A stretch of DNA of 64,000 nt from a virus. A program made the translations under genes and the position numbers. Of the stretch, positions 1-64,000 are shown piece after piece (positions within the stretch are counted from its first letter, which is position 1; the number at the start of each line of letters is the position of its first letter). The notes under the pieces are model-generated. The model was not told the origin of the DNA. It worked only from the letters and a program-made list of their open reading frames with translations, and did not search any database. Location: IMG/VR virus record IMGVR_UViG_3300047558_000077, positions 32,001 to 96,000 of that record; one strand, given 5' to 3'.

Positions 1-73
1 CCTAACAATAGCAATACGGACAAATACGTTATAGGAATGGAACTAGTAGTAGGTGAAAAAGGTATGACCATAA

Positions 74-307
74 ATGAAATTTGACAGTGAGTTCTTTTTA
101 GAATGGACATCGACGGCGCTGGTTATCACCGGCGCCGTTTTAACTGCTTGGAACATCTATCCACTGAACTTGGCAGTTCAGATTGTCGGTAATATAGGAT
201 GGTTCATTGTTGGTTATATGTGGCGCAAATGGTCGCTTATGACCATTCAAGCAATAATCAGTGTAATCTACATTGTAGGTTTTCTAACGAAAGGACAATT
301 CGTATGA
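74..307 (+). CDS. Small membrane protein
   Basis: 77 aa, about three hydrophobic helices. Confidence 0.6.
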   Translation: MKFDSEFFLEWTSTALVITGAVLTAWNIYPLNLAVQIVGNIGWFIVGYMWRKWSLMTIQAIISVIYIVGFLTKGQFV

Positions 308-781
308 GATACAATCATTGGTTCTGGAATAGTTCGTTTATGAATAAGGTGGCGACTTTTGTCGTATATCTAAACAACTATCTCTGGAGTAAGCAGTATG
401 GCAAAAACTGATCCGCACAAAACACATTCATACTCACATGATTGGATGTTGATGACAGCCTTTGACTTTGAACTACGCAATCACCTCGCAGTAAAGTATA
501 AGCACAATAATGAAAAAGCTATCATTGAACAATATCTCCAAGATCGTGTAAAAGAAATCAAGGAACGTTGGAAGTGAGAACTAACTTTTCACCGTTCAAA
601 TCAGGTGATGTTGTGAGAATCAAATCTGACTTTCCCTATATCAATAGAGAACTGATGATTGATGAAATATATACTATCGAACAGATGTTTTCGGATGCTG
701 GTATAGTATCGCTTGTAGGATTCCCTAAAGGTAAAACATTTCCAGAAGGCGCATTTGAGTTACTGTATAATGGAGAAATGA

Positions 782-2059
782 GTGGCAAAGACTGATGAAG
801 AACTAAAAGATGTAGAAAGACAATGGGTCGAATTTCAGGCTAAGTTTGATCCTAAGTCTATTGAAGCACTATCAGATGATGAACTTAAAAAGGTTGTTGT
901 TGATGATCTTACTACTGTATCCAACATGACAGTGGAAGAGTATACACTTTTTCAGAAGTGGTTAGAAGTTCACATCAAATATCCTACACACGAGGTCTCT
1001 ACGCTTTTTGGTGAAGAAAGGCAAATGGTTGATCTTGAAGCTGAACGAGAAATAATGAAGATCAAAGAGAATATTTGGATTCCAAAAGAACCTCAAGATT
1101 ATATCAATCTAAAACCTGTACTGGTATACACACCGCAATTTAAGTTGCAAGAGACTTGGAACACAATCCGTAATTTTACATCCACGATGAAGAATAACTC
1201 CAACATTGGACGTAATCTTTCTTATCTTGTTCAAGATGATGTTACAGGCAAGTATCTTGGTGTTATCTGTGTTTCATCCGACTTTCTCGATCTTACACCG
1301 AGAGATAAGTTTATTGGCTGGGACCGTGACGTTAAGACTAGTCAAGGTATGATCAATCATACTGCTATTGGTTCTACTATCGTTCCTCTACAGCCTCTAG
1401 GTTACAATTACACAGGCGGCAAGTTGCTAGCCTTACTTTGTCTTGCTGACAAGGTGCAACAAGATTGGAAGGATCAATACAATGATACGCTCGTTGGTGT
1501 CACTACTACATCTCTATACGGTAGAAATAAGACTGGTGGTCTATCGCAGTATGATAGACTTACACATTGGAAGAAAATGGGCTTCACAAGCGGTTCTGTC
1601 TCTTATGAAACGAGAAAACCTGTTGTAAAGCAAATGTTGGATTGGTTGAAGAAGAACCATACTCGCAAGTATTTTGAATGGTATGAAGCGAAGAACCTTG
1701 ATGGTATGCCTTTCAAACGTGACCATAAGAACCGTTCTTATACATTCATCTATTCACAACTCGGTGTTCCAAAAGAATTAGTTCGTTCAGAACATGCTCG
1801 TGGTATCTACTTTGCTCCTTTATACAACAATGCTTGCGAGTTTCTTCGTAAAGACATTACAGAAGATAAGTTGGTGAAGACCATCGATACTAGTTACGAT
1901 GCACTCGTGAATAACTGGAAAGAAAAGTATGCGGCTAAACGGATTCGATCCTTGATTGAACAGGACCGAGTATCACATGAAACACTATTTTATGATGATC
2001 TGATCTATATGGATTGGGAAGAAACCAAGGCTAAGTATCTAACACAGGTGGGAAGATGA
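782..2059 (+). CDS. DUF4338 (Druantia DruA-like) domain protein
   Basis: Motifs GRNLSYLVQD..TGKYLGVI, RDKFIGW, PLGYNYTGGKLLALL and TTTSLYG typical of DUF4338; GTG start after a GGAG SD. Confidence 0.65.
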   Translation: MAKTDEELKDVERQWVEFQAKFDPKSIEALSDDELKKVVVDDLTTVSNMTVEEYTLFQKWLEVHIKYPTHEVSTLFGEERQMVDLEAEREIMKIKENIWIPKEPQDYINLKPVLVYTPQFKLQETWNTIRNFTSTMKNNSNIGRNLSYLVQDDVTGKYLGVICVSSDFLDLTPRDKFIGWDRDVKTSQGMINHTAIGSTIVPLQPLGYNYTGGKLLALLCLADKVQQDWKDQYNDTLVGVTTTSLYGRNKTGGLSQYDRLTHWKKMGFTSGSVSYETRKPVVKQMLDWLKKNHTRKYFEWYEAKNLDGMPFKRDHKNRSYTFIYSQLGVPKELVRSEHARGIYFAPLYNNACEFLRKDITEDKLVKTIDTSYDALVNNWKEKYAAKRIRSLIEQDRVSHETLFYDDLIYMDWEETKAKYLTQVGR

Positions 2060-2186
2060 CGTTTACTCCTGACTCTCATTACTTCAACTTCTATGCTATA
2101 CAGTCACAAATGGAACATGCCATTCATTGGCTAATTCTACCATTCTTACTATACATCGTTTATAGATTGGTAAAGGGAATGGTTGG

Positions 2187-2705
2187 TTGAAGGTAGCAGA
2201 ACTCTTTTCGTATAAAGAGATTGATGGCAAATGGCGGGCTTTCAAGGTCCGTCGTTTGTCGTTTGTTCCTCTAGAATACACTGATAGAAACATAGAATGG
2301 GCTTCCAATAAGATACTAGAAACATTGGATCAATCCTATCTTTCTAAAAGATACAAAGAAGAAAACAAAATCAATCCTACATATGGTCATTGTTATCATG
2401 TCACACAGGCTATGTTTTATATGTTCGACACCGACCTGCTCGTGCCCATGCGTGGTGAAGATCACAGGAATGAATACCATTGGTGGCTGCAAGACGGTGA
2501 AAAAATAGTTGACCCGACCGCAAATCAGTATTATACTAGAGGCGAGTTACCTCCTTATGAGAACGGAAAGAAAAGTCAGTGGTATGCATGGCAGCGTCAA
2601 CCGTCGGCACGAGCATTCCGTTTGATTGTAAACGTCCTAGACAATGTGATCGATTCCACTGAATTGGTTGTCAACGAACACCATAACTCATTGATTTCAT
2701 TATGA
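2187..2705 (+). CDS. Hypothetical protein, possible papain/transglutaminase-like Cys-His-Asp fold
   Basis: GHCYH ... HWWL ... IVDPTANQY pattern. Confidence 0.45.
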   Translation: MKVAELFSYKEIDGKWRAFKVRRLSFVPLEYTDRNIEWASNKILETLDQSYLSKRYKEENKINPTYGHCYHVTQAMFYMFDTDLLVPMRGEDHRNEYHWWLQDGEKIVDPTANQYYTRGELPPYENGKKSQWYAWQRQPSARAFRLIVNVLDNVIDSTELVVNEHHNSLISL

Positions 2706-2735
2706 CTTGACAAATGCAACCGGTTTTGCTATGAT
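2684..2735 (+). promoter_or_regulatory. sigma70-type early promoter with upstream IHF-consensus site
   Basis: TTGACA 2707-2712, 17 bp, TATGAT 2730-2735; 2684-2696 reads AATCAATGAGTTA on the - strand (WATCAANNNNTTR). Confidence 0.7.
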
Positions 2736-2759
2736 ATTGAAAATCGTGAAAGGAAACAA

Positions 2760-4946
2760 ATGTCGGTTATCTCTACTTCTTCCAATTCGCTTCTAGCAAA
2801 ACTTCTTGCTACGGAAAACATTACGGTCCAGCATCAGTCTGGTATTAAGACTGCTATGTTTGACCTCAAGAATCGTATTCTTATGCTGCCTGTGTGGCAG
2901 GATGTTTCTGCTGACCTTGAACATTTGCTTATTGGTCACGAAACTGCCCATGCGATTGATACACCTAATGCAGAAGAATATCGTAAAGCATATGAAGGTA
3001 TTGCCAAGCGTGTATTTGGTAGCGAACTGACTGACCAGTTGACTAAAACTGTTGCTGGCTTTCTTAACGTTATTGAAGATGCTCGCATTGACAAGCGCCA
3101 GAAGCGCCGTTATCCTGGCCTTCGCAAAAACTATCTTCTTGGTTACAAAGAGTTGTTTGATCGCAACTTCTTTGGCACCACTGGTCGTGATATCAACGGC
3201 ATGAACTTTATCGACCGCTTGAATATCTATTTCAAGGGTGGTAATGTCAATCTCAATATCGAGTTTACACCCGAAGAAAAGGCATTGTTGAAGCGTGTTG
3301 AGAATGCTGAAACTTTTGCCGAAGTTATCGAACTGACCGAAGAAGTTTATCGGTTCTGTAAGGGTCAGATTGAAAATCAGCCTGACGATATTGATATCGG
3401 TCTTGGTGCTTCCGAGAACGGTGAAGACGGTGATGAATTTGACATGGAAATGTCAGATGATGCTGATGGTTGGGAAGATGGTGAAGATGATGATGCCAAA
3501 GGTGGCAAAGGTCGGAGCACTGGCGAAGGTGATATAGCGCCTACTGGTTCTGGTGGACCTTCTCGTGGTGCCGGTTCTGATGGTGTTGTGAATGATAAAG
3601 CACCAGAGTCCGTTACTGATAGCGTCTGGGAAAAGAAGCGTGAGGAACTTGTTCGTGATGCTAACACGGACTATATCTATCTTTCGCTTCCTCAGATTGA
3701 TTATAGTCAGTGCATTGACAACTACAAAGTTGTCCTTGCCGATTGGCGTAAAGAAATGACCAATGGTCACTGGCGTGGTATTGATCCGCCTCGGTTCGCC
3801 GAATTTCGCCGTGAGTTTATGGAATGGCGATCAAAAGAAAAAGATACTATTTCGTTTCTTGTAAAAGAGTTTGAACAGCGCAAGAGTGCCGAACTTTATT
3901 CTCGCATCTCTATCGCTAAGACTGGTATGATTGATACCAACAAACTCCACTCTTACAAGTATAACGATGATATCTTCCGTCGTTTGTCTATCATTCCTGA
4001 AGGCAAGAACCACGGTTTCGTTATGTTTCTTGACTGGTCTGGTTCCATGCTGTTCGGTCTAAAGCATACAATGAAACAGTTGTTTACACTGGTTTTATTC
4101 TGTAAGCAGATCCAGGTGCCCTTTGAAGTCTATGCGCTCAAAGATGCTCATGGTAATAATGCATATACTTACGAAGGTCAAAACATTCTGGAACTGAATA
4201 AAGTATGTCTTCGTCAGTTCCTGTCGTCTAAAATGAATACGGCAGAACTAAATGAGGCTATGACTTTCTTGTGGGGTATGGCTCATGGTGCTTATCTTTA
4301 CTGTGACGGTATGGGTGGCACGCCTTTGAATGAGGCTCTTATTCTTGCGCCGAAGATTGTAAATGATTTTCGTGCCAAGTATAAACTTGAAATCGTGAAC
4401 ACCATTGTTCTTACGGACGGTGATGCTAACGGATTCAATGGCGTGTTTAACGAAACTAATAACAACAAATCATACTCTCTTGGTCGGCGTAAGAGACAGT
4501 ATTTTTACACCGACAAGATTACAGGTAGAACGCATGAGATTTGGCCTCATAGTAATGGTTACACTAACAACACCAACATCTTTCTGCGTATTCTGAAAGA
4601 CCAGACTGGTTGCAATCTTATCGGGTTCTTTCTCTTTACAGAGTCTTGGACCAGATTTACATATCGTTTCTTGGATCAAAACACAATGGAGCATAAGAGC
4701 AAGGTTCAAAAGTTCTGGAAAGATAACAAGTTCTATCCTGTCAAGAGTGCCGGTTACGATGATTATTATGTCATCGATGCCAATGCTCTAAGAGAAGGTG
4801 ATGTAGGTCTTGAAATCGACAACAGCAAGTCCACGAAAGTTATGGCTAAGGCATTCTCCAAGTTTGCCGCTAAGAAGGCTGTAAATCGTGTCCTTCTTCG
4901 GAACTTTATCGACCACGTAACTGGTCAGGCCAAGAAGGTTGCATAA
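2760..4946 (+). CDS. CobT-like vWA protein with N-terminal HExxH metallopeptidase-like domain and acidic/Gly linker
   Basis: HETAH, NVIEDARI, acidic linker, MIDAS DWSGS...GGTP...LTDG; partner of the adjacent MoxR ATPase. Confidence 0.8.
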   Translation: MSVISTSSNSLLAKLLATENITVQHQSGIKTAMFDLKNRILMLPVWQDVSADLEHLLIGHETAHAIDTPNAEEYRKAYEGIAKRVFGSELTDQLTKTVAGFLNVIEDARIDKRQKRRYPGLRKNYLLGYKELFDRNFFGTTGRDINGMNFIDRLNIYFKGGNVNLNIEFTPEEKALLKRVENAETFAEVIELTEEVYRFCKGQIENQPDDIDIGLGASENGEDGDEFDMEMSDDADGWEDGEDDDAKGGKGRSTGEGDIAPTGSGGPSRGAGSDGVVNDKAPESVTDSVWEKKREELVRDANTDYIYLSLPQIDYSQCIDNYKVVLADWRKEMTNGHWRGIDPPRFAEFRREFMEWRSKEKDTISFLVKEFEQRKSAELYSRISIAKTGMIDTNKLHSYKYNDDIFRRLSIIPEGKNHGFVMFLDWSGSMLFGLKHTMKQLFTLVLFCKQIQVPFEVYALKDAHGNNAYTYEGQNILELNKVCLRQFLSSKMNTAELNEAMTFLWGMAHGAYLYCDGMGGTPLNEALILAPKIVNDFRAKYKLEIVNTIVLTDGDANGFNGVFNETNNNKSYSLGRRKRQYFYTDKITGRTHEIWPHSNGYTNNTNIFLRILKDQTGCNLIGFFLFTESWTRFTYRFLDQNTMEHKSKVQKFWKDNKFYPVKSAGYDDYYVIDANALREGDVGLEIDNSKSTKVMAKAFSKFAAKKAVNRVLLRNFIDHVTGQAKKVA

Positions 4947-4996
4947 AATCAAAGACTTAGGAAGGGGTTGACAAGACCCCTTCCTTGTGCTATAAT
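4947..4996 (+). promoter_or_regulatory. sigma70-type early promoter with upstream IHF-consensus site
   Basis: AATCAAAGACTTA 4947-4959; TTGACA 4968-4973, 17 bp, TATAAT 4991-4996. Confidence 0.75.
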
Positions 4997-5032
4997 CCTT
5001 ATATAATGAGAAATGTGAAAGGAAAATCTCAT

Positions 5033-6253
5033 ATGACTAATGATCGTGATGTGTTTCTCGACAAAGTTCGGTTCGAGTTGGGTGGTGTGACTGAAATTAC
5101 CCGTCAACAGGCAATTGAATTGGCTGAAAAGTATAATCTTCCACGCCCACGCTGGGTTTGGAACGACCCTGCTCGGCGCCTCGGTCGTGGTGTATATGCT
5201 CTTCCTGAGCATAGTGGTTCCGTTGTTGCCACTTCTGCGCCTGTTACTAAAGTAAAGGCTCCTCGTAAGACTGCTAAGATCCAGTCTGTTGTTCCTGTTA
5301 CCGAAAATATGATTGCTATGGCTTCGACTGTTTCTATGTCTGCTCCTTCTACTAGCGCAACCGCTGAAATCTCCCTTGTGCCCGAAAAGGCTTCGGGTTA
5401 TGTGCCGTTCGGTAACTTTGCCGATGTTCGTGCTATTATCAAGTCTAAGAAGTTTTATCCTGCATATATCACGGGTCTTTCTGGTAACGGTAAGACTATG
5501 ATGGTCGAACAGGTTTGCGCTCAGGAAAAGCGTGAATGTGTCCGTGTCAATATTACTATTGAAACTGACGAAGATGACCTTATCGGTGGTTTCCGACTTG
5601 TCGATGGTCAGACCGTTTGGCAGGATGGTCCTGTTATCACGGCTATGACTCGTGGTGCGGTTCTCCTTCTAGACGAAGTTGACCTTGGTTCTAATAAACT
5701 AATGTGTCTCCAGCCTGTTCTCGAAGGCAAGTCTGTCTTCCTCAAGAAGATCAATCGCCTTGTTCATCCTGAAAATGGTTTCAATGTGATTGCTACAGCA
5801 AACACCAAGGGTAAGGGTTCTGACGATGGTCGCTTTATTGGCACCAACGTTATGAACGAAGCGTTCCTTGAGCGTTTCTCTATCACTATGGAGCAGGAAT
5901 ATCCTGCACAGAAAACCGAGACTAAGATCCTCAACAATGTTCTTGGTGCTTCTGGTATTGAAGCAAAAGAGTTTGTGGATAAACTGGTGACTTGGGCAGA
6001 TGTTATTCGCAAGTCCTTCTATGAAGGTGCTTTGTCTGAAATCATCTCCACTCGTCGTCTCGTCCATATCTGTGAGGCTTATTCTATCTTTGGGCAGAAC
6101 CGTGTGAAGGCACTTGAACTGTGCTTGAACCGCTTTGATGTGGATACTAAGAATGCGTTTATGGAACTCTATAAGAAAGTCGATGAAACCATTGATCCGC
6201 AGCCTGTTTCGGAATCGGAAACAGCCAAAGTGGGTGAAGAGATTGCTTTCTAA
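5033..6253 (+). CDS. cobS: CobS-like MoxR-family AAA+ ATPase
   Basis: Walker A GLSGNGKT, Walker B LLLDE, ATANTKG, NEAFLERF, ISTRRL; start set at ATG after the AAAGGA SD. Confidence 0.85.
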   Translation: MTNDRDVFLDKVRFELGGVTEITRQQAIELAEKYNLPRPRWVWNDPARRLGRGVYALPEHSGSVVATSAPVTKVKAPRKTAKIQSVVPVTENMIAMASTVSMSAPSTSATAEISLVPEKASGYVPFGNFADVRAIIKSKKFYPAYITGLSGNGKTMMVEQVCAQEKRECVRVNITIETDEDDLIGGFRLVDGQTVWQDGPVITAMTRGAVLLLDEVDLGSNKLMCLQPVLEGKSVFLKKINRLVHPENGFNVIATANTKGKGSDDGRFIGTNVMNEAFLERFSITMEQEYPAQKTETKILNNVLGASGIEAKEFVDKLVTWADVIRKSFYEGALSEIISTRRLVHICEAYSIFGQNRVKALELCLNRFDVDTKNAFMELYKKVDETIDPQPVSESETAKVGEEIAF

Positions 6254-6359
6254 CCCATAACAAGAATACCCGTGTATAGTAAAATGATGCTGGTGGTTAT
6301 ACACGGGGCCTTTTCTTTCACGACCACCAGCATCAAAACTTTGAATGGAGAAATATATA

Positions 6360-6581
6360 ATGGCTACCCCACGTAAGACTCAGATTGAGAAGATTGAAAA
6401 CGTTCTATGGCGTCACAACACCGGTGCTGGTGTTACTGCCGATAAGATTGCTTCACTAGCCCGTGTTCCTCGCAGTGCCGTCGGCAAGCGTGTTTATGAT
6501 CTTCGTGAAGATTACACAATCTATACTAACTATCGCAATGTAAATGGCAAGCGCACAGCATTCTATCGCATTGCTGGCTGA
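6360..6581 (+). CDS. Small winged-HTH-like DNA-binding protein
   Basis: TADKIASLARVPRSAVGKRVYDLR helix-turn-helix-like pattern followed by a beta wing. Confidence 0.5.
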   Translation: MATPRKTQIEKIENVLWRHNTGAGVTADKIASLARVPRSAVGKRVYDLREDYTIYTNYRNVNGKRTAFYRIAG

Positions 6582-6651
6582 TTTGTAAAAAGTCTGCTAT
6601 ATAAGCGTAGGGACAGAAATGACCCTACGCTATTCGTTTATGGAGAATAAT

Positions 6652-7482
6652 ATGGAAATAAAAATCAGTGCGGATGAATTGAGAAAGAAGAAGTTGTTTG
6701 TAGCAACACCTTGTTATGGTGGTCAGTGTCTAGGTCTTTACGCTAAAGCATGTCTCGATTTACAAGCTATCTGTATTCAGTATGGTATTGAATGCCGCTT
6801 TTCATTCATCTTTAATGAGTCTCTAATTACAAGAGCAAGAAACTATTTGGTTGATGAGTTTCTTCGTTCTGGTTGCACACATCTACTATTCATCGACGCT
6901 GATATCAATTTCAATCCTCAGGATGTTCTAGCACTTCTGGCACTTGATCGTGATATCATCGGCGGCCCATATCCAAAGAAGTCAATCAACTGGTCAAACA
7001 TCGTCAATGCTATTCAGAAGAATAGTAAAGTTGATGGCGAGAATATCAAACTGCGTGATGGTTTTAATCCTGGTGATCTTGATCAGATTACTGGTGACTT
7101 TGTTTTTAATCCTGTTCCAGGCACAACATCTTTCCGTGTAACTGAACCTGTCGAAGTTATGGAAATCGGCACAGGCTACATGATGGTCAAGCGTGAAGTA
7201 TTTGACAAATTCAAAGAAGCATATCCAGAACTAAACTATAAGCCCGATCACATTGGTCAGGCTAACTTTGATGGTTCAAGATACATTCATGCATTCTTTG
7301 ATACGGTTATTGATCCTGATTCACATCGTTATCTCTCGGAAGATTACATGTTCTGTCAGTGGTCACGAAAGATTGGTATTAAGATTTGGCTATGCCCATG
7401 GATGAAGACAACCCACGTTGGAACATATGGCTTCCAAGGTGATCTACCCGCAGTCGCAGCACTCTCGGGAAACTTGAGATAA
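6652..7482 (+). CDS. GT-A fold glycosyltransferase-like protein
   Basis: VATPCYGG, ESLITRARN, LLFIDAD (DxD), YLSEDYMFC. Confidence 0.65.
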   Translation: MEIKISADELRKKKLFVATPCYGGQCLGLYAKACLDLQAICIQYGIECRFSFIFNESLITRARNYLVDEFLRSGCTHLLFIDADINFNPQDVLALLALDRDIIGGPYPKKSINWSNIVNAIQKNSKVDGENIKLRDGFNPGDLDQITGDFVFNPVPGTTSFRVTEPVEVMEIGTGYMMVKREVFDKFKEAYPELNYKPDHIGQANFDGSRYIHAFFDTVIDPDSHRYLSEDYMFCQWSRKIGIKIWLCPWMKTTHVGTYGFQGDLPAVAALSGNLR

Positions 7483-7489
7483 GAGGAAT

Positions 7490-7558
7490 ACTAAATAGAT
7501 GTAGGCCACGGTGCTACCAACACCTGCCTACCCTAACGCTATGAAGGAGCGCCAGCCT
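7490..7558 (+). promoter_or_regulatory. Late promoter plus structured RNA leader of the HNH endonuclease (copy 1)
   Basis: ACTAAATA then GTAGGC-CAC-GGTG-loop-CACC-T-GCCTAC, CTAA, CGCT-ATGAAGG-AGCG, CAGC; covaries with 23976-24044. Confidence 0.75.
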
Positions 7559-8172
7559 ATGTCTATTTATCGTCGGATCTATACAGAACATTTTGGTCCA
7601 ATTCCAAAGGGTTATCATATCCATCATAAAGATGGAAATCATTCTAATAATGATCCTTTGAATCTTGTTGCCATTGCGGCAAAAGAGCATTATGATATAC
7701 ATTTTAGTCAAGGAGACTATGGTGCCTGTTGGGCAATGTATCGCACAGGTCATATGACACTAACAAGTGAGGAACGATCCGCACTAGTTAGTAAGCAACA
7801 AAAGATGTTGTTAGAATCAAACAAACATCCTTTTCAAGATCAAAAAATCGTGAAAAGAACAGGCAGATTCATTTGGATAAAATATCTAAAAGAACACACC
7901 ATCTTCAATCAGGATCTATTCAAAGAATACAAAACGCCAAGAGGATTCTTGAAGGAACACACAACTTATTAGGTGAAAACAATCCGATTCACGAAAGAGT
8001 TGAAAAAGGTTTACACCAAGAGATGATGAAGAATGAGAATAAAAAACGATTGGCAAATGGGACACATAACTTTACCATGAAATGGATATGTCCAATATGC
8101 GGTAAAAGTGGAACCAACCAAACAAACTATAGTAGATGGCATGGTGATAGATGTAGGGAGAATATAAAATGA
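7559..8172 (+). pseudogene. HNH homing endonuclease split by a 1-nt frameshift in an A6 run (7842-7847)
   Basis: HIHHKDGNHSNNDPLNL HNH motif; adding one A joins it to the 7873-8172 frame with GTHNL/GTHNF repeats and a CPIC..H..C zinc finger. Confidence 0.75.
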
Positions 8173-8765
8173 TTATTGGTTTGGTAGGATTTATTGGTGC
8201 AGGTAAAGGTACGGTAGCAGATATTTTAGTAAGAGAACATGAATATCATAAGTTTAGTTTTGCTGATGCTCTAAAGGATGCCGTTGCCACAATCTTCACA
8301 TGGCCACGAGGTCTTCTAGAGGGTGACTCAAACGCTTCTAGAGCATTTCGTGAGCGTGTTGATCCGTGGTGGTCACATAAACTCGGCTATGAGGTTACTC
8401 CACGGCTCATTCTACAAAAGATGGGTACCGAAGCATGTCGGCACGGAATCGCAGATAACATCTGGATTGCCGCATTAGAGAAACGCATTCATGGATATGA
8501 TGATGTGGTTATCTCCGATGTTCGTTTTCCAAACGAAATCGATTTTGTTCGGAGTGCCGGTGGTATCATAGTTCAGGTCAATAGAGGTAATGCACCCACA
8601 AAAGAAGAACTATCCAAAATGCATATATCGGAGACAGCATGGAACTATGTTGTGCCAGATTACATCATAGATAATGATGGTTCATTACAGGAACTGAAAG
8701 ATAAGATAAAAATAGTCTTGACAGTAGAACAAAAACCTACTACAATATTTCATCATCCGGTATGA
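8169..8765 (+). CDS. Deoxynucleoside monophosphate kinase (T4 gp1-like)
   Basis: GFIGAGKGT P-loop, SFADALK, TPRLILQKMGTE, ISDVRFPNE, HISE. Confidence 0.9.
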   Translation: MIIGLVGFIGAGKGTVADILVREHEYHKFSFADALKDAVATIFTWPRGLLEGDSNASRAFRERVDPWWSHKLGYEVTPRLILQKMGTEACRHGIADNIWIAALEKRIHGYDDVVISDVRFPNEIDFVRSAGGIIVQVNRGNAPTKEELSKMHISETAWNYVVPDYIIDNDGSLQELKDKIKIVLTVEQKPTTIFHHPV

Positions 8766-8778
8766 TAAGGAGAATATA

Positions 8779-9432
8779 ATGAAGCTAAGTGAGAATACAC
8801 TATCCGTCCTAAAGAACTTTGCCACGATCAATAGTGGTGTTGTTTTAAATGCAGGCAAGATTCAAAAAACAATCTCACCTGAGAAGTCTATTCTAGTTGA
8901 AGCAACACTTGATGATGACATTCCAACACCATTTGGAATTTACGATCTAAATCGGTTCTTGGGCAATCTAACAACACTAAAGAATCCTGAATTGACCTTT
9001 AATAATGAATCCGTTACTCTAGATGATGGAGAGTTTTCATTCGATTATCATGCTTGTTCTGCTAATCTTATTATCACTCCTCCAAATAAGGATATTATGT
9101 TGCAAACGATTGATGTTACATTCTCTCTTCCTAATGTGATTCTACAGAAGCTACTTAAAGTTGCCACCATGAACGGTCTACCTAATCTCTCTGTTGTAGG
9201 TAAAAATGGTGAGTTGCTACTTCGTATTCACGAAAAGGCAAACGATACATCTAACAGTGGAACTATGAAGATTGGTGAGTATGCGGGTCAGGACTTCACT
9301 GCTACATTCAACACAGAGAATCTAAAGCTATTGTCTGATGACTACACCGTAGAAATCCAGAAAGGTGCTTTTGCGAAGTTTGTGAATGCCGCCGGCAATC
9401 TAAAGTATTTCGTTGCTCTGGAGACAAAGTAA
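8779..9432 (+). CDS. gp45: Sliding clamp
   Basis: MKLSENTLSVLKNFATIN, FGIYDLNRFL; own promoter TTGACA 8718 / TACAAT 8741. Confidence 0.93.
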   Translation: MKLSENTLSVLKNFATINSGVVLNAGKIQKTISPEKSILVEATLDDDIPTPFGIYDLNRFLGNLTTLKNPELTFNNESVTLDDGEFSFDYHACSANLIITPPNKDIMLQTIDVTFSLPNVILQKLLKVATMNGLPNLSVVGKNGELLLRIHEKANDTSNSGTMKIGEYAGQDFTATFNTENLKLLSDDYTVEIQKGAFAKFVNAAGNLKYFVALETK

Positions 9433-9601
9433 TGTCCATGTTTTCTAGAATATATTTTGGCGGAATATTTCTACTATTCTTATCACTAGGATTGATTGCA
9501 TATCAAGACTATACAGAGAATAGAAAGTGTGAAGATGCTGGTGGCATCTATGGTGGCCACGACATGTGTGTGAATCCGGCAGCAATCATTGAGGTAGACT
9601 A

Positions 9602-9898
9602 ATGAGTATGATGGGACATAATCAGCAACAGCGTTCGGTTCAGGGACTAACCGAAGAAGAACGCAAGGTCTTTCGCAAGGCTATTATGGAGTTGAATGAC
9701 TCCATGACTCGTGTTGGTGCCGAGCGAGAACTACAGAAAGAGACTATCAATGAACTAAGTGATAAACTGGATATTGATAAGAAACTCATTCGCCGTATGG
9801 CACGCACATACTTCAAGGCAAACTTCAACTCTGAGGTTCAGGAGAACACAGACTTTGAAGAGTTTTACACCACTGTGATGGAGAAGACACAACTATGA
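9602..9898 (+). CDS. dsbA: T4 DsbA-like dsDNA-binding protein
   Basis: Size and LDIDKKLIRRMARTYFKANF..EEFY pattern resemble T4 DsbA. Confidence 0.6.
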   Translation: MSMMGHNQQQRSVQGLTEEERKVFRKAIMELNDSMTRVGAERELQKETINELSDKLDIDKKLIRRMARTYFKANFNSEVQENTDFEEFYTTVMEKTQL

Positions 9899-10049
9899 TG
9901 GCGCTTATCTTTGAGTTGCTAAGTGTAGTAAACTTTATAACTGCATCCTACTATTGGATTATGGATCACGATGATATCAATCGCTGGTTGTTTCTTCTTC
10001 TAACATCTATTATAATGCAACTTAGCGCATCTCGTTATGAGGAAAATGA

Positions 10050-10988
10050 ATGAGCAATGACTTCCTTTGGGTAGAAAAGTATCGTCCTCACAAGATCGAG
10101 GACTGTGTTCTTCCTGATCGTATCAAACAGGCATTTCAAGAATATGTGAATAAGGGGGAGATTCCAAATCTCCTTCTTTCTGGGCCCGCTGGTTGTGGTA
10201 AAACTACCGCAGCCATGGCTATGTGTGATGAAATCGGTTGTAACTATCTTTTCATCAACTCCTCAGAAGAAAGAGGCATTGATGTTCTAAGAACAAAGGT
10301 CGTAGGTTATGCGTCGACCGTATCGCTTACTGGTGGTCGTAAGGTTATCATTCTAGACGAAGCCGACGGCCTGACACCAGATACGCAAGATGCTCTTAGA
10401 GGTGTTATTGAGAAGTTTGCTTCCAACTGTTCTTTCATCTTCACATGTAACTTCAAGGCAAAGATCAAAGACGCTATTCATTCTAGATGCTCCGTCGTTG
10501 ACTTTACCTTGAAGTCTACTGAAAAGCCTGCTATGGCTGCTAAGATGTTCAAGCGTATTGAACAGATTCTAAAAATCGAGAGTGTAGATTATGACAAACA
10601 AGTTCTTGCCAAAGTTGTCGAAAAGTATTTCCCAGACTATCGTAGGACTCTTAATGAACTACAACGGTATTCTGTTGCTGGAAGCATTGATGCTGGTCTT
10701 GCTGCTCAACTTGACAGCGTTCGCAGCCTTAACGATCTAATCAAGTCTCTCAAAGATAAAGACTTTACGGCTATGCGTAAGTGGGTGGTTCTAAACTCTG
10801 ACATTGATCCTTCACGCATTTATCGTTCGGTGTATGATAATCTAAATCAGTATCTAAAGCCAGAGTCCATTCCCGCTGCGGTTGTAACGCTTGCTAAGTA
10901 TCAGTATCAGTCCGCCTTTGTTGCTGATCAGGAACTAAACTTGGTTGCTTGTCTGACGGAAATCATGGTTGAGTGTGAGGTGAAGTAA
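10050..10988 (+). CDS. gp44: Clamp loader large subunit
   Basis: LWVEKYRP, GPAGCGKTT, ILDEAD, SRC. Confidence 0.95.
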   Translation: MSNDFLWVEKYRPHKIEDCVLPDRIKQAFQEYVNKGEIPNLLLSGPAGCGKTTAAMAMCDEIGCNYLFINSSEERGIDVLRTKVVGYASTVSLTGGRKVIILDEADGLTPDTQDALRGVIEKFASNCSFIFTCNFKAKIKDAIHSRCSVVDFTLKSTEKPAMAAKMFKRIEQILKIESVDYDKQVLAKVVEKYFPDYRRTLNELQRYSVAGSIDAGLAAQLDSVRSLNDLIKSLKDKDFTAMRKWVVLNSDIDPSRIYRSVYDNLNQYLKPESIPAAVVTLAKYQYQSAFVADQELNLVACLTEIMVECEVK

Positions 10989-11479
10989 TGGCTAAAATGG
11001 ATTGGAGTAAAGCGAATCATTCAAATAGTTTAGAATTGGGTTCTAAATCATCTTTTGAGGCTAGAAAAGCGAAAGAACTCAAACAAATTGTAGATTTACA
11101 AGAAGAGAATGTGGGAAAATATAAGAAGTCTTATGTTCAAGAAACATTCGATAATAGTCCTTTTCAGACAACCGAAGAATTTGAAAAGTCAATAGTAAAA
11201 TCCATAAAAGAAGAACAAGAAAAAGAACTCAATGGATCAAAAATCAATGGACATGTAAAGTTAACTGGAGGTAAGTATAGACATTTCAACTATGATGATG
11301 TTTGGAATGCCGATCCTGATTACATCCTTTGGTTATTCTGGAATACACCACATGACTTTATTAGACAACAGATATTGAGGTCTGTGCCTATTACTGAAAA
11401 TGTTGGTATGTATTTCAAGAAGATCGAGATGCCTACCGTAAAGAAACTTGCCGTTCAACCTACATGGTGGCAATATTGA
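10988..11479 (+). CDS. Hypothetical protein inserted between gp44 and gp62
   Basis: Coupled stop/start; GGKYRH...DPDYILWL resembles exonuclease X C-terminal-like modules. Confidence 0.5.
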   Translation: MAKMDWSKANHSNSLELGSKSSFEARKAKELKQIVDLQEENVGKYKKSYVQETFDNSPFQTTEEFEKSIVKSIKEEQEKELNGSKINGHVKLTGGKYRHFNYDDVWNADPDYILWLFWNTPHDFIRQQILRSVPITENVGMYFKKIEMPTVKKLAVQPTWWQY

Positions 11480-11892
11480 CTGATCTATTCAAAGATGTCA
11501 TTCCATCCATTCTACAGACTAAGAAGAATGTTCTGGAGAATGAAAAAGACTATAGTGCTTTCGTGGTGAATCGGGCCCTCTCGTTTCACTACGATTGCGT
11601 TTTACAAGTCAATGAGATGAACCAGTATCCAGGTTTGCCTGCTAATATGCAATATCACTATTTGCTAAATAGCATTAGAGGCTATAAACGCCCTTTTAGA
11701 AAATGGGAAAAGCGTGAAACCATTGAGGACTTGGAAGCCGTAAAAGAGTATTACAACTACTCTAACGAAAAGGCCAAAGAAGCATTGGTTTTGCTAAACG
11801 CTACCCAGTTAGAACAAATAAGAAAAGAACTAAACAAAGGTGGCATAAATGACAGCAAACCTAGAAGACTTCGTGGAAGTAAGACTTCCTGA
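11464..11892 (+). CDS. gp62: Clamp loader small subunit
   Basis: YSAFVVNRALS, NEMN, VKEYYNYSNEKAKEAL, KGG; position before regA; true start may be TTG 11476. Confidence 0.9.
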   Translation: MVAILTDLFKDVIPSILQTKKNVLENEKDYSAFVVNRALSFHYDCVLQVNEMNQYPGLPANMQYHYLLNSIRGYKRPFRKWEKRETIEDLEAVKEYYNYSNEKAKEALVLLNATQLEQIRKELNKGGINDSKPRRLRGSKTS

Positions 11893-12262
11893 TCCTCAAG
11901 CCTTCTTGAAAGTGAAGGAGACTTTGACTCGTATTGGTGTAGCATCTAAGAAAGATAAAACTCTCTATCAGTCATGTCATATATTACATAAGCAGGGTCA
12001 TTATTACTTGGTACACTTCAAAGAGATGTTTATGTTGGACGGTAAGCCAACAGACTTCTCCGAAGAAGATCGTGGCAGAAGAAACACGATTGCTAATCTA
12101 TTAGCAGAATGGGGTCTAGTCACGCTAGTCGATAAAACTAAATCACAAGAGCCACTAACACCTCTAAACCGCATCAAGATAATCTCTTATGGTGAGAAAG
12201 GTGAGTGGAATCTAGTCGCCAAGTATTCTCTTGGTAAGAAAAGATTTTCAGATACAGAATAG
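11849..12262 (+). CDS. regA: Translational repressor RegA (T4 type)
   Basis: FLKVKETLTRIGVAS, LYQSCHILHKQG, VHFKEMF, RRNTIANLL. Confidence 0.95.
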   Translation: MTANLEDFVEVRLPDPQAFLKVKETLTRIGVASKKDKTLYQSCHILHKQGHYYLVHFKEMFMLDGKPTDFSEEDRGRRNTIANLLAEWGLVTLVDKTKSQEPLTPLNRIKIISYGEKGEWNLVAKYSLGKKRFSDTE

Positions 12263-12276
12263 AAAGTGAGTTTGTT

Positions 12277-12885
12277 ATGACTACATTGAAGATTTGGAAA
12301 ACACATCCCGATATTCAAATACCAAAGCACCAGACCACACAGTCTGCTTGCTTTGATCTAGCTTTTCAAGGTGCCGGCAAAAGAGAGTATAAAGGCTATT
12401 CGCATATGAATAAGCCTTTCTCTCGCCTACTTTCAGGATCTATCACAATCGCTCCTGGTGATCGTGTTCTAATTCCAACTGGTTGCATCATGGATATTCC
12501 AGAAGGATATTCGGTTCGTCTTCATGCTCGTTCTGGAACATCTCTAAAGCAGGGACTTGTTCTAGCTAATGCGGAAGGTGTCATTGATTCTGACTATGTT
12601 GAAGAAGTGTTTATCATGCTATGGAACATTTCTGGTAACGCTGTTACGATTAACAACGGTGATCGTATTGCACAGGCAGAACTTGTGAAGAATGAGGAAT
12701 ACACAATTGAGCAAACACCAGCCCGTCCTTTGCCCAGAACTAATCGCACAGGCGGATTTGGTTCTACAGGAATCACATCAAAAGATGATATGATTCTAAT
12801 AAATATACCACAAACTTTGGTTGTCGAGAAAGTTGAGGAACCTGTCGTGAAGCGTGGTAGAGGAAGACCGAGGAAGAATGCCTAA
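12277..12885 (+). CDS. dut: Trimeric dUTPase with C-terminal AT-hook
   Basis: ACFDL, ARSG, GVIDSDY, GDRIAQ, RTGGFGSTG; tail KRGRGRPRK. Confidence 0.92.
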   Translation: MTTLKIWKTHPDIQIPKHQTTQSACFDLAFQGAGKREYKGYSHMNKPFSRLLSGSITIAPGDRVLIPTGCIMDIPEGYSVRLHARSGTSLKQGLVLANAEGVIDSDYVEEVFIMLWNISGNAVTINNGDRIAQAELVKNEEYTIEQTPARPLPRTNRTGGFGSTGITSKDDMILINIPQTLVVEKVEEPVVKRGRGRPRKNA

Positions 12886-13420
12886 AGCACATAGAATTGG
12901 TGATCAAAGAATGTGCGGCGCTACTACCACAAGCGCCGGATTGAACACCAACGTCTTTGTCAATGGTATGTTAGCCGCTGTTGCCGGTGACCGTAACGAT
13001 CATAATAATCTAGGTGCATTGATATCATCATCACCTGGTACCATATTGATTAATGGTGTTCCTATGATCGCATCTATCATGGATAATTCCTCACCAGATC
13101 AGATTGGATTAATCACACACGTTACAGGACTTCCTACACCAGCAACAGGTTCACCAAACGTAAATCTATATGGAGGTTCCGGATCGTTTGCGGGTGGACT
13201 AGGTTCATTTGGCGTATCCGGACTTCCTAATGTGGGCGAGCTTTTATCATTTGCTGGTAATATTGTAGGTCAAGTATATCGAACTGCAAATCAAGGAAGC
13301 AACTCTGGTATGCTGGCGATGAACAACATAACATCAAACACACAACCAACCACAGGATCTACAGTTACAGGAGTCACAACAGGGAGAACATTCACGTTTT
13401 CCTCATATTATACATCTTGA
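12878..13420 (+). CDS. PAAR-like spike-tip protein with C-terminal extension
   Basis: KAHRIGD, VFVNGMLAAVAGD, ILINGVP, TGSPNV repeats. Confidence 0.7.
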   Translation: MPKAHRIGDQRMCGATTTSAGLNTNVFVNGMLAAVAGDRNDHNNLGALISSSPGTILINGVPMIASIMDNSSPDQIGLITHVTGLPTPATGSPNVNLYGGSGSFAGGLGSFGVSGLPNVGELLSFAGNIVGQVYRTANQGSNSGMLAMNNITSNTQPTTGSTVTGVTTGRTFTFSSYYTS

Positions 13421-13451
13421 CAACAGTATAGAGTTTACTATATAATATAAC

Positions 13452-13504
13452 AATGATAGCCGAAAGGTATCATTCCTTATAATCTCGCTGAAAAGGAGAA
13501 ACAC
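13452..13504 (+). promoter_or_regulatory. ROSE-like RNA thermometer in the hsp20 5' UTR
   Basis: 5' hairpin AATGATA..TATCATT, then TCTCGCT-GAAA-AGGAGA with a bulged G opposite the SD. Confidence 0.65.
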
Positions 13505-14044
13505 ATGACAAACTATAAGTTTAACACAGAAAACTTCGCATTTCCTTCCGCTCTAGCCAGACAATTCATTGGCTTCGATTCGGTACTTGAAAATTTCAAT
13601 CGAGCTACCGAGCAATTGACCAAAGCTACTAATTATCCTCCATACAATATCAAGAAAATTGACGAAGAACATTTTGTAATCGAAATGGCAGTTGCTGGTT
13701 TCGGTAAGCAGAATCTTGATATTGAATTAAAGGACGGCGAACTGACCATTACTGGTAGACATGACGCCGACGAAAGTGACTACATCTACCAAGGCATTGC
13801 TAACAGGGCTTTCACCCGTAAGTTTACTCTTGCCGATACAGTGGTTGTAAAGAATGCCGAATTGGTCAACGGCCTATTGAAGATCGCTCTTGAACGTTAT
13901 ATTCCGGAAGAGAAGAAAGCGAAGAAGATCGACATTCTAGATCCATTCGGTGTTGGTGAAACGACAAGGCAATTTCTCACCGAGAGCGGCAAAGTTTGGG
14001 CCGAAGGCCTACAGAAAGTCGCAGAAACTATGACGCCTAAATAA
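13505..14044 (+). CDS. hsp20: Small heat shock protein (IbpA/Hsp20 class A)
   Basis: NYPPYNI, IEMAVAGF, YQGIANRAFTRKFTLA, AELVNGLL. Confidence 0.95.
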   Translation: MTNYKFNTENFAFPSALARQFIGFDSVLENFNRATEQLTKATNYPPYNIKKIDEEHFVIEMAVAGFGKQNLDIELKDGELTITGRHDADESDYIYQGIANRAFTRKFTLADTVVVKNAELVNGLLKIALERYIPEEKKAKKIDILDPFGVGETTRQFLTESGKVWAEGLQKVAETMTPK

Positions 14045-14106
14045 GACTGACATGGCCGAGGCCTCTGCCGCAAGGTACGCCTCGGTCCTCTTTATATGAT
14101 GTTACT

Positions 14107-14415
14107 ATGGAGCATGTGATGAAAAAACTCATTCTATTATTCTGTCTTATTCCATCTATCTCACTAGCCGAAGGCTTCGAATGTAGCAAACATGACGGTA
14201 ATGTTGTGTGTAAGGCTAAAGAAAATGGTGTTGCGGTAAACTCTATTTCAATTAATGGTGGTGAATGTGCTTCTCCTTATGATGCTAAGATATATCATAA
14301 GGTAATGAAAAAGGGCGACAAGTTCACCGTTCCTGGTTCTAAAGATTGTTTCTATGTTAGATCGGTGCATATAAATACGCACGACGGTGAAACACATCGC
14401 CATAATGCCATGTGA
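14107..14415 (+). CDS. Small secreted Cys-containing protein
   Basis: Signal peptide MKKLILLFCLIPSISLA; four Cys in the mature part. Confidence 0.55.
   Translation: MEHVMKKLILLFCLIPSISLAEGFECSKHDGNVVCKAKENGVAVNSISINGGECASPYDAKIYHKVMKKGDKFTVPGSKDCFYVRSVHINTHDGETHRHNAM
14370..14377 (+). promoter_or_regulatory. T4-type late promoter ahead of the glycosylation island
   Basis: Exact TATAAATA ~45 nt upstream of the GT2 start. Confidence 0.6.
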
Positions 14416-14422
14416 GGATAGT

Positions 14423-15163
14423 ATGAAACTAGTGATTGAAAAACCCGTTACAGTTATCACACCTACAATCGGTTCCCCAAAACTTATTGACGCTATTGAG
14501 TCTGTAAAGAATCAGACTTACAAGTGCAATCATTTGATTGTCGTTGACGGTTCTGAGCATCTATCAGATGCTAGGTCTATATTCCATCGTGATACCAACT
14601 ATGTCGTTTCTCCAGAGAACACAGGAAAGACAGGTGGCAACTTCTATGGTCATCGTATCTATGCTGCTTATCCACATCTAATCAATTCAGATTACATTCT
14701 GTTCCTTGACGAGGACAACTGGTATGAACCAGATCATGTTGCCTCACTAATCGAAACAATCGAGAAGAAAAATCTAGATTTCTCCTATTCGCTTCGAAAG
14801 ATTTTCTCACCTGATAAGAAGTATCTTTGCGATGATAATTGTGAAAGTCTTGGTAAGTGGCCGATCTTTATGTCTCGCAGTTCTCCACATGGTCCTCAGT
14901 TTCTAATCGACACATCTTCCTTCTGCTTCAAGCGAGAGTTTATTCAAAAGACTTGTCATTTCTGGCATTCTGGATGGGGTGGCGATAGACGATTTTTATA
15001 CTCGGTAAAAGATAATGCTAACTACGATACAAACGGTAAGCATACTCTCTGCTATCGTCTAGATGGTAATCCCAATTCAGTAACACGAGAATTTTTTGAA
15101 CAAGGTAACAAGACACAAGAAGCATATTATGGAGGAGCGAAATATCCATGGCTAAGGACTTGA
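14423..15163 (+). CDS. Glycosyltransferase family 2
   Basis: VTVITPT, AIESVKNQTY, IVVDG, YILFLDEDN. Confidence 0.85.
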   Translation: MKLVIEKPVTVITPTIGSPKLIDAIESVKNQTYKCNHLIVVDGSEHLSDARSIFHRDTNYVVSPENTGKTGGNFYGHRIYAAYPHLINSDYILFLDEDNWYEPDHVASLIETIEKKNLDFSYSLRKIFSPDKKYLCDDNCESLGKWPIFMSRSSPHGPQFLIDTSSFCFKREFIQKTCHFWHSGWGGDRRFLYSVKDNANYDTNGKHTLCYRLDGNPNSVTREFFEQGNKTQEAYYGGAKYPWLRT

Positions 15164-16047
15164 TTATAGGTGGAGCGGCAGGTTACAATTGGGATCAATT
15201 GAAATACTGGGTGAACTCCATCAACAAAACAGGATTTAAAGGTGATATTGTTCTAGTAGCAACAGACATGTCAGGTGAAACCGTAAAGAAGCTGGTAGAG
15301 AACAATGTAAAAGTATATGCATATGGTAAGCGTAATGAAAGTGGCGGAATAGAAAAGAGTGCAAACGGTATTCCGCCGCATGTTGAACGATTCATTTTCA
15401 TTTGGGATTATCTACGTAAGAACAAAGACGACTATCGATTTGTAGTTGTCACGGATACGAGAGACGTTATCTTTCAGAAAGATCCAACAGAATATCTGGA
15501 ACAAAATTTATTGTTTGGAGCAGCCTCTATCGTATGTGCGTCAGAAGGACTAGCATACAAAGATGAACCATGGGGCAGTAAGAACTTACTTGACACATTT
15601 GGTCCATTAGTATACGATGAACTTAAAGATAACTTGATATACAATGTAGGCACAATCGCTGGTTTTTACGAAGAAGTGAGAGACCTTATATTGCAGATAT
15701 TCTTTCAGTCAGTCAATCGTCCTATTCCTATTGTTGATCAGGCTGTGTTCAACTTTATCATTAGCATGAGCACATACAATCTAGAAGTGTTGAGAACAAA
15801 CAATCAGTCTGCATGGGCTGTTCAATTAGGCACAACACTAGAAGCGGTCAAGGCAGGTGCCGGTGATATTGGACAGATTGTCAGACAAGATCCATCTAAA
15901 CTTGAAGAATATATAAAAGCGTATCAAGATAAACAGCCTACAATTGATAATGAACTTGTGATGGCTGATCATGTTCCTTTTACAATCGTTCACCAGTGGG
16001 ATCGTGTTCCTGCTATCAAAGAATTGGTAATGAAAAACTATGCATAA
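15148..16047 (+). CDS. GT-A-like nucleotide-sugar transferase
   Basis: VTDTRDVIFQ (DxxD), NVGTIAG, DQAVFN, IVHQWDR. Confidence 0.65.
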   Translation: MAKDLIIGGAAGYNWDQLKYWVNSINKTGFKGDIVLVATDMSGETVKKLVENNVKVYAYGKRNESGGIEKSANGIPPHVERFIFIWDYLRKNKDDYRFVVVTDTRDVIFQKDPTEYLEQNLLFGAASIVCASEGLAYKDEPWGSKNLLDTFGPLVYDELKDNLIYNVGTIAGFYEEVRDLILQIFFQSVNRPIPIVDQAVFNFIISMSTYNLEVLRTNNQSAWAVQLGTTLEAVKAGAGDIGQIVRQDPSKLEEYIKAYQDKQPTIDNELVMADHVPFTIVHQWDRVPAIKELVMKNYA

Positions 16048-16894
16048 GTTGAGATTAGGTTTCGCTGACACATTCGATGGTGCCAAAGAATACTTTACAC
16101 ATCTTTTATCAAAACGTTTTGAGGTAGTTCGGGATGATGTTCATCCTGACTATCTTATCTTTGGTGATAGAAACTTTGGTGAAAGCAATCTAAGGTATCA
16201 AAATTGCGTTCGTATCTTCTACACAGGTGAGAACCAACGTCCTATTGATTATCGCTGCAACTATGCAATCTCATTTGATCATCCTACAGATAGTCGGATG
16301 TTTAGACTTCCTCTATATCTAATCTATGAGTATGATCATAAGATTTGGCAGAATAGAGAAGCAAGACATGAGGATGATTTTGACAATAAGAAGTTCTGTT
16401 CCTTTGTTGTCAAGAATCCTGGTTGCAAGTATCGCAATGACTACTTCAATATTCTTTCTAATATTGCTCAAGTGGATTCTGCTGGTCCTTTGTTCAATAA
16501 CATGCCTGACGGATGGCGACCAGAAACTGTTTCTGACAAAGTAAAGTTCATGAGCAACTACAAATTCAATCTTTGTTTCGAAAATAGTTCTTATCCTGGA
16601 TATTGCACAGAAAAGCTATTTGAGGCTTTGTGTGCTAAGACTGTTCCGATTTATTGGGGTAGTCCAACAGCCGCACTAGATTTCAATCCTAGAGCGTTTC
16701 TCAATCGTTATGATTATTCTAGTGACCAGGCTTTCTTTGATGCTATCGTGAGACTACATACTAACAAGGATGCATATAATCAAATGTATCTACAGCCAAT
16801 GTTTAGGGATGATGAGTTTGTTAGAAACTTTAATCCTGATAACTTCCTAGATTGGTTTCAACAAAATGTTTATCAAGGTGTGATCAACAAATGA
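16040..16894 (+). CDS. GT10 alpha-1,3/4-fucosyltransferase-like protein
   Basis: GT10 motif YKFNLCFENSSYPGYCTEKL...VPIYWG; YTGEN. Confidence 0.85.
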   Translation: MHKLRLGFADTFDGAKEYFTHLLSKRFEVVRDDVHPDYLIFGDRNFGESNLRYQNCVRIFYTGENQRPIDYRCNYAISFDHPTDSRMFRLPLYLIYEYDHKIWQNREARHEDDFDNKKFCSFVVKNPGCKYRNDYFNILSNIAQVDSAGPLFNNMPDGWRPETVSDKVKFMSNYKFNLCFENSSYPGYCTEKLFEALCAKTVPIYWGSPTAALDFNPRAFLNRYDYSSDQAFFDAIVRLHTNKDAYNQMYLQPMFRDDEFVRNFNPDNFLDWFQQNVYQGVINK

Positions 16895-17619
16895 ATAAAG
16901 CTCTAATCATTACTCCCACAGGTCGTTCAATCTATCACCACGAAGATTATGACAAAGACAATCACTGGCGCTTTACAAAGCCAGAGAGAACATATGAAAC
17001 ATGTGTGGTGGTCTATAATGACTTTCAGCCAGAGCCAGGAACATATGACTATATCATTCGTCGTAAAGGTCTAAAGTGGAATCTCGTTCCTGAGGTTTCT
17101 AAGATTATCAACTGGCAGGACTACGACTACATTGGTGTGTGGGATGATGACTATGCTACAGATATTCAATCTATCAATAAGGCTCTTGCATATGCTCGGC
17201 GCTATGACTTTAGATTGTTTCAACAAGCAACAACCTCATTTCAAACTTACGATTGTCTAAAGCACAATCCAGAGTTTGCTTTCACGGAAACAAACTTTAT
17301 TGAGTTAGGTGTTCCATTCTTTCGTAATGATATCTATCGCAAAGTTCTTCGCTTTCTTGAGGACTACCGTTATGAGAAGTCTGATTGGGGAATTGATAAA
17401 GTTCTTTGTTACTATCTACAGGCATCGGCTCATGTTGTCCATGATACAACAGTTAGACACATGCTTCCAGATGAAAGCACCTATAATAAAGAAGATGGCT
17501 TTAGAGAAATGGAATATCTAATGCGTGACTTCTTTCCCAAGTATATGAAAGAGAACTTTGGATTAGAATATCAGTATACAGATGTTCAACAAGTGATAAG
17601 GGCTTATAAACATGGATAA
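16891..17619 (+). CDS. DUF707-like glycosyltransferase
   Basis: GLKW, YDYIGVWDDD, TNFIELGVPFF, WGID. Confidence 0.65.
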   Translation: MNKALIITPTGRSIYHHEDYDKDNHWRFTKPERTYETCVVVYNDFQPEPGTYDYIIRRKGLKWNLVPEVSKIINWQDYDYIGVWDDDYATDIQSINKALAYARRYDFRLFQQATTSFQTYDCLKHNPEFAFTETNFIELGVPFFRNDIYRKVLRFLEDYRYEKSDWGIDKVLCYYLQASAHVVHDTTVRHMLPDESTYNKEDGFREMEYLMRDFFPKYMKENFGLEYQYTDVQQVIRAYKHG

Positions 17620-18412
17620 TATGACAAGATACATCAACTGGATGGAAGTATCAGATCAGTTTAGAAAAAGTCTTCCTTTCAATCACGTTATCATTGATGA
17701 CTTTTTTCTACCGCATATTGCAGAACAGTTAGCTAACGAGTTTCCTGATTATAATGATCCGGCTCTTGGCTATTACAATAATGCCATCGAGAACAAGAAG
17801 GTCTTTAACAAGTGGGATAAGTTTCCGAAGTTAACATATCAGGCATTTACTATGCTTGGTCGTCCTAATTTTTTGTTTCATATTAGAGGTCTTATCGGCA
17901 ATCCTAACAACACCGAACTATGGATGGACTATGGATTGAATGGTGGTGGTTGGCACATGCACACCAAAGGCGGTAAGAACAATGTGCATCTTGACTACAA
18001 CATTCATCCTAAGTTAGGTGAACAACGCAAACTAAACATCATCGTATACATGACTCCTAACTGGAAGTCGGAATGGGAAGGTGGTCTAGAACTATGGTCA
18101 CATGATAATGTAACTCGTAGGCCAAAGGATCTGGTTAAGACAGTTGAAAACAAATTCAATCGTGCTGTTATTTTCGATACTACACAGAATAGCTGGCATG
18201 GATTGCCTAAAGAACTAAAGTGTCCTGATGGTGTTGTTCGTAAGTCTCTTGCTGCTTATTACGTTCAACCTGCACCAGAAGGTGCTGATCCTCGTGGCAA
18301 GGCTCTATTTGCTCCTACAAAGGAACAAGAAGGTAATCCAGAAATCGAACAACTTATCCGTGAACGCTCGAATGTGGCAACTGCCGATAAGTTCCATGCA
18401 GGTGACAAGTAA
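17612..18412 (+). CDS. 2OG-Fe(II) oxygenase
   Basis: PFNHVIIDDF, HLD, GGLELW, FNRAVIF, SWHG, RKS. Confidence 0.85.
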   Translation: MDNMTRYINWMEVSDQFRKSLPFNHVIIDDFFLPHIAEQLANEFPDYNDPALGYYNNAIENKKVFNKWDKFPKLTYQAFTMLGRPNFLFHIRGLIGNPNNTELWMDYGLNGGGWHMHTKGGKNNVHLDYNIHPKLGEQRKLNIIVYMTPNWKSEWEGGLELWSHDNVTRRPKDLVKTVENKFNRAVIFDTTQNSWHGLPKELKCPDGVVRKSLAAYYVQPAPEGADPRGKALFAPTKEQEGNPEIEQLIRERSNVATADKFHAGDK

Positions 18413-19122
18413 TGGAAGAAATAGATGTAGTATTCTTTATCAATAGTGCTATGAATGTCACTGGTCGTTCCCTCTACTCTAACGATGTTAGATGGGAACA
18501 GACACAGGAAACGATTTTATCTATTGACAAACAGGTACCAAATAATATAAAATACTTAATTGATGGTTCATTCCTACCAATTGAGGAATACAAACTTAAT
18601 TGGTTGAAAGACCATAATGTTCGTGTAGCTCTAACTGGTCATATTCCAGGTATTACAGAGATATCAAAGAACATCGCACAGTATGGTATTGGTAATAGTA
18701 TTGCAGAGACTCGTTCAATGTTCATGTTTGTGGATCACTTTCTACAGTCTGAATATGGAAACATCAAAGCAAAGCGTATATGTAAGTTATCTGGTAGGTA
18801 CAAGATAAATGAAAACTTCAAGTGGGATGATCCTAACTTTGAAAATAAGTATGTCTTCGTGAAGCATCATGCGTCAAATAGTCCTGTGAAAGAACAACTT
18901 GGTCTAACTGGATTGTTTGTCGTGCGTTGCTGGCATATGGATTATGCTCTACTACATAACTACAGAGAAGTCATTCTTAGCATCGCTAACGATTGTGCCA
19001 ATCTCGGTATCGATGCAGAGAACTCTTATTATAAAAACATTCCTAAAGATTTACTTTATGAAGTGGAAAAGATTGGCGTAGAAGGTTATGTCTCACCCGT
19101 GGGAGTCTATGAAAATGAGTAA
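18412..19122 (+). CDS. Hypothetical protein, possibly glycosyltransferase-associated
   Basis: KLSGRY motif; translationally coupled within the sugar island. Confidence 0.5.
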   Translation: MEEIDVVFFINSAMNVTGRSLYSNDVRWEQTQETILSIDKQVPNNIKYLIDGSFLPIEEYKLNWLKDHNVRVALTGHIPGITEISKNIAQYGIGNSIAETRSMFMFVDHFLQSEYGNIKAKRICKLSGRYKINENFKWDDPNFENKYVFVKHHASNSPVKEQLGLTGLFVVRCWHMDYALLHNYREVILSIANDCANLGIDAENSYYKNIPKDLLYEVEKIGVEGYVSPVGVYENE

Positions 19123-20161
19123 AACACTATTGATTACAGGTGGTGCTGGGTTTATCGGTCACCACGTTATTGACTTGTTCCTACAGAAAACTGATTGGAA
19201 CATTGTCTCACTAGATCGCCTAGATTACTCTGGCAATCTAAATCGTCTTGATGATGTTGTGCGGCGCTATCCTGTGGAAACTCGTAAGCGTGTCAAGGTT
19301 GTATATGGTGATCTTCGTGCAGAAGTCACAGCATTACAGCAAAACTTTATTGGTGATGTTGATTACATACTTCACATGGCTGCGTCGTCACACGTTGACC
19401 GCTCTATTGAAGATCCAATGTCATTCGTTATGGACAATGTTGTTGGTACAGTCAACATTCTAAACTTTGCCCGCAAGTGTAAGAACCTCAAGCGGTTCAT
19501 CTATTTCAGCACAGATGAAGTTTTCGGTCCTGCACCAGGTACTATTACATATGGCGAGCGTGATCGCTATAACTCAACTAATCCTTATTCAGCATCTAAG
19601 GCGGCTGGTGAAGAAATGTGTGTTTCCTTCGAGAACACATACAAGCTACCTATCTTCATTACACATACAATGAACGTCTTTGGACAGCGACAGCATCCAG
19701 AGAAGTATATTCCTATGTGTATTCGTAAAGTTCGTAATGAAGAGACTGTTACTATTCATTCCGATCCTTCTAAGACTACACCTGGTTCACGCTTCTATAT
19801 TCATGCCGCTGACGTTGCTGATGCCATGTATTTTCTATTGCATCTAACACCAGAGCAAGAAGCAAAAGTTCATGAGCCTGATTATGGTGGTGCCAAGTGT
19901 CCAAAGTTCAATGTAGTTGGTAAAGAAGAAATCAACAATCTTGAACTTGCAGAGTATATTGCACAAGCAGAAGGTAAGATTCTAAACTTTGAAATGGTTG
20001 ACTTCCATTCTTCACGTCCAGGTCATGATCTTCGATATGGTCTATCGGGTGAGTATATGAAGTCTCTTGGTTGGGAACCAAAGTATACTCTTCGTGATCG
20101 TATCAAGGAAGTAGTTGATTGGTCGCTTGCTAACCCAGAATGGATCGAGGTGACAGAATGA
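19115..20161 (+). CDS. NDP-glucose 4,6-dehydratase (RmlB-like SDR)
   Basis: TGGAGFIG, HMAASSHVDRS, STDEVFG, YSASK, RPGHDLRY. Confidence 0.88.
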   Translation: MSKTLLITGGAGFIGHHVIDLFLQKTDWNIVSLDRLDYSGNLNRLDDVVRRYPVETRKRVKVVYGDLRAEVTALQQNFIGDVDYILHMAASSHVDRSIEDPMSFVMDNVVGTVNILNFARKCKNLKRFIYFSTDEVFGPAPGTITYGERDRYNSTNPYSASKAAGEEMCVSFENTYKLPIFITHTMNVFGQRQHPEKYIPMCIRKVRNEETVTIHSDPSKTTPGSRFYIHAADVADAMYFLLHLTPEQEAKVHEPDYGGAKCPKFNVVGKEEINNLELAEYIAQAEGKILNFEMVDFHSSRPGHDLRYGLSGEYMKSLGWEPKYTLRDRIKEVVDWSLANPEWIEVTE

Positions 20162-20724
20162 GTGTAACATATAACTTTTACGAGCCACTGAAAGACCCAC
20201 AATGGATATCAGGAAAAGATATTCTTCCTCTACTAGCAGACTTTAAGAATCCTGTTGGTATTGAAATTGGTGTTGATGAGGCACCAACAAGTTGGTTCTT
20301 TCTAAAGAATAGACCAGACCTGAAACTATTCGGTGTTGATCCGTTTCAGGCATATCAAGATTGGTATCCTGAAGGTTATATCAGTCAGCGTCAACAGGAT
20401 GAAAAGTATGAGAACATGCGTCGTCGTACCGCAGAGTTTGGTGATCGATGGAAACATTATCGTTTAACTTCTGATGATGCTGTTCCTCTATTTACAGATG
20501 ATTCATTCGACTTTATCTTTATTGACGGTCTGCATGAGTATGAACAGGTCCTAAAGGACTGTAAGAACTATTGGCCTAAGATCAAGAAGGGTGGTGTATT
20601 CGCAGGGCATGACTATCGTGTTATTGAAGGTGTCGGTCGTGCTGTTGATGAATTTGCTGCTACAGTAGGCGCAACGCCTATTCATCTACCAGAACAAGAT
20701 GCTTGGTACTGGATAAAGGAGTAA
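20158..20724 (+). CDS. Class I SAM-dependent methyltransferase (O-methyltransferase-like)
   Basis: IEIGV, GVDPF, FDFIFIDGLH, KKGGVFAGHDY. Confidence 0.85.
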   Translation: MSVTYNFYEPLKDPQWISGKDILPLLADFKNPVGIEIGVDEAPTSWFFLKNRPDLKLFGVDPFQAYQDWYPEGYISQRQQDEKYENMRRRTAEFGDRWKHYRLTSDDAVPLFTDDSFDFIFIDGLHEYEQVLKDCKNYWPKIKKGGVFAGHDYRVIEGVGRAVDEFAATVGATPIHLPEQDAWYWIKE

Positions 20725-20727
20725 ACT

Positions 20728-21948
20728 ATGGATTGGGAATGTCGTCCGATTACAGAATGTATTGCATGTGGTTCAAGCGATTTGGTTCCTGTGTTGGATC
20801 TCAATTCTCAACCATTAGCAAACTCATATAAGAAAGATAAACTAGAACAACAACCAGAGTATCCTCTAGCAATCAATCGCTGTAAACATTGTTATCATGT
20901 TCAACTAACGCATCAAGTAAATCCAAAACTAATGTTCACGGATTATGCTTATGTGTCAGGTACAGCTAAAACGTCGCTAGACTATTTTGATTGGCTAGTT
21001 GATCAAATAGTAAGAAAATACGGCTCTACACCAGAGTCAGTTCTAGATATCGGATGCAATGACGGTAGCTTTCTAAACGCATGGGGTGGCACGGGCACCG
21101 TTACGTTTGGTGTTGATCCTGCTGAAAACTTGCATCCGATATCTTCTAAACATCATCGTGTTCATTGTGGCTTCTTTACAGGTAAAGAGTTTGGTGACAA
21201 AAGATTTGACGTTATTACATGTCTAAATGCATTCGCTCACAACGCAGATCAGTTATCATTACTAAAGAATGTGGCGACACGTATGCATGAAGATACGTTA
21301 TTGTTTTGTTCCGTGTCTCAGGCTAATATGATATTAAATGGTGAGTTTGATACAATCTATCATGAGCACCTATCATTCTATAACATCAAATCTGCAAGAG
21401 CCTTGTGTAAACGAGCAGGGCTAAATTTGATTGATGTTATCAAGCACAGCATTCATGGTGATAGTTATATCTTTGTTATCTCGAAAGTGAAAGAAGCAAA
21501 AGTCTATATCGAGTCATTGATTCTAGAAGAAGAGAAGATGGGTCTTTATGATCCTGAAACCTATGATGAGTATGCTGAAAAGTGTTATTTCATTGCGGAT
21601 AAGTTTGCAGAAACGATCAGAGGTTATCGTGCATTAGGTGTCACTGTTATTGGTTACGGTGCTCCTGCCAAGGGCAATACACTAATGAACTTTGCTAATG
21701 AAGGTCCAGACTTTATTGTTGATGATAATCCTTTAAAGCAACTCACATTTACTCCTGGTATGTCTGTGCCAATCTATTCACCTTCATACATGACGCTAAA
21801 CTATTTTGAAACGAAACGTGTTTGCTTTGTTCCGCTTGCTTGGAACTTCTATGATGAAATTGTTGCTAACATAAGAAAGATTAGACCAGCACATACACAT
21901 AAGGATATCTTCGTGCGTTACTTCCCAAAGTTTGAAATCAATGAATAG
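20728..21948 (+). CDS. NDP-sugar C-methyltransferase (NovU/TcaB9-like)
   Basis: N-terminal CxxC..CxxC, YAYVS, LDIGCNDG, DTIYHEH, GYGAPAKG, VDDNPLKQ, LAWNF. Confidence 0.88.
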   Translation: MDWECRPITECIACGSSDLVPVLDLNSQPLANSYKKDKLEQQPEYPLAINRCKHCYHVQLTHQVNPKLMFTDYAYVSGTAKTSLDYFDWLVDQIVRKYGSTPESVLDIGCNDGSFLNAWGGTGTVTFGVDPAENLHPISSKHHRVHCGFFTGKEFGDKRFDVITCLNAFAHNADQLSLLKNVATRMHEDTLLFCSVSQANMILNGEFDTIYHEHLSFYNIKSARALCKRAGLNLIDVIKHSIHGDSYIFVISKVKEAKVYIESLILEEEKMGLYDPETYDEYAEKCYFIADKFAETIRGYRALGVTVIGYGAPAKGNTLMNFANEGPDFIVDDNPLKQLTFTPGMSVPIYSPSYMTLNYFETKRVCFVPLAWNFYDEIVANIRKIRPAHTHKDIFVRYFPKFEINE

Positions 21949-22726
21949 AGTTGCCTACTATCACATTCATCTAACAGATGATCCTCTAATCTGGACTTCT
22001 ATCTTTCTTGAACAAATGAAATGTATAGAGGATTCTGGATTGATTCAGAATCTAAATAAGATGCGAGTTACTTGCATTGCACAGGATGATGACCGCATCC
22101 AGATGTTTGTTCGTCTATGCGAATCCTATAACATTCCTATGGAACTAACAGCGATCAAGAACCCATTTGACAATGATCGTGACATGCTCTATAATAGAAA
22201 CACTAATAAGTCATGCACGGAAGACATTACGTTAAAGCGTATATGGGAAGATTGTAAAAAGGAAGATATGAAAGTTCTTTACTTTCATTCTAAAGGTTCT
22301 ACATCATATTCCACTAATGTCAATGTCAATAACATCGTCAAACATAAGGAATACTTTTACTGGCGTTCCTTTATGAATTGGGCTGTGTTGGAGCAATGGG
22401 CTTTTTGTGAGAACGCATTGGATAGATATGATATTGCTGGTGGTGACTATCATGAATTACCTTCCCCACATTTTTGCGGTAACTTCTGGTGGGCAACTTC
22501 GGATCATATCAAGCAATTGCCAGACCCACTAGATAAAGCATGGTGGCATGAATTACAAAAGAGGACAGATGATGCTTGGATCAAACAAGCACCAGTTAGA
22601 ATGTATGATGAAATGTGGATCGGTGCTAGAGAAGGTATCAAAGTATATAACGTGATTGATCTAAAGGGTAAGAACCCAGTCAATCAATGTTTATCTGAAT
22701 TAGACTGTGAGAGGCTTATGCAATGA
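21941..22726 (+). CDS. Glycosyltransferase-like hypothetical protein
   Basis: LYFHSKG and HFCGNFWWA motifs; island context. Confidence 0.55.
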   Translation: MNRVAYYHIHLTDDPLIWTSIFLEQMKCIEDSGLIQNLNKMRVTCIAQDDDRIQMFVRLCESYNIPMELTAIKNPFDNDRDMLYNRNTNKSCTEDITLKRIWEDCKKEDMKVLYFHSKGSTSYSTNVNVNNIVKHKEYFYWRSFMNWAVLEQWAFCENALDRYDIAGGDYHELPSPHFCGNFWWATSDHIKQLPDPLDKAWWHELQKRTDDAWIKQAPVRMYDEMWIGAREGIKVYNVIDLKGKNPVNQCLSELDCERLMQ

Positions 22727-23964
22727 AAGTAACAGTGATTGGTGCGGGAGGTCATGTTGGTCTTCCGTTTTCTCTTGTGGTAGCAGATGCGGGACATATC
22801 GTATATGGTGTTGACCTGAATGAAGAACTTATTCTAGCACTGAATAGTGGTATTGTGCCTTATATTGAACATGGCGCAGAAGAACTACTAGTAAAGCACA
22901 CATCAGAAGGTAACATCGTTTTCACTACCAACGCATCTATGATAAATGAATCAGATGTTGTTGCCATCATGCTTGGCACACCTGTTGACGAAGAGAACAA
23001 TCCACGACTAGATGATTTGTTTGACTTTGTTGATCATACTCTTATGCCTAATATGAAGAAAGATACGTTGGTGCTGTTAAGGTCAACAGTATCACCAGGC
23101 ACAACAGAAATACTTCGTGATCGTATTGAATCGATAACTGGATGGATAGAAGGTAAAGATTTTTATCTGGTGTTTGTTCCTGAAAGAGTTCTACAGACAA
23201 AAGGTATTGAAGAGACAGCAAATCTACCAGCATTGATTGGAGCATTTGGAGATAACTCATATTATAAGGCTAGAGAGTTTCTAGGAACATTCATCAAGGC
23301 ACCTATGTTTCTTCTAACACCAAGAGAAGCGGAGATCGGTAAACTTATGACGAATATGTTTCGTTATGTTACCTTTGCTCTTGCTAATGAGTTTTGGATG
23401 ATTGGAGAAAAGCAAGGTGTGGATATGCACCGTGTCATCCAAGCAGCAAATTATGGTTATGAAAGAAATGCTATTCCTCTACCAGGTCCTAATGTCGGCG
23501 GTCCATGTCTATTCAAAGATGGTAGATTTCTTCTATCAGACATACCGTTTGCTGATCTTATTCAGACCTCGTTCCATATCAATGAAGGTATGCCAGACTA
23601 CATCTTCAATCGCATCAAGGAGATGAATCCTAAGGTAAGATGTGTTTTGATTCTTGGTGCGACCTTCAAGAAGGACTGTGACGATACACGAAACAGTCTA
23701 TCATTCAAAATGAAGAAGGTATGTAAGAAGAATGGTGCCGAGGTGTATATGTGGGATGACTATATTCCGTGGCCAAAGGACAAGGATTTTCCATACAGAG
23801 AACATTTTGATGCTGTTATTGTAATGACACCTCATACAGGCACAGAAGCAAAGTGGCCGCTAAATGATTTCAATGATGATTGTATCATCGCAGATATCTG
23901 GAAGATGTATCCAGAAAGTAAACTAAGTAAGTCAGGCATTTATAGAGTTGGAGATATGTTGTAA
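22723..23964 (+). CDS. NDP-sugar 6-dehydrogenase (UDP-glucose/GDP-mannose dehydrogenase family)
   Basis: GAGGHVGLP, RSTVSPGTT, PERV, KLMTN, GPNVGGPCL, GATFK. Confidence 0.9.
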   Translation: MKVTVIGAGGHVGLPFSLVVADAGHIVYGVDLNEELILALNSGIVPYIEHGAEELLVKHTSEGNIVFTTNASMINESDVVAIMLGTPVDEENNPRLDDLFDFVDHTLMPNMKKDTLVLLRSTVSPGTTEILRDRIESITGWIEGKDFYLVFVPERVLQTKGIEETANLPALIGAFGDNSYYKAREFLGTFIKAPMFLLTPREAEIGKLMTNMFRYVTFALANEFWMIGEKQGVDMHRVIQAANYGYERNAIPLPGPNVGGPCLFKDGRFLLSDIPFADLIQTSFHINEGMPDYIFNRIKEMNPKVRCVLILGATFKKDCDDTRNSLSFKMKKVCKKNGAEVYMWDDYIPWPKDKDFPYREHFDAVIVMTPHTGTEAKWPLNDFNDDCIIADIWKMYPESKLSKSGIYRVGDML

Positions 23965-23975
23965 GGATCGGATTT

Positions 23976-24044
23976 ACTAAATAGTATTGTCCGTCACGGA
24001 GTTGGCGCTCCCACGGACTCTAATACTGTTTAGGAGTATCAGCA
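23976..24044 (+). promoter_or_regulatory. Late promoter plus structured RNA leader of the GIY-YIG-like endonuclease (copy 2)
   Basis: ACTAAATA then GTCCGT-CAC-GGAG-loop-CTCC-C-ACGGAC, CTAA, TACT-GTTTAGG-AGTA, CAGC. Confidence 0.75.
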
Positions 24045-24668
24045 ATGTTCTATATTTATGCCTATCTCAGGCAAGACAACACACCATATTATATCGGTAA
24101 AGGAAAAGGTCGTAGGGCTTGGACTAAGTATAAGGGAGAAGTGTATCCTCCTAAAGACAAAACTCGTGTGGTCATTATGGAAGATAATCTAACAGAACTT
24201 GGCGCTTTGGCTTTAGAAAGAAGATATATTCGTTGGTATGGACGTAAAGATAATGGCACAGGTATATTGAGAAATATGACAGATGGTGGTGACGGAACAA
24301 CAGGTATCATCAGAGACGAGGAATGGAGTAGAAAGCAAAGAGAGTCACAACCTAAAAAATTTGGTTTAGATAATCCATTCTATAACAAGCAGCACAATGT
24401 AGAAACAAAAAAGATAATGAGTATCAAAAAACAGGGTGAAAATCATCCTATGTTTGGAAAGAAACAAAGTAATACTACAATAGAAAGAAAAGTAAAGAAA
24501 CTATCAAAGAAGTGGATGATAACATTTCCAGATGGTCATAGTGAGATTATAAAGAACATAAAAGAGTTTTGTAGAGATAAAGATTTTGGTCCGAGCCAAC
24601 TATATAATGTCGCTTATGGAAATCAAAAATCTTGTCACGGATATAAATGTCAGAAAATGGAGAACTGA
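24045..24668 (+). mobile_element. Free-standing GIY-YIG-like homing endonuclease with NUMOD3-like repeats
   Basis: [32 protein letters not shown] and HPMFGKKQS repeats. Confidence 0.8.
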
Positions 24669-24669
24669 A

Positions 24670-25659
24670 ATGCGTGTATTGGTCACTGGAAGTGAAGGAT
24701 CGTTGGGACAGGCTGTCATACCACTATTATTGAAAAAAGGTTATGTTGTGACCGGCGTAGATAATCTTGCCAGATACGGTGAAAGATTCGGTTTAGCAGG
24801 TAATGATTATACGTTTATCAAGTGCGATCTAACTGACGGACTTAGTGTCCAGAGATTGATGGATCAGGTAAAACCGGATTATATTCTACAAATGGCTGCC
24901 ACTATTTACGGGGTTTCAGGGTTCAATAAGTATTGCGGTGAGATGTATAAGGACATTGCCCTACACGATAATGTCCTTCGTGCTGCTGCTAATCATAATG
25001 TTGAAAAGGTAATCTACATTTCATCTTCTATGGTGTATGAGAACTGCCCACAAGACATTGCTTATCCGGTTCCTGAGGATATTGTTGATAGTAATCCAGC
25101 ACCTTATACAGACTATGGTCTATCAAAGTTTGTCGGTGAGCGTGTATCTAAGGCATATCTAAAGCAGTATGGTCTAAAGTATACTATCTGGCGTCCATTC
25201 AACATCATTACACCATATGAAAGAAGTGAGTCCGAAGAAGTTGGTATCTCACATGTCTTTGCCGACTACATCAAGAATATCGTTATTGAAAAGAAGAAGC
25301 CACTACCTATTCTAGGTGATGGTTATCAGATTCGGTGCTTCACATGGATTGATGAAGTTGCTGCGGCTATTGCTGACTATTCATTTGATACTAAGACCGA
25401 CAATCAGATTTACAATCTCGGTAATGCTGAACCAATCTCTATGCGTGTTCTAGCAGAGAAGATCAAAGACATTGCCTCTAAAGAATATAATCTGATTGAA
25501 GATTACTTCCTTCTATATGAGACTATCGGTGATTATCAGAACGATGTTCGTGTCCGTATTCCAGATTGTGAAAAAGCCAAGAATGAACTTGGTTGGGAAG
25601 CACGAATGAAAGTTGATGACTCTATTCGTATGTGTCTCAAGTATGTTGCGGAGAAATAA
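24670..25659 (+). CDS. NAD-dependent sugar epimerase/dehydratase/decarboxylase (extended SDR)
   Basis: VTGSEGSLG, ISSSMVY, YGLSK, RPFN, GDGYQIRCFT. Confidence 0.85.
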   Translation: MRVLVTGSEGSLGQAVIPLLLKKGYVVTGVDNLARYGERFGLAGNDYTFIKCDLTDGLSVQRLMDQVKPDYILQMAATIYGVSGFNKYCGEMYKDIALHDNVLRAAANHNVEKVIYISSSMVYENCPQDIAYPVPEDIVDSNPAPYTDYGLSKFVGERVSKAYLKQYGLKYTIWRPFNIITPYERSESEEVGISHVFADYIKNIVIEKKKPLPILGDGYQIRCFTWIDEVAAAIADYSFDTKTDNQIYNLGNAEPISMRVLAEKIKDIASKEYNLIEDYFLLYETIGDYQNDVRVRIPDCEKAKNELGWEARMKVDDSIRMCLKYVAEK

Positions 25660-26606
25660 TGACAACATTCATCGTAACAGGTTGTAATGGATATATTGGC
25701 AGTCATATGTGCCATGAACTTGGTGCGTTATACAATGATTGTCATATCATAGGTATTGATAGAGTTGAGAAGAAGCATCTCAAGCATTTGTATGACGAGT
25801 TTATTCAGGTAGACTTGGCTCTTGACCCTATTGTATTATCAAATGGAAAGAAACGGCACATAGATGCCGTTTTTCATTTTGCTGCCGAGATATCAGTAGA
25901 AGAAGGCGAGTCGGATCCATGGAAGTATTACTTTAACAATGTGGTCGGTTCGCTTCGTATGATGAAAGAAGCAAAGCAGTATGGTATCAAAAACTTTATC
26001 TTTTCATCTACTGCGGCTGTCTACGGTAAATCAGAAAGTTCTGCGTTCGGACATTTGTTTGAAACAAGTCCAGTCAATCCTTATTCTGTATATGGTAAGA
26101 GTAAGGCGATGGTTGAAAATGTTCTGCTAGATGAAAAAGAAATGAACTGTGCCATTCTTCGGTACTTCAATGTTGCCGGTAGAAGTCAGAAAGCCAATCT
26201 ATACGAAGAACATGATCCAGAAACACATTTGATTCCTCTTCTTGTCAGAGGAGAAAATCCTGTGATCTACGGAACAGATTATCAGACAAGAGACGGAACT
26301 TGTGTTAGAGATTTTATTGACGTTAGAGACGTATGCCGTGCCCATACATTGGCTTATCGTTATATGAATGAAAAGAATGAAAGTCTCCTTCTAAATGTAG
26401 GAAGCGGTAGAGGATATACAGTCAAAGAAGTTGTTGACAAAGTGAATGAAATCATTCATAATGGTGAAATGAAAGTTACTTTTGAGGAACGGAGACCAGG
26501 TGATGTTTCCTATCTGGTTGCGGATACAACCAAGATAAAAGAGACACTGGATTTTCAGCCACAGTATTCTCTGGACAATATCATAGAAAGTATGAAGAAT
26601 GTATAA
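25659..26606 (+). CDS. galE: UDP-glucose 4-epimerase-like protein
   Basis: TGCNGYIGSH, FSSTAAVYG, YGKSK, LRYFNVAG, ETHLIP, DGTCVRDFI, RRPGD. Confidence 0.88.
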   Translation: MTTFIVTGCNGYIGSHMCHELGALYNDCHIIGIDRVEKKHLKHLYDEFIQVDLALDPIVLSNGKKRHIDAVFHFAAEISVEEGESDPWKYYFNNVVGSLRMMKEAKQYGIKNFIFSSTAAVYGKSESSAFGHLFETSPVNPYSVYGKSKAMVENVLLDEKEMNCAILRYFNVAGRSQKANLYEEHDPETHLIPLLVRGENPVIYGTDYQTRDGTCVRDFIDVRDVCRAHTLAYRYMNEKNESLLLNVGSGRGYTVKEVVDKVNEIIHNGEMKVTFEERRPGDVSYLVADTTKIKETLDFQPQYSLDNIIESMKNV

Positions 26607-26970
26607 GAGAGACAAATGGGAGAAAGTGAGAAATCTGATTACAGCGGATATTTCTCATGCCGTTCATTATTCGTGCGATAAACTATACGAACATAACGTG
26701 GCGCTTCGGTATCTCCAATACATGGAAGCACTAGAGATAGAAGAAAACTGGCACAATGAATATATTAGATACATGGAAAAGGGTCTAGAATGAAACTTAT
26801 GAGAGTCTTAGACAAAACATTTAAGATTAATAAATCAATGCGACCCGAAATGATTTTAACAGTAGCATTTCCTTTGGAATATGCCAAAGATGAATCAGAA
26901 GTTATTTCTGGTGAAGAGTTTTTAAAACAGTTTAATGAAGCAATGGCAGAATACGAAAGAGAGAATGAAA

Positions 26971-28683
26971 ATGAAGTATCATTCACCGATTGATTCAACA
27001 CTATTTCTTCTCCGTGATGTTCTAGGTTTTGACAATGAACTAACGGAGCCGATTCTTACTGAGGCGGCCAAGTTGTGTGAAGAAGAAATCGCACCGACTA
27101 ATCAGATTGGTGATAAGGAAGGTTGTGTTAGAGTTCCTAAAGTAACCATTTTAAACGAAGATAAAACGATTAAAGAAACTCGTGAATCTTTCGTAAGAGT
27201 TCCAGAATGTTTCAAAGAACCATACAAAAAGTTTGCCGAAGGAGGTTGGCTTGGTCTATCAGTTCCTGAAGAGTATGGTGGACAAGGCCTACCATATACA
27301 CTTGCGGCTGCGGTCAACGAGTTTGTATCCTCGTCTAACATGGCTTTTAGTATGTTTCCTGGCCTTACTCGTGGAGCTATCCAAGCACTCTTAGCATCTG
27401 GTAATGATTTCCAGAAGCATGAGTATATACCTAGATTAGTATCTGGTGAATGGACTGGAACAATGTGTCTTACTGAACCACATTGCGGTACCGACCTTGG
27501 ACTGCTAAAGACAAAAGCGGTGCATGATTATGACGACTGGTATAAGATTACAGGTCAGAAAATCTTTATCTCTGGTGGTGACCACGATCTAACAGATAAT
27601 ATTCTTCATCTTGTTCTAGCAAGAGTTGAAGGTGATTCAGAAGGCGTCAAAGGTATTAGTCTGTTTGCTGTACCTAAAAATCTAGGAGAAAATAATAATG
27701 TCTCTTGCGGTTCTATTGAAGAAAAGATGGGCATTCATGGTTCACCAACATGCGTTATGAACTTTGATGGTGCTTATGGTATTCTAATCGGTGAACGCTG
27801 TAAGGGTCTCCAAGCAATGTTCGTTATGATGAACGAAGCAAGACTAGGTGTTGCTGTTCAAGGACTATCACAATCGGAGTTGGCTTATCAAAATGCTTTG
27901 GAATATGCTAAAGAAAGACTTCAAGGGACTAAACTTTCGAATCGATTGGGGGAGACTACTACTCGGAATCCGTGTAGTATTATACATCACCCTGACGTTC
28001 GCCGTATGCTACTTGATGTTAGGTCTATCAATGAGGCTGCTAGGCTTCTAATACTAGAAGCGGCGATGTTGGTTGATAAAGCCGACGAAGAATCACAAGA
28101 TCGCCTTGGTCTAATGACTCCTGTTCTAAAGGGTGTATTGACAGACTATGGTTTTGAAAATGCTGTAAAGATGCAACAGGTTTGGGGTGGCCATGGATAT
28201 GTTCGTGACAATGGTATGGAACAAATCGTAAGAGACGCCAGAATTGCCATGATCTATGAAGGTGCTAATGGTATTCAGGCACTTGATCTTGTTGGCCGTA
28301 AGTTGCCTAAGAACATGGGTCGTGCTATTACTAAGTTCTTCAAGGATAGTGAAAGTTTCTTGTCGGGTGCATATGATAAAGATATCAATCCAATCGTGCA
28401 GCCAATGACAAGAGCATTGAATGAACTAAAACAAGCAACAGAATGGTTGATGCATAATGCTATCAAGAATCCAAACAATGCTGGTTCGGCATCTTATGAT
28501 TATATGAAGATGATGGGACTTGTTATGCTTGGTATGGCACACATCAAGATTTGTCTAAAGACAAATGACAAGACACGCCATGACAATGCTACATATTTCA
28601 TGGAGCGTATTGTACCAGAGACAAGTTTTCTGTTGAAGCGTATCAAAGAAGGTTCTGATACTATGATGAAAGCGGAGTTTTGA
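26971..28683 (+). CDS. Acyl-CoA dehydrogenase (long, C-terminal-domain type)
   Basis: GTMCLTEPHCGTDLG, ITGQKIFIS, EKMGIHGSPTC, QVWGGHGY, RIAMIYEGANGIQALDL. Confidence 0.93.
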   Translation: MKYHSPIDSTLFLLRDVLGFDNELTEPILTEAAKLCEEEIAPTNQIGDKEGCVRVPKVTILNEDKTIKETRESFVRVPECFKEPYKKFAEGGWLGLSVPEEYGGQGLPYTLAAAVNEFVSSSNMAFSMFPGLTRGAIQALLASGNDFQKHEYIPRLVSGEWTGTMCLTEPHCGTDLGLLKTKAVHDYDDWYKITGQKIFISGGDHDLTDNILHLVLARVEGDSEGVKGISLFAVPKNLGENNNVSCGSIEEKMGIHGSPTCVMNFDGAYGILIGERCKGLQAMFVMMNEARLGVAVQGLSQSELAYQNALEYAKERLQGTKLSNRLGETTTRNPCSIIHHPDVRRMLLDVRSINEAARLLILEAAMLVDKADEESQDRLGLMTPVLKGVLTDYGFENAVKMQQVWGGHGYVRDNGMEQIVRDARIAMIYEGANGIQALDLVGRKLPKNMGRAITKFFKDSESFLSGAYDKDINPIVQPMTRALNELKQATEWLMHNAIKNPNNAGSASYDYMKMMGLVMLGMAHIKICLKTNDKTRHDNATYFMERIVPETSFLLKRIKEGSDTMMKAEF

Positions 28684-29867
28684 TATGTTTAAGAATGAAA
28701 AACTAAACAAGATTTGTGATGCTGTATCTAAGGATGATCCACAGAATAAGATGACGACTATGTTTCTTTTGAAACTCGTGGAAAATTTGATTGAGGCCAG
28801 AGATGATGGTGAGCGTCTAAGACTTGCTCATGATATAATAAATGTGATGTCTGAATGATAGGAGCAAACATTGATTGAACTGTTTAAAGAGCAATTAGAC
28901 GGAAGTCCCAATATAACAAAAGTTTGCTATGCGGTTCGCCAACTAAAGCCACATTCGTTAGAAATTCATTTTTGTAAATTAAATGAAATAGAAAAAATAT
29001 GCGAACAGTATGAAAATTGGAAAGTAACTTACGATATTCTTGGAAGTATTCCAATTTTCAACGAGGTAATAATGGAATGATTTTTGATTACAAAGAAGAT
29101 ACCTGTAAGTATGTTGTCCATTCCAAGAAGAACGGAAACGAGTTTGCTATTTCGTTTATCTCCATGGATCAAGTTGCTGAATATGTAGAGACGGAAGAAA
29201 ATGTAACTGGTGTTTGGAAAGTAACAGCACAGAAGATTCCACCAGAAGTTTATAAGAGAAGAGTGAAAGATGTGGTTCAGTAATCATCATAACGGTATCA
29301 TCGTTCGCCGTAGATACAACTATAAACATCTAAGGCCATATGATACGTGTCTTTGTAGCACATGGTCGAGACACATTAGAACAGTCAATAAGAAAATGAG
29401 GAAAAAGTATGAGAATACATGACTGTAAATACAACGTTCGTCGTAGACCTAAACATTTTAAGGAAAGGCCATATAATAATTTTGCCCAAGCGCCTTGGTC
29501 ATGGTTTATTACATGTGTCAATTTGACAAAGAGAAAAAAGTATGTATGATGAAATATTTGATGATAATCTCAATGGTGGTATTCCCCACGGTTACTAATG
29601 CTCAACTAGCAATGACCACGGACAATCATTCTTTGACACAATCTACTGCCAATCCTCCGTTGAGATCGCCAGCGTATTCTTGGCAGCCAAATACAAGTGA
29701 TGGTGCCACACAGGGTTGGCAGTCAACTGTTCCGACTGGTGGTGCCAGAGGAATCGTAACAGAATGGGAAGAAGTTGAGTGACGAAAAATGAACGCAGAT
29801 TGTCTAGAAATGAATGTCTTTCAGACGAGTTTTGTGTCATTATAGCGACAAGTAGTCAATGGTGACT

Positions 29868-29875
29868 ACTAAATA
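29868..29875 (+). promoter_or_regulatory. Phage late promoter upstream of pmoC
   Basis: ACTAAATA, the variant also found before the endonucleases, holin and head genes; SD AGGAG before the ATG. Confidence 0.6.
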
Positions 29876-29930
29876 AAAGACCGGGCATCCTATCCCGGAG
29901 ACCGGTCAATCACAAAATAGGAGTGAATAT

Positions 29931-30704
29931 ATGAGCGTTGTAAAACAAACGGCAACTGCCGTGGCCACCGACGTTGATACACAGGTCGTTGACCTACGAG
30001 GCATGTGGATTGGGCTCGCCCTTCTAAATGTCTTTTATCTAATCGTCCGTATCTATGAACAGGTTTATGGCTGGCGTGCTGGTCTTGACTCGTTCGCACC
30101 AGAGTTTCAGACATATTGGATGTCTATTCTTTGGACAGAAATCCCACTAGAACTTATCTCAGGTCTTGGTCTTGCAGGTTATCTTTGGAAGACTAGAACC
30201 CGTGACTTCTCTCTTGTAACACCAAGGGAAGAAATGCGCCGTCTAGCGGTGTTGGTTCAGTGGTTGGTTGTTTATGCTGTTGCTATCTACTGGGGTGCAT
30301 CGTTCTTCACCGAACAGGATGGTACCTGGCATATGACAGTCATTCGTGATACGGATTTCACTCCGTCCCACATCATTGAGTTCTACATGAGTTACCCAAT
30401 CTACTCAATCATTGCTGTTGGTGCGTTCTTCTATGCTCGCACTCGTATCCCTTACTTTGCTCAGGGATATAGCCTAGCATTCTTGATTGTTGCTATTGGA
30501 CCATTCATGATCATCCCGAACGTTGGCCTGAATGAGTGGGGCCACACCTTCTGGTTCATGGAAGAACTATTCGTTGCTCCTCTACATTGGGGCTTCGTGT
30601 TCTTCGGCTGGATGGCTCTAGGTGTCTTTGGCGTTGTGCTACAGATCCTAGGTCGTGTCCACAGTCTCGTTGGACGAGATGGTGTAAGACTCCTTACCGA
30701 ATAA
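29931..30704 (+). CDS. pmoC: Particulate methane monooxygenase subunit C, Methylocystis/Methylosinus type
   Basis: GLDSFAPEFQTYW, WGASFFTEQDGTWHMTVIRDTDFTPSHIIEFY, PNVGLNEWGHTFWFMEELFVAPLHWGF. Confidence 0.98.
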   Translation: MSVVKQTATAVATDVDTQVVDLRGMWIGLALLNVFYLIVRIYEQVYGWRAGLDSFAPEFQTYWMSILWTEIPLELISGLGLAGYLWKTRTRDFSLVTPREEMRRLAVLVQWLVVYAVAIYWGASFFTEQDGTWHMTVIRDTDFTPSHIIEFYMSYPIYSIIAVGAFFYARTRIPYFAQGYSLAFLIVAIGPFMIIPNVGLNEWGHTFWFMEELFVAPLHWGFVFFGWMALGVFGVVLQILGRVHSLVGRDGVRLLTE

Positions 30705-30712
30705 ATGTCAAC

Positions 30713-30773
30713 AGGGGTGCGACGCAATGTCGCACCCTTTTCTATTGACAACGGCAATATCCATTGATATAAT
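30713..30773 (+). promoter_or_regulatory. pmoC terminator hairpin that is also a GTGCGAC-N5-GTCGCAC palindrome, followed by a sigma70 promoter
   Basis: GGGTGCGAC-GCAAT-GTCGCACCC then TTTT; TTGACA 30745, 17 bp, TATAAT 30768. Confidence 0.7.
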
Positions 30774-30796
30774 GCAAAGACACTGGAGATTCCAAT

Positions 30797-31207
30797 ATGC
30801 CGTTGCTTCCCGCTTATTATACCACGACTAATCTTCGGAAGCGCAAGTCTAAAAAGACTAATACTTCCGAACATACTAAGTGGCTAGAGTCCATGGGTCT
30901 TACGCCCAAGCAGATAAAAAGTAAAAAGTCAAAGAATACTTCCTGGAAGTCTGACTATACTGCCTCTTTGCATGTCGACCGTTCCACAAAACATTACGAA
31001 AAATCTATTCAAGAGGTGTGTAACGCACCTGCTAATGCCACGGCTAATCGTTCCGTGATGGCTAATCTACATAAAGAGAACGAAGAAACTCGCAAGGCTA
31101 TTCTTGATAAAGCCAAGCGGGTCATGCCACTTTACAATAAGGGTGGACTCCAGGTTCTCTCTGAGTCTGATGATCTCAAAGCACTCAACAAAACTGTGAG
31201 GGTATAA
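30797..31207 (+). CDS. Basic hypothetical protein
   Basis: Good SD; C-terminal PLYNKGGLQ motif seen in T4-like phage hypotheticals. Confidence 0.6.
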   Translation: MPLLPAYYTTTNLRKRKSKKTNTSEHTKWLESMGLTPKQIKSKKSKNTSWKSDYTASLHVDRSTKHYEKSIQEVCNAPANATANRSVMANLHKENEETRKAILDKAKRVMPLYNKGGLQVLSESDDLKALNKTVRV

Positions 31208-32453
31208 TGGCATTAGAAGAACATGACTATATTGAATGGCATTTCAATATTCGTTATAGAGCCTGGTGGTATTTTCATATTCGCTGGCATGATGATTATG
31301 ATGCATGTGAAATCGAACCTGTAATCTATTGGGGTGCATGATGAGCAAGAAAGCAAGACGTAGACCTTCATGGAAAAAGTATATTGGCCCAAGATCGTTT
31401 TATATCGATCTAATCAATGAAGAAACAGGAGAACTATTTGAGAGGGTCATGGTTAAAGATGGCACCTTTCTTCGTGATATGCTAAAGAGAAATGGTCCTG
31501 TTGTTTTAGAAGAAAATCTAAGACAGGCATTTATAGACCTTGCGGAGAGGACACTAAATAATGACAGACAAGTCCAGATTGAAAGCAATAACTCAAAAGA
31601 TGTTTGAAGTGCATGACGAAACTTTTAAGCAGTTAGCAGAAAGCGAACGCAGAGATCGTAAGTTTAGATTGGAGATGGCAAATGAAATCTGGAGAAAAGT
31701 CAAAGGTATTGACATTCCCGAAGACTACTCGGAAGAGGATCGTTTGTCAATATACGAGCGTTACTACCACCGAGCCGTCTCCATGTCCCAAGGAGAGTAG
31801 AAGTTATTGGCCCACATTGCTAGGCGCATTCATTGGACTGTTATACATTTCTATTCTATTTGTATTATAAGGAAGAGTTATGGATCAAGATACTATTGTA
31901 GGCATCCAGAAGATGCGAGAACATAAACCCACAACTGTCTATGATCTTATGGACGAAAGAGATGCCTATAAACAGGCACTGTGGGATATCACAAAAGCAG
32001 CCACAGTAGGCGAAATGCTTGATATCGCCCATCGTGTATTGTCGGAGAATAAATCATGAAAGAGTTGGTTTTCGCTATCATTAGCATTTGTCTAAATACA
32101 GGTGAATGTGAAACCCATCAGATGAAAGTTGAGCCTCGTGTATGTCAGTTGAAGACAGTTCGTGCCCAGGTTCCAATGTCAGGTGAATGGAAAGACGCCA
32201 CCGTAAAGTTCAAGTGCTAAAAGGAGAATGTTATGAGTGATAAAGCAAAGGTTACTTTTGATGCTGTTAGTGAGGCATATTGCCTTCTATCAGCATATGT
32301 TCGTGAAGATGGTAAAGTCGGCACACGATACAATAAGGACCGAATACAGACTTTTGTTGTGTTTCTAGCAGAACTAATGAAACATGGTGATGTTGATTTG
32401 GCAAGAGTTGAGTTTGATAATCAGTTTTCTGAATATGATGGTTCTGGTTTATC

Positions 32454-32663
32454 ATGAAAGAGACGCACACCAGAACTCTGGTAAGAATGATTAGTTATCG
32501 AATAACCGCATGGGCATTCACCATTTTATGGACTTTTCTTCTTACAGGAGATATCGGCAAATCTACCGGTTTTGCCACACTGCTACATATTTTACTAAGT
32601 ATTGACTACTATATTCATGAAAGAGTATGGTTAAATATAAGATGGGGTCTAACGGAAAGGTGA
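32454..32663 (+). CDS. DUF2061-like small membrane protein
   Basis: ETHTRTLVRMISYR...YYIHERVWLNIRWG. Confidence 0.7.
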   Translation: MKETHTRTLVRMISYRITAWAFTILWTFLLTGDIGKSTGFATLLHILLSIDYYIHERVWLNIRWGLTER

Positions 32664-32912
32664 TTATAATGAGGAAGTTTTTGGTTCTATTCGCACTACT
32701 ATTCAGCACAGCAGCACTAGCAGATGCACCATATGGCACATATTACAATCCGGTTCAGGATCCACCGTTCACAGGTGATTGGTCTGTTCCAGTTCATCGT
32801 GGTATGTATTGTGTTCAGGGAACTTGGCATCGTGGATGGCTACGTCCTTGGGAAGGTTCTATCGTAATCAAGCCATCTTGTGGTACTGCGATCTATCAGA
32901 TTCAGTAACTCA

Positions 32913-33500
32913 ATGCTAGTCATCGATCATTTATTCTCAAAAGAAAATCAGGATTTGATTGAAACATCCGCCACAAGAATACCGTGGTTTTTTCAAGAGA
33001 ACACCTGCGACTTCTCATATATCAAAGGTTATCCTGAAACTATAGCTGGTGTAAAAGAAACACCGTTCTTTGTTAATATGATGGTCGATGACTTTAAAGT
33101 CCAATCAGATTACTATAAGTATTTTGCGCCGATTGTTGTGCATCTAGAAAAGCACACAGGTCGTTCATTTCGGAATAGATTGTTTCGTATGAAGGCCAAT
33201 ATGTATCTAAGACAACCCGACTATCCGGAAGGGTTCTTCCACACACCGCATGTGGATGTGTATGATGAAAAAACAGATACGACCGGTGAGGGTGAAATCT
33301 TTCTTTACTATGTTGATAAGAGTGACGGTCCGACATACATGTTCAATGAAAGATTTCCTACAAAAGATGTGACAAAGAGAGGAATGATATCACCGGAAAA
33401 AGGTAAAGGTGTTCTGTTCGATCTTCAAACACAACATGCTAGTTCTCCGCCTCGAATACATGAAAAACGGATCACGTTAAACTTCGTATTCACTAAATAA
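32913..33500 (+). CDS. 2OG-Fe(II) oxygenase-like protein
   Basis: PHVD, LYYVDKSDGPT, HASSPP, RITLNF; paralog of 49894-50502. Confidence 0.75.
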   Translation: MLVIDHLFSKENQDLIETSATRIPWFFQENTCDFSYIKGYPETIAGVKETPFFVNMMVDDFKVQSDYYKYFAPIVVHLEKHTGRSFRNRLFRMKANMYLRQPDYPEGFFHTPHVDVYDEKTDTTGEGEIFLYYVDKSDGPTYMFNERFPTKDVTKRGMISPEKGKGVLFDLQTQHASSPPRIHEKRITLNFVFTK

Positions 33501-33534
33501 GAGTGCCTAGCTAGGCATCTTAAAGGAGATTATT

Positions 33535-33762
33535 ATGTTCAAGAATCTAACAGTCAACTGGAAGACAACTGTTGCTGCCCTTATTCCACTAGTAGCATAC
33601 GGTCTAAAGTATGCTGGAGTTTGGCCAGAGAACATGCCACTTCCACCATTTGACGAAGTATGGCCATTTGTTCTAGGTCTTATTGGTGTCGGTGTTGCCG
33701 CTAAGGATAGCAACGTTACCAATTCAACAAATACAATCGAGCCACACAAGGTCGATCTATAA
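33535..33762 (+). CDS. Holin-like membrane protein
   Basis: NWKTT, two TM helices, AAKD; late promoter ACTAAATA at ~33492; convergent with the spanins. Confidence 0.6.
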   Translation: MFKNLTVNWKTTVAALIPLVAYGLKYAGVWPENMPLPPFDEVWPFVLGLIGVGVAAKDSNVTNSTNTIEPHKVDL

Positions 33763-33770
33763 TATGAACT

Positions 33771-33793
33771 GGGCGGATTTACTCCGCCCTTTT
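33771..33793. terminator. Terminator hairpin between convergent holin and spanin genes
   Basis: GGGCGGA-TTTAC-TCCGCCC followed by TTTT. Confidence 0.6.
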
Positions 33794-34060
33794 CACTTTC
33801 TTGTCAGCATCTTTTAGAAACTGACGAATTGACTCTATGGAACTTTTACATGTCAAATTGTTCTTATGTAGTTGAACAACCAACTTCGCAACCTGACTGT
33901 CCGTCAAAGTCTTCCAGTTCGGAAACTCTTTCACAACAGGACAATAATACATTGCCTCGTCAGGATGAACTACCATATGACGATATGACTTTATCACCTG
34001 CGACTGGTCATTACAAGAGGCCAGTAACAATACGCCTAACAATAGAATAATCTTTTTCAT
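33779..34060 (-). CDS. o-spanin (Rz1-like lipoprotein)
   Basis: Lipobox LLASC; overlaps the end of the i-spanin gene. Confidence 0.75.
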   Translation of the reverse strand: MKKIILLLGVLLLASCNDQSQVIKSYRHMVVHPDEAMYYCPVVKEFPNWKTLTDSQVAKLVVQLHKNNLTCKSSIESIRQFLKDADKKVKRAE

Positions 34061-34440
34061 TTCATTTCCTCTAAGGATCTGATTGTGTCTTTTAGTATCT
34101 GTGAGGATTCTCTATCACGACCAGCGCCAACATGCTTATCAATCTGTGAAACGACGGACTCTAACTTCTTTTCTAGTTGTCTATTCTTTTGGGTAAGACC
34201 ATTGATTGCTTCCGATCTTGCTCGATTGACGTTCTCGATTTCCTCGATGTAAGCATTCCGATCTTTTATTGTCTGTTCCAACTGTTTGATGTTGTATTGC
34301 TGGAGTGCCATTTGTTTTTCGTTATTGACAATCTCACGGTGTTTCATGTATAATCCGCCTGCCAGCCCTGCTACAATGACAAGAATGGAAAGCCACTTTA
34401 TGGAACCTGATGTAATGAGAGATAAAAGAATTGTAGGCAT
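34057..34440 (-). CDS. i-spanin (Rz-like)
   Basis: N-terminal TM helix plus long coiled coil; SD GGAGG. Confidence 0.75.
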   Translation of the reverse strand: MPTILLSLITSGSIKWLSILVIVAGLAGGLYMKHREIVNNEKQMALQQYNIKQLEQTIKDRNAYIEEIENVNRARSEAINGLTQKNRQLEKKLESVVSQIDKHVGAGRDRESSQILKDTIRSLEEMK

Positions 34441-34495
34441 CTTGACACCTCCGCACAGTATGCTATACTATATATCTATGTGAGAGGAAAGGTAA

Positions 34496-34693
34496 ATGAT
34501 CTTATGTTCCTGTAACACAATCTCTTCCAATACCGTAGAGCAAATCATGAATGAGCATCCGTTTGACGATGTTCCTTCAGTTCAAGAGATAATGGAGAAA
34601 CATGGTTGCTCTGTTGTCTGTGCCACTTGTGCCCATAACATCAAGATTGAAATAAGGAGACATTATGAAAATCAAAATCGGACCGTATGTTGA
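34496..34693 (+). CDS. bfd: Bacterioferritin-associated ferredoxin-like [2Fe-2S] protein
   Basis: MILCSCN...CATC (CxC-n-CxxC); own sigma70 promoter TTGACA 34442. Confidence 0.8.
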   Translation: MILCSCNTISSNTVEQIMNEHPFDDVPSVQEIMEKHGCSVVCATCAHNIKIEIRRHYENQNRTVC

Positions 34694-35204
34694 TTGGATC
34701 GGACCTTATCAGATTGCTGATAAGATTCCTTTTATTAGCGAAGATCGTGCTGAAAAGATTGGCGATTGGCTTGCTGATACTTGGGTAAACGATTTTTGTA
34801 ACTGGATTCAAGAAAAGAAAAAGCGTAAGATTGATATTCGTATTGATCGGTATGATACTTGGAGCATGGACCATACACTTGCTCTTATCATTGTTCCTAT
34901 GCTCAAGCAGTTGCGAGATACCAAGCACGGTTCTCCTCTTGTTGATAACGAGGATGTTCCGGAGCATATGCGATATAGCAGTCTTGGTCCTGATGATCCT
35001 GAGTGGTGGCCAGATAACTGGGTTCATTACAAGTGGGAATGGGTTCTAAACGAAATGATTTGGACCTTTGAACAACTTGCGGATGATGATGACAGAGGTG
35101 AACAACTGTTTATGCTTGACAGAGACAAGTATAATGAGTATAATGATCGTGTTAAGAACGGACTTCGCCTTTTCGGCAAGTATTATCGTGGACTATGGGA
35201 CTAA
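34665..35204 (+). CDS. Conserved phage hypothetical protein
   Basis: DTWSMDHTLALII...GLRLFGKYYRGLWD. Confidence 0.6.
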   Translation: MKIKIGPYVDWIGPYQIADKIPFISEDRAEKIGDWLADTWVNDFCNWIQEKKKRKIDIRIDRYDTWSMDHTLALIIVPMLKQLRDTKHGSPLVDNEDVPEHMRYSSLGPDDPEWWPDNWVHYKWEWVLNEMIWTFEQLADDDDRGEQLFMLDRDKYNEYNDRVKNGLRLFGKYYRGLWD

Positions 35205-35424
35205 GGAGAAAGACTATGATTCCATCTAGTGAAAGTGCAATGCATGTCCTTGAGACAGCATTCAAGCAGCGTGCCTTTGATGGCAAGTGGGAACGAATCG
35301 TCAAGATTATGGATCTTGATAACTCTTATTCATTCGTGAATGAGAATGGTAATCGCACTACTCTAATTCCGGAGAAGTGGGTAACGGTCGGTGTTTACGA
35401 CTATCTTATGGAGATTGCAGACTA

Positions 35425-35733
35425 ATGGCAAACAATGTAAAACTAATCAAGTTCCTCGGCGGTGAAGAGATTGTTGCTGAGGTTGTATCAGAAACAGATA
35501 ACACAATTGAAGTAAAGAATGCTGTTCGTATCGTTGTGATTCCCGACCAGCTAAATCCAAAGACACCGCAGGTCGGTCTTGCGCCGTATCTACAGTTTAG
35601 TGATACACGAGAACTAACATTCAATCGCAATCTAGTTGTCACAACTGCCGTGCCTCTTACTGACTTTCTAAATCAGTATAACAGCCTATTTGGCGGCATT
35701 CAGATTCCTAACTCAAAGATCATTACACCTTGA
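35425..35733 (+). CDS. Sm-like fold hypothetical protein
   Basis: VKLIKFLGGEEIVAEV; coupled to gp43. Confidence 0.55.
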   Translation: MANNVKLIKFLGGEEIVAEVVSETDNTIEVKNAVRIVVIPDQLNPKTPQVGLAPYLQFSDTRELTFNRNLVVTTAVPLTDFLNQYNSLFGGIQIPNSKIITP

Positions 35734-38285
35734 TGAATAAATTTTATACGAATGTTGAGATATGGGGCGGCAAAATCCTATATCGTGGTGTTGAAAACGG
35801 TGTCTGTGTTCGATACAAGGTAGATTACAACCCTACCTTGTTCGTACCTTCCGATAAGCCAACCAAATACACGACAATCTATGGTGAGTATGTTGGGCCT
35901 GTAAAGCCTGGCACCATCCGTGATTGTCGTAATTTTGTTAAGCAATATGATGGTGTTGACAACTTCAAGATTTATGGTAATCAACGTTATCAATATTGCT
36001 TTATTGCCGATGAGTTTGAGGGAACCGTCGATTGGGATATTTCAAAGATTAAAATTGCTAACATCGATATCGAAGTCGGTGAACCTGACGGTGGTGGATT
36101 TCCTGAGCCAGATAAGGCCGACGGTGCGATAACTGCCATTACAATCAAGATGAACGGCTATTTCACCACTTTTGGTTGTGGTGAATATGAGAACACACGT
36201 TCTGATGTGAGATATTTTAAATGTATGGATGAGTTCGATCTCATTCGTAAGTTTCTAGGTTGGTGGCAAAGTGAGTATCCTGATATCATTACTGGATGGA
36301 ATGTCGAAGTCTTCGATATTCCTTATCTTATCAATCGTATCGTAAAACTACTAGGTGAGAGTGAAGCAAAGAAGTTGTCACCATGGAATGTTATTAACAC
36401 CAAGGTTCTGGAAATTGGTGTGAATCGTCGTGGTCAAGGATATTCTATTTTAGGTGTTGCCACACTAGATTTACTTTCACTATATAGAAGATACGCTCCT
36501 GATGGAAAATCACAAGAGTCTTATAAATTGGACAACATCGCTCATGTTGAGTTGGGCGAACGCAAACTGTCCTACGAAGAATATGGTTCTCTACACAATC
36601 TTTACAAAGAGGACTATCAAAAGTTCATCGATTATAACATCAAAGACGTTGATCTAGTTGATCGTATCGATGATAAAGGTAAGTTTATTGAACTAGCACT
36701 AACTCTATCTTATGATAACAAGTGCAACTACGAGGACGTGTTCGCACAGGTCCGCATGTGGGACGTTATTTGTTTTCACCATTTGAAATCAAAGAACATA
36801 GTTGTCCCTCCTATTGAGAAACACGAGAAGGAGGCTGCCTATGTTGGCGCATACGTTAAAGATCCTATTATTGGCTTCCATGATTGCGTGGTTAGTTTCG
36901 ACGTTAATTCAGAGTATCCGTCTGTTATTATGGGGTCCAATATCTCTCCTGAGACGATTGTTGAACCTGATTCTTATAGCGATGCTATGCGGGCTATTGT
37001 TGCCTCTGGTGTCAGTGTTGATAAACTTCTCAATCGTTCCATTGATACATCATGCCTAAAGGCAGACAATGTTTGTTTGACTGCTAACGGTCAGTTCTAT
37101 CGCCGTGATAAGCAAGGCTTCATGCCTGAAATGGTCGAGAAGATGTTCGCCGATCGTAAGGTATATAAGAAGAAGATGCTTGAGGCGCAAGCAGAGTATG
37201 AGACAGAGACCGATTCCGATAAGAGAGCGGAACTAAAAAACAAGATTGCGAGATATAACAATCTACAACTCTCTAAGAAAGTATCGCTAAACTCCTTATA
37301 TGGTGCTATGGGTTCAAAGTATTTTAGATTCTTTGACCTTCGTAATGCCACTGCCGTCACGACTACGGGTCAACTTAGCATTCGTTGGATCGAAAACGAT
37401 ATCAATAAGTATCTAAACAAACTATTGAAAACGGAGAAAGATTATGTTATTGCGGTCGATACTGACTCGGTGTATCTCAATCTTGCAGAGGTGGTTAGGA
37501 AAACTTTTAGCACACAGAATGTCGATCCAATTCGTGGAATCTCATTCATGGACAAGGTCTGCGAAACTGCTATTCAGCCAGTTATTGATAAGTCTTGCAA
37601 CCTACTTGGGGATTATACTAATGTCTATCAACAAAAGATTGTCATGAAGCGAGAGGTCTTGGCAGATAAAGCAATCTGGACTGCCAAGAAGCGTTACATT
37701 CTAAACGTCCATAACTCCGAAGGCGTGCAATACGCTAAGCCTAAGAAGAAAGTTATGGGCCTTGAAATGATCAAGAGTTCCACACCTACAGCATGTAGAG
37801 ACAAACTAAGAGAGGTTGTTGATGTTATCTTTGATGAAGACGAGGCGGCTGTCCAGTCTTTTATTCAAACTTTCCGTGGTGAATTTCAAAATCTTCCTCT
37901 GGCAGATATTGCTTTTCCTCGGGGAGTTAATGGTCTTGATAAATATAGTGATTCGAAATCTATATATGCATCCGGTTGTCCTATCCATGTTCGTGGTTCT
38001 CTCGTATATAATCATCTTTTACACATTCATAATCTTACTTCTAAGTATCCACTAATCCTGTCGGGTGAAAAGATCAAGTTCATTCATCTGAAAGAACCTA
38101 ATACAGTTCAATCAAACATCATAGCTTTTCCACAAGGTAATATACCGAAAGAATTTGACTTGCATAAGTATATAGATTATAATCTACAGTTTCAAAAGGC
38201 ATTTCTAGATCCACTTATCATCATTCTTGGTGCTATTGGCTGGAAGCCAGAACGAAGCGCAAGTTTGGAGGACTTCTTCTCATGA
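35733..38285 (+). CDS. gp43: Family B DNA polymerase
   Basis: DIEV exonuclease motif, SFDVNSEYPS, KVSLNSLYG, DTDS, KKRY. Confidence 0.97.
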   Translation: MNKFYTNVEIWGGKILYRGVENGVCVRYKVDYNPTLFVPSDKPTKYTTIYGEYVGPVKPGTIRDCRNFVKQYDGVDNFKIYGNQRYQYCFIADEFEGTVDWDISKIKIANIDIEVGEPDGGGFPEPDKADGAITAITIKMNGYFTTFGCGEYENTRSDVRYFKCMDEFDLIRKFLGWWQSEYPDIITGWNVEVFDIPYLINRIVKLLGESEAKKLSPWNVINTKVLEIGVNRRGQGYSILGVATLDLLSLYRRYAPDGKSQESYKLDNIAHVELGERKLSYEEYGSLHNLYKEDYQKFIDYNIKDVDLVDRIDDKGKFIELALTLSYDNKCNYEDVFAQVRMWDVICFHHLKSKNIVVPPIEKHEKEAAYVGAYVKDPIIGFHDCVVSFDVNSEYPSVIMGSNISPETIVEPDSYSDAMRAIVASGVSVDKLLNRSIDTSCLKADNVCLTANGQFYRRDKQGFMPEMVEKMFADRKVYKKKMLEAQAEYETETDSDKRAELKNKIARYNNLQLSKKVSLNSLYGAMGSKYFRFFDLRNATAVTTTGQLSIRWIENDINKYLNKLLKTEKDYVIAVDTDSVYLNLAEVVRKTFSTQNVDPIRGISFMDKVCETAIQPVIDKSCNLLGDYTNVYQQKIVMKREVLADKAIWTAKKRYILNVHNSEGVQYAKPKKKVMGLEMIKSSTPTACRDKLREVVDVIFDEDEAAVQSFIQTFRGEFQNLPLADIAFPRGVNGLDKYSDSKSIYASGCPIHVRGSLVYNHLLHIHNLTSKYPLILSGEKIKFIHLKEPNTVQSNIIAFPQGNIPKEFDLHKYIDYNLQFQKAFLDPLIIILGAIGWKPERSASLEDFFS

Positions 38286-39862
38286 GTAAACCAATTAATA
38301 AAATAGTTATCGTCGGAGGTGGTTCTGCTGGTTGGATGACAGCGGCCACGCTCATTCAAAGATTAGATAATCGTGAGATTGTTCTAATTGAAGATCCTAA
38401 TACGCCTACAGTCGGCGTCGGTGAATCCACACTTGGGTTTATCAATGAATGGATGCGTCTACTCGGCATTAAAGACACAGACTTTATGAGAGAGTGTAAT
38501 GCGACTTATAAGATGTCTATTAGCTTCACAGACTTTTATAAGAAGGGTTCAGGAACCTTTCATTATCCCTTTGGCGGTGTTGATATCACAGGAAACACAT
38601 ATGCAAAGAATGACTGGTATCTAAAGAAATTTCTGCATCCAGAAACACCAATCTCCGACTATGCGGATAATGTATATCCTATCATGTCATTGGTGAACGC
38701 TAATAGAATGACAAGTGAATCGATTTTACCTGGTTACAATTTTCACAATGATGTTGCGTTTCATTTTGATGCTGCCAAGTTTGGTGTTTGGTTGCGTGAG
38801 AAGTATGCTATTCCAAGGGGTGTTAAGTATATTCAAGGTAAAGTCAGACACATTCCAGTAAACGAAGACGGTGTAGAAAAACTAATACTTGATAGTGGTG
38901 AAGAGATCACCGCCGATTTGTATATCGATTGCACAGGTTTTAGATCAATCATTCTCGGTGAAGCGTTGCATGAACCTTTCATCTCATATCATGACATTCT
39001 ACCTAACAATTCTGCCTGGGCCGCACAAGTACCATACATTGATAAAAAGAAACAGATTGTTCCTTGGACTGATTGTCATGCAATAGAAAACGGCTGGGTA
39101 TGGAGTATTCCATTGTGGAGCCGTATGGGTATGGGCTATGTGTATTCTGACAGATACATCGATGATGCAGGTGCCTTGCAAGAGTTCAAGGATCATCTAA
39201 ACAAATATGGAATGTTAAAAGAAGATCAACATTTTCATAACATCAAATTTAGAGCCGGTATTCATAATCGTATTTGGGTGAAGAATGTTGCAGCTATTGG
39301 TTTGTCAGCGGGCTTTATCGAACCTCTAGAAAGCAATGGATTGTTTAGTGTTCATATGTTTCTTGTTAGATTGCTTCGTGCAATCGATAGAGACAAAGAT
39401 GAACATCTTGTTTCAGAATATGATCGCAATAGTTACAACTGGTCATGTCGAACAATGTTTGATGGCTTTTCACAGTTTGTTGCGTTGCATTATGCCCTAT
39501 CACACAGAACCGATACAGAGTATTGGAAAGATGTTGGTAGAAGAGACTATTGTGATGTTGATAAGTCGCTTCAAAGAGGAGTATCTAGAAACGAGTCATT
39601 CATTTCAGCTTTTGATTATAAGTATAACACTACACGATTTGGTGATGATGGCTTGAATGCTATTGCAACAGGACTAAATTACTTCTCAACAGATATGCAT
39701 TTTATCCATGCAATGAATGCATCAAATGTGAATCTTGCCGAGGAGTTTGATGTTATAACCAAACGACTAAACGCAAAGAAAGAGCTATGGGATTATATAG
39801 CTTCAAAATGTCCAACTACATACGATTTTTTAAAAGAAAGGATCTATCATGGCGAAGACTAA
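38282..39862 (+). CDS. Flavin-dependent (tryptophan-halogenase-like) halogenase
   Basis: GGGSAG, GVGEST, ATYK catalytic Lys, WVWSIP, FIEPLES. Confidence 0.88.
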   Translation: MSKPINKIVIVGGGSAGWMTAATLIQRLDNREIVLIEDPNTPTVGVGESTLGFINEWMRLLGIKDTDFMRECNATYKMSISFTDFYKKGSGTFHYPFGGVDITGNTYAKNDWYLKKFLHPETPISDYADNVYPIMSLVNANRMTSESILPGYNFHNDVAFHFDAAKFGVWLREKYAIPRGVKYIQGKVRHIPVNEDGVEKLILDSGEEITADLYIDCTGFRSIILGEALHEPFISYHDILPNNSAWAAQVPYIDKKKQIVPWTDCHAIENGWVWSIPLWSRMGMGYVYSDRYIDDAGALQEFKDHLNKYGMLKEDQHFHNIKFRAGIHNRIWVKNVAAIGLSAGFIEPLESNGLFSVHMFLVRLLRAIDRDKDEHLVSEYDRNSYNWSCRTMFDGFSQFVALHYALSHRTDTEYWKDVGRRDYCDVDKSLQRGVSRNESFISAFDYKYNTTRFGDDGLNAIATGLNYFSTDMHFIHAMNASNVNLAEEFDVITKRLNAKKELWDYIASKCPTTYDFLKERIYHGED

Positions 39863-40077
39863 AAAAGACGATCACCATAAACACTCACCTGCTCGTCTTT
39901 ATGAATTTGCGCCTAAAGACGGAATAACTCCGAACAATATTGTTGAACTAGCAAAGATTGTTCGAGTAGGTGTTGGTGGTGACCTATTTGAAAAACTATC
40001 ACCAGAATTACAAAAGCACTTCAAAGAAGTTGCCTAACGAGATTGTTAGGTGACTACTGACAAAAAAGGAGATTCTT

Positions 40078-41145
40078 ATGTCAGACATTTTCAATAAACT
40101 ATTAGCAGAAACAAATAACGAATACGCAGGCATCGTGGACGATGGTGTAGCGGCAGGCGATGTGTCAGGTTTCATTGGCACAGGATCATATGCTATGAAT
40201 GCTTTGCTTTCAGGTTCAATCTATGGAGGTCTACCGCAGAACAAGGTTACAGCATTTGCCGGTGAGCCTTCTGTTGGTAAGACCTTTTATGCGTTGAATG
40301 TGGTGAAACAGTTTCTAGAAGATAATGCAGATGGCTTTGTATTTTACTTTGAGTCAGAGTCCGCTATTTCCAAGCAGTTCATTACTGATCGTGGCATTGA
40401 CGCAAGGCGTGTTGGCATTGTTCCTGTGGCTACGGTGCAGGAGTTTAGAACGCAAGCGGTAAAGATCCTAGATAGATATCTAGAAGGCAAAGATAAGCCA
40501 CCGATGTTGTTTGTTCTCGATTCTCTTGGCAATCTTTCTACAGATAAAGAAATGCAAGACATTGCCGATGGTAAAGACACAAGAGACATGACACGAGCCC
40601 AGTTGGTTCGTGGTGCCTTTCGTGTTCTTACATTGAAACTTGGTAAGGCTAAAGTTCCACTAATCGTCACCAATCACGTTTATGACGTTGTTGGTGCATA
40701 TGTTCCAATGAAGAAGATGGGTGGTGGTTCTGGTCTAGAGTATGCTGCATCAACAATCATCTTCCTATCAAAGAAGAAAGACAAGACACTAGACGACGAT
40801 AACGGTCGCACCGGTGCCGTAATCACCGCACATCTCAAGAAGTCTCGTATGACTATTGAAGATAAGAAGGTTGAGACATGGCTAAATTATACATCAGGAC
40901 TTGATAGATATTATGGTTTGCTAGATTTGGCAGAACGATATGGTATCGTCAATAAGGTATCAACTCGATATGAGTTTCCTGATGGACGTAAAGCATTTGA
41001 AAAAGAAATCAAAAAGAACCCAGAAAAGTTCTTTACAAAAGAGATTTTAGATGCTATAAATGAAGGGTGTCAATCAGACTTCATGTATGGAAAGTATAAT
41101 GAAACGGAAGAGGTTGAGGAGGTAGAAGATGGAAGCGGCGACTGA
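40078..41145 (+). CDS. uvsX: RecA-like recombinase
   Basis: [28 protein letters not shown]. Confidence 0.95.
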
Positions 41146-41500
41146 TTACGTTTTTAGAGATGACTTGTTTGATGCCAAAGAAGCCGGCTCAACAGTTCCT
41201 ATTGAGCTAAAGATTGAACCGTTTGTTGGTGTCGTATATCGATATACAACAGTTACTTTCAAGGTGGGCGAGGATGATATTCCTCGCCTACAATATGATT
41301 ACGAGATTATCAAAACAAATGATTTGTCTATGGTGACTTTACGAAAGAACCAAAAGTTCAATCACACCTTAGGACTTATACTAAATGCTATGTTGCTAGA
41401 TTTGGGAGATGCTGAAACGAATGAGATTGGAACAAATAATCCTCAAGAATCTGATACAGAAGGAAGACTTCACGAGGAAGGTTCTTCCATTCCTTCGTGA
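41129..41500 (+). CDS. gp40-like head vertex assembly chaperone
   Basis: Position between uvsX and gp41; [15 protein letters not shown]. Confidence 0.55.
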
Positions 41501-42800
41501 GGATTATTTCTCTAATCAGGAAGATCGGCTGCTTTTCAAAGAAGTTGCCGACTTCATCCTCAAGTATAATCAGCAACCAACCTTTGATGCTCTTTCTATT
41601 GAGATTGATAACATTCGTGGTGGTACCGATGATACCATCAAGAGTATTCAGGAAACTCTCAAAGAACTAAAGAAAGATGAGGAGTCAACAAACGAGCAAT
41701 GGCTTGTTGATTCCACAGAAAAGTTCTGTCAAGAGAAAGCAATCTATAACGCTATCACACAATCATTGGAGATTATGAATGGACGAGGGAAACTCTCTAA
41801 GGGCGCTATACCTTCTCTGTTGTCTGATGCTTTGGCTATATCTTTTGATCCGAATGTTGGTCACGATTATCTAGAACAAACGAATGAACGATATGAGCAT
41901 TATCACCGTGTTGAAGAACGCCTTAGATTTGACCTTGATTTCTTTAACAAGATTACAAAGAATGGAGTTCCGAGAAAAACTCTTAATGTCGTTATGGGTG
42001 GTGTCGGTGGTGGTAAATCTCTTACTCTTTGTCATTTTTCTTCTAGTTATCTTACCATGGGCAAGAATGTTCTTTATATCACACTAGAACTAGCCGAAGA
42101 AGAAGTTGCCAAGCGTATTGATGCTAATCTAATGAACATTACGTTTGATGATCTAATGGCTTTGCCGAAAGATTTGTATGATAAGAAGATTGCCAATCTA
42201 AAGCAGAAGACAAATGGTAAACTTATCATCAAAGAGTATGCCACTGCAACAGCATCAACTATTCATTTTCGTTCCCTGTTAAACGAACTAAACCTCAAGA
42301 AAGGATTCGTACCAGATGTTATCATGGTCGACTATCTCAATATTTGTGCGTCATCCCGTATCAAGCCTGGTAATGGTGTTAATAGTTATACCTACGTTAA
42401 AGCGATTGCCGAAGAACTTCGAGGTCTAGCAGTCGAGTTCAATGTGCCAATCTGGTCAGCAACACAGTTGACCCGAAGTGGTTACACATCTACCGATCCA
42501 GGCATGGAAGATACATCTGAGTCCTTTGGTCTACCAGCAACGGCAGACTTCTTCGTGGCGCTTGTCGTAACGGAACAACTCTCACAGTTGAACCAGATTA
42601 TGGTAAAGCAGTTGAAGAACCGATACAACGATCCAGGAATCAACAAAAGATTTGTTATTGGTGTTGACAAAGCACGAATGAAGTTGTATGATGTTGAATC
42701 ATCGGCACAGGACTTGGCTGATTCAGGACAGGAAGAAGTTGCTCCAAAGCCAACATTCAACAAATCTAATACTAACAAGTTCAAGGGCTTAAAAGTATGA
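41421..42800 (+). CDS. gp41: Replicative DNA helicase
   Basis: GGVGGGKS, ITLE, VDYLNI, SATQLTR, SESFGLPATAD, KQLKNRY. Confidence 0.96.
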   Translation: MRLEQIILKNLIQKEDFTRKVLPFLREDYFSNQEDRLLFKEVADFILKYNQQPTFDALSIEIDNIRGGTDDTIKSIQETLKELKKDEESTNEQWLVDSTEKFCQEKAIYNAITQSLEIMNGRGKLSKGAIPSLLSDALAISFDPNVGHDYLEQTNERYEHYHRVEERLRFDLDFFNKITKNGVPRKTLNVVMGGVGGGKSLTLCHFSSSYLTMGKNVLYITLELAEEEVAKRIDANLMNITFDDLMALPKDLYDKKIANLKQKTNGKLIIKEYATATASTIHFRSLLNELNLKKGFVPDVIMVDYLNICASSRIKPGNGVNSYTYVKAIAEELRGLAVEFNVPIWSATQLTRSGYTSTDPGMEDTSESFGLPATADFFVALVVTEQLSQLNQIMVKQLKNRYNDPGINKRFVIGVDKARMKLYDVESSAQDLADSGQEEVAPKPTFNKSNTNKFKGLKV

Positions 42801-43041
42801 AAAAACTCTATACATATTATCCTGAGTTCAATAATAACGACGAACTTCTTTGGCTTGTGTTTGAGGAATCAACCAACAGTGTAGTCGCCGAGTTTTTCTT
42901 TGAAGATGACGCACAGGAATACGCTACCTTTCTAGACAACGGTGGTGGCTTTGCAGGATTCACTCCAAGATTTATCTTGACAAAGGTACCGAAACCAGAT
43001 ATAAATGAGGCATTCTTAGCAGAGTTTGCGGAATAGTTCCG

Positions 43042-43100
43042 AAAAAAGATAAAAAAATTCAAAAAAAGTGCTTGACATTCCGTTCCGGTGCCTATATACT
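43042..43100 (+). promoter_or_regulatory. Strong stable-RNA promoter with phased A-tracts
   Basis: A6/A7/A7 tracts ~10 bp apart, TTGACA 43072, 17 bp, TATACT 43095. Confidence 0.75.
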
Positions 43101-43118
43101 ACTTAGACAATAAAGATT

Positions 43119-43195
43119 GGTTCCATAGCTCAACAGGATAGAGCAACCGCCTTCTAAGCGGTAGGTTGAAGGTTCGAATCCTTCTGGGACCGCCA
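43119..43195 (+). tRNA. tRNA-Arg(TCT)
   Basis: Cloverleaf, CCA. Confidence 0.95.
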
Positions 43196-43200
43196 TTTAT

Positions 43201-43291
43201 GGGGGTGGGTGTAAGACACAAGAGGGACTTATAAACCCTTTAGCGGCCGATTACCGTTCTCGACCAGGAGCGTTACCTGGCACCCCTACCA
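43201..43291 (+). tRNA. Atypical tRNA-Ile(TAT)-like gene
   Basis: 7-bp acceptor plus ACCA, 3-nt D-loop, CTTATAA loop, long extra arm, T-loop AGCGTTA. Confidence 0.6.
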
Positions 43292-43306
43292 ACTTTGGAG
43301 TATGAC

Positions 43307-43453
43307 ATGGAAAACTTTGAACTGCTCTATCAGTGTTATCTATCTGGTCAAATGTCTGAAATGCAGTGGCAACTACATTTGAAGTGTGACGAAGGCCTAC
43401 AAGATTGGTATAAATGTAAACAGACTGCCTACTCTATAGAAGCGATAGAATAA
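43307..43453 (+). CDS. 48-aa hypothetical protein
   Basis: GGAG SD; MENFELLYQCYLSGQ... Confidence 0.5.
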   Translation: MENFELLYQCYLSGQMSEMQWQLHLKCDEGLQDWYKCKQTAYSIEAIE

Positions 43454-43455
43454 GG

Positions 43456-43750
43456 GTGCGTCATTCTATCGCAGTTTTTTGTGGTTGACTTCTGAATCCG
43501 TTTGGACTATATTACGTGAACGGTGGGACGAAACAGAGAGACAGGAACACGGTGCGACAACCTGACGCACTTTTTTCTGAAAAAAGTTCTTGACTTCCTG
43601 TTTTTGATGCTATATAGTATGCGAACGATGAAACGAAAGAGGGAAACAGGAAATCAGAGTGCGACGGAATGTCTCACTTTTTCCTAAAAAAAAGTTCTTG
43701 ACTTCCTGTTTGAGTCGTGTATAATACTCAAACGATGAAACAAGGAGACA
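43456..43750 (+). repeat. Three tandem ~100-bp units: palindrome + T-run + TTGACT promoter + short purine-rich transcript
   Basis: Units start 43456, 43552, 43659; -35 at 43485, 43590, 43698. Confidence 0.8.
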
Positions 43751-43754
43751 CGGA

Positions 43755-43940
43755 ATGAAAGATGAAGCCGTGAAACGAGACTATTTCTGGGTGGTAGAAG
43801 TTACCGATCATAATGGTCGTGTAAACTATCGCAAGGAATATCATAATAAAGATGGTTCGGCATTTCGTGATTATGCTCGGTTGAAAACGCAGGGTACCGT
43901 TTGTATCCAGCGTAAGTTCAAAGAGTATAAGATTGCCTAA
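43755..43940 (+). CDS. Small hypothetical protein
   Basis: AAGGAG SD, driven by the third promoter of the array. Confidence 0.6.
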   Translation: MKDEAVKRDYFWVVEVTDHNGRVNYRKEYHNKDGSAFRDYARLKTQGTVCIQRKFKEYKIA

Positions 43941-43977
43941 TCAACCGCTGTTTGACAATTGAATCAGGATTGTATAA

Positions 43978-44053
43978 GGTGCCGTGCCCGGAATGGTTAC
44001 GGGGCGGTCTGCAAAACCGTTTTATGTGGGTTCAACTCCCATCGGCACCTCCA
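43978..44053 (+). tRNA. tRNA-Cys(GCA)
   Basis: Cloverleaf, U73, CCA. Confidence 0.93.
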
Positions 44054-44193
44054 ATACTCTTAGAAAGATGTAGGCTCGTGCGGGCAAGGCGCCAATAAAA
44101 CTGATGCCCAAACCTTGTGTCACAATAGGTTCTGCTCTGGATTGCAACTATCAGAATGACTGACATAGTAAACCTACATCTCTCTAAGAGTAT
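44054..44193 (+). ncRNA. Unassigned structured RNA closed by a 20/21-bp stem
   Basis: ATACTCTTAGAAAGATGTAGG ... CCTACATCTCTCTAAGAGTAT. Confidence 0.6.
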
Positions 44194-44196
44194 TAT

Positions 44197-44275
44197 TCCG
44201 GAGAATCCGAGCAAGGTGCATGGACGTGACTGTTAATCACTGGTTAGTGGGGTTCGATTCCCCAATCCGGAGCCA
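44197..44275 (+). tRNA. tRNA-Asn(GTT)
   Basis: Cloverleaf, CCA. Confidence 0.9.
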
Positions 44276-44280
44276 ATTAC

Positions 44281-44355
44281 CGCCCCTTCGTCTAGTGGCT
44301 AGGATAACTGCCTTTCAAGCAGTAGAAACGGGATCGAAACCCGTAGGGGTGACCA
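44281..44355 (+). tRNA. tRNA-Glu(TTC)
   Basis: Cloverleaf, CCA. Confidence 0.9.
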
Positions 44356-44360
44356 ATAAT

Positions 44361-44436
44361 GGCCGTGTAGGTTTCTGGGGAAACCACTTGTCTGTCTAAC
44401 AAGTTTAGGTGGGTTCGATCCCCATCACGGTCGCCA
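44361..44436 (+). tRNA. tRNA-Asp(GTC)
   Basis: Cloverleaf, G73, CCA. Confidence 0.9.
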
Positions 44437-44450
44437 TTTGTATAGTATAT

Positions 44451-44526
44451 GGACCGTTAGCTCAGTTGGTAGAGCAGCCGACTCTTAATCGGCTTGTCGC
44501 AGGTTCGAACCCTGCACGGTCTACCA
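44451..44526 (+). tRNA. tRNA-Lys(CTT)
   Basis: Cloverleaf, CCA. Confidence 0.95.
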
Positions 44527-44531
44527 TTTAT

Positions 44532-44607
44532 GGATCCGTAGCACAATAGGTGGTGCAAGGGACTTTTAATCCCAAGGCTGTCGGTTCGAGCCCGACCGGA
44601 TCCTCCA
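44532..44607 (+). tRNA. tRNA-Lys(TTT)
   Basis: Cloverleaf, CCA. Confidence 0.92.
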
Positions 44608-44611
44608 ATAT

Positions 44612-44685
44612 GCGGCAGAAGTGTTACGGTAGCACAATAGGCTTCCACCCTGTTAGCGTGGGTTCGACTCCCACTTGCCGCTCCA
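44612..44685 (+). tRNA. tRNA-Gly(TCC)
   Basis: Cloverleaf, U73, CCA. Confidence 0.9.
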
Positions 44686-44689
44686 GTAT

Positions 44690-44781
44690 AGATACATCAT
44701 ATTCTGGACATATCGGAGCACCGAGGTCATATGTTATGTCGTCATTGACGGCGAGATTAGAGACTTCTGCATGATGTATCT
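44690..44781 (+). ncRNA. Unassigned structured RNA (11-bp closing stem, internal hairpins)
   Basis: AGATACATCAT ... ATGATGTATCT. Confidence 0.5.
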
Positions 44782-44788
44782 TTTTTAT

Positions 44789-44915
44789 AGATAAACTAGG
44801 TATCTCTTCGAGAGAGAAATAGGTGGGTAAAGAGTTGAAATACTCCATAGAGCCTCTAAGCAGATTGAAACGAGGTAGTCAACACTATGCAGTTTGATCC
44901 TGCACTAGTTTATCT
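44789..44915 (+). ncRNA. Unassigned structured RNA with a T-arm-like hairpin
   Basis: AGATAAACTAG ... CTAGTTTATCT; TGCAG-TTTGATC-CTGCA just before the 3' strand. Confidence 0.55.
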
Positions 44916-44922
44916 TTTTATT

Positions 44923-44996
44923 GCGGATGTAGTTTAATGGTAAAACGGTACCTTGCCAAGGTACAGTCGATGGTTCGATTCCATCCGTCCGCTCCA
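44923..44996 (+). tRNA. tRNA-Gly(GCC)
   Basis: Cloverleaf, CCA. Confidence 0.95.
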
Positions 44997-44999
44997 TTA

Positions 45000-45166
45000 C
45001 TCGTCCGAGGAGTTGGATACCTTGGGCTACCATATTACACGGGTGCGCTGTGTGGTATGGGTATAGGTGGCGGCAACCTAAACGTCCGTCTTAGCGCATC
45101 GTCTTATCCAGGCAAATCTGCCACAACGAAATAGTGGCTGGGAGATGGTAGTAACTCCCTGCGAGA
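45000..45166 (+). ncRNA. Unassigned GC-rich multi-stem RNA
   Basis: Nested pairings GGAGTT/AACTCC, CTACCAT/ATGGTAG, GGTGCGCT/AGCGCATC, GCCAC/GTGGC. Confidence 0.5.
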
Positions 45167-45171
45167 TTTAT

Positions 45172-45252
45172 CTCCACGTATCCACCTTCGCTACGAACGA
45201 AGAGTAAGGTAACTGGATGCAAATGCAGGTTCGAATCCTGTCGTGGAGTCCA
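45172..45252 (+). tRNA. Topologically rearranged tRNA-Arg(ACG)-like gene
   Basis: Acceptor CTCCACG/CGTGGAG-T-CCA, normal T-arm; anticodon arm nested inside the TCCA/TGGA D-stem. Confidence 0.65.
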
Positions 45253-45348
45253 GGTCGCTGGATTACTAATCGATGGTTCCTAGGCCTATCGAGGTGTGTA
45301 CCAGTAGTGGAAGCCCGTCACCACTATAAGAAAGCGTGGCTGCTATTC

Positions 45349-45423
45349 GCTGGTAGGTCGGCAAGATGTCGAGGCGCTCTCATAAGGCGTTTAAGGTTGG
45401 TTTAATTCCAACTATCAGCACCA
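45349..45423 (+). tRNA. tRNA-Met/Ile2(CAT)
   Basis: Cloverleaf, CCA. Confidence 0.8.
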
Positions 45424-45429
45424 GTTTAT

Positions 45430-45504
45430 TGCGGTCAGGTGGTCCGGAGACCATTCTTGTCTCATAAGCAAGAGAGCCATGTTCGACTCATGGGTCCGCA
45501 TCCA
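45430..45504 (+). tRNA. tRNA-Met(CAT)
   Basis: Cloverleaf with one U-U acceptor mismatch, CCA. Confidence 0.8.
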
Positions 45505-45565
45505 ATGTTGGTAAAGTGGTTCAGAGAACCGCATTTTACTAAATAAGGGTAGGAGGTACCTACCA

Positions 45566-45883
45566 ATGGTCGCAAGAAACAAATACGGTATAAAGAAAAC
45601 TAATGAAGAGGTATTTGTAGAAAACTCTACATATCCGAGACATAGGTTAAAAGAACGGATCATAAAAGAAGAAATGATCCCGTATGTGTGCCATGAATGT
45701 GGTATGGATGACAACTGGAACGGTAAGAAAATCGTTTTACAGTTAGACCATATAAATGGTGTGAATGATGATAATAGAATGAATAACCTTCAGTTCTTGT
45801 GTCCTAATTGTCATTCACAAACTCATACATACGCAGCAAAGAATAGACATAACTCTGCGAGAAAACCAAAGAGATATGTTTGA
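45566..45883 (+). mobile_element. HNH endonuclease inserted in the tRNA array
   Basis: CHEC, LQLDHING..DNRMNNLQFLCPNCH; late promoter 45538 and SD hairpin GGTAGG/CCTACC. Confidence 0.85.
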
Positions 45884-45884
45884 T

Positions 45885-45958
45885 GTTGGTGTAGTGTAAC
45901 GGTAGCACAACGGCCTCCAAACCCGTTAGTAGGGGTTCAAATCCTCTCACCTTCGCCA
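45885..45958 (+). tRNA. tRNA-Trp(CCA), acceptor with two U-U mismatches
   Basis: GTTGGTG/CACCTTC-G-CCA; CTCCAAA loop. Confidence 0.8.
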
Positions 45959-45965
45959 GTTTTAT

Positions 45966-46041
45966 CTAGGTGTAGCTCAATTGGCAGAGCATCCCGTTTG
46001 GGGCGGGAAGGCTGTTGGTTCAAGTCCAGCCACCTAGACCA
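45966..46041 (+). tRNA. tRNA-Pro(TGG)
   Basis: Cloverleaf, CCA. Confidence 0.94.
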
Positions 46042-46353
46042 TTTACGAAAGTGACATAGATATGGATACAGAATATCTAAAACGCCAAGCAATCTTTAGA
46101 CTTGTCGTGTTTTTTGTTATCGCTGTTGTAATAGGATTTATAGTGAGTGATATTAACATTCTAATGAGCCAATGAGGTATAACTATGTTTAAGATTACAG
46201 AAGAGACTAAAAAAGAAGCTGTTGATAAGATGATAGAAATTCTTTTATTTGAAAGAATTGATAATAGAGAAAAGTTTGAAGAAGCATTTGATGCTGCCGT
46301 CGCTATCGTAATGAAGCAGTTTGGTATTAGTATAGATGTATAACATATAATAT

Positions 46354-46444
46354 GGAGAGTTGGCTGAGTGGTCGAAAGCGGCCGTTTGCTAAATGGTTGA
46401 ACCCTAATACGGTTCCATAGGTTCGAATCCTATACTCTCCGCCA
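46354..46444 (+). tRNA. tRNA-Ser(GCT)
   Basis: Long variable arm, G73, CCA. Confidence 0.93.
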
Positions 46445-46448
46445 ATTC

Positions 46449-46537
46449 GGAGTAAGTAACAGGCAAGGAGTCTGCACCGCTTGGAAAGCGGATGGTTCCC
46501 GAAAGGGAATAGGTGTCGGATACCTACTACTCCGCCA
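46449..46537 (+). tRNA. tRNA-Ser(GGA), divergent
   Basis: Long variable arm, atypical T-loop, GCCA. Confidence 0.75.
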
Positions 46538-46544
46538 ATTCAAT

Positions 46545-46633
46545 GGATGGTTAAGCAGAGCGGCCTCTGTCCTCGCCTCGAAAGCGAAGGGTGCCTGTAA
46601 AGGCATGGTGATCGACACATCAGCCATCCGCCA
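46545..46633 (+). tRNA. tRNA-Ser(CGA)
   Basis: Long variable arm, GCCA. Confidence 0.8.
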
Positions 46634-46719
46634 ATTGTGCCTTCCATCAACGGCGTCCCCGTTAGGACACAGCAGGTTAGCCAGTCCCCTGTTGGAAGAA
46701 ATGTCTGGCACAGTTTTAT

Positions 46720-46794
46720 GCGGGCTTAGTTCAGAGGTAGAACATCGGTGTTACATACCGAGTGTCGGTGGTTCGATTCCATCAGCCCGCACCA
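46720..46794 (+). tRNA. tRNA-Val(TAC)
   Basis: Cloverleaf, CCA. Confidence 0.92.
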
Positions 46795-46799
46795 TTTAT

Positions 46800-46876
46800 G
46801 CCCCTCTAGCCCAACTGGTAGAGGTGTCTGACTTAGAATCAGAAGGTTCTCAGTTCGAATCTGAGGAGGGGCACCA
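46800..46876 (+). tRNA. tRNA-Leu(TAG), short variable loop
   Basis: Cloverleaf, A73, CCA. Confidence 0.9.
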
Positions 46877-46880
46877 ATTT

Positions 46881-46956
46881 GCGTTCTTGGTGTAGGTGAT
46901 CCGCACGCCTGTTTGAAGCACAGAAGGACTTAGTTTGATTCTAAGAGAACGCACCA
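46881..46956 (+). tRNA. tRNA-Phe(GAA)
   Basis: Cloverleaf, CCA. Confidence 0.82.
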
Positions 46957-46961
46957 GTTAT

Positions 46962-47038
46962 GCCCTCGTAGCCCAATCGGCAGAGGCAGTTGGCTCAAAC
47001 CCAATACAGTGTCGGTTCGAATCCGACCGAGGGCACCA
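46962..47038 (+). tRNA. tRNA-Leu(CAA), short variable loop
   Basis: Cloverleaf, A73, CCA. Confidence 0.9.
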
Positions 47039-47044
47039 ATATAT

Positions 47045-47118
47045 GCTGGCATAGTGTAAAGGTAGCACACGAGATTGTGGATCTTGTAGACTAGGATCGT
47101 TACCTGGTGCCAGTACCA
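47045..47118 (+). tRNA. tRNA-His(GTG), no G-1, G1:U72, A73
   Basis: Cloverleaf, preceded by T, ends T-A-CCA. Confidence 0.88.
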
Positions 47119-47126
47119 GGGCGGCC

Positions 47127-47201
47127 GCTGCCGTAGCTCAGTGATAGAGCATTCCCTTGGTAAGGGAAAGGTCGAAGGTTTGATTCCTTCCGGCAGCACC
47201 A
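47127..47201 (+). tRNA. tRNA-Thr(GGT)
   Basis: Cloverleaf, CCA. Confidence 0.92.
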
Positions 47202-47450
47202 TAAATATAATGTTGAACGATCAAGTTCGCATAGGAGTCTTTTAGATGATCGTCATTTCAGACAAGGCCAATAGTAAAGTAATAATTTCAGAAGAAGTCA
47301 ATAGAGAACTTAGTCAGCTTGTGATGACCACACTAAAGACAAAGTTTCCGAATATTGATGAAACAACTCTAACAGATATCATGACAACGCAGAGAGATAT
47401 TTACATCGACTTTCTAAATGAAAGATATAATACGGTAGAACAATGGAACA

Positions 47451-48029
47451 ATGAGAAGACAATACTCTGGTAACATATTAAACTTATGTGATCGACTAAA
47501 AGTAAGAATATATGATTTAGTAGGTTATGATAGCAAAAACAATCCAGAAGGTTGTTTGACAGGATACACCACAGCACACTTCAATAATCCTGTAGGCCGT
47601 AGATTGGATAAGTTGCCGGAGTTTAAAGAACCTTTAGATTTTGTTTTGAATACAGCAAAAGATTATGCCGTTGAAAACGGCTTAGACAAAGATCATCTAA
47701 CGACTGTCATGTGTTGGGTAAATGTCTATCCTCCTGGAACATTCATTAGTGCCCATAAACATATAACATTCGATAATCTGTTTACGTCCGTATTTTACTT
47801 ACAGAGTAAAGAAGACTCTGGGCAATTATATGTTGCCGACGATCCTAATCCAAAGAATATAAAGCAAGGTGAAGTGTATATTTTTCCTTCCAATATAGAT
47901 CATTGGACAACACCAAATGAAAGTGTTCAGGATAGAATAGTTTTCGGATGTGACTTTGTTTACTATCATATAGACGACCAAACAGTGGATAGAATCCTAT
48001 CTAACTGGCTTGACCGAAAAAAGACTTGA
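47451..48029 (+). CDS. Putative 2OG-Fe(II) oxygenase
   Basis: WVNVY, HKH, SVFYL, IFPSNIDH, RIVF. Confidence 0.75.
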   Translation: MRRQYSGNILNLCDRLKVRIYDLVGYDSKNNPEGCLTGYTTAHFNNPVGRRLDKLPEFKEPLDFVLNTAKDYAVENGLDKDHLTTVMCWVNVYPPGTFISAHKHITFDNLFTSVFYLQSKEDSGQLYVADDPNPKNIKQGEVYIFPSNIDHWTTPNESVQDRIVFGCDFVYYHIDDQTVDRILSNWLDRKKT

Positions 48030-48080
48030 CATTCCGTTTCGGGTGTGCTATTATTAGACATAATGAGAAAGGAAAACGGA

Positions 48081-48557
48081 ATGAATAAGGTTTGGATTTT
48101 TGATATTGACGGAACGCTTGCTAACGTCCATCATCGTTGGCATCATATCAACGGTGGTGGTAAAAAGAACTGGGACGCATTCTTTGCCGATCAAATCAAG
48201 GACGAACCTTATCAGCCAGTGATGGATATCCTTCATGCTCTTGTGTCACATTATGTAGACGGAAGAAATAAGGTAATCTTTGTTACTGCTCGGGATGAAC
48301 GATTTCGGGAAGTCAGTTTACAGTGGCTAAATCGTCATATCAAGTATAAGGTTAGTGACGAAGACCTGTATATGCGTCCTGCTGGTAATCGTGAAAACGA
48401 TGACCTTATCAAGGTGCGTATTATCAAGAATTGGTTACAGCGGCATCCTGCTTATGAAGTCGGTGCGATCTTCGAAGATCGGCATCGGATTATCGATGCG
48501 TTTCGTGCCGAAGGCTGGTATACTTTTGAGTGTAACCAGCAGCGTTTAGAGTTTTAG
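48081..48557 (+). CDS. HAD phosphatase (T4 PseT/PNK 3'-phosphatase-like)
   Basis: FDIDGTLA, VTAR, LYMRPAG, FEDR; own promoter TTGACA 48026 / TATTAT 48049. Confidence 0.85.
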   Translation: MNKVWIFDIDGTLANVHHRWHHINGGGKKNWDAFFADQIKDEPYQPVMDILHALVSHYVDGRNKVIFVTARDERFREVSLQWLNRHIKYKVSDEDLYMRPAGNRENDDLIKVRIIKNWLQRHPAYEVGAIFEDRHRIIDAFRAEGWYTFECNQQRLEF

Positions 48558-48563
48558 AGTTAT

Positions 48564-48637
48564 TGTCCCTTAGCTCAAAGGTAGAGCAATGTGCTGATAA
48601 CACATAGACACTGGATCGTTACCAGTAGGGACAACCA
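48564..48637 (+). tRNA. tRNA-Ile(GAT)
   Basis: Cloverleaf, CCA. Confidence 0.9.
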
Positions 48638-48641
48638 ATAT

Positions 48642-48727
48642 GGGGGACTATTTGGCTAAGGACGCCAAGGGGTCTGTAAAACTCAAGCCTATGTGCTGGC
48701 CCGGATCGTTACCGGGGTCCCCTACCA
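48642..48727 (+). tRNA. tRNA-Tyr(GTA)
   Basis: Long variable arm, CCA. Confidence 0.8.
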
Positions 48728-48733
48728 AATTAC

Positions 48734-48790
48734 GGGCGAGAGCAAGGATGCATCCTAGGTTATAGGGGTTCGATTCCCCCTCGTCCACCA
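48734..48790 (+). ncRNA. 57-nt mini tRNA-Ala-like RNA (G3:U70, A73, no D-arm)
   Basis: GGGCGAG/CTCGTCC-A-CCA, GGGG-TTCGATT-CCCC T-arm, AGGA-TGCA-TCCT hairpin. Confidence 0.65.
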
Positions 48791-48796
48791 GTTTAT

Positions 48797-48870
48797 TCGG
48801 GGTTAGTTTAATGGTAGAACGTCGGTCTTTGGAACCGACTGTCTGGGTTCGAGTCCTAGACCCCGATCCA
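48797..48870 (+). tRNA. tRNA-Gln(TTG)
   Basis: U1:A72, cloverleaf, CCA. Confidence 0.92.
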
Positions 48871-49123
48871 AATACCGGTTTCGGTCGCCCGGTCTGTTGC
48901 TGGCAACATAAGCAAGGCACGATTAAGTTGCGTATGCTGCTTATGCCAAGGGCAAGATACAGATAAAACCGAGCCTTTTTGTTGTAAGGAATACACTATG
49001 AACAAGGTGAAAGTTTCTCTTAGAGAAATCATGGAAGATGATAATCATCCACTTATGCTGAAATGGGTAGATGAGTTTCACTCAACACTTAGGGAAAAAA
49101 TCCAAAGTTATATAATGAAATTT

Positions 49124-49198
49124 TCAGGGATAGTTTAACAGGTAAAACCACGGACTCTGACTCCGTATTTCTTGGTTCGAATCCAGGTCCCTGATCCA
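49124..49198 (+). tRNA. tRNA-Gln(CTG)
   Basis: U1:A72, cloverleaf, CCA. Confidence 0.92.
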
Positions 49199-49215
49199 AC
49201 ACTAAAGGATATATT

Positions 49216-49710
49216 ATGAATAAGTTCTTGACAACCGCAGTCGTTTTTGCTACACTTACAACTTCGGCAATGGCCGACCCTGTTACCGATTTTTTCGGTG
49301 GTATCTTTGGCGATCAATCGCCTCCACAAGCAAGAATGAGAAAGAGTAAACATGCAAGACACACAGTTCCACAGAATGCTAACGACGGTGGTAATGATGA
49401 TTGGACTGCTTCTTGGGGCCATTCTAATCATGGAAGCAGTCATATGGTCGCTTCATTTTATGGGCATGGAGAACACCTTTCAAGACACACCGCCTCGGGC
49501 GCACTTTTCAATCCTCATGGATACACAGCCGCACATCGCAGTTATCCATTCGGCACTCATTTGAGAGTATGTCATCATGGATGTGTTACAGTTGTGGTCA
49601 ACGATAGAGGACCATTTGTCAGGGGTCGTTCTCTTGATCTTTCTTATGGTGCTGCAAGGGCTATTGGCATGGGTAGCACTTCAAATATCTCCGTTGAAAG
49701 ACTAAACTAG
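49216..49710 (+). CDS. RlpA-like (DPBB) lytic transglycosylase with signal peptide
   Basis: ASFYG, TASG, TAAHRSYPFGT, VNDRGPF, LDLSYGAA. Confidence 0.9.
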   Translation: MNKFLTTAVVFATLTTSAMADPVTDFFGGIFGDQSPPQARMRKSKHARHTVPQNANDGGNDDWTASWGHSNHGSSHMVASFYGHGEHLSRHTASGALFNPHGYTAAHRSYPFGTHLRVCHHGCVTVVVNDRGPFVRGRSLDLSYGAARAIGMGSTSNISVERLN

Positions 49711-49720
49711 ATAGTTATAC

Positions 49721-49795
49721 GGGCCTGTAGTTCAGGGGGAGAACGTCTGCTTTGCAAGCAGAATGTCGGCGGTTCGATTCCGTCCAGGTCCACCA
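49721..49795 (+). tRNA. tRNA-Ala(TGC)
   Basis: G3:U70, cloverleaf, CCA. Confidence 0.94.
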
Positions 49796-49799
49796 ATAT

Positions 49800-49874
49800 G
49801 CTTCATTCGTCTACTGGCTAGGACACCCGCCTCTCAAGCGGGAAAAAGGAGATCGATACTCCTATGAAGCACCA
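49800..49874 (+). tRNA. tRNA-Glu(CTC)
   Basis: Cloverleaf, CCA. Confidence 0.9.
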
Positions 49875-49893
49875 AACACTAGAGAGTTATATC

Positions 49894-50502
49894 ATGGAAA
49901 TTATTAAAGACCTTCTCTCAAAAGAAAAGCAAAATGAAATTGAACATACTATGTTAAAAACTTCATTTCCGTGGTACTTCAATAGTGAAGCAACATATGA
50001 TATGTTCAATGATAATCGAACACTAAACACATCTTTCTTTGGTCATATGTTTTTCTATGGCGGTAAGATTGATTCGGAGTATTATTATCCGTTGATTTGT
50101 CAGCCGATCATCGAGGCTCTTGAACGTCACCAAGGTAGACGTTTTCAAAATCGTGTTTGGCGTATCAAAGCCAATCTCTACACGAAAGACGGATCATATC
50201 CAGAAGACTTTCATCATCCTCCACACATAGACAATTCAGAAGATAACTTCCGGGGAGAAACTTTTCTCTACTTTGTCAATGATGCTGATGGTGATACTTT
50301 TATGTTTAATGAGCATTACGACTATGTTCATAAGCGTTATGGTCCCGAAGGATTTAAAGGAAACTTTACAAATCAGCTAAGGATTCCGCCAGAAAAAGGT
50401 AAGTCAGTATTATTCCCACTGACACAATGTCATACATCATCTATCCCTAGAAAAGGTGGTCCACGCATCACATTAAACTTTGTGTTCGGTGAATATTTCT
50501 GA
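49894..50502 (+). CDS. 2OG-Fe(II) oxygenase-like protein
   Basis: PHID, LYFVNDADGDT, HTSSIP, RITLNF. Confidence 0.75.
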   Translation: MEIIKDLLSKEKQNEIEHTMLKTSFPWYFNSEATYDMFNDNRTLNTSFFGHMFFYGGKIDSEYYYPLICQPIIEALERHQGRRFQNRVWRIKANLYTKDGSYPEDFHHPPHIDNSEDNFRGETFLYFVNDADGDTFMFNEHYDYVHKRYGPEGFKGNFTNQLRIPPEKGKSVLFPLTQCHTSSIPRKGGPRITLNFVFGEYF

Positions 50503-50895
50503 TTGACAAATCTAGAAAATGCTATATACTAATGATTGTGCATTGCACAATTGAAACGGATGCTTCGCCTAATGGGAAGCGCAACTGAAAAGGAAAAGGA
50601 ATGAATAAGATTATTCCACTACTAACAGTTTTAGTATTGACATCCTCTGCTAATGCTGTAGAATATAACACTGATAGTTTTGAAAAGTATGGATACGGTA
50701 GTGCTGCGTCTGTGATTCCTGATACCAATCTAAAGAGCGGTCTTCGTGGATTACATGTAGCTTGTAATCATCCTACCACTAACGCATACTATCCAGGCTA
50801 TCTAGCAGTACCAGAGGCTGGTAAACAGACACACTAAATAATGAACATTGGTCCCACGGAATTTCCGTGGGGCTCCTACCTGAAGGTGAGAAAAC

Positions 50896-51225
50896 ATGAG
50901 AAAGTTGTCTATTGCTCTTGTCGCAGTTCTTGGTCTTTCCCTAGCCGCAGCTACACCAGCTAAAGCCCAGTTTTGGGGCGGTTACTATCCTGGTTTCTAC
51001 GGAGGTTGGGGTTACGGCGGCTATGGTTACGGTGCAGCCGCTCTTGCTGCAGGACTAGCAGTAGGTGCTATTGCTGGTGCTATCGCTGCTAGTAATCAGC
51101 CATACTACGGTCCATATTATGGTGGCTATTATGAACCGGCTCCACGAGTATATCAGCGTAAGCAGATTATCATTCGCAATAGTCCTGGTGCCCGTGTAAT
51201 CGAACAGGACGTATTTGATTGGTGA
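50896..51225 (+). CDS. Secreted Gly/Tyr-rich protein of alphaproteobacterial type
   Basis: Signal peptide, GY repeats, AAGLAVGAIAGA glycine-zipper-like stretch. Confidence 0.55.
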   Translation: MRKLSIALVAVLGLSLAAATPAKAQFWGGYYPGFYGGWGYGGYGYGAAALAAGLAVGAIAGAIAASNQPYYGPYYGGYYEPAPRVYQRKQIIIRNSPGARVIEQDVFDW

Positions 51226-51703
51226 TCGTCTAATGTGCTACTACACCTTGACACTAGAAAAGAATATCCCTAACGAAGGTCATAAACGTGCGATTATGAT
51301 CCTCGATGCTAGGGATAAGAAAGAAGCAACCGCTAAGTTTCTAAATACTTTCGGTGCTCAATACTATAATGATATCGATCTGGTGGAGGGAATACATATT
51401 CCTGATGGCTTTGATCGGTTGTTAACAGATCAGGCTAGAAAGTATATCTTGAAAGCCAAGACAAAGGCAGATGATGCTCCGCCTTTGGTATCATATCAAA
51501 ACATGATCCATCTAAGCTATTGAGGAGAGCATGGAATATATTCTAGTGAATGAGTGGTACGTTTATTGGTATGCGACAGTTATGTTGTCGTTACTAACTT
51601 GGCTTAGTATCATGATTCTTTCAGGAACTGTGTTTATCGTTTCTGTAGTTTATGATATCGTCAAGCAGATATCTAATAAGTGGTCAACTAAAAACTAATC
51701 AAT

Positions 51704-51779
51704 GCCGGTATAGCTCAGTAGGTAGAGCAGTTGATTCGTAATCATCAGGTCGTGGGTTCGATTCCTGCTACCGGCACCA
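51704..51779 (+). tRNA. tRNA-Thr(CGT)
   Basis: Cloverleaf, CCA. Confidence 0.92.
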
Positions 51780-52161
51780 TTTGGAGAATGAAATGAAAAA
51801 GTTTATTATTAGCGGTCTTACACTCGGTCTACTTGCTCTTCCTTTTACATGGTCTGCCTCTCTAGGTGCTCCTACCAAGAAAGATGAACCTGTTACAGGA
51901 GAAAAGATTGTCTGTGAAAAGACCGAGAGTGCTGTAAAGATGATGAGTGAAAAAGGCTTCTATCATCTACTGAATATGACAAACAAGGATAATGTTGTCG
52001 AGAACATCTGGATTTCGGGTCAGGATATTGTTATCACCGCACAGACAGAAGATAATACCTGTATGCTCGCATTTATGAAAGATGTTACATACAATCCTGA
52101 TACACTACAGGGTCTAGTAAAGGCCTACGAAATGCAAAAGGGAAAGCAGAAGGATATCTAA

Positions 52162-52509
52162 ATGGCGTGGGGTTATCATCTTATTCTAGATTGTTATGAT
52201 GCGGACAAAGAACTAATCACCGATGCAAAGAACATCACCGCTTTTGCCAAAACATTAGTAAATCGTATTGATATGAAGGCATATGGTGAACCGCAAGTCA
52301 TTCACTTTGGTGAAGATGATAAGCAAGGCTACACACTGGTGCAGCTAATCGAAACATCCAACATCGTCGCACATTTCTGTGATGATAGTGGAAACTTTTA
52401 TATGGATGTTTTCTCGTGTAAACCCTTTGAAACCGTGAAGGTGCTAGAAACTGTAAATCAGTTTTTCGCTCCAAAGAAGATTAGGGAGCGATATGTAGAA
52501 AGAGACTAA
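52162..52509 (+). CDS. speD: Pyruvoyl-dependent S-adenosylmethionine decarboxylase-like protein
   Basis: GYHLILD, GYTLVQLIETSNIVAH, DVFSCKPF. Confidence 0.85.
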   Translation: MAWGYHLILDCYDADKELITDAKNITAFAKTLVNRIDMKAYGEPQVIHFGEDDKQGYTLVQLIETSNIVAHFCDDSGNFYMDVFSCKPFETVKVLETVNQFFAPKKIRERYVERD

Positions 52510-52511
52510 TC

Positions 52512-52982
52512 ATGCGTAAGAAACTGGATCTAGACGAAGTAAGAGAGTTCATTGCAGAGTCCTCGGAGTCTACCAAGATTTATATTGGTTCTGACTCGGA
52601 ACGCCATCGTCGTGGTGGTGTTTGGTTTGCTGACTATGCGGTGGTTGTAGTAGTTCATAAGGACGGTAAGCACGGTGCTAAAGTCTTTGGTGAGATTACA
52701 ACCGAGCGTGATTACGATCAGAAGAAGGATAAGCCACGAGTTCGCTTGATGACCGAGGTTATGAAGGCTGCTCAACTTTATCTGGATCTAGAGGAAGTTA
52801 TCGGTGACCGAGAGTGCCAGGTTCACATCGATATCAATCCAAATCTAAAGCATGGTTCGTCCTGTGTTATTAGTGAAGCAGTTGGCTATATCAAAGGCAT
52901 GACAGGAGTTACGCCTAGAGTAAAGCCAGAAGCATGGGCAGCATCTATTTGTGCTGACAAGTTTCCAGAGTTGCGTTCATAA
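52512..52982 (+). CDS. RNase H-like YkuK (DUF458) protein
   Basis: IYIGSDS, RLMTEV, VHIDIN, KPEAWAAS..AD. Confidence 0.8.
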   Translation: MRKKLDLDEVREFIAESSESTKIYIGSDSERHRRGGVWFADYAVVVVVHKDGKHGAKVFGEITTERDYDQKKDKPRVRLMTEVMKAAQLYLDLEEVIGDRECQVHIDINPNLKHGSSCVISEAVGYIKGMTGVTPRVKPEAWAASICADKFPELRS

Positions 52983-53188
52983 TGTGAACACATTTATATG
53001 CTAAATACTTATTCGCTAGGCAGTCATATTGCCTAGCGTTTATAGCCGTTGACTGCGAATGTACCAGCAACGGCATTTCACTCCTATACGACCTCGTCAG
53101 GTTCTTTTTCCTAAAACAATCTCACATTTCCTTCATCTTTCGTTATCGTGATATTGTGCGTGGTCGTATCTAACAGAAAGGTACTATT

Positions 53189-53680
53189 ATGAAAAAGATT
53201 TTATTTGCTTTCATTACGGTACTTGCTCTTGCGGTACCCGCAGAAGCAAGAAATCTGGCTCAGACAGAGGTCCAGGAACATAATCTTCTAGATAATATTC
53301 TTGGTACTCAGGACGGTTCATGGGGCGTTTCGCCTCGTATTCGTGCTCCTATTCGTCATGCTAACCGTTATCACACATATAAGCGTCACTATGTAGGTAA
53401 TGTTTCTAATTCTATCGCTTCATACGGTAGAATGCTCCAGGCTTCTGGACTAAGAGTATCAGAACATCCTGCATTTGGAGGCGTTCATCATGTCCATCAT
53501 GGTTGGGCACATTATGCTGGAAGAGCAATTGATGTGAACATCGGGCGTGGTGTTAATGAAGCGTCAAGTAGAGCAACCAGAGCTAGATTTGATGCTGTTG
53601 CCGCACGAGCCAGGGCAGCAGGATACACCGTGCTGTGGCGAGTAGCTGGCCACTTTAATCACATACATATTCAACGTTAA
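53189..53680 (+). CDS. Secreted LAS-type (M15/Hedgehog-like) Zn peptidase
   Basis: Signal peptide; HYAGRAID (H-x6-D) and NHIHI (HxH). Confidence 0.6.
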   Translation: MKKILFAFITVLALAVPAEARNLAQTEVQEHNLLDNILGTQDGSWGVSPRIRAPIRHANRYHTYKRHYVGNVSNSIASYGRMLQASGLRVSEHPAFGGVHHVHHGWAHYAGRAIDVNIGRGVNEASSRATRARFDAVAARARAAGYTVLWRVAGHFNHIHIQR

Positions 53681-53684
53681 CGGA

Positions 53685-53712
53685 GAGGGGAGCAGAAATG
53701 CTCCTCTTTTTC
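53685..53712 (+). terminator. Rho-independent terminator
   Basis: GGGGAGCA-GAAA-TGCTCCTC followed by TTTTT. Confidence 0.75.
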
Positions 53713-54580
53713 TTGCTAAATACTCGTATGCTAAAGATCGAAACATCATTTGCAAAAAACCGAGAAATTGCGGAACAAAGACTAAGCATATGTAAAGAAT
53801 GCCCTAGATATGTTGAAGCAATAAGCCGCTGTAGAGAATGCGGTTGTTTCATGAAAGCAAAAGCATTATGGCCCAGTGCTGCTTGTCCTCTAGGAAAATG
53901 GGGGCCACATAAAGGAGAAAAGTGATGGCTTTTCTATTCAGAGATTACTGGCCTAGACCAATTGCGGGCAATCTATCAATACACAATTTTGGCAATGGCG
54001 CTGACGGCAAACCCTATTCATTCATGGTATGGAACGCAGGTGATAATCGTCACTACTATCAAGAAGACTATCACGATAACAAGTGGACCGCTACATGGGT
54101 CATGGACTATCTTGGCGAAAAAGGTGTAACCGAGACGGCGGATATCTATCCACGTTATCCATATCAGTTCTGGACAAAGTATAGAACTACAGCGTTTGTT
54201 AAAGGTAAGGAAATACTTTGGGGCGGTATTCAAAACATTGGTGATGAATTTACCGTTGATCTCATGATTGATCCTGTTAACTCAACAAAGTTCGAACTAC
54301 CAACTCCAGGAAAACAAAGAGTAAAGTTTTGTAATCAGTATAATCTATTCAACGGTTACACCGACGTTATCGAAATTGAATACGATCAGACATTTGGTAA
54401 CAAGACGGCTGGCTGGAGAGCATGGCACGCCCGTGGTGTAGGAATTGTTCAAATCAAGTGGAGATGGAAAGGAAACGATATCGGCGATCCTATTCCTGCA
54501 ACAGTTTCCGTTGTTAAAGGAAAGATTGTCAATAAGTATCCCGTATTGACATAACGACCTTTCTTTGCTATAATGACAGA

Positions 54581-54994
54581 ATGAAAAATGTGAATAAGGA
54601 AATCCTCAAAACCCTGACAAAGGTGGCCGCTGCTAATCCGCATCCTGCGGAAAAGTTTGCGGCCGCTATTGTTTTTCGTAATCGTATTGTTTCCATCGGA
54701 ATGAATAGTATGAAGTCTCATCCGATGGCAGCGAAATATTCCAAAAATCAACACGCCATTTTCCTTCATAGTGAGGTAGCAGCAATCAAGAATGCTCTCC
54801 GTGAGGTTGAGGTTGATCATCTCACCAAATGCGAACTGTATATTGTGCGAGTAAAGAAAGAGCAACCGTTTGCCCGAAATGTTGTTTGGGGTCTGGCTAA
54901 ACCTTGTATCGGTTGTCAAAGAGCAATCGCCGAGTTTGGTCTGAAACGAGTAATCTATACCTGTGATGGTGGAGACTATGAGGTGATGGAATGA
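54581..54994 (+). CDS. Zn-dependent cytidine/dCMP deaminase-like protein, probably on a leaderless mRNA
   Basis: HSE...PCIGC; promoter TTGACA 54546 / TATAAT 54569 puts +1 at the ATG. Confidence 0.8.
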   Translation: MKNVNKEILKTLTKVAAANPHPAEKFAAAIVFRNRIVSIGMNSMKSHPMAAKYSKNQHAIFLHSEVAAIKNALREVEVDHLTKCELYIVRVKKEQPFARNVVWGLAKPCIGCQRAIAEFGLKRVIYTCDGGDYEVME

Positions 54995-55675
54995 GCATTG
55001 ATCAACTAAATCATGATATCTATGTTTCAAAACAAGAAAAAGAAATCAACCGACTTCAAAAGTATGAGAAGTTGGTTCAGTTTATTGCCAATGACTATCA
55101 TGAACTATCACACGATAAAGCCATGTGGCAGCGTGACGATTGGAAAAACCGTTGCCGCAAACTGATTGAGGAAGATAATGACTGACGAAAACAAAATGAC
55201 TTGGTGGGAAGCAAGTCAAGAACTGGATAAGATGATGCTAGACTCCCATAATGATCTTGATGAAATGGCAGATAAATGTCCATCTAAATTGAAACTTGCC
55301 GTCACTCGATGGGTAATGAAACATATTGTGGATCATGCCCGTGAAGGTGGTTCTTACAGATATCTAATCTATAATCGTCTTGGTTTCGGACCAGAAGCAT
55401 ATGCCCCTCTATGTGATGATGGTATGACTATCTCTAATGAGTTTGATATTGATAACATGGATGCTATCAAAGCAAAGGTCAGAGAAGAAAAGATTGAATC
55501 GCTAAAGCCTCTTCTTAATATGTGTGATGAACCAGGTTGTTTCAAGAATGCAGGATGCGGATGGCCAAGCGAAAATGGATATCGTCGGACATGTGGTGAA
55601 CACTATAGAGAACATAAGAAGTGACATATATAATCCTGAACCCTCGCTTTTGATGCGAGTAACAGGAGTATATTC

Positions 55676-56341
55676 ATGGCTAAAACATTCAAAGAGGCAT
55701 TTGGTGCCGCAAGAAAAGCAGGTAAAGAAACATTCGTTTTCGACGGCAAACTATACACCACAGAAGTGGCAGTAAAAGATGCCGACGAAACAAAATTCGT
55801 TGACGTTACCAATACAGTTGCTGACGCTAAGGTTGCTACTGTAGGTAAACTAAAGAAGAACGTATGGCCATTACAGTCAGAGTTGCGTAAGAAGTTCGGC
55901 ACACCTGATTATGGTGGAGCATTCAGAAAGAATATGGTTCAGGTAAATCTACCATATACAATGTGGATGGACGATATTAAGATTACTAAAACATGGATGA
56001 ATAGAAGTTGCGCCGACTCTCTTGTTCGTGTTCTTACATATGTGTGGGACGAGAATGGTCGTGACTATGACAAAATCAAGGCACAGCAACTACATATCTT
56101 TTCTGGTTCATGGAACATTCGTAACATGCGTGGCGGTTCTTCGCTATCTACCCATGCTTTTGGTGTTGCCATCGATATCGCTGCCCCTTATAATGCTCTT
56201 GGTAGAAAGCCAGGATATAATAAGCATTCTTTCACTGATAACTCTCTAATCGTCAAGGCCTTCAAAGAAGAAGGATGGATTTGGGGCGGTGATTGGCAGC
56301 GTCGCCCTGACGGTATGCATTTCCAGGCTGCCCGTATCTAA
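55676..56341 (+). CDS. Endolysin, M15 L-Ala-D-Glu peptidase family
   Basis: RNMRG, STHAFGVAID, WGGDW, DGMHFQ. Confidence 0.88.
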   Translation: MAKTFKEAFGAARKAGKETFVFDGKLYTTEVAVKDADETKFVDVTNTVADAKVATVGKLKKNVWPLQSELRKKFGTPDYGGAFRKNMVQVNLPYTMWMDDIKITKTWMNRSCADSLVRVLTYVWDENGRDYDKIKAQQLHIFSGSWNIRNMRGGSSLSTHAFGVAIDIAAPYNALGRKPGYNKHSFTDNSLIVKAFKEEGWIWGGDWQRRPDGMHFQAARI

Positions 56342-57447
56342 CACAACGAGGTTTATATTATGAAAATGATATACAAGTATCCACTTGGTACAGAAATATA
56401 TCACAATATGGTGACCGAGGTCGAGATGCCCAGAAACGCAGAGATATTATCCTTACAAATGCAAGGTGGTATTCCTGTAATCTGGGCTATCGTCAATCCC
56501 AAGAAACAAAAGCGCAAGTATGTGTTTCATGTCTTTGGTACAGGATATGAAATGCTTGACTATGAAAGAAAGCATTATGTTTATGTCGGCACAGTTCAAC
56601 AGAGCGGTCTAATGACTCTTGTTTGGCATATTTTTGAGGTGATAGAATAATGGGCAGTTCACGAGACCTTTGGGACGAAGCAGTAGAAGACGCTAATGCT
56701 ACGGTCACTGGTAATATAACAAGGCCACCAGGATCATATATTACTTCTATACCATATCCTCACGGCGCTGTCGGAGCGTCTGGTTCTATTGTTGGTGCTC
56801 CTTCGACTACGGCTAGTGAACTAACGGTTATGACTTCTCACGGTCAAGTAAAGATAAATCTTGATACAGGTGTTCTTACTATTCCACATGGCATTGGTCG
56901 TGAAGAGGCTATTCGTGACTTTTGGTTGGGATTTCAAGAGAACTTCCGAGGTGCTGAAAGGGCAAAGTATGAGGATGAGGTTGCTTCTCTAAAAAAACAT
57001 ATATCCTATATCACTCAAAAAGCAGAAGAATATAAAAATGAGGTCCTTAATACAGCGAAGAAGTCTGTTGTCAAAAAGATTGCTGAAAAGTATGGCAATG
57101 AAAAGTTTATCATGGTGAAGCCTACTGATTTAATCAAGTTTATTGAGGAAGCATGAGAGACAAACACGAAGAACTAATCCAACAACTACATGAACTGGCG
57201 GACTGGGTTGAGAAACATAACTCAGTCCATTGTCATTCTGTTACAAGGAAAGCAGCATACACGATTGCCAGATTTGAAGAAGAAAACCATCGCTTGCGTC
57301 TGCAACTAAACAAAAGATATGTGACTATTGGCGATCTATATCATAGAGTCGTTGGTGCTGTTAGATTGTGGATTTACATAATCAAAAAGAAACTTAGTCA
57401 GTAAGAAGAAACATAAATACTCTTAGTATTATACTAGGAGAATAATT

Positions 57448-58533
57448 TTGGCAGTCAAAAAGCCCGACTCAAAGACAGTTATTAGCGAAGCCGCCGATTT
57501 ACTGAACTCACTGGCCAAGAAGCATAACTTCCAGGTTGCTCCTACACAAAAGCTAGGTAAGCCTTCTAAGTCAAACTCTACAGTGAGAGAGTTTAGATTA
57601 CAGTTGATTATTACTAACAAAGACACATCAGAGGCTTTTAAAGCAGCCGTCTTAAAAGAGTTGAAACTTGTTAATGGTGTCACTAAGATCACATATAACT
57701 CAATCTCTCCTAATAGTAGCAAATATCCCTCAGTATCGTTCACATATCAAGGGATGAAGTTTGATGCTGTTATCGCCAAAGGCGCTAACAAAGGCGAAAA
57801 CTTTGAAAAGAAAACTATCACCGATCTATCAAATTTTTTTAAGAGAAAAGGTGTCAATAAGACATATAAGGATCTGGTAGAAAAACTCACGGCGGCGAAT
57901 CCTGCTTTCGGTAAGAATGAAATCATATCGGTCACGCAAAGAACAGGATCTACAAAAAAAGAAGGCGTAGCAACAGCCGATCTAGGTGCGATCATCGGCG
58001 ACATTGTTATTAAAGATTCAGGCAAAAACACCTGGTTCATTTCACTAAAAGATGTTAATGGTTCTACCTTTAGCTCCTATTCTGGAGCGGCTTCTCTATT
58101 CAATGCAGAGGGCACACTTCAACCCGACTCTGCCGGAGCAAAATTTCTCAATTCATTCGGTGTCGATCTAAATAAAGTTCAAGCGGGTTTTGATGAAAGA
58201 AACAAGATTAAGAAAAGACGACCCAAGATTCCTGTTGCCGCAGCTAACAAAAAAGAAATTAAAGCTATATTTGAACGTGCTTGGGGCATGAATTACTTTT
58301 ATGTAAGAAAGGTCGGAACGTCTGATTGGAAAGTTTTCTGGATGAGCAAAAGTAAGTTAGATTCTCTATCTGATAATATGACAGTTACTAAAGTTAACTA
58401 TCCTAATCCTGGTTCGAAGCAGATTACCATCTTTTGTTCTACACCAAATGCTGAATACTCAATTGAACTAAGAAATAGTAAGGCGCAAGAATATCCTAAT
58501 GATACCAAGTTTAAGATCATTCGATTTAAGTAA
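57448..58533 (+). CDS. Basic PD-(D/E)xK-like nuclease candidate
   Basis: GENFE ... IGDIVI-x8-ISLK; late promoter ATAAATA at ~57413; TTG start after AGGAG. Confidence 0.5.
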   Translation: MAVKKPDSKTVISEAADLLNSLAKKHNFQVAPTQKLGKPSKSNSTVREFRLQLIITNKDTSEAFKAAVLKELKLVNGVTKITYNSISPNSSKYPSVSFTYQGMKFDAVIAKGANKGENFEKKTITDLSNFFKRKGVNKTYKDLVEKLTAANPAFGKNEIISVTQRTGSTKKEGVATADLGAIIGDIVIKDSGKNTWFISLKDVNGSTFSSYSGAASLFNAEGTLQPDSAGAKFLNSFGVDLNKVQAGFDERNKIKKRRPKIPVAAANKKEIKAIFERAWGMNYFYVRKVGTSDWKVFWMSKSKLDSLSDNMTVTKVNYPNPGSKQITIFCSTPNAEYSIELRNSKAQEYPNDTKFKIIRFK

Positions 58534-58544
58534 GGAACTCAACA

Positions 58545-59786
58545 GTGATTAGACTATCAGACTTTTTAACAGAAGCAGCGGCCGAAAAAGATCGTCATCT
58601 TACACACATCGAAGATGCTGTGTTAGAAGGTGGTGTTGCTGGTACCAGAAATGCCATTCAGTTCCTAATTTCCCTCAGAGATATGTTTGCGGATGATGGA
58701 CAGACACTATCAGAGGCTCGTGGTTCTCTTATTCTTAGAACCAAGTTTGATGGTGCTCCAGCCATCTATGCTGGTATCAATCCTGAAAACGGCAAGTTCT
58801 TTGTCGGCTCTAAGTCTATCTTTGCCAAGAATGCTAAACTAAACTATACAGAAGCCGATGTTCGTGCTAATCACCAGGGTGGTCTGGCAGACAAGTTATC
58901 GGATGCTCTAAGATATCTACCAGAACTTGGTATCAAGGGTATCGTCCATGGTGACTTTATGTTCTCCAAATCCGATCTAAAGTCGGAAACCATCGATGGT
59001 AAAAAGTATATTACATTTCGTCCTAATACCATTACATATGCTGTTCCTGCTGATTCAAATCTTGCTAGACAGGTTCAGTCTGCCAAGATTGGTATTGTCT
59101 TCCATACCACATATCACGGTAAGACCATGCAAACCCTACAGACTCACTTTGATATCAATGTAAATAACTTTAGACCATCCAAGAATGTGTGGTATCGGTC
59201 TAATAAGTTCGTTGATGTTACTGGTCGTGCTACACTAACAAAAGCAGAAAACGCAAAACTAACAAGCATTTTGTCACAAGCTGGTTCCGTATTCAGAACT
59301 ATACCTGCTGGTCTAATGAATCAGATTGCTACCAGCGAAACATATAAAGTCCATATGATGACATTTTATAATCAAAAAGTTCGTGCTGGTGAACGTATGG
59401 GTGCTGGATATGTTCAGCAACTTATAAAATGGGTGGCAGATAAATATCAAAAGAACATTGATGATGCCAAGATGCCTGCAACTAAAGCAAAGCGTCAGGC
59501 TGAAAGAGATATGGTTCTTAGATGGTATCGCCAAAATGCTTCTGAGTTGAAAAAGATATTTCAACTACAGAACCTGTTCATTGATGCCAAGATGATACTA
59601 ATAAACAAGTTCAATCAAGTAAACGATCTAGGCACATTTCTACATACTGCCGATGGCGGATATAAAGTTACAACTCCAGAAGGATATGTGGCTGCTTGGT
59701 CATCTGGTGGAGATGCTGTCAAACTAGTCGACCGCATGGAGTTTAGCAGAGCAAACTTCCTAGCCGTCAAGAATTGGGGCAAATAA
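58545..59786 (+). CDS. Covalent nucleotidyltransferase (RNA/DNA-ligase-like; DUF6267-like)
   Basis: Motif I TKFDG, HGDF, PEGYV, VKLV; N-terminal MIRLSDFLTE. Confidence 0.65.
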   Translation: MIRLSDFLTEAAAEKDRHLTHIEDAVLEGGVAGTRNAIQFLISLRDMFADDGQTLSEARGSLILRTKFDGAPAIYAGINPENGKFFVGSKSIFAKNAKLNYTEADVRANHQGGLADKLSDALRYLPELGIKGIVHGDFMFSKSDLKSETIDGKKYITFRPNTITYAVPADSNLARQVQSAKIGIVFHTTYHGKTMQTLQTHFDINVNNFRPSKNVWYRSNKFVDVTGRATLTKAENAKLTSILSQAGSVFRTIPAGLMNQIATSETYKVHMMTFYNQKVRAGERMGAGYVQQLIKWVADKYQKNIDDAKMPATKAKRQAERDMVLRWYRQNASELKKIFQLQNLFIDAKMILINKFNQVNDLGTFLHTADGGYKVTTPEGYVAAWSSGGDAVKLVDRMEFSRANFLAVKNWGK

Positions 59787-59898
59787 TGTCTGACGAAAAG
59801 AAAAAGCCGGTGCCTGTCATTAGCACGATCAAGAAGATTGTCAAACAGGTCAGAGAAAAGAAAAAGTATAAATAACCAATAATACCGCAGAGGTAAGA

Positions 59899-61905
59899 AT
59901 GAAGAAAATCGTATTTACATTTGGGCGATATAATCCGCCTACTACAGGTCACGCAGAACTAATCCTATACACAGCAAATCTTGCTAAAAGAACTGGTGCG
60001 GACCATCGCATCTACACCTCACAATCTCACGATCCTTCCAAGAATCCACTATCACCAAAACAAAAGATGGCATTTCTTCGTCAGATATTCCCTGGCGTAA
60101 ACTTTGTGGATGATCCATCTATGAAGACGGCATTTGCTATTGCCAAGAAATTGTCCGATGAAGGTTACGAAGATGTAACATTTGTGGTCGGTTCCGATCG
60201 TGTAAATGAGTTTTCAACACAACTTAGCAAGTATGTGAAGCCTAGAACAGCAAAAGACTTTGATCCCAAGAAGCATTATCCATTCAAGAAGTTTCAGGTA
60301 GTGTCATCTGGTGCCCGCAAGAAAGGCATTTCTGGCACCGATCTTAGAAATGCTGTCCGTAAAGGCGACTTTGCTACATTCGCCAAGGCATCGGCAGCGA
60401 GAGACAAGACATTGGCAAGAAAGATATATTCTGCTACCAAGTCACAACTAAATGAAGAAATGACTCGTAAAGAGTTTGACTCACATCTAAAGCGTTTCAT
60501 TGATTTCACCTGTCAGAAACTTGATATCAAGGAAGTTCCTTCACTCAAGTATAAAGAACCAACCGATCAAGGCGAGCAGCCATCTTTTGCTGCCTATTCT
60601 CCTGGTTCAAAAGAAGTTATCATTATGACCAAGAACCGTCATCCAATGGATGTGTTTAGATCGGTCGCACATGAGTTGGTTCATCATAAACAGAACGAAG
60701 ATGGCAAACTCGGTAAAGATGTTGCTAAAGAAGGTGCTACAGGTTCTCCAATAGAAGACGAAGCAAACTATATGGCAGGTCGTGTCATGCGTTGGTTTGG
60801 CAAGGCAAATCCAGATATGTTTGGTAAGTCATATGTTATTGAGAGCAAGGCTATTATTCTATCAGGTGTTCCTGGTAGCGGAAAAGACAAGATACTAAAA
60901 GAGACTATTCTTCCTCACGGCTACATTGAACTATCATCAGAGACATATAACACACCGACAGATAGATTGGTTGTTGTCAATGGCACAGCTAACTATGAAC
61001 GCATTCGTTTCATCAAAGAGGACCTAGAAAAAGCTGGTTACGAGACTATCATGGTCTTTGTTAATACTAGCAACGATGTTTCCAGACAGCGCAATGAAGC
61101 TAGGGCTGAAAAGGGTGGTCGTGTCATCAATGAAGCGGTTCGCTTTACTAAGTGGAAGAATGCACAAGATACGCTAGATCGTTATGATGATCTATTCGAA
61201 AGAGTGATTGTGGTTCAAAATGATCTAGACTTGAACCAGCCGCTAGAAGTCATTCAGGAGACACACAACAAACTGGTTGAAATGGTCTCCGAAGATATCC
61301 GTCAGTTCTCTCTAGCACCAGTTGATAGAAAATTTGAGAGTATGCTAGAAGGCTATTCCGACTTCTCACCTATACCAAAGAACAATCCTGTTGGTGGCGC
61401 TGGTAACTGGGGCACAAGCAAACTTACAGATCGTTATAAGAAAGACACACCAGGCCAGTTTCCTGGTAAGACAATTCAAATGGGCTATTTTCAGCCTAGA
61501 AAAGAAAAGACAAAAGTTAAGGTGTTTGGCAATCTACCCAAGTTTGGTGATAGACTTGGACCAACATACACATCCGCTAAGAATCCCTCATTTGTCGGCG
61601 ATATCACAAGCGATCAAAATGTATTCATGCCTGGCGAACCCATGCAAAAGTGGTCTGCAATTGATCGTTGGATGATGAAAGAAGAGACCCGCAAGAGATT
61701 TAAAGAGAAGTATGGAAAACTGGCCGAGCAAAAGATGAAAGAAACGGTCAATAAACTTAGAAAAGAAAGTCTAGTAGACCCATATATGGGTTCTCTAGGC
61801 ATGACTCCAAACGCATCTAATATTGACGATGTTAGACCTGACATTAATGCCGAGTTTGAGAAGATGACATTGTTTGGTAAAAGAAAATCAAAGAAAACTA
61901 AATAA
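59899..61905 (+). CDS. Multidomain protein: HIGH nucleotidyltransferase + HExxH module + P-loop kinase
   Basis: FGRYNPPTTGH...VVGSDR...ISGTDLR; AHELVH; GVPGSGK; late promoter TATAAATA at ~59867. Confidence 0.75.
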   Translation: MKKIVFTFGRYNPPTTGHAELILYTANLAKRTGADHRIYTSQSHDPSKNPLSPKQKMAFLRQIFPGVNFVDDPSMKTAFAIAKKLSDEGYEDVTFVVGSDRVNEFSTQLSKYVKPRTAKDFDPKKHYPFKKFQVVSSGARKKGISGTDLRNAVRKGDFATFAKASAARDKTLARKIYSATKSQLNEEMTRKEFDSHLKRFIDFTCQKLDIKEVPSLKYKEPTDQGEQPSFAAYSPGSKEVIIMTKNRHPMDVFRSVAHELVHHKQNEDGKLGKDVAKEGATGSPIEDEANYMAGRVMRWFGKANPDMFGKSYVIESKAIILSGVPGSGKDKILKETILPHGYIELSSETYNTPTDRLVVVNGTANYERIRFIKEDLEKAGYETIMVFVNTSNDVSRQRNEARAEKGGRVINEAVRFTKWKNAQDTLDRYDDLFERVIVVQNDLDLNQPLEVIQETHNKLVEMVSEDIRQFSLAPVDRKFESMLEGYSDFSPIPKNNPVGGAGNWGTSKLTDRYKKDTPGQFPGKTIQMGYFQPRKEKTKVKVFGNLPKFGDRLGPTYTSAKNPSFVGDITSDQNVFMPGEPMQKWSAIDRWMMKEETRKRFKEKYGKLAEQKMKETVNKLRKESLVDPYMGSLGMTPNASNIDDVRPDINAEFEKMTLFGKRKSKKTK

Positions 61906-61947
61906 GTATATACCATATTATAGTCTCAGAAACAAAAGGAACCAAAA

Positions 61948-63072
61948 ATGAATAACCCATTTCTAACAAAGAAGGATTCGCTAGTAGAAGCAGTCCAGTC
62001 CGCCATGCAGGATGGTGAACTTCGTCGTCAGGCCGAGGCTCTTGTAAATGAAGAGTTCGGTGTTTATTCACGTAAGGCAGTTGTAAGAGAGCAACTAGCA
62101 GCATATGATGCTCGCCTTGAGGAAGCATACAAGTGTATGAAAGAGGCTCCAGATACCGGAGAATCTGATGCTCGTAAAACAGTAACATCAAGTAAAGAAG
62201 CAAAAGAAAAAGTTTTTGCTAAACATAAAGAAAGAGTGAAGAAACTTGCCGACAAGGACTATGACAAGGACGGCAAGATTGAGTCACCAAAGGACGAAGT
62301 TTGGGGTTCTCGTTTCCGTGCTGCTAAGATGGCAGGCAAGATGGAAGAAGAACAGATTGATGAAATCTCCAAAAAAACTTTAATGAGTTATCGTTCGAAA
62401 AGATTGAATCAGATTGACAAAATGTCAAAAGACATGAAGAGTTCATCTAAGTCAAAAGATGTTGAACCAGATAAGATTCGTAAAAGTCTAGTTGGAATAA
62501 AAACGGCTCACAAAAAACTTGCCAAAGAAGAAACGCAGATTGAAGAAGTATCAAAGCGTGCCGCTATCTCTGCCTATAGAGGTAAAGAGGGAGAGGAGCG
62601 TGATACATCAAAACTTCGTGGTCTAATCAAGAGAAAATGGGGCGAAAAGACTGCCAAGCACGCCGATCGTGCCGGTGCTAGAGACACTGGTAATCTAGTT
62701 CGTAGGGGTGAATCAAGCGGTACCGACCGTCTAGCAAGAGCAACATCATCTTCCGAAATGCGTAAGACCAAATCGGGTAAGGTTCATAAGCAAGATGTTG
62801 AGTCAAAGAAAAGTGAAATGAAATTCCGCAAGTCAATGAGCAAGTTTGATAAACCAAGAGGTCATCTACCAGAAGAAACAATGGATGAAGCAGCATATTC
62901 AGCAAAGGCTGCCCGTGCTGGCAAGGATATCGGAAAGCCAGGCAAGATGTTCTCTAAGATTGCTGCTAAGGCTGGCGAGAAGTATGGATCGGAAGAGCGT
63001 GGCAAGAAAGTTGCTGGTGCTATTCTAAAGCGTATTCGTGCCAAGCACATGAAGGAAGACCAGGATTTTTAG
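61948..63072 (+). CDS. Highly charged probable internal head protein with repeated xxE sites
   Basis: EEQIDEIS / ETQIEEVS / ETMDEAA repeats; late promoter ACTAAATA at ~61897. Confidence 0.6.
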   Translation: MNNPFLTKKDSLVEAVQSAMQDGELRRQAEALVNEEFGVYSRKAVVREQLAAYDARLEEAYKCMKEAPDTGESDARKTVTSSKEAKEKVFAKHKERVKKLADKDYDKDGKIESPKDEVWGSRFRAAKMAGKMEEEQIDEISKKTLMSYRSKRLNQIDKMSKDMKSSSKSKDVEPDKIRKSLVGIKTAHKKLAKEETQIEEVSKRAAISAYRGKEGEERDTSKLRGLIKRKWGEKTAKHADRAGARDTGNLVRRGESSGTDRLARATSSSEMRKTKSGKVHKQDVESKKSEMKFRKSMSKFDKPRGHLPEETMDEAAYSAKAARAGKDIGKPGKMFSKIAAKAGEKYGSEERGKKVAGAILKRIRAKHMKEDQDF

Positions 63073-63113
63073 ACGCACTGGAAACAGGTAAGTCGGTCAA
63101 TGAAGTTGTTTCT

Positions 63114-63524
63114 ATGTCACAACTAAATGCTTTCAGAAGCAAAGTTGGAAATAAAAATGCAACACTCGGACAATATATGAATGCCCAGAAAGGTCTAACC
63201 GCCCGTAAAGGTGGTGCTAATGACCCATCTATTATTCAGAGTAAATTAGGTGCTGGTAAAACTGCATATAATCCAAGTGCATCTAAACCTGATACCATAT
63301 CATCTGCTCAATATGATAAAGAAAGACAAATGGCTAAGCAGAATATGGCATCTAAACCTGTTGATACATCCGCTGCGGCACCAACACCAAAAGCAGGTGG
63401 ATTTTCATCAGCACCTGTGGTTCAGACTGATAAGTTCCAAAGAGATGACAAAAAGAAAACAGACGCACAACCTATGCAGGAAAGCTATGTTTTCGTAGGT
63501 GACAGTAAATATAGGATCGTATAA
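63114..63524 (+). CDS. Hypothetical protein, possibly a -1 frameshift extension of 61948-63072
   Basis: No clear SD; frame is open back to 63069. Confidence 0.5.
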   Translation: MSQLNAFRSKVGNKNATLGQYMNAQKGLTARKGGANDPSIIQSKLGAGKTAYNPSASKPDTISSAQYDKERQMAKQNMASKPVDTSAAAPTPKAGGFSSAPVVQTDKFQRDDKKKTDAQPMQESYVFVGDSKYRIV

Positions 63525-63795
63525 TGGTATATAGACCAAAAAGAAGTTCGGTATTTGGAGTTAGAAAGTTGGGTGATCTAACTGATAGAGAAGCGTCACG
63601 CAAGGCTATTGGTAATCAAAATCTAACTCCAGGTAGATATGATGTTAATGAAGAAGCAAAGAAAGGGACACAGAAGTCCCTTTCAAAAATCAAAGCTGGC
63701 AAGGCTGAAACTGGTGGCACAGAGACACCAGTTGTTATAAATCCCGAAAAGCCTGACGCCATCGGCAAAACTTATAACTAAGAAGGAAAACTAAA

Positions 63796-64000
63796 ATGCC
63801 ACTATGGGGTAATTACGATAACGCAGCCAATTCAGACATTGGTGTGCTACCACAGGTAAATCATTCTGCTGCTAACACAACAGGTCGTGATCTACTATTT
63901 AATAACGTAACTGCTAACACAGTTGTAAAGAGTGCTAAGGGTGCTGGTAACGTAGTAGTTGGTCAGTTCCTTGCTAACACCGCAGAAATTCGTGCAGCTA
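63796..64000 (+). CDS. Probable virion structural protein (partial)
   Basis: MPLWG N-terminus typical of T4-like virion proteins; AAGGA SD. Confidence 0.5.
   Translation, partial: MPLWGNYDNAANSDIGVLPQVNHSAANTTGRDLLFNNVTANTVVKSAKGAGNVVVGQFLANTAEIRAA

Follow-up and report, generated by a model that had tools for sequence, protein, structure and literature searches.

Two short regions of a T4-like phage genome, copies A and B, are on sequence comparison the heads of inserted selfish nuclease genes, and the conserved hairpins between their promoter-like boxes most likely belong to an RNA of the strand opposite the gene. Both lie in the window, the whole 64,000-nt stretch of viral DNA that was analyzed (Table 1). 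We lean towards a reading in which each head would yield a discrete cis-antisense RNA of ~70-80 nt over the ribosome site and combine it with a T4-type mask of read-through RNA. An earlier note on this DNA had read the two regions as a portable sensing leader on the gene strand; its interpretation is partly supported, and, in place of a sensing leader, they most likely encode a small antisense RNA that would keep the nuclease in check.

Table 1. Features of the two heads and their cassettes (window coordinates)
Feature	Position	Strand	Details
Cassette A	7483-8168	+	control head, HNH_3 endonuclease gene, and tail giving the Shine-Dalgarno (SD) sequence to the downstream dNMP kinase gene
Copy A predicted cis-antisense RNA	7487-7558	-	~72 nt: 5' AGG, hairpin A, hairpin B, tail AUCUAUUUAGUAUU; ends inferred
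Copy A forward late-promoter box	7490-7497 (ACTAAATA); 7491-7498 (CTAAATAG)	+	predicted sense +1 at 7503
Copy A helix P0, 5' arm	7493-7507	+	pairs with 7556-7570 (AUG and codons 2-4); 15 bp including two G.U; read-through RNA only
Copy A hairpin B	7501-7531	-	6 bp + 4 bp; bulges of 1 nt and 3 nt; P1 GTAGGC 7501-7506 / GCCTAC 7526-7531; P2 GGTG 7510-7513 / CACC 7521-7524
Copy A 3-nt bulge	7507-7509		CAC on plus, GUG on minus
Copy A hairpin A	7533-7555	-	8-bp stem CUGGCGCU/AGCGUUAG with two G.U; 7-nt loop CCUUCAU with anti-SD
Copy A CTAA	7533-7536		
Copy A P3	7537-7540 / 7548-7551		CGCT / AGCG; loop ends in AGG
Copy A CAGC	7553-7556		
HNH gene SD, AGGAG	7545-7549	+	9 nt 5' of ATG 7559; read from the sequence
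HNH_3 endonuclease ORF	7559-7972	+	137 aa; PF13392, E 5e-13
Copy A reverse late-promoter-like box ATAAATAG	7563-7570	-	codons 2-4 TCT ATT TAT; predicted antisense +1 at 7558
Cassette B	23965-24669	+	control head and GIY-like/NUMOD3 endonuclease gene; 3' end gives the SD to the epimerase gene (ATG 24670)
Copy B predicted cis-antisense RNA	23972-24047	-	~76 nt; ends inferred
Copy B forward late-promoter box	23976-23983 (ACTAAATA); 23977-23984 (CTAAATAG)	+	predicted sense +1 at 23989
Copy B helix P0', 5' arm	23977-23988	+	pairs with 24022-24033; 12 bp including one G.U; read-through RNA only, MFE structure
Copy B hairpin B	23989-24018	-	P1 GTCCGT 23989-23994 / ACGGAC 24013-24018; P2 GGAG 23998-24001 / CTCC 24008-24011
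Copy B CAC	23995-23997		
Copy B hairpin A	24020-24042	-	8-bp stem CUGAUACU/AGUAUUAG with one G.U; loop CCUAAAC (anti-SD)
Copy B CTAA	24020-24023		
Copy B P3	24024-24027 / 24035-24038		
Copy B CAGC	24040-24043		
GIY-like endonuclease ORF	24045-24668	+	ATG 24045; 207 aa; YIYAYLR..PYYIGKG, NUMOD3
Copy B reverse late-promoter-like box ATAAATAT	24052-24059	-	codons TAT ATT TAT; predicted antisense +1 at 24047

The common layout that the earlier note described at 7490-7561 and 23976-24047 was confirmed. Aligned with each other, the copies form 14 pairs in three helices, with a double-sided change in six and none broken; when partners were shifted by 1-3 columns as a control, pairing fell to 29-52%. 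A covariance model built from the two copies matched only copies A and B in the 172-kb genome and had dozens of matches in other viral contigs, and the likeness of A and B is therefore not due to chance. Three search patterns matched 49, 87 and 43 viral stretches, and the family comprises at least 77 distinct versions from uncultured phage contigs with double changes in 14 of 18 pairs. The family alignment used below holds 77 distinct versions collected with plus-strand patterns; its members are not phylogenetically independent, which makes p-values rough. In cultured phages, blastn gave no match to the family. A search of both strands of the window with Rfam release 15 returned only tRNAs at gathering scores; the best matches in the two head regions had E values of 3-8 and scores of 10-16 bits.

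Both heads sit between genes that adjoin one another in related phages. Over 25 relatives (amino acid identity up to 94%) have the homologues of genes 6619-7482 and 8169-8765 side by side, either overlapping (ATGA) or with a gap of 0-6 nt, and the window carries 686 bases more than this empty site. Likewise, L310, L311 and L334 (85-87% amino acid identity) have an ATGA overlap between the genes for UDP-glucose dehydrogenase and epimerase, and here the window has 705 bases more. Because relatives have empty sites, both heads are placed within inserted DNA, in agreement with the suggestion that the structure moves with its endonucleases. Each cassette separates two genes that overlap in relatives, so the downstream gene would need read-through transcription; a plus-strand terminator was sought and none was found. 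The HNH_3 reading frame is probably frameshifted, with its C-terminal part carrying on in ORF 7873-8172; positions 3-84 and 240-265 of phrog_12324 match cassette A in two frames. As the note held, the two endonucleases are unrelated (HNH_3 versus GIY-like/NUMOD3), and the genes behind family heads are always small and homing-endonuclease-like, from several families and at least six endonuclease types.

Three further observations concern the makeup of the heads. They are mosaic, one P1/P2 module being seen with differing P3 modules and genes. Copy B and L041 have P2 hairpins that are exact reverse complements of each other. At the genomic site where the window has the HNH gene of cassette A, L239 carries, after a near-identical head, a derivative that lacks the nuclease.

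The pairs counted in both window copies are all Watson-Crick, and the strand assignment consequently rests on the relatives. Read on the minus strand, 98.6% of the 1381 cells of the 77-version alignment are standard pairs, against 88.6% for the same pairs on the plus (gene) strand, and G.U pairs number 145 versus 7 (36 versus 7 without the two CUGG/UUAG columns). Pairs with double changes (14 of 18, in this minus-strand alignment) go together with a covariation score of 0.568 versus 0.178 in shuffles (0/500); all six P1 pairs and three of four P2 pairs covary, as does pair 24-50 (AU 35, GU 33, GC 6, UA 3). RNAalifold returned the identical structure on the minus strand, so that by alignment and folding the predicted antisense transcript has a conserved, stable fold of its own. 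Hairpin minimum free energies were -19.8 on the minus strand and -15.0 on the plus strand, with the minus strand lower in 76 of 77 versions, and the minus-strand fold of copy B had a z of -2.8. These figures speak against the leader fold on the gene strand put forward earlier. The invariant CTAA and C/TCAG, which the note had taken (as CTAA and CAGC) for fixed unpaired bases, pair on the minus strand only, through G.U, as the outer four pairs of the 8-bp antisense hairpin; in copy A only the inner 4 bp (P3) of hairpin A can pair on the plus strand. The proposed occlusion of the SD by P3 holds in part: the hairpin is present, but the 4-bp P3 is weak on the gene strand and AGG stays in its loop. 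The CAC bulge is near-invariant, being CAC or CGC in all 77 versions.

The hairpins lie between two promoter-like boxes that face each other ~65-70 bp apart. The forward box CTAAATAG, a predicted promoter, stands 61 nt 5' of the ATG in both copies, and CTAAATA occurs 30 times on the plus strand of the genome and 3 times on the minus strand. In the opposite direction, codons 2-4 (x-Ile-Tyr) give ATAAATA on the minus strand, a late-promoter core that resembles the consensus boxes NATAAATA and TATAAATA by sequence match and is a putative promoter; NATAAATA is the S-PM2 consensus (PMC2984593). The synonymous sites of these codons are held, with Ile as ATT in 39 of 45 and Tyr as TAT in 43 of 45, versus 48% and 74% genome-wide. 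TATTTAT follows the ATG regardless of protein family (some members have TATATAT or TATCTAT instead), and GIY-like genes carry an extra MSIY(x3-8) ahead of their own YIYAYLR start. The reverse box is kept in copies without forward TAAATA (L163, L166, L174, L005_1013). On the minus strand, TAAATA shows depletion (25 versus 85). The T4 late box occupies -13 to -6, with +1 six nt past the box (PMC1524935). Given this spacing, the predicted antisense start falls 0-5 nt ahead of hairpin A, and in nearly every member the reverse box and hairpin A are separated by exactly the distance between a promoter and its start. No sigma-70-like site was found at the heads.

Taken together, each head may be the control region of a mobile homing-endonuclease cassette placed between two overlapping phage genes. 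The reverse box would drive a cis-antisense RNA whose 5' end falls on the start codon or slightly before it. Its first hairpin would have an 8-bp stem and an anti-SD CCU in the loop; a 10-bp hairpin with bulges would come next, and the 3' tail, rich in U, would be complementary to the forward promoter. Judged by position, this predicted RNA spans the SD in both copies and the AUG in copy B, and the loop of hairpin A bears the CCU. On binding the leader of the endonuclease mRNA it would keep ribosomes off and hold down the amount of nuclease, as RNA-OUT of IS10 does for the transposase. In the tail, U makes up on average only 6.3 of 12 nt, and no canonical terminator was found on the minus strand of the window.

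A second layer would act on the gene strand. In read-through RNA, the copy of the promoter box is predicted to pair with the AUG and codons 2-4 in copy A and with the edge of the SD region in copy B, where the partner comprises the linker, the 5' arm and loop of P3 and the first 2 nt of the SD; transcripts started at the late promoter would be without this mask, as in the I-TevI type of T4. The opening energy of the ribosome site in copy A is 18.6 kcal/mol in read-through RNA, 9.0 in the late transcript and 9.2 +/- 1.6 with shuffled upstream sequence. Masking is weak in copy B (7.6 versus 7.4 +/- 2.5 in shuffles) and does not exceed that of shuffled sequence. Across the family, predicted opening energies are 10.4 kcal/mol for read-through, 7.8 for shuffled upstream and 6.4 for late RNA, with read-through above shuffle in 25 of 33 (p 1.7e-4, a rough value as members are not independent). 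For the outer pairing the plus strand does better (54 cases versus 21), and the composition control runs the opposite way. Because the two promoter boxes are inverted, they are complementary to each other, and part of the mask signal could be a by-product of this arrangement. The earlier argument that a structure downstream of its promoter needs another trigger loses its footing here, since promoter RNA is predicted to pair with the start-codon (A) or SD (B) region in read-through transcripts; it also overlooks the opposite-strand late-promoter box in codons 2-4.

An account on the sense strand only, in which a late promoter in a long-range helix masks early and middle read-through, the P1/P2 5' hairpin stabilizes late mRNA, as for other late genes of the phage, and no antisense RNA is produced, seems to us doubtful. 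It accommodates the promoter helices (15 bp over the start codon in A, 12 bp in B), the greater closure of read-through RNA than of controls and the plus-strand specificity of the outer helix. A hairpin near +1 also follows other CTAAATA promoters (window positions 29869, 33493, 45539 and 50834), the scheme is documented for I-TevI, I-TevII, I-TevIII, segB and mobE (PMC2988022), and conserved hairpins with late promoters have been described ahead of metagenomic endonucleases (PMC2677866). What it leaves unexplained are the inner-stem mismatches on the gene strand, almost all A.C (145 versus 7), the complementarity of CTAA and CAG on the minus strand only, and the late-promoter core held at synonymous sites of codons 2-4 even where the forward box is missing. 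The G.U/A.C asymmetry would be lacking in a duplex-DNA signal, and it makes improbable a DNA-level element (a PeSL-like recombination point, or inverted-repeat DNA for endonuclease swapping) to which RNA folds are incidental. The mosaic heads, the HNH gene and L239 derivative at one site, the reverse-complementary P2 hairpins of copy B and L041 and the action of PeSLs as exchange points (PMC4122927) would suit such an element, but recombination requires identity rather than compensatory stem changes, and 14 of 18 pairs stay paired through double changes.

The minus-strand fit of the structure and the U-rich stretch after hairpin B are also consistent with a different minus-strand role, such as terminating or insulating antisense transcription from downstream or stabilizing a longer antisense transcript; the 225-nt CfrI antisense RNA of cyanophage S-PM2 overlaps an endonuclease gene (PMC2984593). 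We consider this role quite unlikely, as the neighboring genes are all on the plus strand and minus late boxes are rare, leaving little antisense transcription to terminate, and the spacing between reverse box and hairpin A is, in nearly every member, exactly that of a promoter and its start. Very improbable, in our estimate, is the protein- or ligand-responsive switch of the earlier note, a gene-strand leader with conserved unpaired bases as its binding site. The nearly invariant CAC bulge and the lack of a match to known RNA families favor it, but the antisense fold pairs the other conserved "unpaired" bases, the fold on the gene strand is the less stable one (-15.0 versus -19.8) and tolerates A.C and not G.U, and nothing points to a sensor: the structure is two plain hairpins with no junction or pocket, and neighbor genes that vary by site suggest no common metabolite. 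Membership among riboswitches was rejected on the pairing of CTAA/CAG on the minus strand, the two plain hairpins and the weaker gene-strand fold.

The reading that we prefer, a cis-antisense RNA with a read-through mask, can be set beside several known systems. CfrI is an antisense RNA detected experimentally in the T4-like cyanophage S-PM2 by Millard et al. (2010), overlapping the homing-endonuclease gene F-CphI (PMC2984593, PMC5931967); it measures ~225 nt and, unlike the present head, connects that gene with psbA. Our family model R2 found no match at E<=1 in the S-PM2 genome (NC_006820), while the window copies scored E 1e-16 and 1e-15, and CfrI is thus not of the same RNA family. PeSL cassettes of T4-type phages consist of an early promoter and a terminator stem-loop (PMC2839356, PMC4122927). 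Like the heads, they are small portable regulatory cassettes that recur before unrelated genes and are points of genetic exchange, but they are not tied to endonucleases, whereas the heads combine stems that covary with a late box on each of the two strands; membership was rejected, as the heads are without a sigma-70-like site and their boxes are late-type. Another comparison is with the "fractured gene" loci of marine metagenomes, in which Dassa et al. (2009) described conserved hairpins and a late-promoter motif before free-standing endonucleases (PMC2677866). These environmental, phage-like loci have GIY-YIG and Vsr-like endonucleases sharing a TATAAATA box and 5' hairpins with two conserved complementary motifs; these hairpins are described for the sense strand only, and the description includes neither an analysis by strand nor an antisense promoter or a covariance model.

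The proposed mask has its counterpart in I-TevI, I-TevII, I-TevIII, segB and Aeh1 mobE, homing endonucleases of the T-even type under translational masks with a late promoter in a hairpin (PMC2988022). A late-promoter box close 5' of the ORF is shared; the heads may also resemble them in a helix that uses sequence 5' of the late start to hide the ribosome site, and in an endonuclease embedded in an earlier polycistronic unit, as the gene layout suggests. Theirs are single hairpins without a family-wide conserved fold, whereas the predicted helix of the heads encloses two hairpins conserved for the other strand and a second box faces the first. For the proposed antisense RNA, the comparison is with IS10/Tn10, in which an opposite-strand promoter inside the 5' end of the transposase gene makes RNA-OUT, a short (69-nt), stably folded antisense RNA that is complementary to the translation-initiation region, blocks ribosome binding and through its trans action provides copy-number control (PMC5006887). 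The two share no sequence or structural homology, and the RNA described here is a prediction from sequence; it would serve a phage homing endonuclease, with two T4-type late boxes, two hairpins and the anti-SD in a loop. The likeness lies in the arrangement: a gene of a selfish element, an opposite-strand (here putative) promoter in its 5' end and a predicted folded antisense RNA over the initiation region.

The two heads, each comprising a promoter box, hairpins and first codons at the 5' end of an endonuclease gene, are laid out as the earlier note described, which can be read directly from the sequence. They stand before two different endonuclease genes, HNH_3 (copy A) and GIY-like/NUMOD3 (copy B). 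The two-copy alignment contains 14 pairs in three helices, six of them altered on both sides and none broken, and the pairing was lost when partners were slid along the alignment. A covariance model was built from the two copies, as had been proposed, and both copies were its sole matches in the 172,364-bp genome. Scans of both strands against Rfam returned noise alone, without a family match.

The window covers bases 32001-96000 of a record from an uncultured virus (40.8% G+C), a T4-like myovirus whose DNA polymerase is ~49% identical to Synechococcus myovirus polymerases, and the plus strand is the coding strand for every gene in the region. In the whole genome, CTAAATA has 30 plus-strand and three minus-strand occurrences, mostly directly 5' of ORFs; based upon this bias and position, it is very likely the late-promoter box of the phage. 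At other CTAAATA boxes a G+C-rich hairpin begins at about the predicted +1, and a 5'-terminal hairpin therefore seems to be a general trait of the late mRNAs of this phage.

Both copies lie inside inserted DNA that is absent from the homologous sites of relatives, which supports the earlier claim that the head moves with its endonuclease; the element described there is confirmed as real, portable and covarying. In more than 25 relatives, the genes homologous to those flanking copy A (6619-7482 and 8169-8765) either overlap (ATGA) or are separated by 0-6 nt. At the copy B site, the UDP-glucose dehydrogenase gene of the closest relatives overlaps the epimerase gene. Each insert begins 7-11 nt 5' of the promoter box, and in both cassettes its 3' end provides a new Shine-Dalgarno (SD) for the downstream gene. 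Both insertions fall exactly at ATGA-type stop/start overlaps of coupled genes, and in each case the final few codons of the upstream gene are recoded by the cassette. In copy A the HNH endonuclease gene is seemingly split by a frameshift, with one ORF matching phrog_12324 positions 3-84 and an overlapping ORF in another frame matching positions 240-265; gene decay, an assembly error or programmed frameshifting could be responsible. At the site of cassette A in another phage, L239 (3340-3870), a nearly identical head is followed by a 151-aa ORF in which MSIY and the C-terminal DNA-binding part are kept and the HNH nuclease domain is absent. The head is therefore kept on degenerate endonuclease genes.

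Positions in the window of the inserted cassettes, the predicted RNA features of the heads and neighboring loci
Feature	Positions	Strand	Remark
Cassette A insert	7483-8168		686 extra bases vs relatives
Stop/start overlap, cassette A	7480-7483/8166-8171
Apparently split HNH gene, copy A	7559-8172		ORFs 7559-7972 and 7873-8172
Predicted outer pairing, copy A	7493-7507 with 7556-7570	+	15 bp incl. two G.U
Predicted late RNA start, copy A	7503	+
Predicted antisense +1, copy A	~7558	-
Cassette B insert	23965-24669		705 extra bases vs closest relatives
Stop/start overlap, cassette B	23962-23965/24666-24672
Predicted outer pairing, copy B	23977-23988 with 24022-24033	+	12 bp incl. one G.U
Predicted late RNA start, copy B	23989	+
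Predicted antisense +1, copy B	~24047	-
P2 hairpin, copy B	23998-24011
Other CTAAATA boxes with hairpin	29868-29900, 33492-33520, 45538-45565, 50833-50880
Region with a sugar-nucleotide pathway	14400-28700		includes the next two genes and neighbors
UDP-glucose dehydrogenase	22723-23964
Epimerase/dehydratase	24670-25659
Acyl-CoA dehydrogenase-like gene	26935-28683		without PHROG match
tRNA cluster	43119-51776	+	23 genes

Searches of IMG/VR yielded 49 stretches with a pattern from the two copies, and 87 with a second, promoter-free pattern; a third pattern reached a more remote family branch, with 43. The aligned set holds 77 distinct versions, on contigs 4 to 333 kb long, with a nearly invariant CAC/GUG bulge. 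The ORFs behind the heads are small (137-234 aa) and include HNH_3, HNH_3+AP2, classic HNH+NUMOD3, GIY-YIG and GIY-like 'YIYAYLR..PYYIGKG' types as well as NUMOD3-only remnants; one is unassigned. In a model search the head was found before close homologues of both window endonucleases and was not found before distant HNH homologues. Megablast and blastn searches of 50,697 cultured phage records with both heads and their genes gave no matches. Copy B has a P2 hairpin (GGAGTTGGCGCTCC) that is exactly reverse-complementary to P2 in other members (GGAGCGCCAACTCC; L041 / L014) and looks as if inverted relative to these. In contigs with two or three heads (window copies A/B; contigs of L030/L037, L039/L049, L036/L047, L033, L005, L151 and L162/L176), the loops always differ and the P1 or P3 stems usually differ. 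This fits selection against cross-talk or recombination, and plain divergence could also explain it.

The earlier note placed the fold on the gene strand, with three stems (here called P1, P2 and P3) and fixed unpaired bases. Every pair in the two window copies is Watson-Crick, so the strand is distinguishable only from the family, and here the pairing fits the minus strand. Of the 1381 cells in the minus-strand alignment, 98.6% hold standard pairs, and double changes occur in 14 of the 18 pairs; the identical pairs read on the plus strand are 88.6% standard. The covariation score of the same alignment was 0.568 vs 0.178 when shuffled (0/500); such statistics are rough, as the family was collected by sequence patterns and its members are not independent. 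The minus strand has 145 G.U pairs and the plus strand 7; with two nearly invariant wobble columns excluded, the counts are 36 vs 7. Run on the minus strand, RNAalifold gave exactly this structure, with two hairpins, A (an extended P3) and B (P1 and P2). The energy of the hairpins was -19.8 kcal/mol on the minus vs -15.0 kcal/mol on the plus strand, and the minus strand was the more stable in 76/77 members. The supposedly unpaired bases pair on the minus strand, where CUGG/CUGA (complement of CCAG/TCAG) joins UUAG (complement of CTAA) through G.U and extends P3 from 4 bp to an 8-bp hairpin; the pair adjoining the wobble columns covaries (AU 35, GU 33, GC 6, UA 3). As a general caution, covariation alone does not give the folded strand, while G.U/A.C asymmetry does. 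P1/P2 as a plus-strand terminator was ruled out, there being no U tract behind it.

Nearly all members start with ATG-NNT-ATT-TAT (M-x-I-Y), and the proteins differ right afterwards. In a set not chosen by these codons, ATT encodes Ile in 39/45 and TAT encodes Tyr in 43/45, compared with 48% and 74% in the genome; because these synonymous codons are fixed, the conservation of the x-Ile-Tyr codons, judged from codon usage, is at the nucleotide level. A protein motif was ruled out for the same reason and because x-Ile-Tyr precedes complete GIY-like N-termini, the GIY-like genes having an added MSIY(x3-8) ahead of their own YIYAYLR start. On the minus strand, codons 2-4 read ATAAATA(G/A/T), which is the late-promoter core of T4 (box TATAAATA at -13 to -6; PMC1524935) and S-PM2 (consensus NATAAATA; PMC2984593). 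With the forward box, each head therefore has two predicted late boxes that face each other.

Our best reading, which we consider somewhat probable, is that the head combines late promoters in convergent orientation with a conserved cis-antisense RNA and a read-through mask of the T4 type to control the homing endonuclease. These are known kinds of control in a variant form that is absent from Rfam. We judge the earlier note wrong on the folded strand and in arguing that a structure downstream of the late promoter needs an unknown trigger. The antisense RNA would start six nt past the reverse box and 0-5 nt before hairpin A, whose 7-nt loop would begin with CCU, an anti-SD. Hairpin B (6+4 bp, bulged) would follow, and the tail would be U-rich, as the complement of the forward promoter; a simple terminator scan of the minus strand found none at the heads. 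Complementarity suggests that this RNA would repress translation of the endonuclease.

On the gene strand, the RNA segment transcribed from the forward promoter shows complementarity to the initiation region. In read-through RNA, which enters from upstream genes, it is predicted to pair with the AUG and codons 2-4 in copy A and to reach the first two SD bases in copy B; late transcripts would begin without this 5' arm. For 33 members, opening the ribosome site was predicted to cost 10.4 kcal/mol in read-through RNA, 7.8 when the upstream sequence was shuffled and 6.4 in late RNA. Outer pairing favored the plus strand in 54 members vs 21, where a composition control predicts the opposite sign, and the effect lies mainly within the window's CTAAATAG clade. 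As a test of the outer helix, pairing of cognate vs non-cognate arms gave a weak signal (-5.36 vs -4.95, p 0.03). In column 17:91, a promoter/codon pairing, G17 occurs with C91 in 24/31, and A17 has T, C, G or A as its partner at roughly equal frequency; the outer-helix core outside the window clade is therefore not clearly kept by pairing. The modeled mask appears strong for copy A and weak for copy B, and part of its signal is an automatic result of two inverted promoter boxes.

A further reading, which we regard as unlikely, makes the heads a family of mutually orthogonal trans-acting antisense RNAs. Each would silence its own endonuclease kind anywhere, including copies in co-infecting phages, which would amount to copy-number control, or 'immunity', between homing endonucleases in competition. 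In that case, cassettes residing together would be pushed to diverge in stems and loops, as copies A and B do.

Among the selfish genes of large phages, homing endonucleases are the principal ones, and to our knowledge how they stay harmless is known just from a few T4 cases (hairpin masks and autorepression). If the preferred reading of convergent promoters, antisense RNA and mask is true, a widespread structured antisense RNA in the first codons of many endonuclease families would mean an additional, IS10-like level of control and would explain the shared x-Ile-Tyr starts of unrelated endonucleases. The head would also constitute a compact, portable, late-timed silencing module that is testable by simple reporters. 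Only one antisense RNA, CfrI of S-PM2, is known to us to overlap a phage endonuclease gene, and by model search it falls outside this head family. The scheme of the read-through mask is known for I-TevI, I-TevII, I-TevIII, segB and mobE (PMC2988022), and Dassa et al. (PMC2677866) also noted it before metagenomic endonucleases. In its architecture, with a promoter box inside the 5' end of the gene, the predicted antisense RNA resembles IS10 RNA-OUT, a 69-nt antisense RNA that has its promoter within the 5' end of the transposase gene and blocks ribosome binding (PMC5006887).

Follow-up and report, generated by a model that had tools for sequence, protein, structure and literature searches.

Phages that carry pmoC were described from freshwater lakes by Chen et al. 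2020 (Nat Microbiol; PMC7674155), with an alpha-type group of 159–175 kb. In that study, late expression was deduced from the co-expression of pmoC with structural genes in three gamma-type phages of >300 kb, only the Asp/His/His site (CuC) of the protein was checked, and promoters, leaders and terminators receive no mention (PMC7674155). Publication in 2020 already covered the gene, this group of phages and the probable lateness of its expression, and only regulatory detail is added here, namely a sequence-level basis for late expression consisting of a predicted gp55-type box together with a leader hairpin and a terminator of the gene's own. These details leave the published picture unchanged; phage-borne pmoC bears on the effect of viruses on methane release from lakes.

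A second described system of close likeness is the cyanophage psbA gene, encoding D1. As with phage pmoC, psbA encodes a host-derived core membrane subunit of an energy-harvesting enzyme, is carried alone in T4-like phages and is subject to purifying selection, so that the likeness rests on the type of subunit, its carriage and its selection, and not on late promoters. D1 has a documented damage-repair cycle. That cycle belongs to D1, and a replacement of PmoC during infection could be proposed by analogy with it.

With respect to regulatory signals, the late promoters of T4, with the consensus TATAAATA, are recognised by gp55 together with gp33 and the gp45 clamp. Besides the T4 box, cyanomyoviruses use late promoters of the form NATAAATA (PMC2984593). 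In both groups the late promoter is an 8-bp box devoid of a −35 element and located 5–75 nt before late genes, as is also the case at the locus analysed here.

The DNA under study is a window of 64,000 nt, corresponding to bases 32001–96000 of the IMG/VR record IMGVR_UViG_3300047558_000077, and positions below are those of the window unless otherwise indicated. We read its pmoC, with a probability of roughly 0.7, as a stand-alone Methylocystis-type auxiliary metabolic gene, carried in a cassette of its own by a T4-like pmoC-phage and expressed late, whose product supports the pMMO of the host.

The phage genome and its PmoC

The source record is a single virus genome of 172,364 bp and 40.8% GC, rated 100% complete by CheckV. 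It is a complete T4-like myovirus, which encodes the portal, scaffold, protease, major head protein, sheath, tube and baseplate wedge, as well as the replication and repair proteins gp43 polymerase, gp45 clamp, gp44/62 loader, gp41 helicase, UvsX, UvsY, gp46/47 and RegA. Its 24 tRNA genes include a tRNA-Leu(UAG) that reads CTA, the top Leu codon of both the phage and its pmoC. The closest fit among described genomes is Lake_Mendota_pmoC-phage_3 (172,382 bp, 41% GC), and the alpha-type pmoC-phages of Lake Mendota likewise have a stand-alone Methylocystis-type pmoC and a large cluster of tRNA genes, with an acyl-CoA dehydrogenase gene adjacent to pmoC. As in the pmoC-phages already described, pmoC occurs without pmoA or pmoB, the host genome of the gene is that of a large myovirus within the range of 159–527 kb, and the PmoC groups with those of methanotrophs. 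The initial annotation had stated that such freshwater phages were known, and the genome does match the pmoC-phages that Chen et al. 2020 described from Lake Mendota: it is of the published kind and possibly a published genome. A tblastn search of the GenBank phage collection with PmoC returned no record.

Within the region picked out by the initial annotation (29845–30704), the sole long ORF is pmoC. Its product matches the Pfam family AmoC (PF04896) with an E-value of 2.9e-106 over profile positions 4–244 of 245, and the score of 354.8 bits against a cut-off of 26.7 makes it a full-length family match, as had been annotated. The Methylocystis PmoC chains 4phz and 3rfr align end to end with the phage protein (E ~1e-152). 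Compared with these proteins of Methylocystis sp. M and Methylocystis sp. Rockwell (PDB 3rfr, 4phz), the phage PmoC shows ~90% identity over 253–256 residues and the same CuC and CuD ligands and spacing, but the first ~18 residues differ. Unlike pmoC of these strains, the gene is phage-borne and AT-rich, and neither pmoA nor pmoB lies downstream.

The copper ligands are found in the motifs EQDGTWH (residues 128–134), PSH (145–147), NEWGH (201–205) and PLHW (217–220). D130/H134/H147 make up the CuC site in the pattern Asp-x3-His-x12-His, and N201/H205/H219 the CuD site in the pattern Asn-x3-His-x13-His, so that both triads which the initial annotation had read as intact could be located residue by residue. 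Their spacing equals that of the M. capsulatus pMMO, in which CuC is held by Asp156/His160/His173 and CuD by Asn227/His231/His245 (PMC12576850). All six ligands are invariant in 118 sequences, 52 of them distinct phage and 66 bacterial, and the later-discovered CuD site is thus intact in every phage copy examined. At no residue does the phage PmoC depart from the 95% consensus of alpha-type PmoC.

The absence of pmoA and pmoB, also noted initially, holds for the entire genome. A single AmoC match was obtained in its 172 kb, and the Pfam profiles AMO (PmoA) and Monooxygenase_B (PmoB) gave no match anywhere in it. Searching the genome by tblastn with PmoA and PmoB that came from a Methylocystis-type pmoCAB locus, and that Pfam confirmed as AMO and Monooxygenase_B, yielded hits with E>1 only. 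In a wider set, pmoA was absent from all 69 viral loci having enough downstream sequence.

Several other genes of the window deserve mention. A full-length, four-domain acyl-CoA dehydrogenase is encoded just upstream of pmoC; a partial acyl-CoA dehydrogenase near pmoC, linked to Methylocystis, was reported in related Lake Mendota phages (Chen et al. 2020, PMC7674155). No convincing candidate for pqqA appeared near pmoC, either with Pfam PqqA or in a regex scan for short ORFs. The window also holds genes for a RegA-like translational repressor, a tryptophan-halogenase-like protein (phrog_2928), whose gene adjoins that of the DNA polymerase, and CobT/CobS-like proteins, the latter as seen in cyanomyoviruses.

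Table 1. Coordinates of the pmoC cassette and of other features within the window
Feature	Position	Strand	Remarks
CobT/CobS-like genes	2760–6253		
gp45 clamp gene	8779–9432		phrog_223, 9e-62
RegA-like repressor gene	11849–12262		
Acyl-CoA dehydrogenase gene	26935–28683		
Conserved stretch	29529–29632		82–94% identical in relatives
78-aa ORF	29546–29782		
Upstream helix AGUAGUCA/UGACUACU	29851–29870	+	3′ arm overlaps first bases of promoter box
Late-promoter box ACTAAATA, variant of T4-type TATAAATA	29868–29875	+	Predicted; top upstream 8-mer
Leader hairpin GACCGG...CCGGUC	29879–29907	+	−15.8 kcal/mol, z −3.6
Shine-Dalgarno AGGAG	29919–29923	+	7 nt before ATG; read from the sequence
pmoC CDS	29931–30704	+	257 aa; both copper-site triads intact
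Intrinsic terminator	30713–30745	+	11–12 bp G+C stem (30713–30739), then UUUUCU; z −5.8
Sigma-70 promoter, TTGACA-17-TATAAT with TG	30745–30773	+	12/12 matches; for next gene; end of pmoC cassette
136-aa gene of unknown family	30797–31207		
Tryptophan-halogenase-like gene	38282–39862		phrog_2928
tRNA cluster	43119–51779		

Promoter, leader RNA and terminator of the cassette

The box ACTAAATA is located 55 nt before the pmoC ATG, lacks a −35 element and matches the T4 consensus at 6 of 8 positions, having CT instead of TA/AT at positions 2–3 when compared with the T4 and cyanomyovirus boxes. It is the commonest 8-mer in the −80 to −1 regions of the genes of this genome (10 found, 1.05 expected), and across the genome 19 copies lie on the + (coding) strand against 2 on the − strand. 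Genes preceded by ACTAAATA are those for the portal, the protein encoded after the portal, the scaffold, a gp2-like end protector, an uvsW-like helicase, an exonuclease and two HNH endonucleases, and NATAAATA precedes the sheath, tube, head protease, baseplate and fibre genes; both boxes appear interleaved in the same structural module and are thus used side by side in this genome. Homologues of gp55 (genome positions 24795–25391, phrog_234, 1.7e-53, adjoining gp47 and gp46) and of gp45 are encoded, as required for reading T4 late promoters. Taken as a comparison of sequences, these data support ACTAAATA as a predicted late promoter box of the gp55 type, in agreement with the phage late promoter initially annotated before pmoC. 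A sigma-70 promoter directly upstream of pmoC was also considered and rejected, as none was present on the + strand of 29560–29930, where GCGACA with CTAAAT/TAAATA made a poor match by eye. A literature search did not find pmoC combined with "late promoter", and one on CTAAATA returned primer noise only.

Ten distinct relatives share this leader type, of which seven belong to IMG/VR and three to metagenomes, and in all of them the element CTAAATA is unchanged while the flanks and the bases after the box vary; a pattern scan of IMG/VR for further leader variants gave no new distinct sequences, and a metagenome scan gave the three. In a wider comparison of 48 distinct phage loci, 43 have a box of the form NNTAAATA in the 130 nt before pmoC, compared with 35 of 211 genes in this genome, although the 48 loci share ancestry and amount to at least six unrelated leader types and not to 43 independent cases. 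In most of the other alpha-type pmoC-phages the leader is unrelated and starts with an exact TATAAATA, as it does in many of the gamma type. This second leader family, found at L028:5925–6010 and at most other alpha-type loci (L019–L062), places behind its TATAAATA a long conserved hairpin, AAGAGUGG...CCACUUGA (−26.7 kcal/mol, z −4.2), followed by a small stem over the Shine-Dalgarno. In the gamma-type loci L065, L068 and L074, a sigma-70 promoter TTGACA-17-TATAAT stands directly before or overlaps the TATAAATA upstream of pmoC, an arrangement that suggests both early and late expression of pmoC in those phages.

The leader hairpin begins 4 nt after the box, so that in the predicted late transcript it would form at the 5′ end or close to it. 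In the relatives a hairpin is kept at this leader position with different stems and compensatory changes, and the unrelated TATAAATA leaders also open with a long hairpin; its function is probably that of a 5′ stabiliser of the mRNA. The loop always reads (U)CCUAU and is complementary to an invariant AUAGG(A) of the ribosome-binding region, a possible pairing that lies beyond the reach of covariation because both partners are invariant. At the strong Shine-Dalgarno site, the sequence AATAGGAGTGA is equally invariant in the 10 relatives. At the other end of the gene, the terminator stem is kept in relatives with compensatory changes. The hairpin leader and the gene's own terminator had both been annotated initially and are upheld, the terminator falling just outside the end of the region then delimited. 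The sigma-70 promoter that follows directly serves the 136-aa gene. By its signals, pmoC is predicted to be a late cassette among early-type units. No Rfam match was obtained for 29400–31000 at E≤1.

Upstream of the hairpin there is a further conserved structure, a helix of −9.6 kcal/mol (z −5.0) whose 6-bp core is paired in 60 of 60 cells across the 10 distinct relatives. Two of its pairs have changed on both sides, and one U.G wobble is workable only in RNA of the + strand, which implies transcription that enters this stretch from upstream and continues into pmoC; transcripts running into the gene from upstream in turn weaken a reading of its expression as late only. The helix was rejected as a terminator since no U-run follows. 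Early read-through transcripts of the T4 genes e, soc, 49 and I-TevI are silenced by an RNA structure in which a late promoter is embedded (PMC3014915). Here too, ahead of the gene, the late box shares bases with one arm of a conserved RNA helix, but unlike the T4 structures the helix does not contain the ribosome-binding site, and gating of the gene-e type was discarded, as the predicted unpaired probability of the Shine-Dalgarno and AUG did not differ consistently between the long and the short transcripts of the 10 relatives. It is quite unlikely, though worth stating, that in nearly all pmoC-phages, of the alpha and the gamma type alike, pmoC is a self-contained late cassette with a leader that acts as a regulatory RNA, and that in this lineage the helix/box overlap and the loop/ribosome-binding-site complementarity together make PmoC translation depend on the type of transcript or on a signal. 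If such gating were true, selection would act on when and how much PmoC is made, and PmoC would be a limiting or fast-turnover subunit of pMMO.

The overlap of helix and box also raises the question of whether ACTAAATA is a promoter at all, or a sequence conserved as part of an overlapping palindromic RNA or DNA element, given that the 3′ arm of the helix extends into the box. We consider this very unlikely: the helix takes in just the first three bases of the box (ACT), yet TAAATA, which is outside it, is invariant; the same 8-mer precedes the portal and scaffold genes without any such helix; and an exact TATAAATA is present in unrelated pmoC leaders. A more substantial alternative accepts the box and concerns its meaning, since pmoC might be expressed during most of the infection by read-in of early or middle transcripts from upstream sigma-70 promoters, the late box adding strength and not timing. 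No + strand terminator separates the upstream ORF, ending at 29782, from pmoC, nor is there any in 29782–29868, and the covarying helix with its + strand-only wobble implies transcription from upstream; moreover, the gamma-type relatives place a sigma-70 promoter directly before TATAAATA, and overlapping early and late promoters have been suggested for cyanomyoviruses and RB49 (PMC2984593). Against these points, the sequence directly before pmoC lacks a good sigma-70 site, the nearest ones being at 29450–29550, and the late box itself is invariant. Such prolonged expression is possible, if on the whole doubtful, and expression from the late box as a timing signal is the reading that we prefer.

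Descent of the phage gene and role of its product

The codon usage of pmoC is that of its phage. Its Leu codons comprise 11 CTA and 9 CTT, 20 of 27 in all, whereas bacterial pmoC has no CTA; in the whole phage CTA is the commonest Leu codon, with 35%, and pmoC resembles this overall usage, consistent with the phage-like codons noted initially. GC3 is 0.47 in the phage pmoC and 0.70–0.79 in the bacterial copies. Among phage copies the dN/dS of pmoC ranges from 0.02 to 0.08, and dS is saturated against every bacterial copy. The gene is under strong purifying selection in these phages, and it has been resident in the phage lineage for a long time. The genes flanking pmoC appear in the same order in independent IMG/VR contigs from other samples, with 70–86% nucleotide identity.

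The phylogeny suggested in the initial annotation, built here with 118 sequences, placed the window PmoC in a phage-only clade of nine rows (support 96) inside the Methylocystaceae type. A branch with support 93 keeps the 66 bacterial Methylocystaceae rows together on a single side; the tree was rooted on the long branch leading to gamma-type phage proteins and is not read for a direction of transfer. Closest among the bacteria are operon-type copies in the Lake Mendota MAGs L088 and L091. In the first of these, a Beijerinckiaceae MAG, pmoC is followed by pmoA on a 4.6-kb contig (JBIPLL010000656.1), and no other bacterial PmoC comes as close to that of the window (92% over 240 aa), which makes this MAG a candidate host lineage.

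These data bear on two further explanations of the gene. Assemblies often break at pmoC (Chen et al. 2020, PMC7674155), and a host pmoC could in principle have been joined to the phage contig by misassembly, the chimera that the initial annotation had raised. The phage codon use, the low GC3 and the saturated dS against every bacterial copy, together with the same flanking genes in independent contigs of other samples, speak against it, to the point that its likelihood is close to nil: the contig is not chimeric. The other explanation concerns the protein, which might be a variant subunit that stabilises or retunes pMMO under infection stress, in the manner of the stand-alone pmoC and amoC of bacteria, its divergent cytoplasmic N-terminus changing its behaviour. 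This analogy was proposed by Chen et al. 2020 (PMC7674155), and it would fit with the alignment of bacterial copies only from residue 18–19 onwards, when phage copies align from residue 1, and with the orphan pmoC present in many Methylocystis genomes (33 loci without pmoA). However, there is a clade of bacterial PmoC made up entirely of orphans, 79–83% identical to the window PmoC, and the phage proteins do not group there; they stand outside the bacterial clade, their nearest relatives are the operon-type copies L088, L090 and L091, and the window PmoC is nowhere off the alpha-type 95% consensus. We regard a specialised variant as unlikely, and favour an ordinary PmoC that supports the host enzyme.

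According to this preferred reading of a late, supportive PmoC, the onset of phage DNA replication would be followed by recruitment of the host RNA polymerase to the box by gp55 and the gp45 clamp, and pmoC mRNA would be made in quantity alongside the head and tail mRNAs. The phage PmoC would then enter the intracytoplasmic membranes of the host and join the host PmoA and PmoB, and methane oxidation could be kept or raised, providing energy and reductant while virions are being built. The sequences themselves show the integrity of the gene, its ligands and selection, the lack of pmoA and pmoB, the class and conservation of the motif, the hairpin and the terminator; we infer where and when transcription starts, that the protein assembles with the host subunits, and that the phage profits from it. 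The initial interpretation, in which late expression replaces a damage-prone subunit, is partly supported: its late-promoter part is supported by comparison within this genome and with its relatives, late-only timing is a possibility, and a psbA-like repair role may be suggested by analogy.

As a minor observation, the conserved stretch listed in Table 1 stands out from its flanks, which are 70–80% identical in relatives. It overlaps a promoter-like site, TTGACA-16-TATGAT, and the start of the 78-aa ORF, whose product has no Pfam match and a signal-peptide-like N-terminus, and its conservation includes phages in which the stretch lies ~3 kb from pmoC.

What the first reader, a model, noticed from the sequence alone, without database searches (positions are those of the whole stretch)
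30717..43725. Helically phased RegR/RegA-box-like palindromes upstream of four phage promoters: possible coupling to host redox state
Seen: GTGCGAC-GCAAT-GTCGCAC (30717), GTGCGTC-ATTCT-ATCGCAG (43456), GTGCGAC-AACCT-GACGCAC (43552) and GTGCGAC-GGAAT-GTCTCAC (43659). All have a 5-bp spacer, and the deviations are non-compensatory, which suggests a protein site rather than only an RNA stem. They start 28, 29, 38 and 39 bp before TTGAC, two classes one helical turn apart (centres near -54 and -64). A weaker GCGAC-N5-GTC lies before pmoC (29845). Known: alphaproteobacterial RegR/RegA/PrrA/ActR bind GCGRC-N5-GNCGC-type boxes, at about -64 in the Bradyrhizobium fixR-nifA promoter. Inference: the phage recruits the host redox regulator to drive the tRNA operon and post-pmoC genes, tying transcription to O2/electron flow.
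Basis: partly seen in the sequence, partly recalled or inferred. Interest (0 to 1): 0.8.

Follow-up and report, generated by a model that had tools for sequence, protein, structure and literature searches.

The report
Phage terminator-promoter cassettes with invariant palindrome
The four palindromes are real, but they are most likely the stem-loop halves of repeated terminator-plus-promoter cassettes ("PeSLs") already known from T4-like phages; their stem sequence is unusually invariant and fits the host RegR/ActR box, so protein binding is not excluded but is unsupported.

Summary
All four palindromes and their 28/29/38/39-bp distances to TTGAC are as reported. Each sits just after a stop codon or short transcript, is followed by a T-run, and precedes a near-consensus sigma70-type promoter. 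The three sites at 43456-43725 are a ~105-nt tandem triplication. At 43456 the stable hairpin is a different 10-bp stem, and 29845 is not a member.

The phage is a 172-kb T4-like genome whose pmoC is Methylocystis-like. It carries 8 such modules, and relatives carry 5-9. Modules sit at the joints where relatives gain, lose or swap small genes. This is the PeSL design (Arbiol 2010, Comeau 2014).

In 63 distinct sites the palindrome arms are the best-conserved part of the module, with no compensatory change, and most sites lack a direct T-run. A sequence-specific factor is therefore plausible.

- For RegR: two window sites match the RegR box exactly, and Methylocystis encodes ActR/ActS.
- Against RegR: the promoters need no activator, the host genome is not enriched for the motif, spacing is not phased in the wider family, and other pmoC phages lack it.

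Odds: PeSL cassette about 0.6, unknown operator about 0.2, RegR about 0.1. The scan had already noted this genome's other four modules, and PeSL-like cassettes on other DNA.

The parts
30706..30714 (+). TGTCAACAG word upstream of the palindrome. It is the 5' arm of the outer inverted repeat seen in full in the modules outside the window.
30713..30744 (+). Stem-loop GGGGTGCGAC-GCAAT-GTCGCACCC (palindrome 30717-30735) plus TTTTCTA. It starts 9 nt after the pmoC stop (30704). Strong intrinsic-terminator form.
   Evidence: (-19.9 kcal/mol, z -5.4)
30745..30773 (+). Promoter TTGACA-N17-TATAAT (12/12, TG extended -10) for ORF 30797-31207.
43442..43480 (+). Hairpin GCGATAGAAT/ATTCTATCGC plus AGTTTTTT, overlapping the stop of ORF 43295-43453. 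It contains the degenerate palindrome copy at 43456-43474.
   Evidence: I10; -11.5 kcal/mol
43485..43513 (+). Promoter P1, TTGACT-N17-TATATT. It starts a ~57-nt purine-rich transcript that ends at the next stem-loop.
43552..43589 (+). Palindrome GTGCGAC-AACCT-GACGCAC (one A-A mismatch), then TTTTTT, then the A-tract AAAAAAGTTC in the UP-element position.
   Evidence: -7.7 kcal/mol
43590..43618 (+). Promoter P2, TTGACT-N17-TATAGT. It starts a second ~58-nt transcript.
43659..43697 (+). Palindrome GTGCGAC-GGAAT-GTCTCAC (one C-U mismatch), then TTTTT, then the A-tract AAAAAAAAGTTC.
   Evidence: -8.3 kcal/mol
43698..43725 (+). Promoter P3, TTGACT-N16-TATAAT. Its leader carries AAGGAG and the ATG of ORF 43755-43940, and the tRNA array follows.
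43456..43760 (+). Tandem triplication (~105-107 nt period) of the whole module: stem-loop, T-run, A-tract, promoter and leader. Relatives have 2 copies (G002) or 1 copy (G001).

Best explanation
The palindromes are the stem-loop component of PeSL-type (promoter-early stem-loop) regulatory cassettes of an uncultured T4-like phage that probably infects Methylocystis.

Each cassette of about 100-120 bp has, in order:
- a GC-rich stem-loop, GTGCGAC(A)-N3-(T)GTCGCAC;
- a short linker, which is a T-run, a T-run plus A-tract, or the conserved word GTTKACAWACGATTTC;
- a near-consensus sigma70-type promoter;
- a conserved leader with a Shine-Dalgarno sequence and the ATG.

Inferred mechanism:
- In RNA, the stem-loop with its U-tract ends or attenuates transcription coming from the upstream gene (pmoC, ORF 43295-43453, or the preceding cassette) and protects the 3' end.
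- The promoter then restarts transcription of the next small gene or of the tRNA array. Each block is thereby insulated.
- Because about 100 bp of the cassette are alike in all copies, the copies recombine. This gives the tandem triplication in the window and the gain, loss and swapping of small genes between relatives.

Shown here: the anatomy, the copy family, the conservation pattern, and the position of cassettes at gene-content breakpoints. Inferred: termination, promoter activity, and recombination as the cause of the rearrangements. The unusual invariance of the stem sequence suggests an additional, unidentified sequence-specific partner.
For: - Hairpin plus T-run lies directly after stop codons at all four window sites.
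- nhmmer finds exactly 8 modules in the genome, with E-values from 1e-21 to 1e-32. All are on the coding strand and align from stem-loop to ATG.
- Promoters score 10-12 of 12, and the top-scoring promoter matches (at least 11/12) are 35 on the + strand against 2 on the - strand.
- Relatives carry the same modules: 5-9 per genome, 63 distinct sites.
- In four genomes the modules sit at syntenic joints while the genes between them differ. G002 and G003 each have an extra [cassette + ORFan]. The gene after the third cassette is replaced. RtcB is present or absent.
- The tandem copy number is 3, 2 or 1 among relatives.
- Downstream of pmoC, more distant phages have unrelated GC-rich hairpins plus T-runs, so a terminator is what that position requires.
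- Median hairpin energy over the 63 sites is -12.4 kcal/mol.
- The PeSL definition, and its tested promoter and terminator activity, are given in PMC2839356 and PMC4122927.
Against: - Only 15 of 63 family sites have a T-run directly after the palindrome.
- Two window hairpins are weak, at -7.7 and -8.3 kcal/mol.
- There is no compensatory change in 58 non-consensus pairs, and the arms are better conserved than the -35 hexamer. Selection for pairing alone does not predict this.
- The distance to the -35 stays at 28-30 or 38-39 bp across three unrelated linker types.
- The outer stem covaries only weakly: 11.3 against 11.0 of 16 pairs, permutation p = 0.003.
- There are no transcript data.
Confidence: 0.6

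Rival explanations
1. The palindrome is an operator for an unidentified sequence-specific dimeric protein. It could be phage-encoded or a host factor other than RegR. The protein would bind double-stranded DNA, or the extruded or transcribed hairpin, to shut off or tune the early promoters, or to target cassette recombination. Any terminator activity would be secondary.
For: - The arms are nearly invariant: eight of the 14 arm positions are identical in at least 62 of 63 sites, six of them in all 63. They carry more information than the -35 or -10 hexamers.
- 0 of 58 deviant pairs are compensated.
- The same 19-mer recurs in HTVC023P-like podovirus contigs, sometimes as two or three tandem copies without T-runs, and in Pelagibacter phage HTVC008M.
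- Arbiol et al. themselves speculated that a protein binds the conserved PeSL stem.
Against: - No candidate protein was found. The phage has no HTH_8 protein.
- The only HTH next to a module is the sigma70-r4-like tail of a split GIY-YIG endonuclease.
- Left and right arms do not vary symmetrically: R7 varies in 25 of 63 sites against L1 in 3 of 63.
- A stem of only 8 independent bases can recur by chance among the many phage hairpins in IMG/VR, and 72 of 113 outside hits are a single orthologous site.
Confidence: 0.2
2. One reading: the host ActR/RegR/RegA-type redox response regulator binds the palindromes, centred near -55 or -65, and activates the phage promoters according to redox state.
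For: - Shuffles give 0-1.
- 61 of 63 sites are within 1 mismatch of the PrrA motif, and 44 of 63 fit the RegA motif. The motifs are taken from PMC5506826.
- pmoC is 85-92% identical to Methylocystis/Methylosinus pmoC.
- M. parvus has an ActR equivalog (316 bits against a cut-off of 250) next to ActS.
- RegR half-sites TGCGAC, TGCGTC and TGCGGC are listed for B. japonicum promoters.
Against: - Near-consensus -35 and -10 hexamers, often with TGn, need no activator.
- T-runs follow all four window sites.
- The motif occurs 9-22 times per Methylocystis genome against 20-47 for the control, and the one hit conserved in all five genomes is a tRNA anticodon arm.
- Known RegA/PrrA sites are degenerate and ChIP-seq gave no strong motif (PMC4263372). 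Here even positions outside or free in the RegR box are invariant.
- Most family loops (AWCCT) do not carry the RTT of the RegR box.
- Wider-family spacings of 28 and 33 bp lie on opposite helix faces.
- Two other pmoC phages, Sinorhizobium phiM12, a roseophage and five of six cultured SAR11 phages lack the motif.
Confidence: 0.1
3. The hairpin is an RNA-level recognition or processing signal, such as a nuclease site or a binding site for an RNA-binding protein in the polycistronic early and tRNA transcripts, rather than a terminator.
For: - Orientation relative to transcription is fixed, and the loop has a strand-specific consensus, AWCCT.
- Flanking bases extend the stem (GG/CC).
- The element sits at the start of the tRNA array.
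Against: - There is no Rfam match.
- Stem mismatches are frequent.
- No cognate protein is known.
- The same modules precede ordinary protein genes.
Confidence: 0.05

Closest known systems
PeSLs (promoter-early stem-loops) of T4-type phages RB49/phi1, T4/PST and KVP40/nt-1 (Arbiol et al. 2010, PMC2839356; Comeau et al. 2014, PMC4122927)
   Same: - Composite of about 100 bp: a stem-loop just upstream of a sigma70-like early promoter, with an A/T-rich stretch before the -35 in some copies, ending in SD and ATG.
- Many copies per genome with a lineage-specific stem consensus.
- Concentrated in hyperplastic regions in front of small ORFans.
- Relatives differ by insertion, deletion or replacement of genes at the cassettes.
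- Tandem or degraded copies occur.
   Different: - The stem here is a specific 7-8-bp palindrome, not a G-run/C-run, and is the most invariant part of the cassette.
- Most copies lack a direct T-run. They carry a conserved GTTKACAWACGATTTC linker instead, and in some copies an outer inverted repeat that makes a three-way junction.
- The presumed host is an alphaproteobacterial methanotroph.
- Terminator activity, promoter activity and mini-circle formation are untested.
Rho-independent (intrinsic) terminators
   Same: GC-rich hairpin followed at once by a T-run, placed right after a stop codon. This holds for all four window sites, and 30713-30744 is a textbook case.
   Different: - One stem sequence is shared by many sites and genomes.
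- Mismatched, weak stems occur at 43552 and 43659.
- 48 of 63 family members have no adjacent T-run.
RegR/RegA/PrrA/ActR boxes of Alphaproteobacteria (motifs as compiled in PMC5506826; RegR sites in PMC4064962)
   Same: Geometry GCGNC-N5-GNCGC, with half-sites TGCGAC/TGCGTC, placed 55-65 bp upstream of the transcription start. The host genus has the regulator.
   Different: - Known boxes are degenerate, variably spaced and imperfect, and they serve activator-dependent promoters.
- The boxes here are near-invariant, followed by T-runs, and sit before consensus promoters.
- The host genome shows no enrichment, and no binding data exist.
Stoperators of cluster A mycobacteriophages and global operators of plasmids such as KorB OB sites on RK2 (from my own knowledge, not checked here)
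   Same: One short conserved site repeated many times across a mobile genome, near gene ends and promoters, in a fixed relation to transcription.
   Different: For those systems the binding protein is known and is encoded by the element itself. Here no such protein was identified.

Membership tests
PeSL cassette | Stem-loop located just upstream of a sigma70-like early promoter | tested here: met
   All 8 genome copies and 63 distinct sites in relatives. The -35 starts 28-30 or 38-39 bp after the palindrome start.
PeSL cassette | [quoted passage not shown] | tested here: inconclusive
   AAAAAAGTTC is present in the copies at 43552 and 43659 and in their orthologues. Other copies have a T-run only, or the GTTKACAWACGATTTC linker.
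PeSL cassette | Cassette ends with a Shine-Dalgarno sequence and the start codon of the downstream gene | tested here: met
   Conserved leader ...ATGATGAAAGGAACAAA-ATG, or AAGGAG...ATG. Two window copies (P1, P2) run into the next stem-loop instead of a gene.
PeSL cassette | Repeated within the genome, with about 100 bp of conservation and a lineage-specific stem consensus | tested here: met
   nhmmer: 8 copies, E 1e-21 to 1e-32. Other terminators of the genome have unrelated stems. Two other pmoC phages lack the stem.
PeSL cassette | Lies in hyperplastic regions and at indel or replacement breakpoints between close relatives | tested here: met
   Synteny of G000 to G003 shows extra [cassette + ORFan] units, gene replacement after a cassette, and RtcB present or absent. 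Tandem copies number 3, 2 or 1. Breakpoints were not mapped to the base.
PeSL cassette | Measured promoter and terminator activity; mini-circle formation | not testable with these tools
   Needs reporter fusions and inverse PCR on infected cells, and the phage is uncultured.
Intrinsic terminator | Stable GC-rich hairpin immediately followed by a U-tract | tested here: met
   All four window sites have the form. Energies are -18.7 to -19.9 kcal/mol (30713), -11.5 (43442 stem), -7.7 and -8.3. In the family as a whole only 15 of 63 sites have it.
RegR/RegA/PrrA box | Fits the published consensus | tested here: met
   RegR box: exact at 30717 and 43659. Over the 63 sites, 7 are exact and 32 have one mismatch. 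PrrA: 61 of 63 within one mismatch. RegA: 44 of 63 exact. All three motifs carry little information.
RegR/RegA/PrrA box | Host encodes the regulator | tested here: met
   M. parvus: NF033791 at 316 bits (cut-off 250), next to NF033792 ActS at 391 bits. The host assignment rests only on pmoC identity.
RegR/RegA/PrrA box | Target promoters depend on an activator | tested here: not met
   The hexamers score 10-12 of 12, the spacer is 16-17 bp, and TGn is frequent before the -10.
RegR/RegA/PrrA box | The same motif is used in the host genome | tested here: inconclusive
   There are 9-22 hits per Methylocystis genome against 20-47 for the control. One conserved hit is a tRNA arm. One intergenic hit lies next to a TTGACT in M. 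rosea. No regulon data exist.
RegR/RegA/PrrA box | Bound by the phosphorylated regulator | not testable with these tools
   Needs EMSA or footprinting.

The most novel reading that the evidence does not exclude
The invariant palindrome GTGCGACA-N3-TGTCGCAC is a true protein operator and not just a terminator stem. It would be read either by the host ActR/RegA-type redox regulator, whose box it fits, or by an unknown phage factor. It would be shared by T4-like methanotroph phages, the SAR11 myophage HTVC008M and HTVC023P-like podoviruses, so that aquatic phages of Alphaproteobacteria would wire early-gene cassettes, including those around pmoC and the tRNA array, to one common regulator.
Probability: 0.12. 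Interest if true: 0.75.

Novelty: new member of a known kind. Interest (0 to 1): 0.38.

Why it matters
If the ordinary reading holds, these elements mark the insulated, self-promoted gene cassettes of an uncultured methanotroph phage. One of them sits directly behind the auxiliary pmoC gene. They also mark the joints at which this phage clade trades small genes, which helps annotation and helps trace how auxiliary genes such as pmoC and rtcB move. The unusual point is a stem that is more conserved than the promoter hexamers, never compensates, fits the host redox-regulator box, and recurs in unrelated aquatic phages. That gives a concrete, cheap test with one oligonucleotide and one purified regulator. 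The test would settle whether PeSL stems are protein targets, a question the PeSL authors left open in 2010.

Tried and rejected
- Rfam at gathering thresholds on the window and on the second module region found only tRNAs.
- A blastn search of the 'phages' collection with the pmoC region found no match.
- I asked whether the outer inverted repeat TGTMAAC.../...GTTKACA is a general covarying stem. Only a subset of copies has it, and the excess over cross-pairs is small. I did not build a covariance model.
- Searching host genomes for the motif as a regulon signature gave no enrichment. The hit conserved in all five genomes is a tRNA anticodon arm. One intergenic M. rosea hit was looked at but has no known link to redox genes.
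- I looked for a phage-encoded RegA-like HTH and found none.
- I looked for a candidate binding protein shared by all palindrome-bearing contigs. The only proteins shared between the T4-like phage and the HTVC023P-like contigs are a DUF6321 protein, a GP88-like protein and one other. None is an evident DNA binder.
- The stem-loop with the -35 in its loop, seen behind pmoC in other phages, is not a repeat family there. It occurs once per genome.
- I tried to read Emmerich 2000 (PMC113139), Lindemann 2007 (PMC2168637) and Eraso & Kaplan 2009 (PMC2698480) for the experimentally critical bases. They are not held, so the motifs are cited second-hand from PMC5506826.
- I rejected a tRNA-like reading of the three-way junction, because it has no T-loop or D-arm features.
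- I rejected a divergent promoter at the TGTCAA words, because no -10 follows.


Full report
**1. What is in the sequence**

The four palindromes are exactly as reported. Their starts lie 28, 29, 38 and 39 bp before TTGACA or TTGACT hexamers. Those hexamers belong to promoter matches scoring 10-12 of 12.

Each is followed at once by a T-run: CCTTTTCT, AGTTTTTTG, CTTTTTTCTG and CTTTTTCC. Each also lies directly behind the end of a transcription unit:
- 30717 starts 13 nt after the pmoC stop. pmoC matches Pfam AmoC at E = 3e-106.
- 43456 starts 3 nt after the stop of ORF 43295-43453.
- 43552 and 43659 lie about 40 nt downstream of the preceding promoter.

Folding gives the following:
- A textbook terminator at 30713-30739: 11 pairs, -19.9 kcal/mol, z = -5.4.
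- A different 10-bp stem at the second site, 43442-43472 (-11.5 kcal/mol). The reported palindrome is only a degenerate passenger of this stem.
- Two weak, mismatched hairpins at 43552 and 43659 (-7.7 and -8.3 kcal/mol).

The three sites at 43456-43725 are a tandem triplication, with a 105-107-nt period, of one unit. The unit runs stem-loop, T-run, A-tract, TTGACT-N16/17-TATAxT, then a purine-rich leader. They are therefore not independent observations. The weak GCGAC-N5-GTC at 29845 is not part of the family.

**2. The family**

The window is bases 32001-96000 of a 172,364-bp virus record with 40.8% GC. It has T4-type replication genes and at least 24 tRNAs.

The genome holds 8 palindrome sites against 2 for the reversed control. 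A profile built from stem-loop to ATG finds exactly these 8 modules, with E-values from 1e-21 to 1e-32, all on the coding strand.

The four copies outside the window start at genome positions 112444, 113076, 115908 and 117333. Here the palindrome is followed by the conserved linker cTGTTKACAwACGATTTC rather than a T-run. Three of them also have an outer inverted repeat (TGTCAACAG ... CTGTTGACA) and a second small hairpin. At 112444 these fold into a three-way junction of -36.6 kcal/mol that ends in TTTTTT.

Other good terminators of the genome use unrelated stems.

**3. Relatives**

pmoC retrieved more than 80 related viral contigs. Three long relatives carry 6, 9 and 5 palindromes against 0 control. 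Two others with equally Methylocystis-like pmoC carry none. Behind pmoC, those other phages have unrelated GC-rich hairpins plus T-runs, some with the -35 inside the loop. So that position calls for a terminator, not for this particular sequence.

A scan with the linker word and one with the palindrome itself brought the total to 63 distinct, oriented sites. Their properties:
- The distance to the -35 is 28-30 bp in 7 sites and 38-39 bp in 56. Many sites were retrieved through the 20-nt linker, which fixes the 39.
- Eight of the 14 arm positions are identical in at least 62 of 63 sites, six of them in all 63.
- Variation is concentrated at L6/R2 (A/T) and at the outermost pair.
- Of 58 non-consensus pairs, none is compensated. 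13 are G-U on the coding strand, 7 would be G-U only on the other strand, and 38 are plain mismatches.
- Information content per position falls in this order: arms 1.76 bits, -35 1.64, -10 1.30, loop 1.18, linker 0.92, promoter spacer 0.81, leader 0.52, upstream region 0.30.
- Only 15 of 63 sites have a T-run directly after the palindrome.
- The outer stem is real in a subset, where GGTAT pairs with ATACC and AATCGTAT with ATACGATT. It is not general.

**4. What the modules do in genome evolution**

In the hyperplastic region the modules sit at syntenic joints in four genomes, while the genes between them differ:
- G002 has an extra [module + 78-aa ORFan].
- G003 has an extra [module + 59-aa ORFan].
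- The GP88-like gene behind the third module of this phage is replaced by an unrelated 77-82-aa gene in the other three.
- RtcB is missing in G003.

The module before the tRNA array is present 3, 2 or 1 times in different relatives. The first module heads a GIY-YIG endonuclease followed by a sigma70-region-4-like HTH ORF.

This matches the PeSL description:
- a composite of about 100 bp, made of a stem-loop, an AT-rich stretch, a sigma70-like early promoter, and SD plus ATG;
- a lineage-specific stem consensus;
- location in hyperplastic regions;
- association with indels;
- degraded or slipped copies.

In RB49 the stem-loops were shown to be effective terminators.

**5. The RegR idea**

The resemblance is real.
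- With the published motifs (PMC5506826), the RegR box has two exact matches in the whole genome.
- 61 of 63 sites are within one mismatch of the PrrA motif, and 44 of 63 fit the degenerate RegA motif.
- pmoC is 85-92% identical to Methylocystis/Methylosinus genes.
- M. parvus has an ActR/ActS pair above the NCBIfam equivalog cut-offs.

Several results speak against it.
- The promoters are near consensus, often with TGn, so they need no activator.
- In five Methylocystis genomes, TGCGAC-N5-GTCGCA with up to 1 mismatch is rarer than its reversed control (9-22 against 20-47). The hit conserved in all five is a tRNA anticodon arm.
[quoted passage not shown] Here even positions that the RegR box leaves free or does not cover are invariant.
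- In the wider set of exact palindromes followed by strong promoters, the distances are 28 (7 contexts), 33 (4), 37, 41 and 57 (2) bp. There is no common helical face.
- The extra 10 bp of the window's 38/39 class is simply an A-tract in the UP-element position.
- The phage encodes no HTH_8 protein.

**6. An unexpected extension**

- About 20 stretches are T4-like relatives.
- 72 of 113 loci are one orthologous site about 236 nt upstream of terL in podoviruses with about 35% GC. Their TerL is 69% identical to that of Pelagibacter phage HTVC027P.
- In those podoviruses the palindrome sits beside a second conserved hairpin (GGGTGGGACCCGCCCAC) and CTGCGAC...GTCGCAG variants, sometimes two or three in tandem without T-runs.

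Among cultured phages:
- HTVC008M, a T4-like phage of SAR11, has two one-mismatch sites. One spans a promoter. The other overlaps a stop codon and is followed by a T-run and a promoter.
- The motif is absent from HTVC023P, 027P, 010P, 011P, 019P, 023Pt_psg01, a roseophage, Sinorhizobium phiM12 and three cyanophages.
- T4 has one near-match, probably by chance.

A palindrome specifies only 8 independent bases, so some recurrence among the very many phage hairpins is expected by chance. The patchy distribution also does not follow host class. I therefore treat this extension as unexplained, not as support for a host factor.

**7. Verdict**

The best-supported reading is a PeSL-type terminator-promoter cassette family in a new T4-like clade (confidence 0.6). 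The window's four sites are its clearest terminator-type members.

The invariance of the stem and the lack of compensation are not explained by pairing alone. They keep open an unidentified sequence-specific partner (0.2), of which host ActR/RegR is one candidate (0.1). An RNA-level recognition or processing signal is a further rival (0.05).

Nothing shows coupling to redox state.

Earlier notes of this scan had already listed the four modules outside the window, including their RegA-type box and branched repeat. They had also recorded PeSL-like cassettes in many other phage genomes. I found the modules independently before reading those notes.

Noticed in passing
window 43520-43577 and 43625-43683: Promoters P1 and P2 of the triplicated cassette run straight into the next stem-loop and T-run. 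They should therefore make two purine-rich RNAs of about 57 nt that resemble the SD-containing leader of ORF 43755-43940. The number of such units is 3, 2 or 1 in relatives. They could be small RNAs or just slippage products.
   Followed up: partly
window 44361-44433: Rfam calls a tRNA here (45.5 bits) that ARAGORN did not list.
   Followed up: no
G000 112550-113109 (L005:4550-5109), outside the window: A GIY-YIG catalytic domain ORF (106 aa) is directly followed by a 79-aa ORF with a sigma70 region-4-type HTH. This is probably a split, or two-piece, homing endonuclease. Its ATG lies 6 nt after the -10 box, so the mRNA may be leaderless.
   Followed up: partly
L379:4050-5400, L384:6600-6750 and about 70 other IMG/VR loci: HTVC023P-like podovirus contigs (about 35% GC) carry the same GTGCGACA-N3-TGTCGCAC palindrome about 236 nt upstream of terL. 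It sits with a second conserved hairpin (GGGTGGGACCCGCCCAC), CTGCGAC...GTCGCAG variants, and sometimes tandem arrays. The function is unknown; a packaging, origin or regulatory role is possible.
   Followed up: partly
Pelagibacter phage HTVC008M, NC_020484: 30078-30094 and 135440-135456: There are two one-mismatch copies of the palindrome. One lies across a TTGACT-N16-CAGAAT promoter in a divergent intergenic region. The other overlaps a stop codon and is followed by a T-run and a promoter.
   Followed up: partly
L306:1876-1906 (Methylocystis rosea G008:C1:2854876): An intergenic GCGCGAC-ATCCT-GTCGCAT, with the commonest phage loop, lies 25 bp before a TTGACT. It sits between an ABC-transporter gene and a small membrane ORF and is conserved in M. 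silviterrae. It could be a real host site or a coincidence.
   Followed up: partly
G000 15397-15645 (outside the window) and L379:10551-10871: A DUF6321 protein is 69% identical between this T4-like phage and HTVC023P-like podovirus contigs. This hints at gene flow between the two phage groups.
   Followed up: no
L021-L058 (pmoC phages), just after pmoC: In many other pmoC phages the terminator hairpin behind pmoC carries the -35 hexamer TTGACT inside its loop (for example GAGGGGGAGGTATTGACTTCCCCCTC), with the -10 just after the stem. This is a very compact terminator/promoter overlap. It occurs once per genome.
   Followed up: partly
window 26935-28683 and 38282-39862: The phage encodes an acyl-CoA dehydrogenase-like protein (582 aa) just upstream of the pmoC block. 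It also encodes a tryptophan-halogenase-family flavoprotein (526 aa) between the DNA polymerase and the RecA/UvsX-like gene. Both are unusual auxiliary genes.
   Followed up: no
family-wide; for example G000 112515-112543 and window 43072-43100: The 17-bp promoter spacer is itself conserved (cTTCCGTTCCnnTGTGC) in many modules, and also in a promoter that has no palindrome (43072). A sigma70 promoter does not normally require this.
   Followed up: no

What the first reader, a model, noticed from the sequence alone, without database searches (positions are those of the whole stretch)
45172..45252. tRNA-Arg(ACG) with rewired topology: anticodon arm nested inside the D-arm
Seen, 5' to 3': acceptor CTCCACG, TA, TCCA, C, anticodon arm CTTCG-CTACGAA-CGAAG, a D-loop-like AGTAAGGTAAC, TGGA (pairs with TCCA), linker TGCAAAT, T-arm GCAGG-TTCGAAT-CCTGT, CGTGGAG-T-CCA. 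All modules are intact, but the anticodon arm comes before the D-loop, which random decay would not produce. No canonical CGN reader appears in this window although CGT is heavily used. Inference: a non-cloverleaf functional tRNA or a tRNA mimic that evades host nucleases.
Basis: seen in the sequence. Interest (0 to 1): 0.8.

Follow-up and report, generated by a model that had tools for sequence, protein, structure and literature searches.

The report
Phage arginine tRNA with rewired D-arm
This 81-base phage gene is very probably a working arginine tRNA whose D-arm is assembled from two pieces lying on either side of the anticodon arm. More than a hundred phage sequences share this non-cloverleaf layout, tRNA finders miss it, and I found no description of it in the literature I could search.

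Summary
The same ~80-nt layout occurs in six GenBank phages, unannotated in all, and in more than 130 IMG/VR loci, always inside dense tRNA arrays. All seven acceptor pairs and all five anticodon-stem pairs covary.

Covariation shows that the 5' connector CC (45182-45183) pairs with the GG of AAGGTAA (45208-45209). AACTGGAT (45211-45218) is therefore a canonical arginine-type D-loop, with A14, G18, G19 and A20, and it lies after the helix. In canonical terms, the D-stem 5' strand plus D-loop has moved to the 3' side of the anticodon arm.

Apart from one Ile (GAU) copy, family members carry only arginine anticodons: ACG, UCG, GCG, CCU and UCU. They usually fill the arginine slot that the array's canonical tRNAs leave empty:
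- This 172-kb phage has no other CGN reader, although CGT is a top arginine codon.
- Rhizobium phage RHph_I1_18 has no canonical Arg tRNA but has two genes of this type.

The best reading is a functional non-cloverleaf tRNA-Arg charged by host ArgRS. Charging, inosine editing and the 3D fold are untested. An earlier report of this scan (e1-5669152) described the same class on other DNA.

The parts
45172..45178 (+). Acceptor stem, 5' strand (CTCCACG)
   Evidence: Pairs with 45242-45248. All 7 pairs covary and 99.8% of cells are paired across 87 sequences.
45179..45180 (+). U8 A9
   Evidence: Invariant in alignments A2 and A3, although neither position was fixed by the search patterns.
45181..45183 (+). 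D-stem strand a (TCC). It sits where canonical 22-24 sits, directly 5' of the anticodon arm.
   Evidence: C45182 pairs with G45209 (pair 11:39: CG 75, GC 9, AU 1, UA 1; 86/86 paired). C45183 pairs with G45208 (pair 12:38: CG 84, GC 1). A second subfamily uses CGG/CCG, CGA/TCG and ATG/CAT at the same place.
45184..45185 (+). Two linker nucleotides (A, C). C45185 pairs with G45204, a pair resembling canonical 26:44.
   Evidence: Pair 14:34 is CG 57, GC 11, other 17. A45184 can pair with T45205 in this copy, but only 22 of 74 sequences pair there.
45186..45202 (+). Anticodon arm CTTCG-CTACGAA-CGAAG, with anticodon ACG at 45193-45195
   Evidence: All 5 pairs covary and 100% of cells are paired in A3. 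The loop has U33, A34, C35, G36 and A37. The close relative L091 differs from the window copy only by two compensatory stem pairs and C32A.
45203..45207 (+). Linker AGTAA between the anticodon stem and D-stem strand b. G45204 pairs with C45185.
   Evidence: The remaining positions vary without pairing.
45208..45210 (+). D-stem strand b (GGT), the counterpart of canonical 11-13
   Evidence: Compensatory changes with 45182-45183.
45211..45218 (+). D-loop homolog AACTGGAT (A14 A15 C16 U17 G18 G19 A20 U20a)
   Evidence: It matches the commonest D-loop of canonical Arg tRNAs in the same phage arrays, AACTGGATA. An A follows GG in 38/44 canonical Arg tRNAs, against about 6% in other isotypes. The A of TGGA changes in only 1 IMG/VR hit.
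45219..45224 (+). Variable-loop-like linker GCAAAT. The terminal U is a candidate U48 partner of A15 (45212).
   Evidence: Length varies from 5 to 9 nt, but the terminal AT is invariant and was not fixed by the search patterns. The Levitt-pair assignment is inference.
45225..45241 (+). T arm GCAGG-TTCGAAT-CCTGT
   Evidence: 100% of cells are paired and 2 pairs covary. The T-loop has the TTCGA consensus.
45242..45252 (+). Acceptor stem 3' strand CGTGGAG, discriminator U73, and encoded CCA
   Evidence: CCA is encoded in 69 of 74 distinct family members. U73 also occurs in canonical Arg tRNAs of related arrays.

Best explanation
The region 45172-45252(+) encodes a functional arginine tRNA (anticodon ACG, probably edited to ICG) with permuted core connectivity.

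The acceptor stem, anticodon arm, T arm and encoded CCA are canonical. The D-stem, however, forms between a short segment directly 5' of the anticodon arm (45181-45183, standing in for canonical 22-24, with 45185 standing in for 26) and a segment 3' of the anticodon arm (45208-45210, standing in for canonical 11-13). An ordinary arginine-type D-loop (AACUGGAU, 45211-45218) follows and leads through a variable-like linker into the T stem. The anticodon arm is therefore nested inside the D-stem, and the secondary structure is a three-way rather than a four-way junction.

Shown:
- The family exists, all helices covary, the anticodons are Arg anticodons, and the genes sit in phage tRNA arrays.
- The nucleotides used for canonical tertiary contacts and ArgRS identity are conserved: U8, A14, A15/U48, G18G19, T54/A58, A20 and C35.

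Inferred:
- The RNA folds into a near-normal L-shape. The stack of D-stem, a 26:44-like pair and the 5-bp anticodon stem gives the same number of layers as a canonical tRNA.
- It is cut out of the array transcript by RNase P and 3' nucleases, and charged by the host ArgRS (the phage encodes none).
- It is deaminated by host TadA and reads the phage's abundant CGU, CGC and CGA codons.

Why this wiring is selected is unknown. Escape from a host or phage nuclease that recognises the canonical tRNA-Arg core is a guess.
For: 1. Conservation. Unannotated homologs occur in 6 GenBank phages of Rhizobium, Xanthomonas, Stenotrophomonas and Microbacterium. IMG/VR holds 64 loci with a 24-base pattern and more than 120 with a looser one. 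In all, 131 loci carry the family, with a mean of 13.3 ARAGORN tRNAs per locus.

2. Covariation. Acceptor 7/7 pairs, anticodon stem 5/5 pairs, and the T stem 100% paired. The whole structure has 96.2% of cells paired against 69% in shuffles and at most 46% when the 3' partners are slid.

3. The D-stem pairing is proven by compensatory changes. AGCTAA goes with a TA-N-GC connector, AGTTAA with AC, AGATAA with TC, ACGTAA with CG, and the second subfamily uses CGG/CCG, CGA/TCG and ATG/CAT.

4. Arg identity.
   - Among 74 distinct members the anticodon loops are ACG in 65, UCG in 4, GCG in 2, CCU in 1 and UCU in 1, with a single GAU. Further UCU, CCU and UCG paralogs appear.
   - The D-loop motif AACTGGAT equals that of canonical Arg tRNAs in the same arrays, with A20 in 86% of those against about 6% of other isotypes.

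5. Slot filling.
   - This complete genome has 24 ARAGORN tRNAs plus 2 Rfam-only tRNAs, and no other CGN reader. CGT is 16.7 per 1000 codons.
   - RHph_I1_18 has 24 tRNAs, none of them Arg, but family-type ACG and UCU genes.
   - L018 has four family-type Arg genes (ACG, UCG, UCU, CCU) and no canonical Arg tRNA.
   - In L012, L078, L086, L101, L102 and Zooman, family-type genes supply Arg anticodons that the canonical Arg tRNAs lack. Zooman's ACG is the one present in both forms.
   - A canonical Arg(ACG) lies alongside in only 5 of 131 loci.

6. CCA is encoded in 69 of 74 members.

7. Feasibility. E. coli EF-Tu, ribosome and HisRS accept a D-armless tRNA without adaptation (PMC11551756).
Against: There is no direct evidence of transcription, end processing, aminoacylation or A34-to-I editing.

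The D-stem is only 2-3 Watson-Crick pairs in the main subfamily. The 10:40 pair forms in 35 of 86 sequences, RNAalifold predicts no such helix on energy alone, and nearest-neighbour energy does not separate the two wirings (-18.9 against -19.2 kcal/mol).

Five loci, including a close relative of this phage (L047), also carry a canonical tRNA-Arg(ACG). The gene is therefore not always a replacement and could have a separate role.

The discriminator is U in about half of the members. From memory, that is not optimal for E. coli ArgRS, although canonical Arg tRNAs in these arrays share it. The 3D fold is inferred, not modelled.
Confidence: 0.7

Rival explanations
1. It is a tRNA-Arg mimic or decoy that is not used in translation. 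It would present an authentic tRNA-Arg anticodon loop, D-loop and acceptor end to soak up or misdirect a tRNA-Arg-targeting factor, such as an anticodon nuclease, a toxin or a defence sensor, or it would resist that factor while the host tRNA is destroyed.
For: In 5 loci it coexists with a canonical tRNA-Arg(ACG), so it is not always needed as the only CGN reader. tRNA-cleaving defences that phage tRNA arrays counter are documented, for example Septu cleaving the tRNA-Tyr variable loop (PMC13096335, abstract seen). The array in this window also holds a PNKP-phosphatase-like ORF. From memory, the T4 polynucleotide kinase-phosphatase repairs nuclease-cut tRNA.
Against: A decoy would not need a covarying 7-bp acceptor stem, an encoded CCA, a complete T arm and an A20 D-loop all at once. 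It would also not need to diversify into all Arg anticodon classes that complement the canonical Arg tRNAs of the same array. Genomes whose only Arg tRNA genes are of this type argue for decoding.
Confidence: 0.15
2. One reading: TCCA (45181-45184) pairs with TGGA (45214-45217), enclosing both the anticodon arm and an 11-nt D-loop AGTAAGGTAAC.
For: Four Watson-Crick pairs are possible in this one sequence. The energy is marginally better than for the alternative (-19.2 against -18.9 kcal/mol). In the 74-sequence alignment, CC and GG are invariant, so both wirings fit.
Against: When connector positions 11 and 12 change, TGGA stays the same: pair 11:46 becomes G.G in 9 sequences and A.G in 1. 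The GG of AGGTAA changes to compensate every time. The A of TGGA is kept whether position 10 is U or A, so 10:47 pairs in only 46 of 86 sequences. AACTGGAT matches canonical Arg D-loops.
Confidence: 0.04
3. It is a decayed tRNA pseudogene, a chance look-alike or a local misassembly.
For: tRNA finders and the Rfam model reject it.
Against: More than 100 distinct copies occur on independent contigs and in cultured phage genomes, with compensatory changes in every helix.
Confidence: 0.01
4. It is a charged tRNA-Arg used outside ribosomal translation, for example as an arginine donor for an aminoacyl-transferase or a modification enzyme. The altered core would keep it away from EF-Tu or the ribosome.
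For: It coexists with a canonical tRNA-Arg of the same anticodon in a few phages. All features that ArgRS needs are conserved.
Against: I saw no conserved neighbouring transferase gene. The neighbours are tRNAs, homing endonucleases and assorted small ORFs. Anticodon diversification that matches codon classes is unnecessary for a pure amino-acid donor.
Confidence: 0.05

Closest known systems
Canonical class I bacterial and phage tRNA-Arg (Rfam RF00005 cloverleaf), such as the canonical tRNA-Arg(ACG) in related arrays (L047:7866-7942, Zooman 89043-89115)
   Same: 7-bp acceptor stem, 5-bp anticodon stem with loop CUACGAA, T arm with TTCGA loop, discriminator plus CCA, U8 and A9, D-loop motif AACUGGAU with A20, and a position inside phage tRNA arrays.
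   Different: No contiguous D hairpin. The D-stem strands flank the anticodon arm and the D-loop lies 3' of it, fused to the variable region. This gives a three-way instead of a four-way junction. RF00005 finds nothing at E<=10 and ARAGORN does not call it.
D-armless mitochondrial tRNAs (for example metazoan mt-tRNA-Ser(AGY)) and the engineered D-armless 'mini HisT' used in E. coli (PMC11551756)
   Same: Only a few nucleotides lie between the acceptor stem and the anticodon stem, and the RNA is not a cloverleaf.
   Different: Those tRNAs have lost the D-stem and the G18G19 D-loop and fold differently. This family keeps both, relocated, along with all the elbow and core nucleotides.
Circularly permuted and split tRNA genes (Cyanidioschyzon merolae and Archaea; PMC3218864)
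   Same: The order of tRNA segments in the gene differs from the cloverleaf order.
   Different: In those genes the permutation is at gene level and processing restores a normal tRNA. Here both acceptor halves sit at the gene ends and no bulge-helix-bulge motif is evident, so the mature RNA itself should carry the rearranged connectivity.
Earlier report of this scan, e1-5669152 (94-nt phage tRNA-Arg with relocated D-arm, other genome)
   Same: The same class: an Arg anticodon, no D hairpin, and the D-loop motif 3' of the anticodon arm. The 90-92-nt versions seen here (L138:965-1056, L125:3407-3496) carry an extra variable hairpin and probably correspond to it.
   Different: This copy is the short 81-nt form. 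Here the pairing partner of the connector was settled by compensatory variants.

Membership tests
tRNA (cloverleaf, Rfam RF00005) | 7-bp acceptor stem closing the molecule, followed by a discriminator and CCA | tested here: met
   7/7 pairs covary and 99.8% of cells are paired. CCA is encoded in 69/74 members.
tRNA (cloverleaf, Rfam RF00005) | Anticodon arm with a 5-bp stem and a 7-nt loop carrying U33 and a purine at 37 | tested here: met
   5/5 pairs covary. The loop is CUACGAA.
tRNA (cloverleaf, Rfam RF00005) | T arm with a 5-bp stem and a T-loop of TTCRA consensus | tested here: met
   100% of cells are paired and the loop is GGTTCGA. The T-loop was part of the search patterns, so its invariance is partly forced.
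tRNA (cloverleaf, Rfam RF00005) | Contiguous D hairpin between positions 9 and 26, giving a four-way junction | tested here: not met
   Only 5 nt separate A9 from the anticodon stem. The helix partner lies 3' of the anticodon arm. RF00005 gives no hit at E<=10, and ARAGORN gives none under any bacterial setting.
tRNA (cloverleaf, Rfam RF00005) | L-shaped tertiary fold with the D-loop/T-loop elbow | not testable with these tools
   The nucleotides for U8-A14, A15-U48, G18/G19-T-loop and T54-A58 are all present and conserved. No RNA 3D modelling or probing was available.
Bacterial tRNA-Arg identity set (A20, C35, G36 or U36; established knowledge, reviewed in PMC9976931, not re-read here) | C35 with G36 or U36 in the anticodon | tested here: met
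   ACG, UCG, GCG, CCU and UCU account for 73 of 74 distinct members plus all divergent paralogs.
Bacterial tRNA-Arg identity set (A20, C35, G36 or U36; established knowledge, reviewed in PMC9976931, not re-read here) | A20 immediately after G18G19 in the D-loop | tested here: met
   The A of TGGA is replaced in only 1 IMG/VR hit. A follows GG in 38/44 canonical Arg tRNAs of these arrays, against about 6% of other isotypes.
Bacterial tRNA-Arg identity set (A20, C35, G36 or U36; established knowledge, reviewed in PMC9976931, not re-read here) | Aminoacylation by ArgRS, and A34-to-I editing by TadA | not testable with these tools
The phage encodes no ArgRS.
D-armless mitochondrial-type tRNA | Loss of both the D-stem and the G18G19 D-loop | tested here: not met
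   A D-stem is kept, shown by covariation, and a D-loop motif is kept. ARAGORN in metazoan-mitochondrial mode at lowered threshold reports only a 44-nt fragment.
Permuted or split tRNA gene processed to a normal tRNA | The 3' half lies upstream of the 5' half, with the acceptor ends internal and joined by a processed linker | tested here: not met
   The acceptor strands are the two termini of the conserved unit, and the encoded CCA is at its 3' end.
tmRNA tRNA-like domain | No anticodon arm, a G3:U70 alanine identity pair, and an mRNA-like tag | tested here: not met
   A complete anticodon arm is present. Pair 3:78 is CG, GC, UA or AU and never GU. The phage's tmRNA lies elsewhere in the genome.

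The most novel reading that the evidence does not exclude
These genes make a natural topological isomer of tRNA. The RNA would be translationally active and charged by the ordinary host ArgRS, with a D-stem built in trans around the anticodon arm and a D-loop that follows it, yet it would still fold into an L-shape. It would be the first non-cloverleaf elongator tRNA class in the bacterial and phage world. It is conserved across phages of Actinobacteria, Alpha- and Gammaproteobacteria and Bacteroidota-like hosts, and is possibly maintained because the rewired core escapes a nuclease or sensor that recognises canonical tRNA-Arg.
Probability: 0.6. Interest if true: 0.88.

Novelty: new variant of a known kind. 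Interest (0 to 1): 0.8.

Why it matters
[quoted passage not shown] A widespread, selected phage tRNA-Arg with permuted core connectivity would be a natural exception. It bears on four points:

- **Structure and recognition.** It shows that the tRNA core tolerates a strand swap. It also gives structural biologists and aaRS, TadA, RNase P and EF-Tu specialists a natural test case for what those enzymes actually recognise.
- **Annotation.** Standard tRNA finders miss it, so phage tRNA complements are systematically undercounted for arginine. RHph_I1_18 appears to lack Arg tRNAs entirely, and this phage appears to lack a CGN reader.
- **Engineering.** It offers a ready scaffold for orthogonal tRNA design.
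- **Phage-host conflict.** If the rewiring is an escape from tRNA-targeting immunity, it points to an undiscovered arginine-tRNA-directed defence.

Tried and rejected
- **tRNA finders.** The Rfam tRNA model at E<=10 on the 441-nt stretch found nothing over the element. ARAGORN found nothing in bacterial mode, at lowered thresholds or in intron mode. Only the metazoan-mitochondrial mode at lowered threshold gave a 44-nt 'mtRNA-Arg' fragment.
- **Folding energies.**
  - The single-sequence MFE (-26.1 kcal/mol, z -2.5) is an elongated fold that is not conserved.
  - RNAalifold recovers only the three long helices.
  - Nearest-neighbour energy cannot choose between the two D-stem wirings.
- **The 74-sequence alignment alone** could not decide the wiring, because CC and both GG motifs are invariant. 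Directed scans for variants at the GG positions were needed.
- **Phage identity.** Megablast of 22 kb of the window against GenBank phages gave no match, so the phage has no close cultured relative there.
- **Literature.** Four full-text searches found no description of this layout. One survey of phage structured RNAs lists a candidate, DNAVirus_2961, that sometimes overlaps tRNA-Arg predictions (PMC10690425). Its sequence is not held, so I cannot say whether it is the same motif.
- **Co-evolved synthetase.** A phage-encoded ArgRS was sought in the phage genome and not found.
- **Flanking regions.** Both flanks fold no better than shuffled sequence (z -0.7 and -1.6).

Full report
**1. The observation**

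The element lies in a same-strand array of 24 ARAGORN tRNAs (43119-51779) plus two tRNAs that only Rfam detects. Neither ARAGORN nor the Rfam tRNA model calls the element, even at E<=10 or at lowered thresholds. Only short spurious ORFs overlap it.

**2. It is a family, not a singleton**

A sensitive blastn search found unannotated homologs inside the tRNA clusters of six GenBank phages: Rhizobium phage RHph_I1_18, Xanthomonas phages XacN1 and Xoo-sp13, Stenotrophomonas phages CM1 and RAS14, and Microbacterium phage Zooman.

A 24-base pattern of the layout hit 64 IMG/VR loci. After filtering for a closed acceptor stem, 74 distinct sequences share one plan:
- a 7-bp acceptor stem;
- TA followed by 5 nt;
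- a 5/7/5 anticodon arm;
- 4 nt, then AGGTAA, 0-1 nt, then TGGA;
- 5-9 nt ending in AT;
- a T arm, the acceptor 3' strand, N73, and CCA (encoded in 69 of 74).

In total 131 fetched loci carry the family, with a mean of 13.3 canonical tRNAs per locus. Among one genome for each of 185,579 prokaryotic species there are only 5 hits, all in dense tRNA arrays of 10-20 tRNAs per 8 kb. The family is therefore a trait of phage tRNA arrays.

**3. Helices**

On the 87-sequence MAFFT alignment A3, all 7 acceptor pairs and all 5 anticodon-stem pairs show compensatory changes, and the T stem is 100% paired. Overall 96.2% of cells pair, against 69% in shuffles and at most 46% when the 3' partners are slid. 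L091 is identical to the window copy except for two compensatory anticodon-stem pairs and C32A.

**4. The wiring of the core**

In the first 74 sequences, CC and both GG motifs are invariant, so that pairing could not be told apart from CC pairing with the GG of AGGTAA.

Directed scans settled the question. The A of TGGA and the T of AGGT almost never change. Eighteen loci change the GG of AGGTAA, and in all but two, which share one sequence (L161/L163), the connector changes fully to match:
- AGCTAA goes with TA-N-GC;
- AGTTAA goes with AC;
- AGATAA goes with TC;
- ACGTAA goes with CG.

Pair 11:39 is CG 75, GC 9, AU 1 and UA 1 (86/86 paired), and pair 12:38 is CG 84 and GC 1.

The covariance model R1 then recovered a second, more divergent subfamily. 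It carries UCU, CCU and UCG anticodons, and some members are 90-92 nt long with an extra variable hairpin. In it the same two segments pair as CGG/CCG, CGA/TCG or ATG/CAT. A further pair, 14:34 (45185:45204), alternates between CG (57) and GC (11).

**5. The D-loop**

With the helix placed correctly, the sequence that follows it, AACTGGAT (45211-45218), reads A14 A15 C16 U17 G18 G19 A20 U20a. Among canonical tRNAs in the same phage arrays, the commonest Arg D-loop is AACTGGATA. An A follows G18G19 in 38 of 44 Arg tRNAs, against about 6% in other isotypes. From established knowledge, A20 and C35 are the main bacterial ArgRS identity elements.

The invariant U just before the T stem (45224) can act as U48 opposite A15 (45212), and U8 (45179) can pair with A14 (45211). 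These two assignments are inference.

Mapped onto canonical numbering:
- connector 45181-45185 corresponds to positions 22-26;
- 45208-45210 corresponds to positions 11-13;
- 45211-45218 corresponds to positions 14-20a.

So the block 'D-stem 5' strand plus D-loop' has moved from before the anticodon arm to after it. Three chain connections change: 9 to 22, 43 to linker to 11, and 20/21 to the variable region. From textbook tRNA structure, all three join residues that are neighbours in the canonical core, so a near-normal L-shape is plausible. That was not modelled here.

**6. Function**

*Anticodons.* Of the 74 distinct main-family members, 73 carry an Arg anticodon: ACG 65, UCG 4, GCG 2, CCU 1 and UCU 1. 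The exception is a single GAU copy (L079).

*Slot filling.*
- This phage's genome is 172,364 bp and 100% complete by CheckV. It has no other CGN-reading tRNA. Its two dominant Arg codons are CGT (16.7 per 1000) and AGA (16.8 per 1000). The canonical tRNA-Arg(UCU) at 43119 serves AGA, and this gene would serve CGT.
- The cultured phage RHph_I1_18 has 24 ARAGORN tRNAs for 18 amino acids and none for Arg, but it has family-type ACG and UCU genes.
- Contig L018 has family-type ACG, UCG, UCU and CCU genes and no canonical Arg tRNA.
- In Zooman and several other contigs, family-type genes supply Arg anticodons that the canonical Arg tRNAs lack (for example UCU in Zooman).
- A canonical Arg(ACG) coexists with the family gene in only 5 of 131 loci.

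*Synthetase.* The phage encodes no ArgRS, so the host enzyme would have to charge this RNA.

*Feasibility.* E. coli translation can use even a fully D-armless tRNA (PMC11551756).

I therefore rate a functional, rewired tRNA-Arg at about 0.7. A non-translational mimic or decoy rates about 0.15, and other roles make up the rest.

**7. Comparison with known systems**

- It works like a canonical tRNA-Arg but fails the defining cloverleaf feature, a contiguous D hairpin.
- It is not a D-armless mitochondrial-type tRNA, because both the D-stem and the D-loop are kept.
- It is not a permuted gene that is processed back to normal, because the acceptor strands are the termini of the gene.
- It is not a tmRNA-like domain.

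Four literature searches found no description of it. One phage RNA survey mentions a candidate that overlaps tRNA-Arg calls, but I could not inspect it. An earlier report of this scan (e1-5669152) described the same class on another genome, and I reached the same layout independently from covariation.

**8. Verdict**

The element is real and under selection, and it is very probably a working tRNA-Arg(ACG) with a strand-permuted D-arm. I class it as a new variant of a known kind and score interest at 0.8.

Noticed in passing
window 45349-45420 (+): A tRNA with a CAU anticodon loop (CUCAUAA) that only Rfam finds, at 34.3 bits. ARAGORN misses it. It lies directly upstream of the ARAGORN tRNA-Met at 45430-45504, so the array has two CAU tRNAs. 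They could be initiator, elongator or tRNA-Ile2; this was not resolved.
   Followed up: partly
window 44361-44433 (+): A tRNA-Asp(GUC)-like gene found only by Rfam (45.5 bits). Its anticodon loop is CUGUCUA, with a pyrimidine at position 37, which may be why ARAGORN misses it.
   Followed up: partly
window 45253-45348 (+): A 96-nt spacer between the rewired tRNA-Arg and the next tRNA. It is absent from the close relative L047, where the two genes are 4 nt apart. It folds no better than shuffled sequence (z -0.7). The upstream 45099-45171 is about 95% conserved with L047 but is also not notably structured (z -1.6).
   Followed up: partly
window 48045-48557 (+): An ORF inside the tRNA array matches the phosphatase domain of polynucleotide kinase-phosphatase (PF25109, E 7e-18). 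It could be a tRNA end-healing or repair function sitting among the tRNA genes.
   Followed up: no
window 45566-45883 (+), 47451-48029 (+), 49864-50502 (+): An HNH endonuclease ORF and two 2OG-Fe(II) oxygenase-like ORFs are interspersed among the tRNA genes.
   Followed up: no
own genome C1:125940-126300 (outside the window): ARAGORN calls a tmRNA (shown with its asterisk flag) with tag AANDNVPFDYALAA. RHph_I1_18 also carries a phage tmRNA (tag ANDNSVQVRLAA, L001:945-1268). From memory, these tags resemble alphaproteobacterial ones, which hints at the host.
   Followed up: no
L079:190-271 (-): One family-type gene carries an isoleucine anticodon loop (CUGAUAU, GAU), has A73 and no encoded CCA. 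It may be a change of identity on the rewired scaffold.
   Followed up: no
L138:965-1056 (+), L125:3407-3496 (+): These are 90-92-nt versions of the rewired tRNA-Arg (UCG) with an extra GC-rich hairpin in the variable-like linker, lying next to a short-form GCG copy.
   Followed up: partly
L001 (MN988519.1), locus tags EVB91_034 to EVB91_036: In the GenBank record of RHph_I1_18, locus tag EVB91_035 is missing exactly where the rewired tRNA-Arg lies. The neighbouring tRNA-Ile carries a stray note reading 'transfer-messenger RNA, SsrA'.
   Followed up: no
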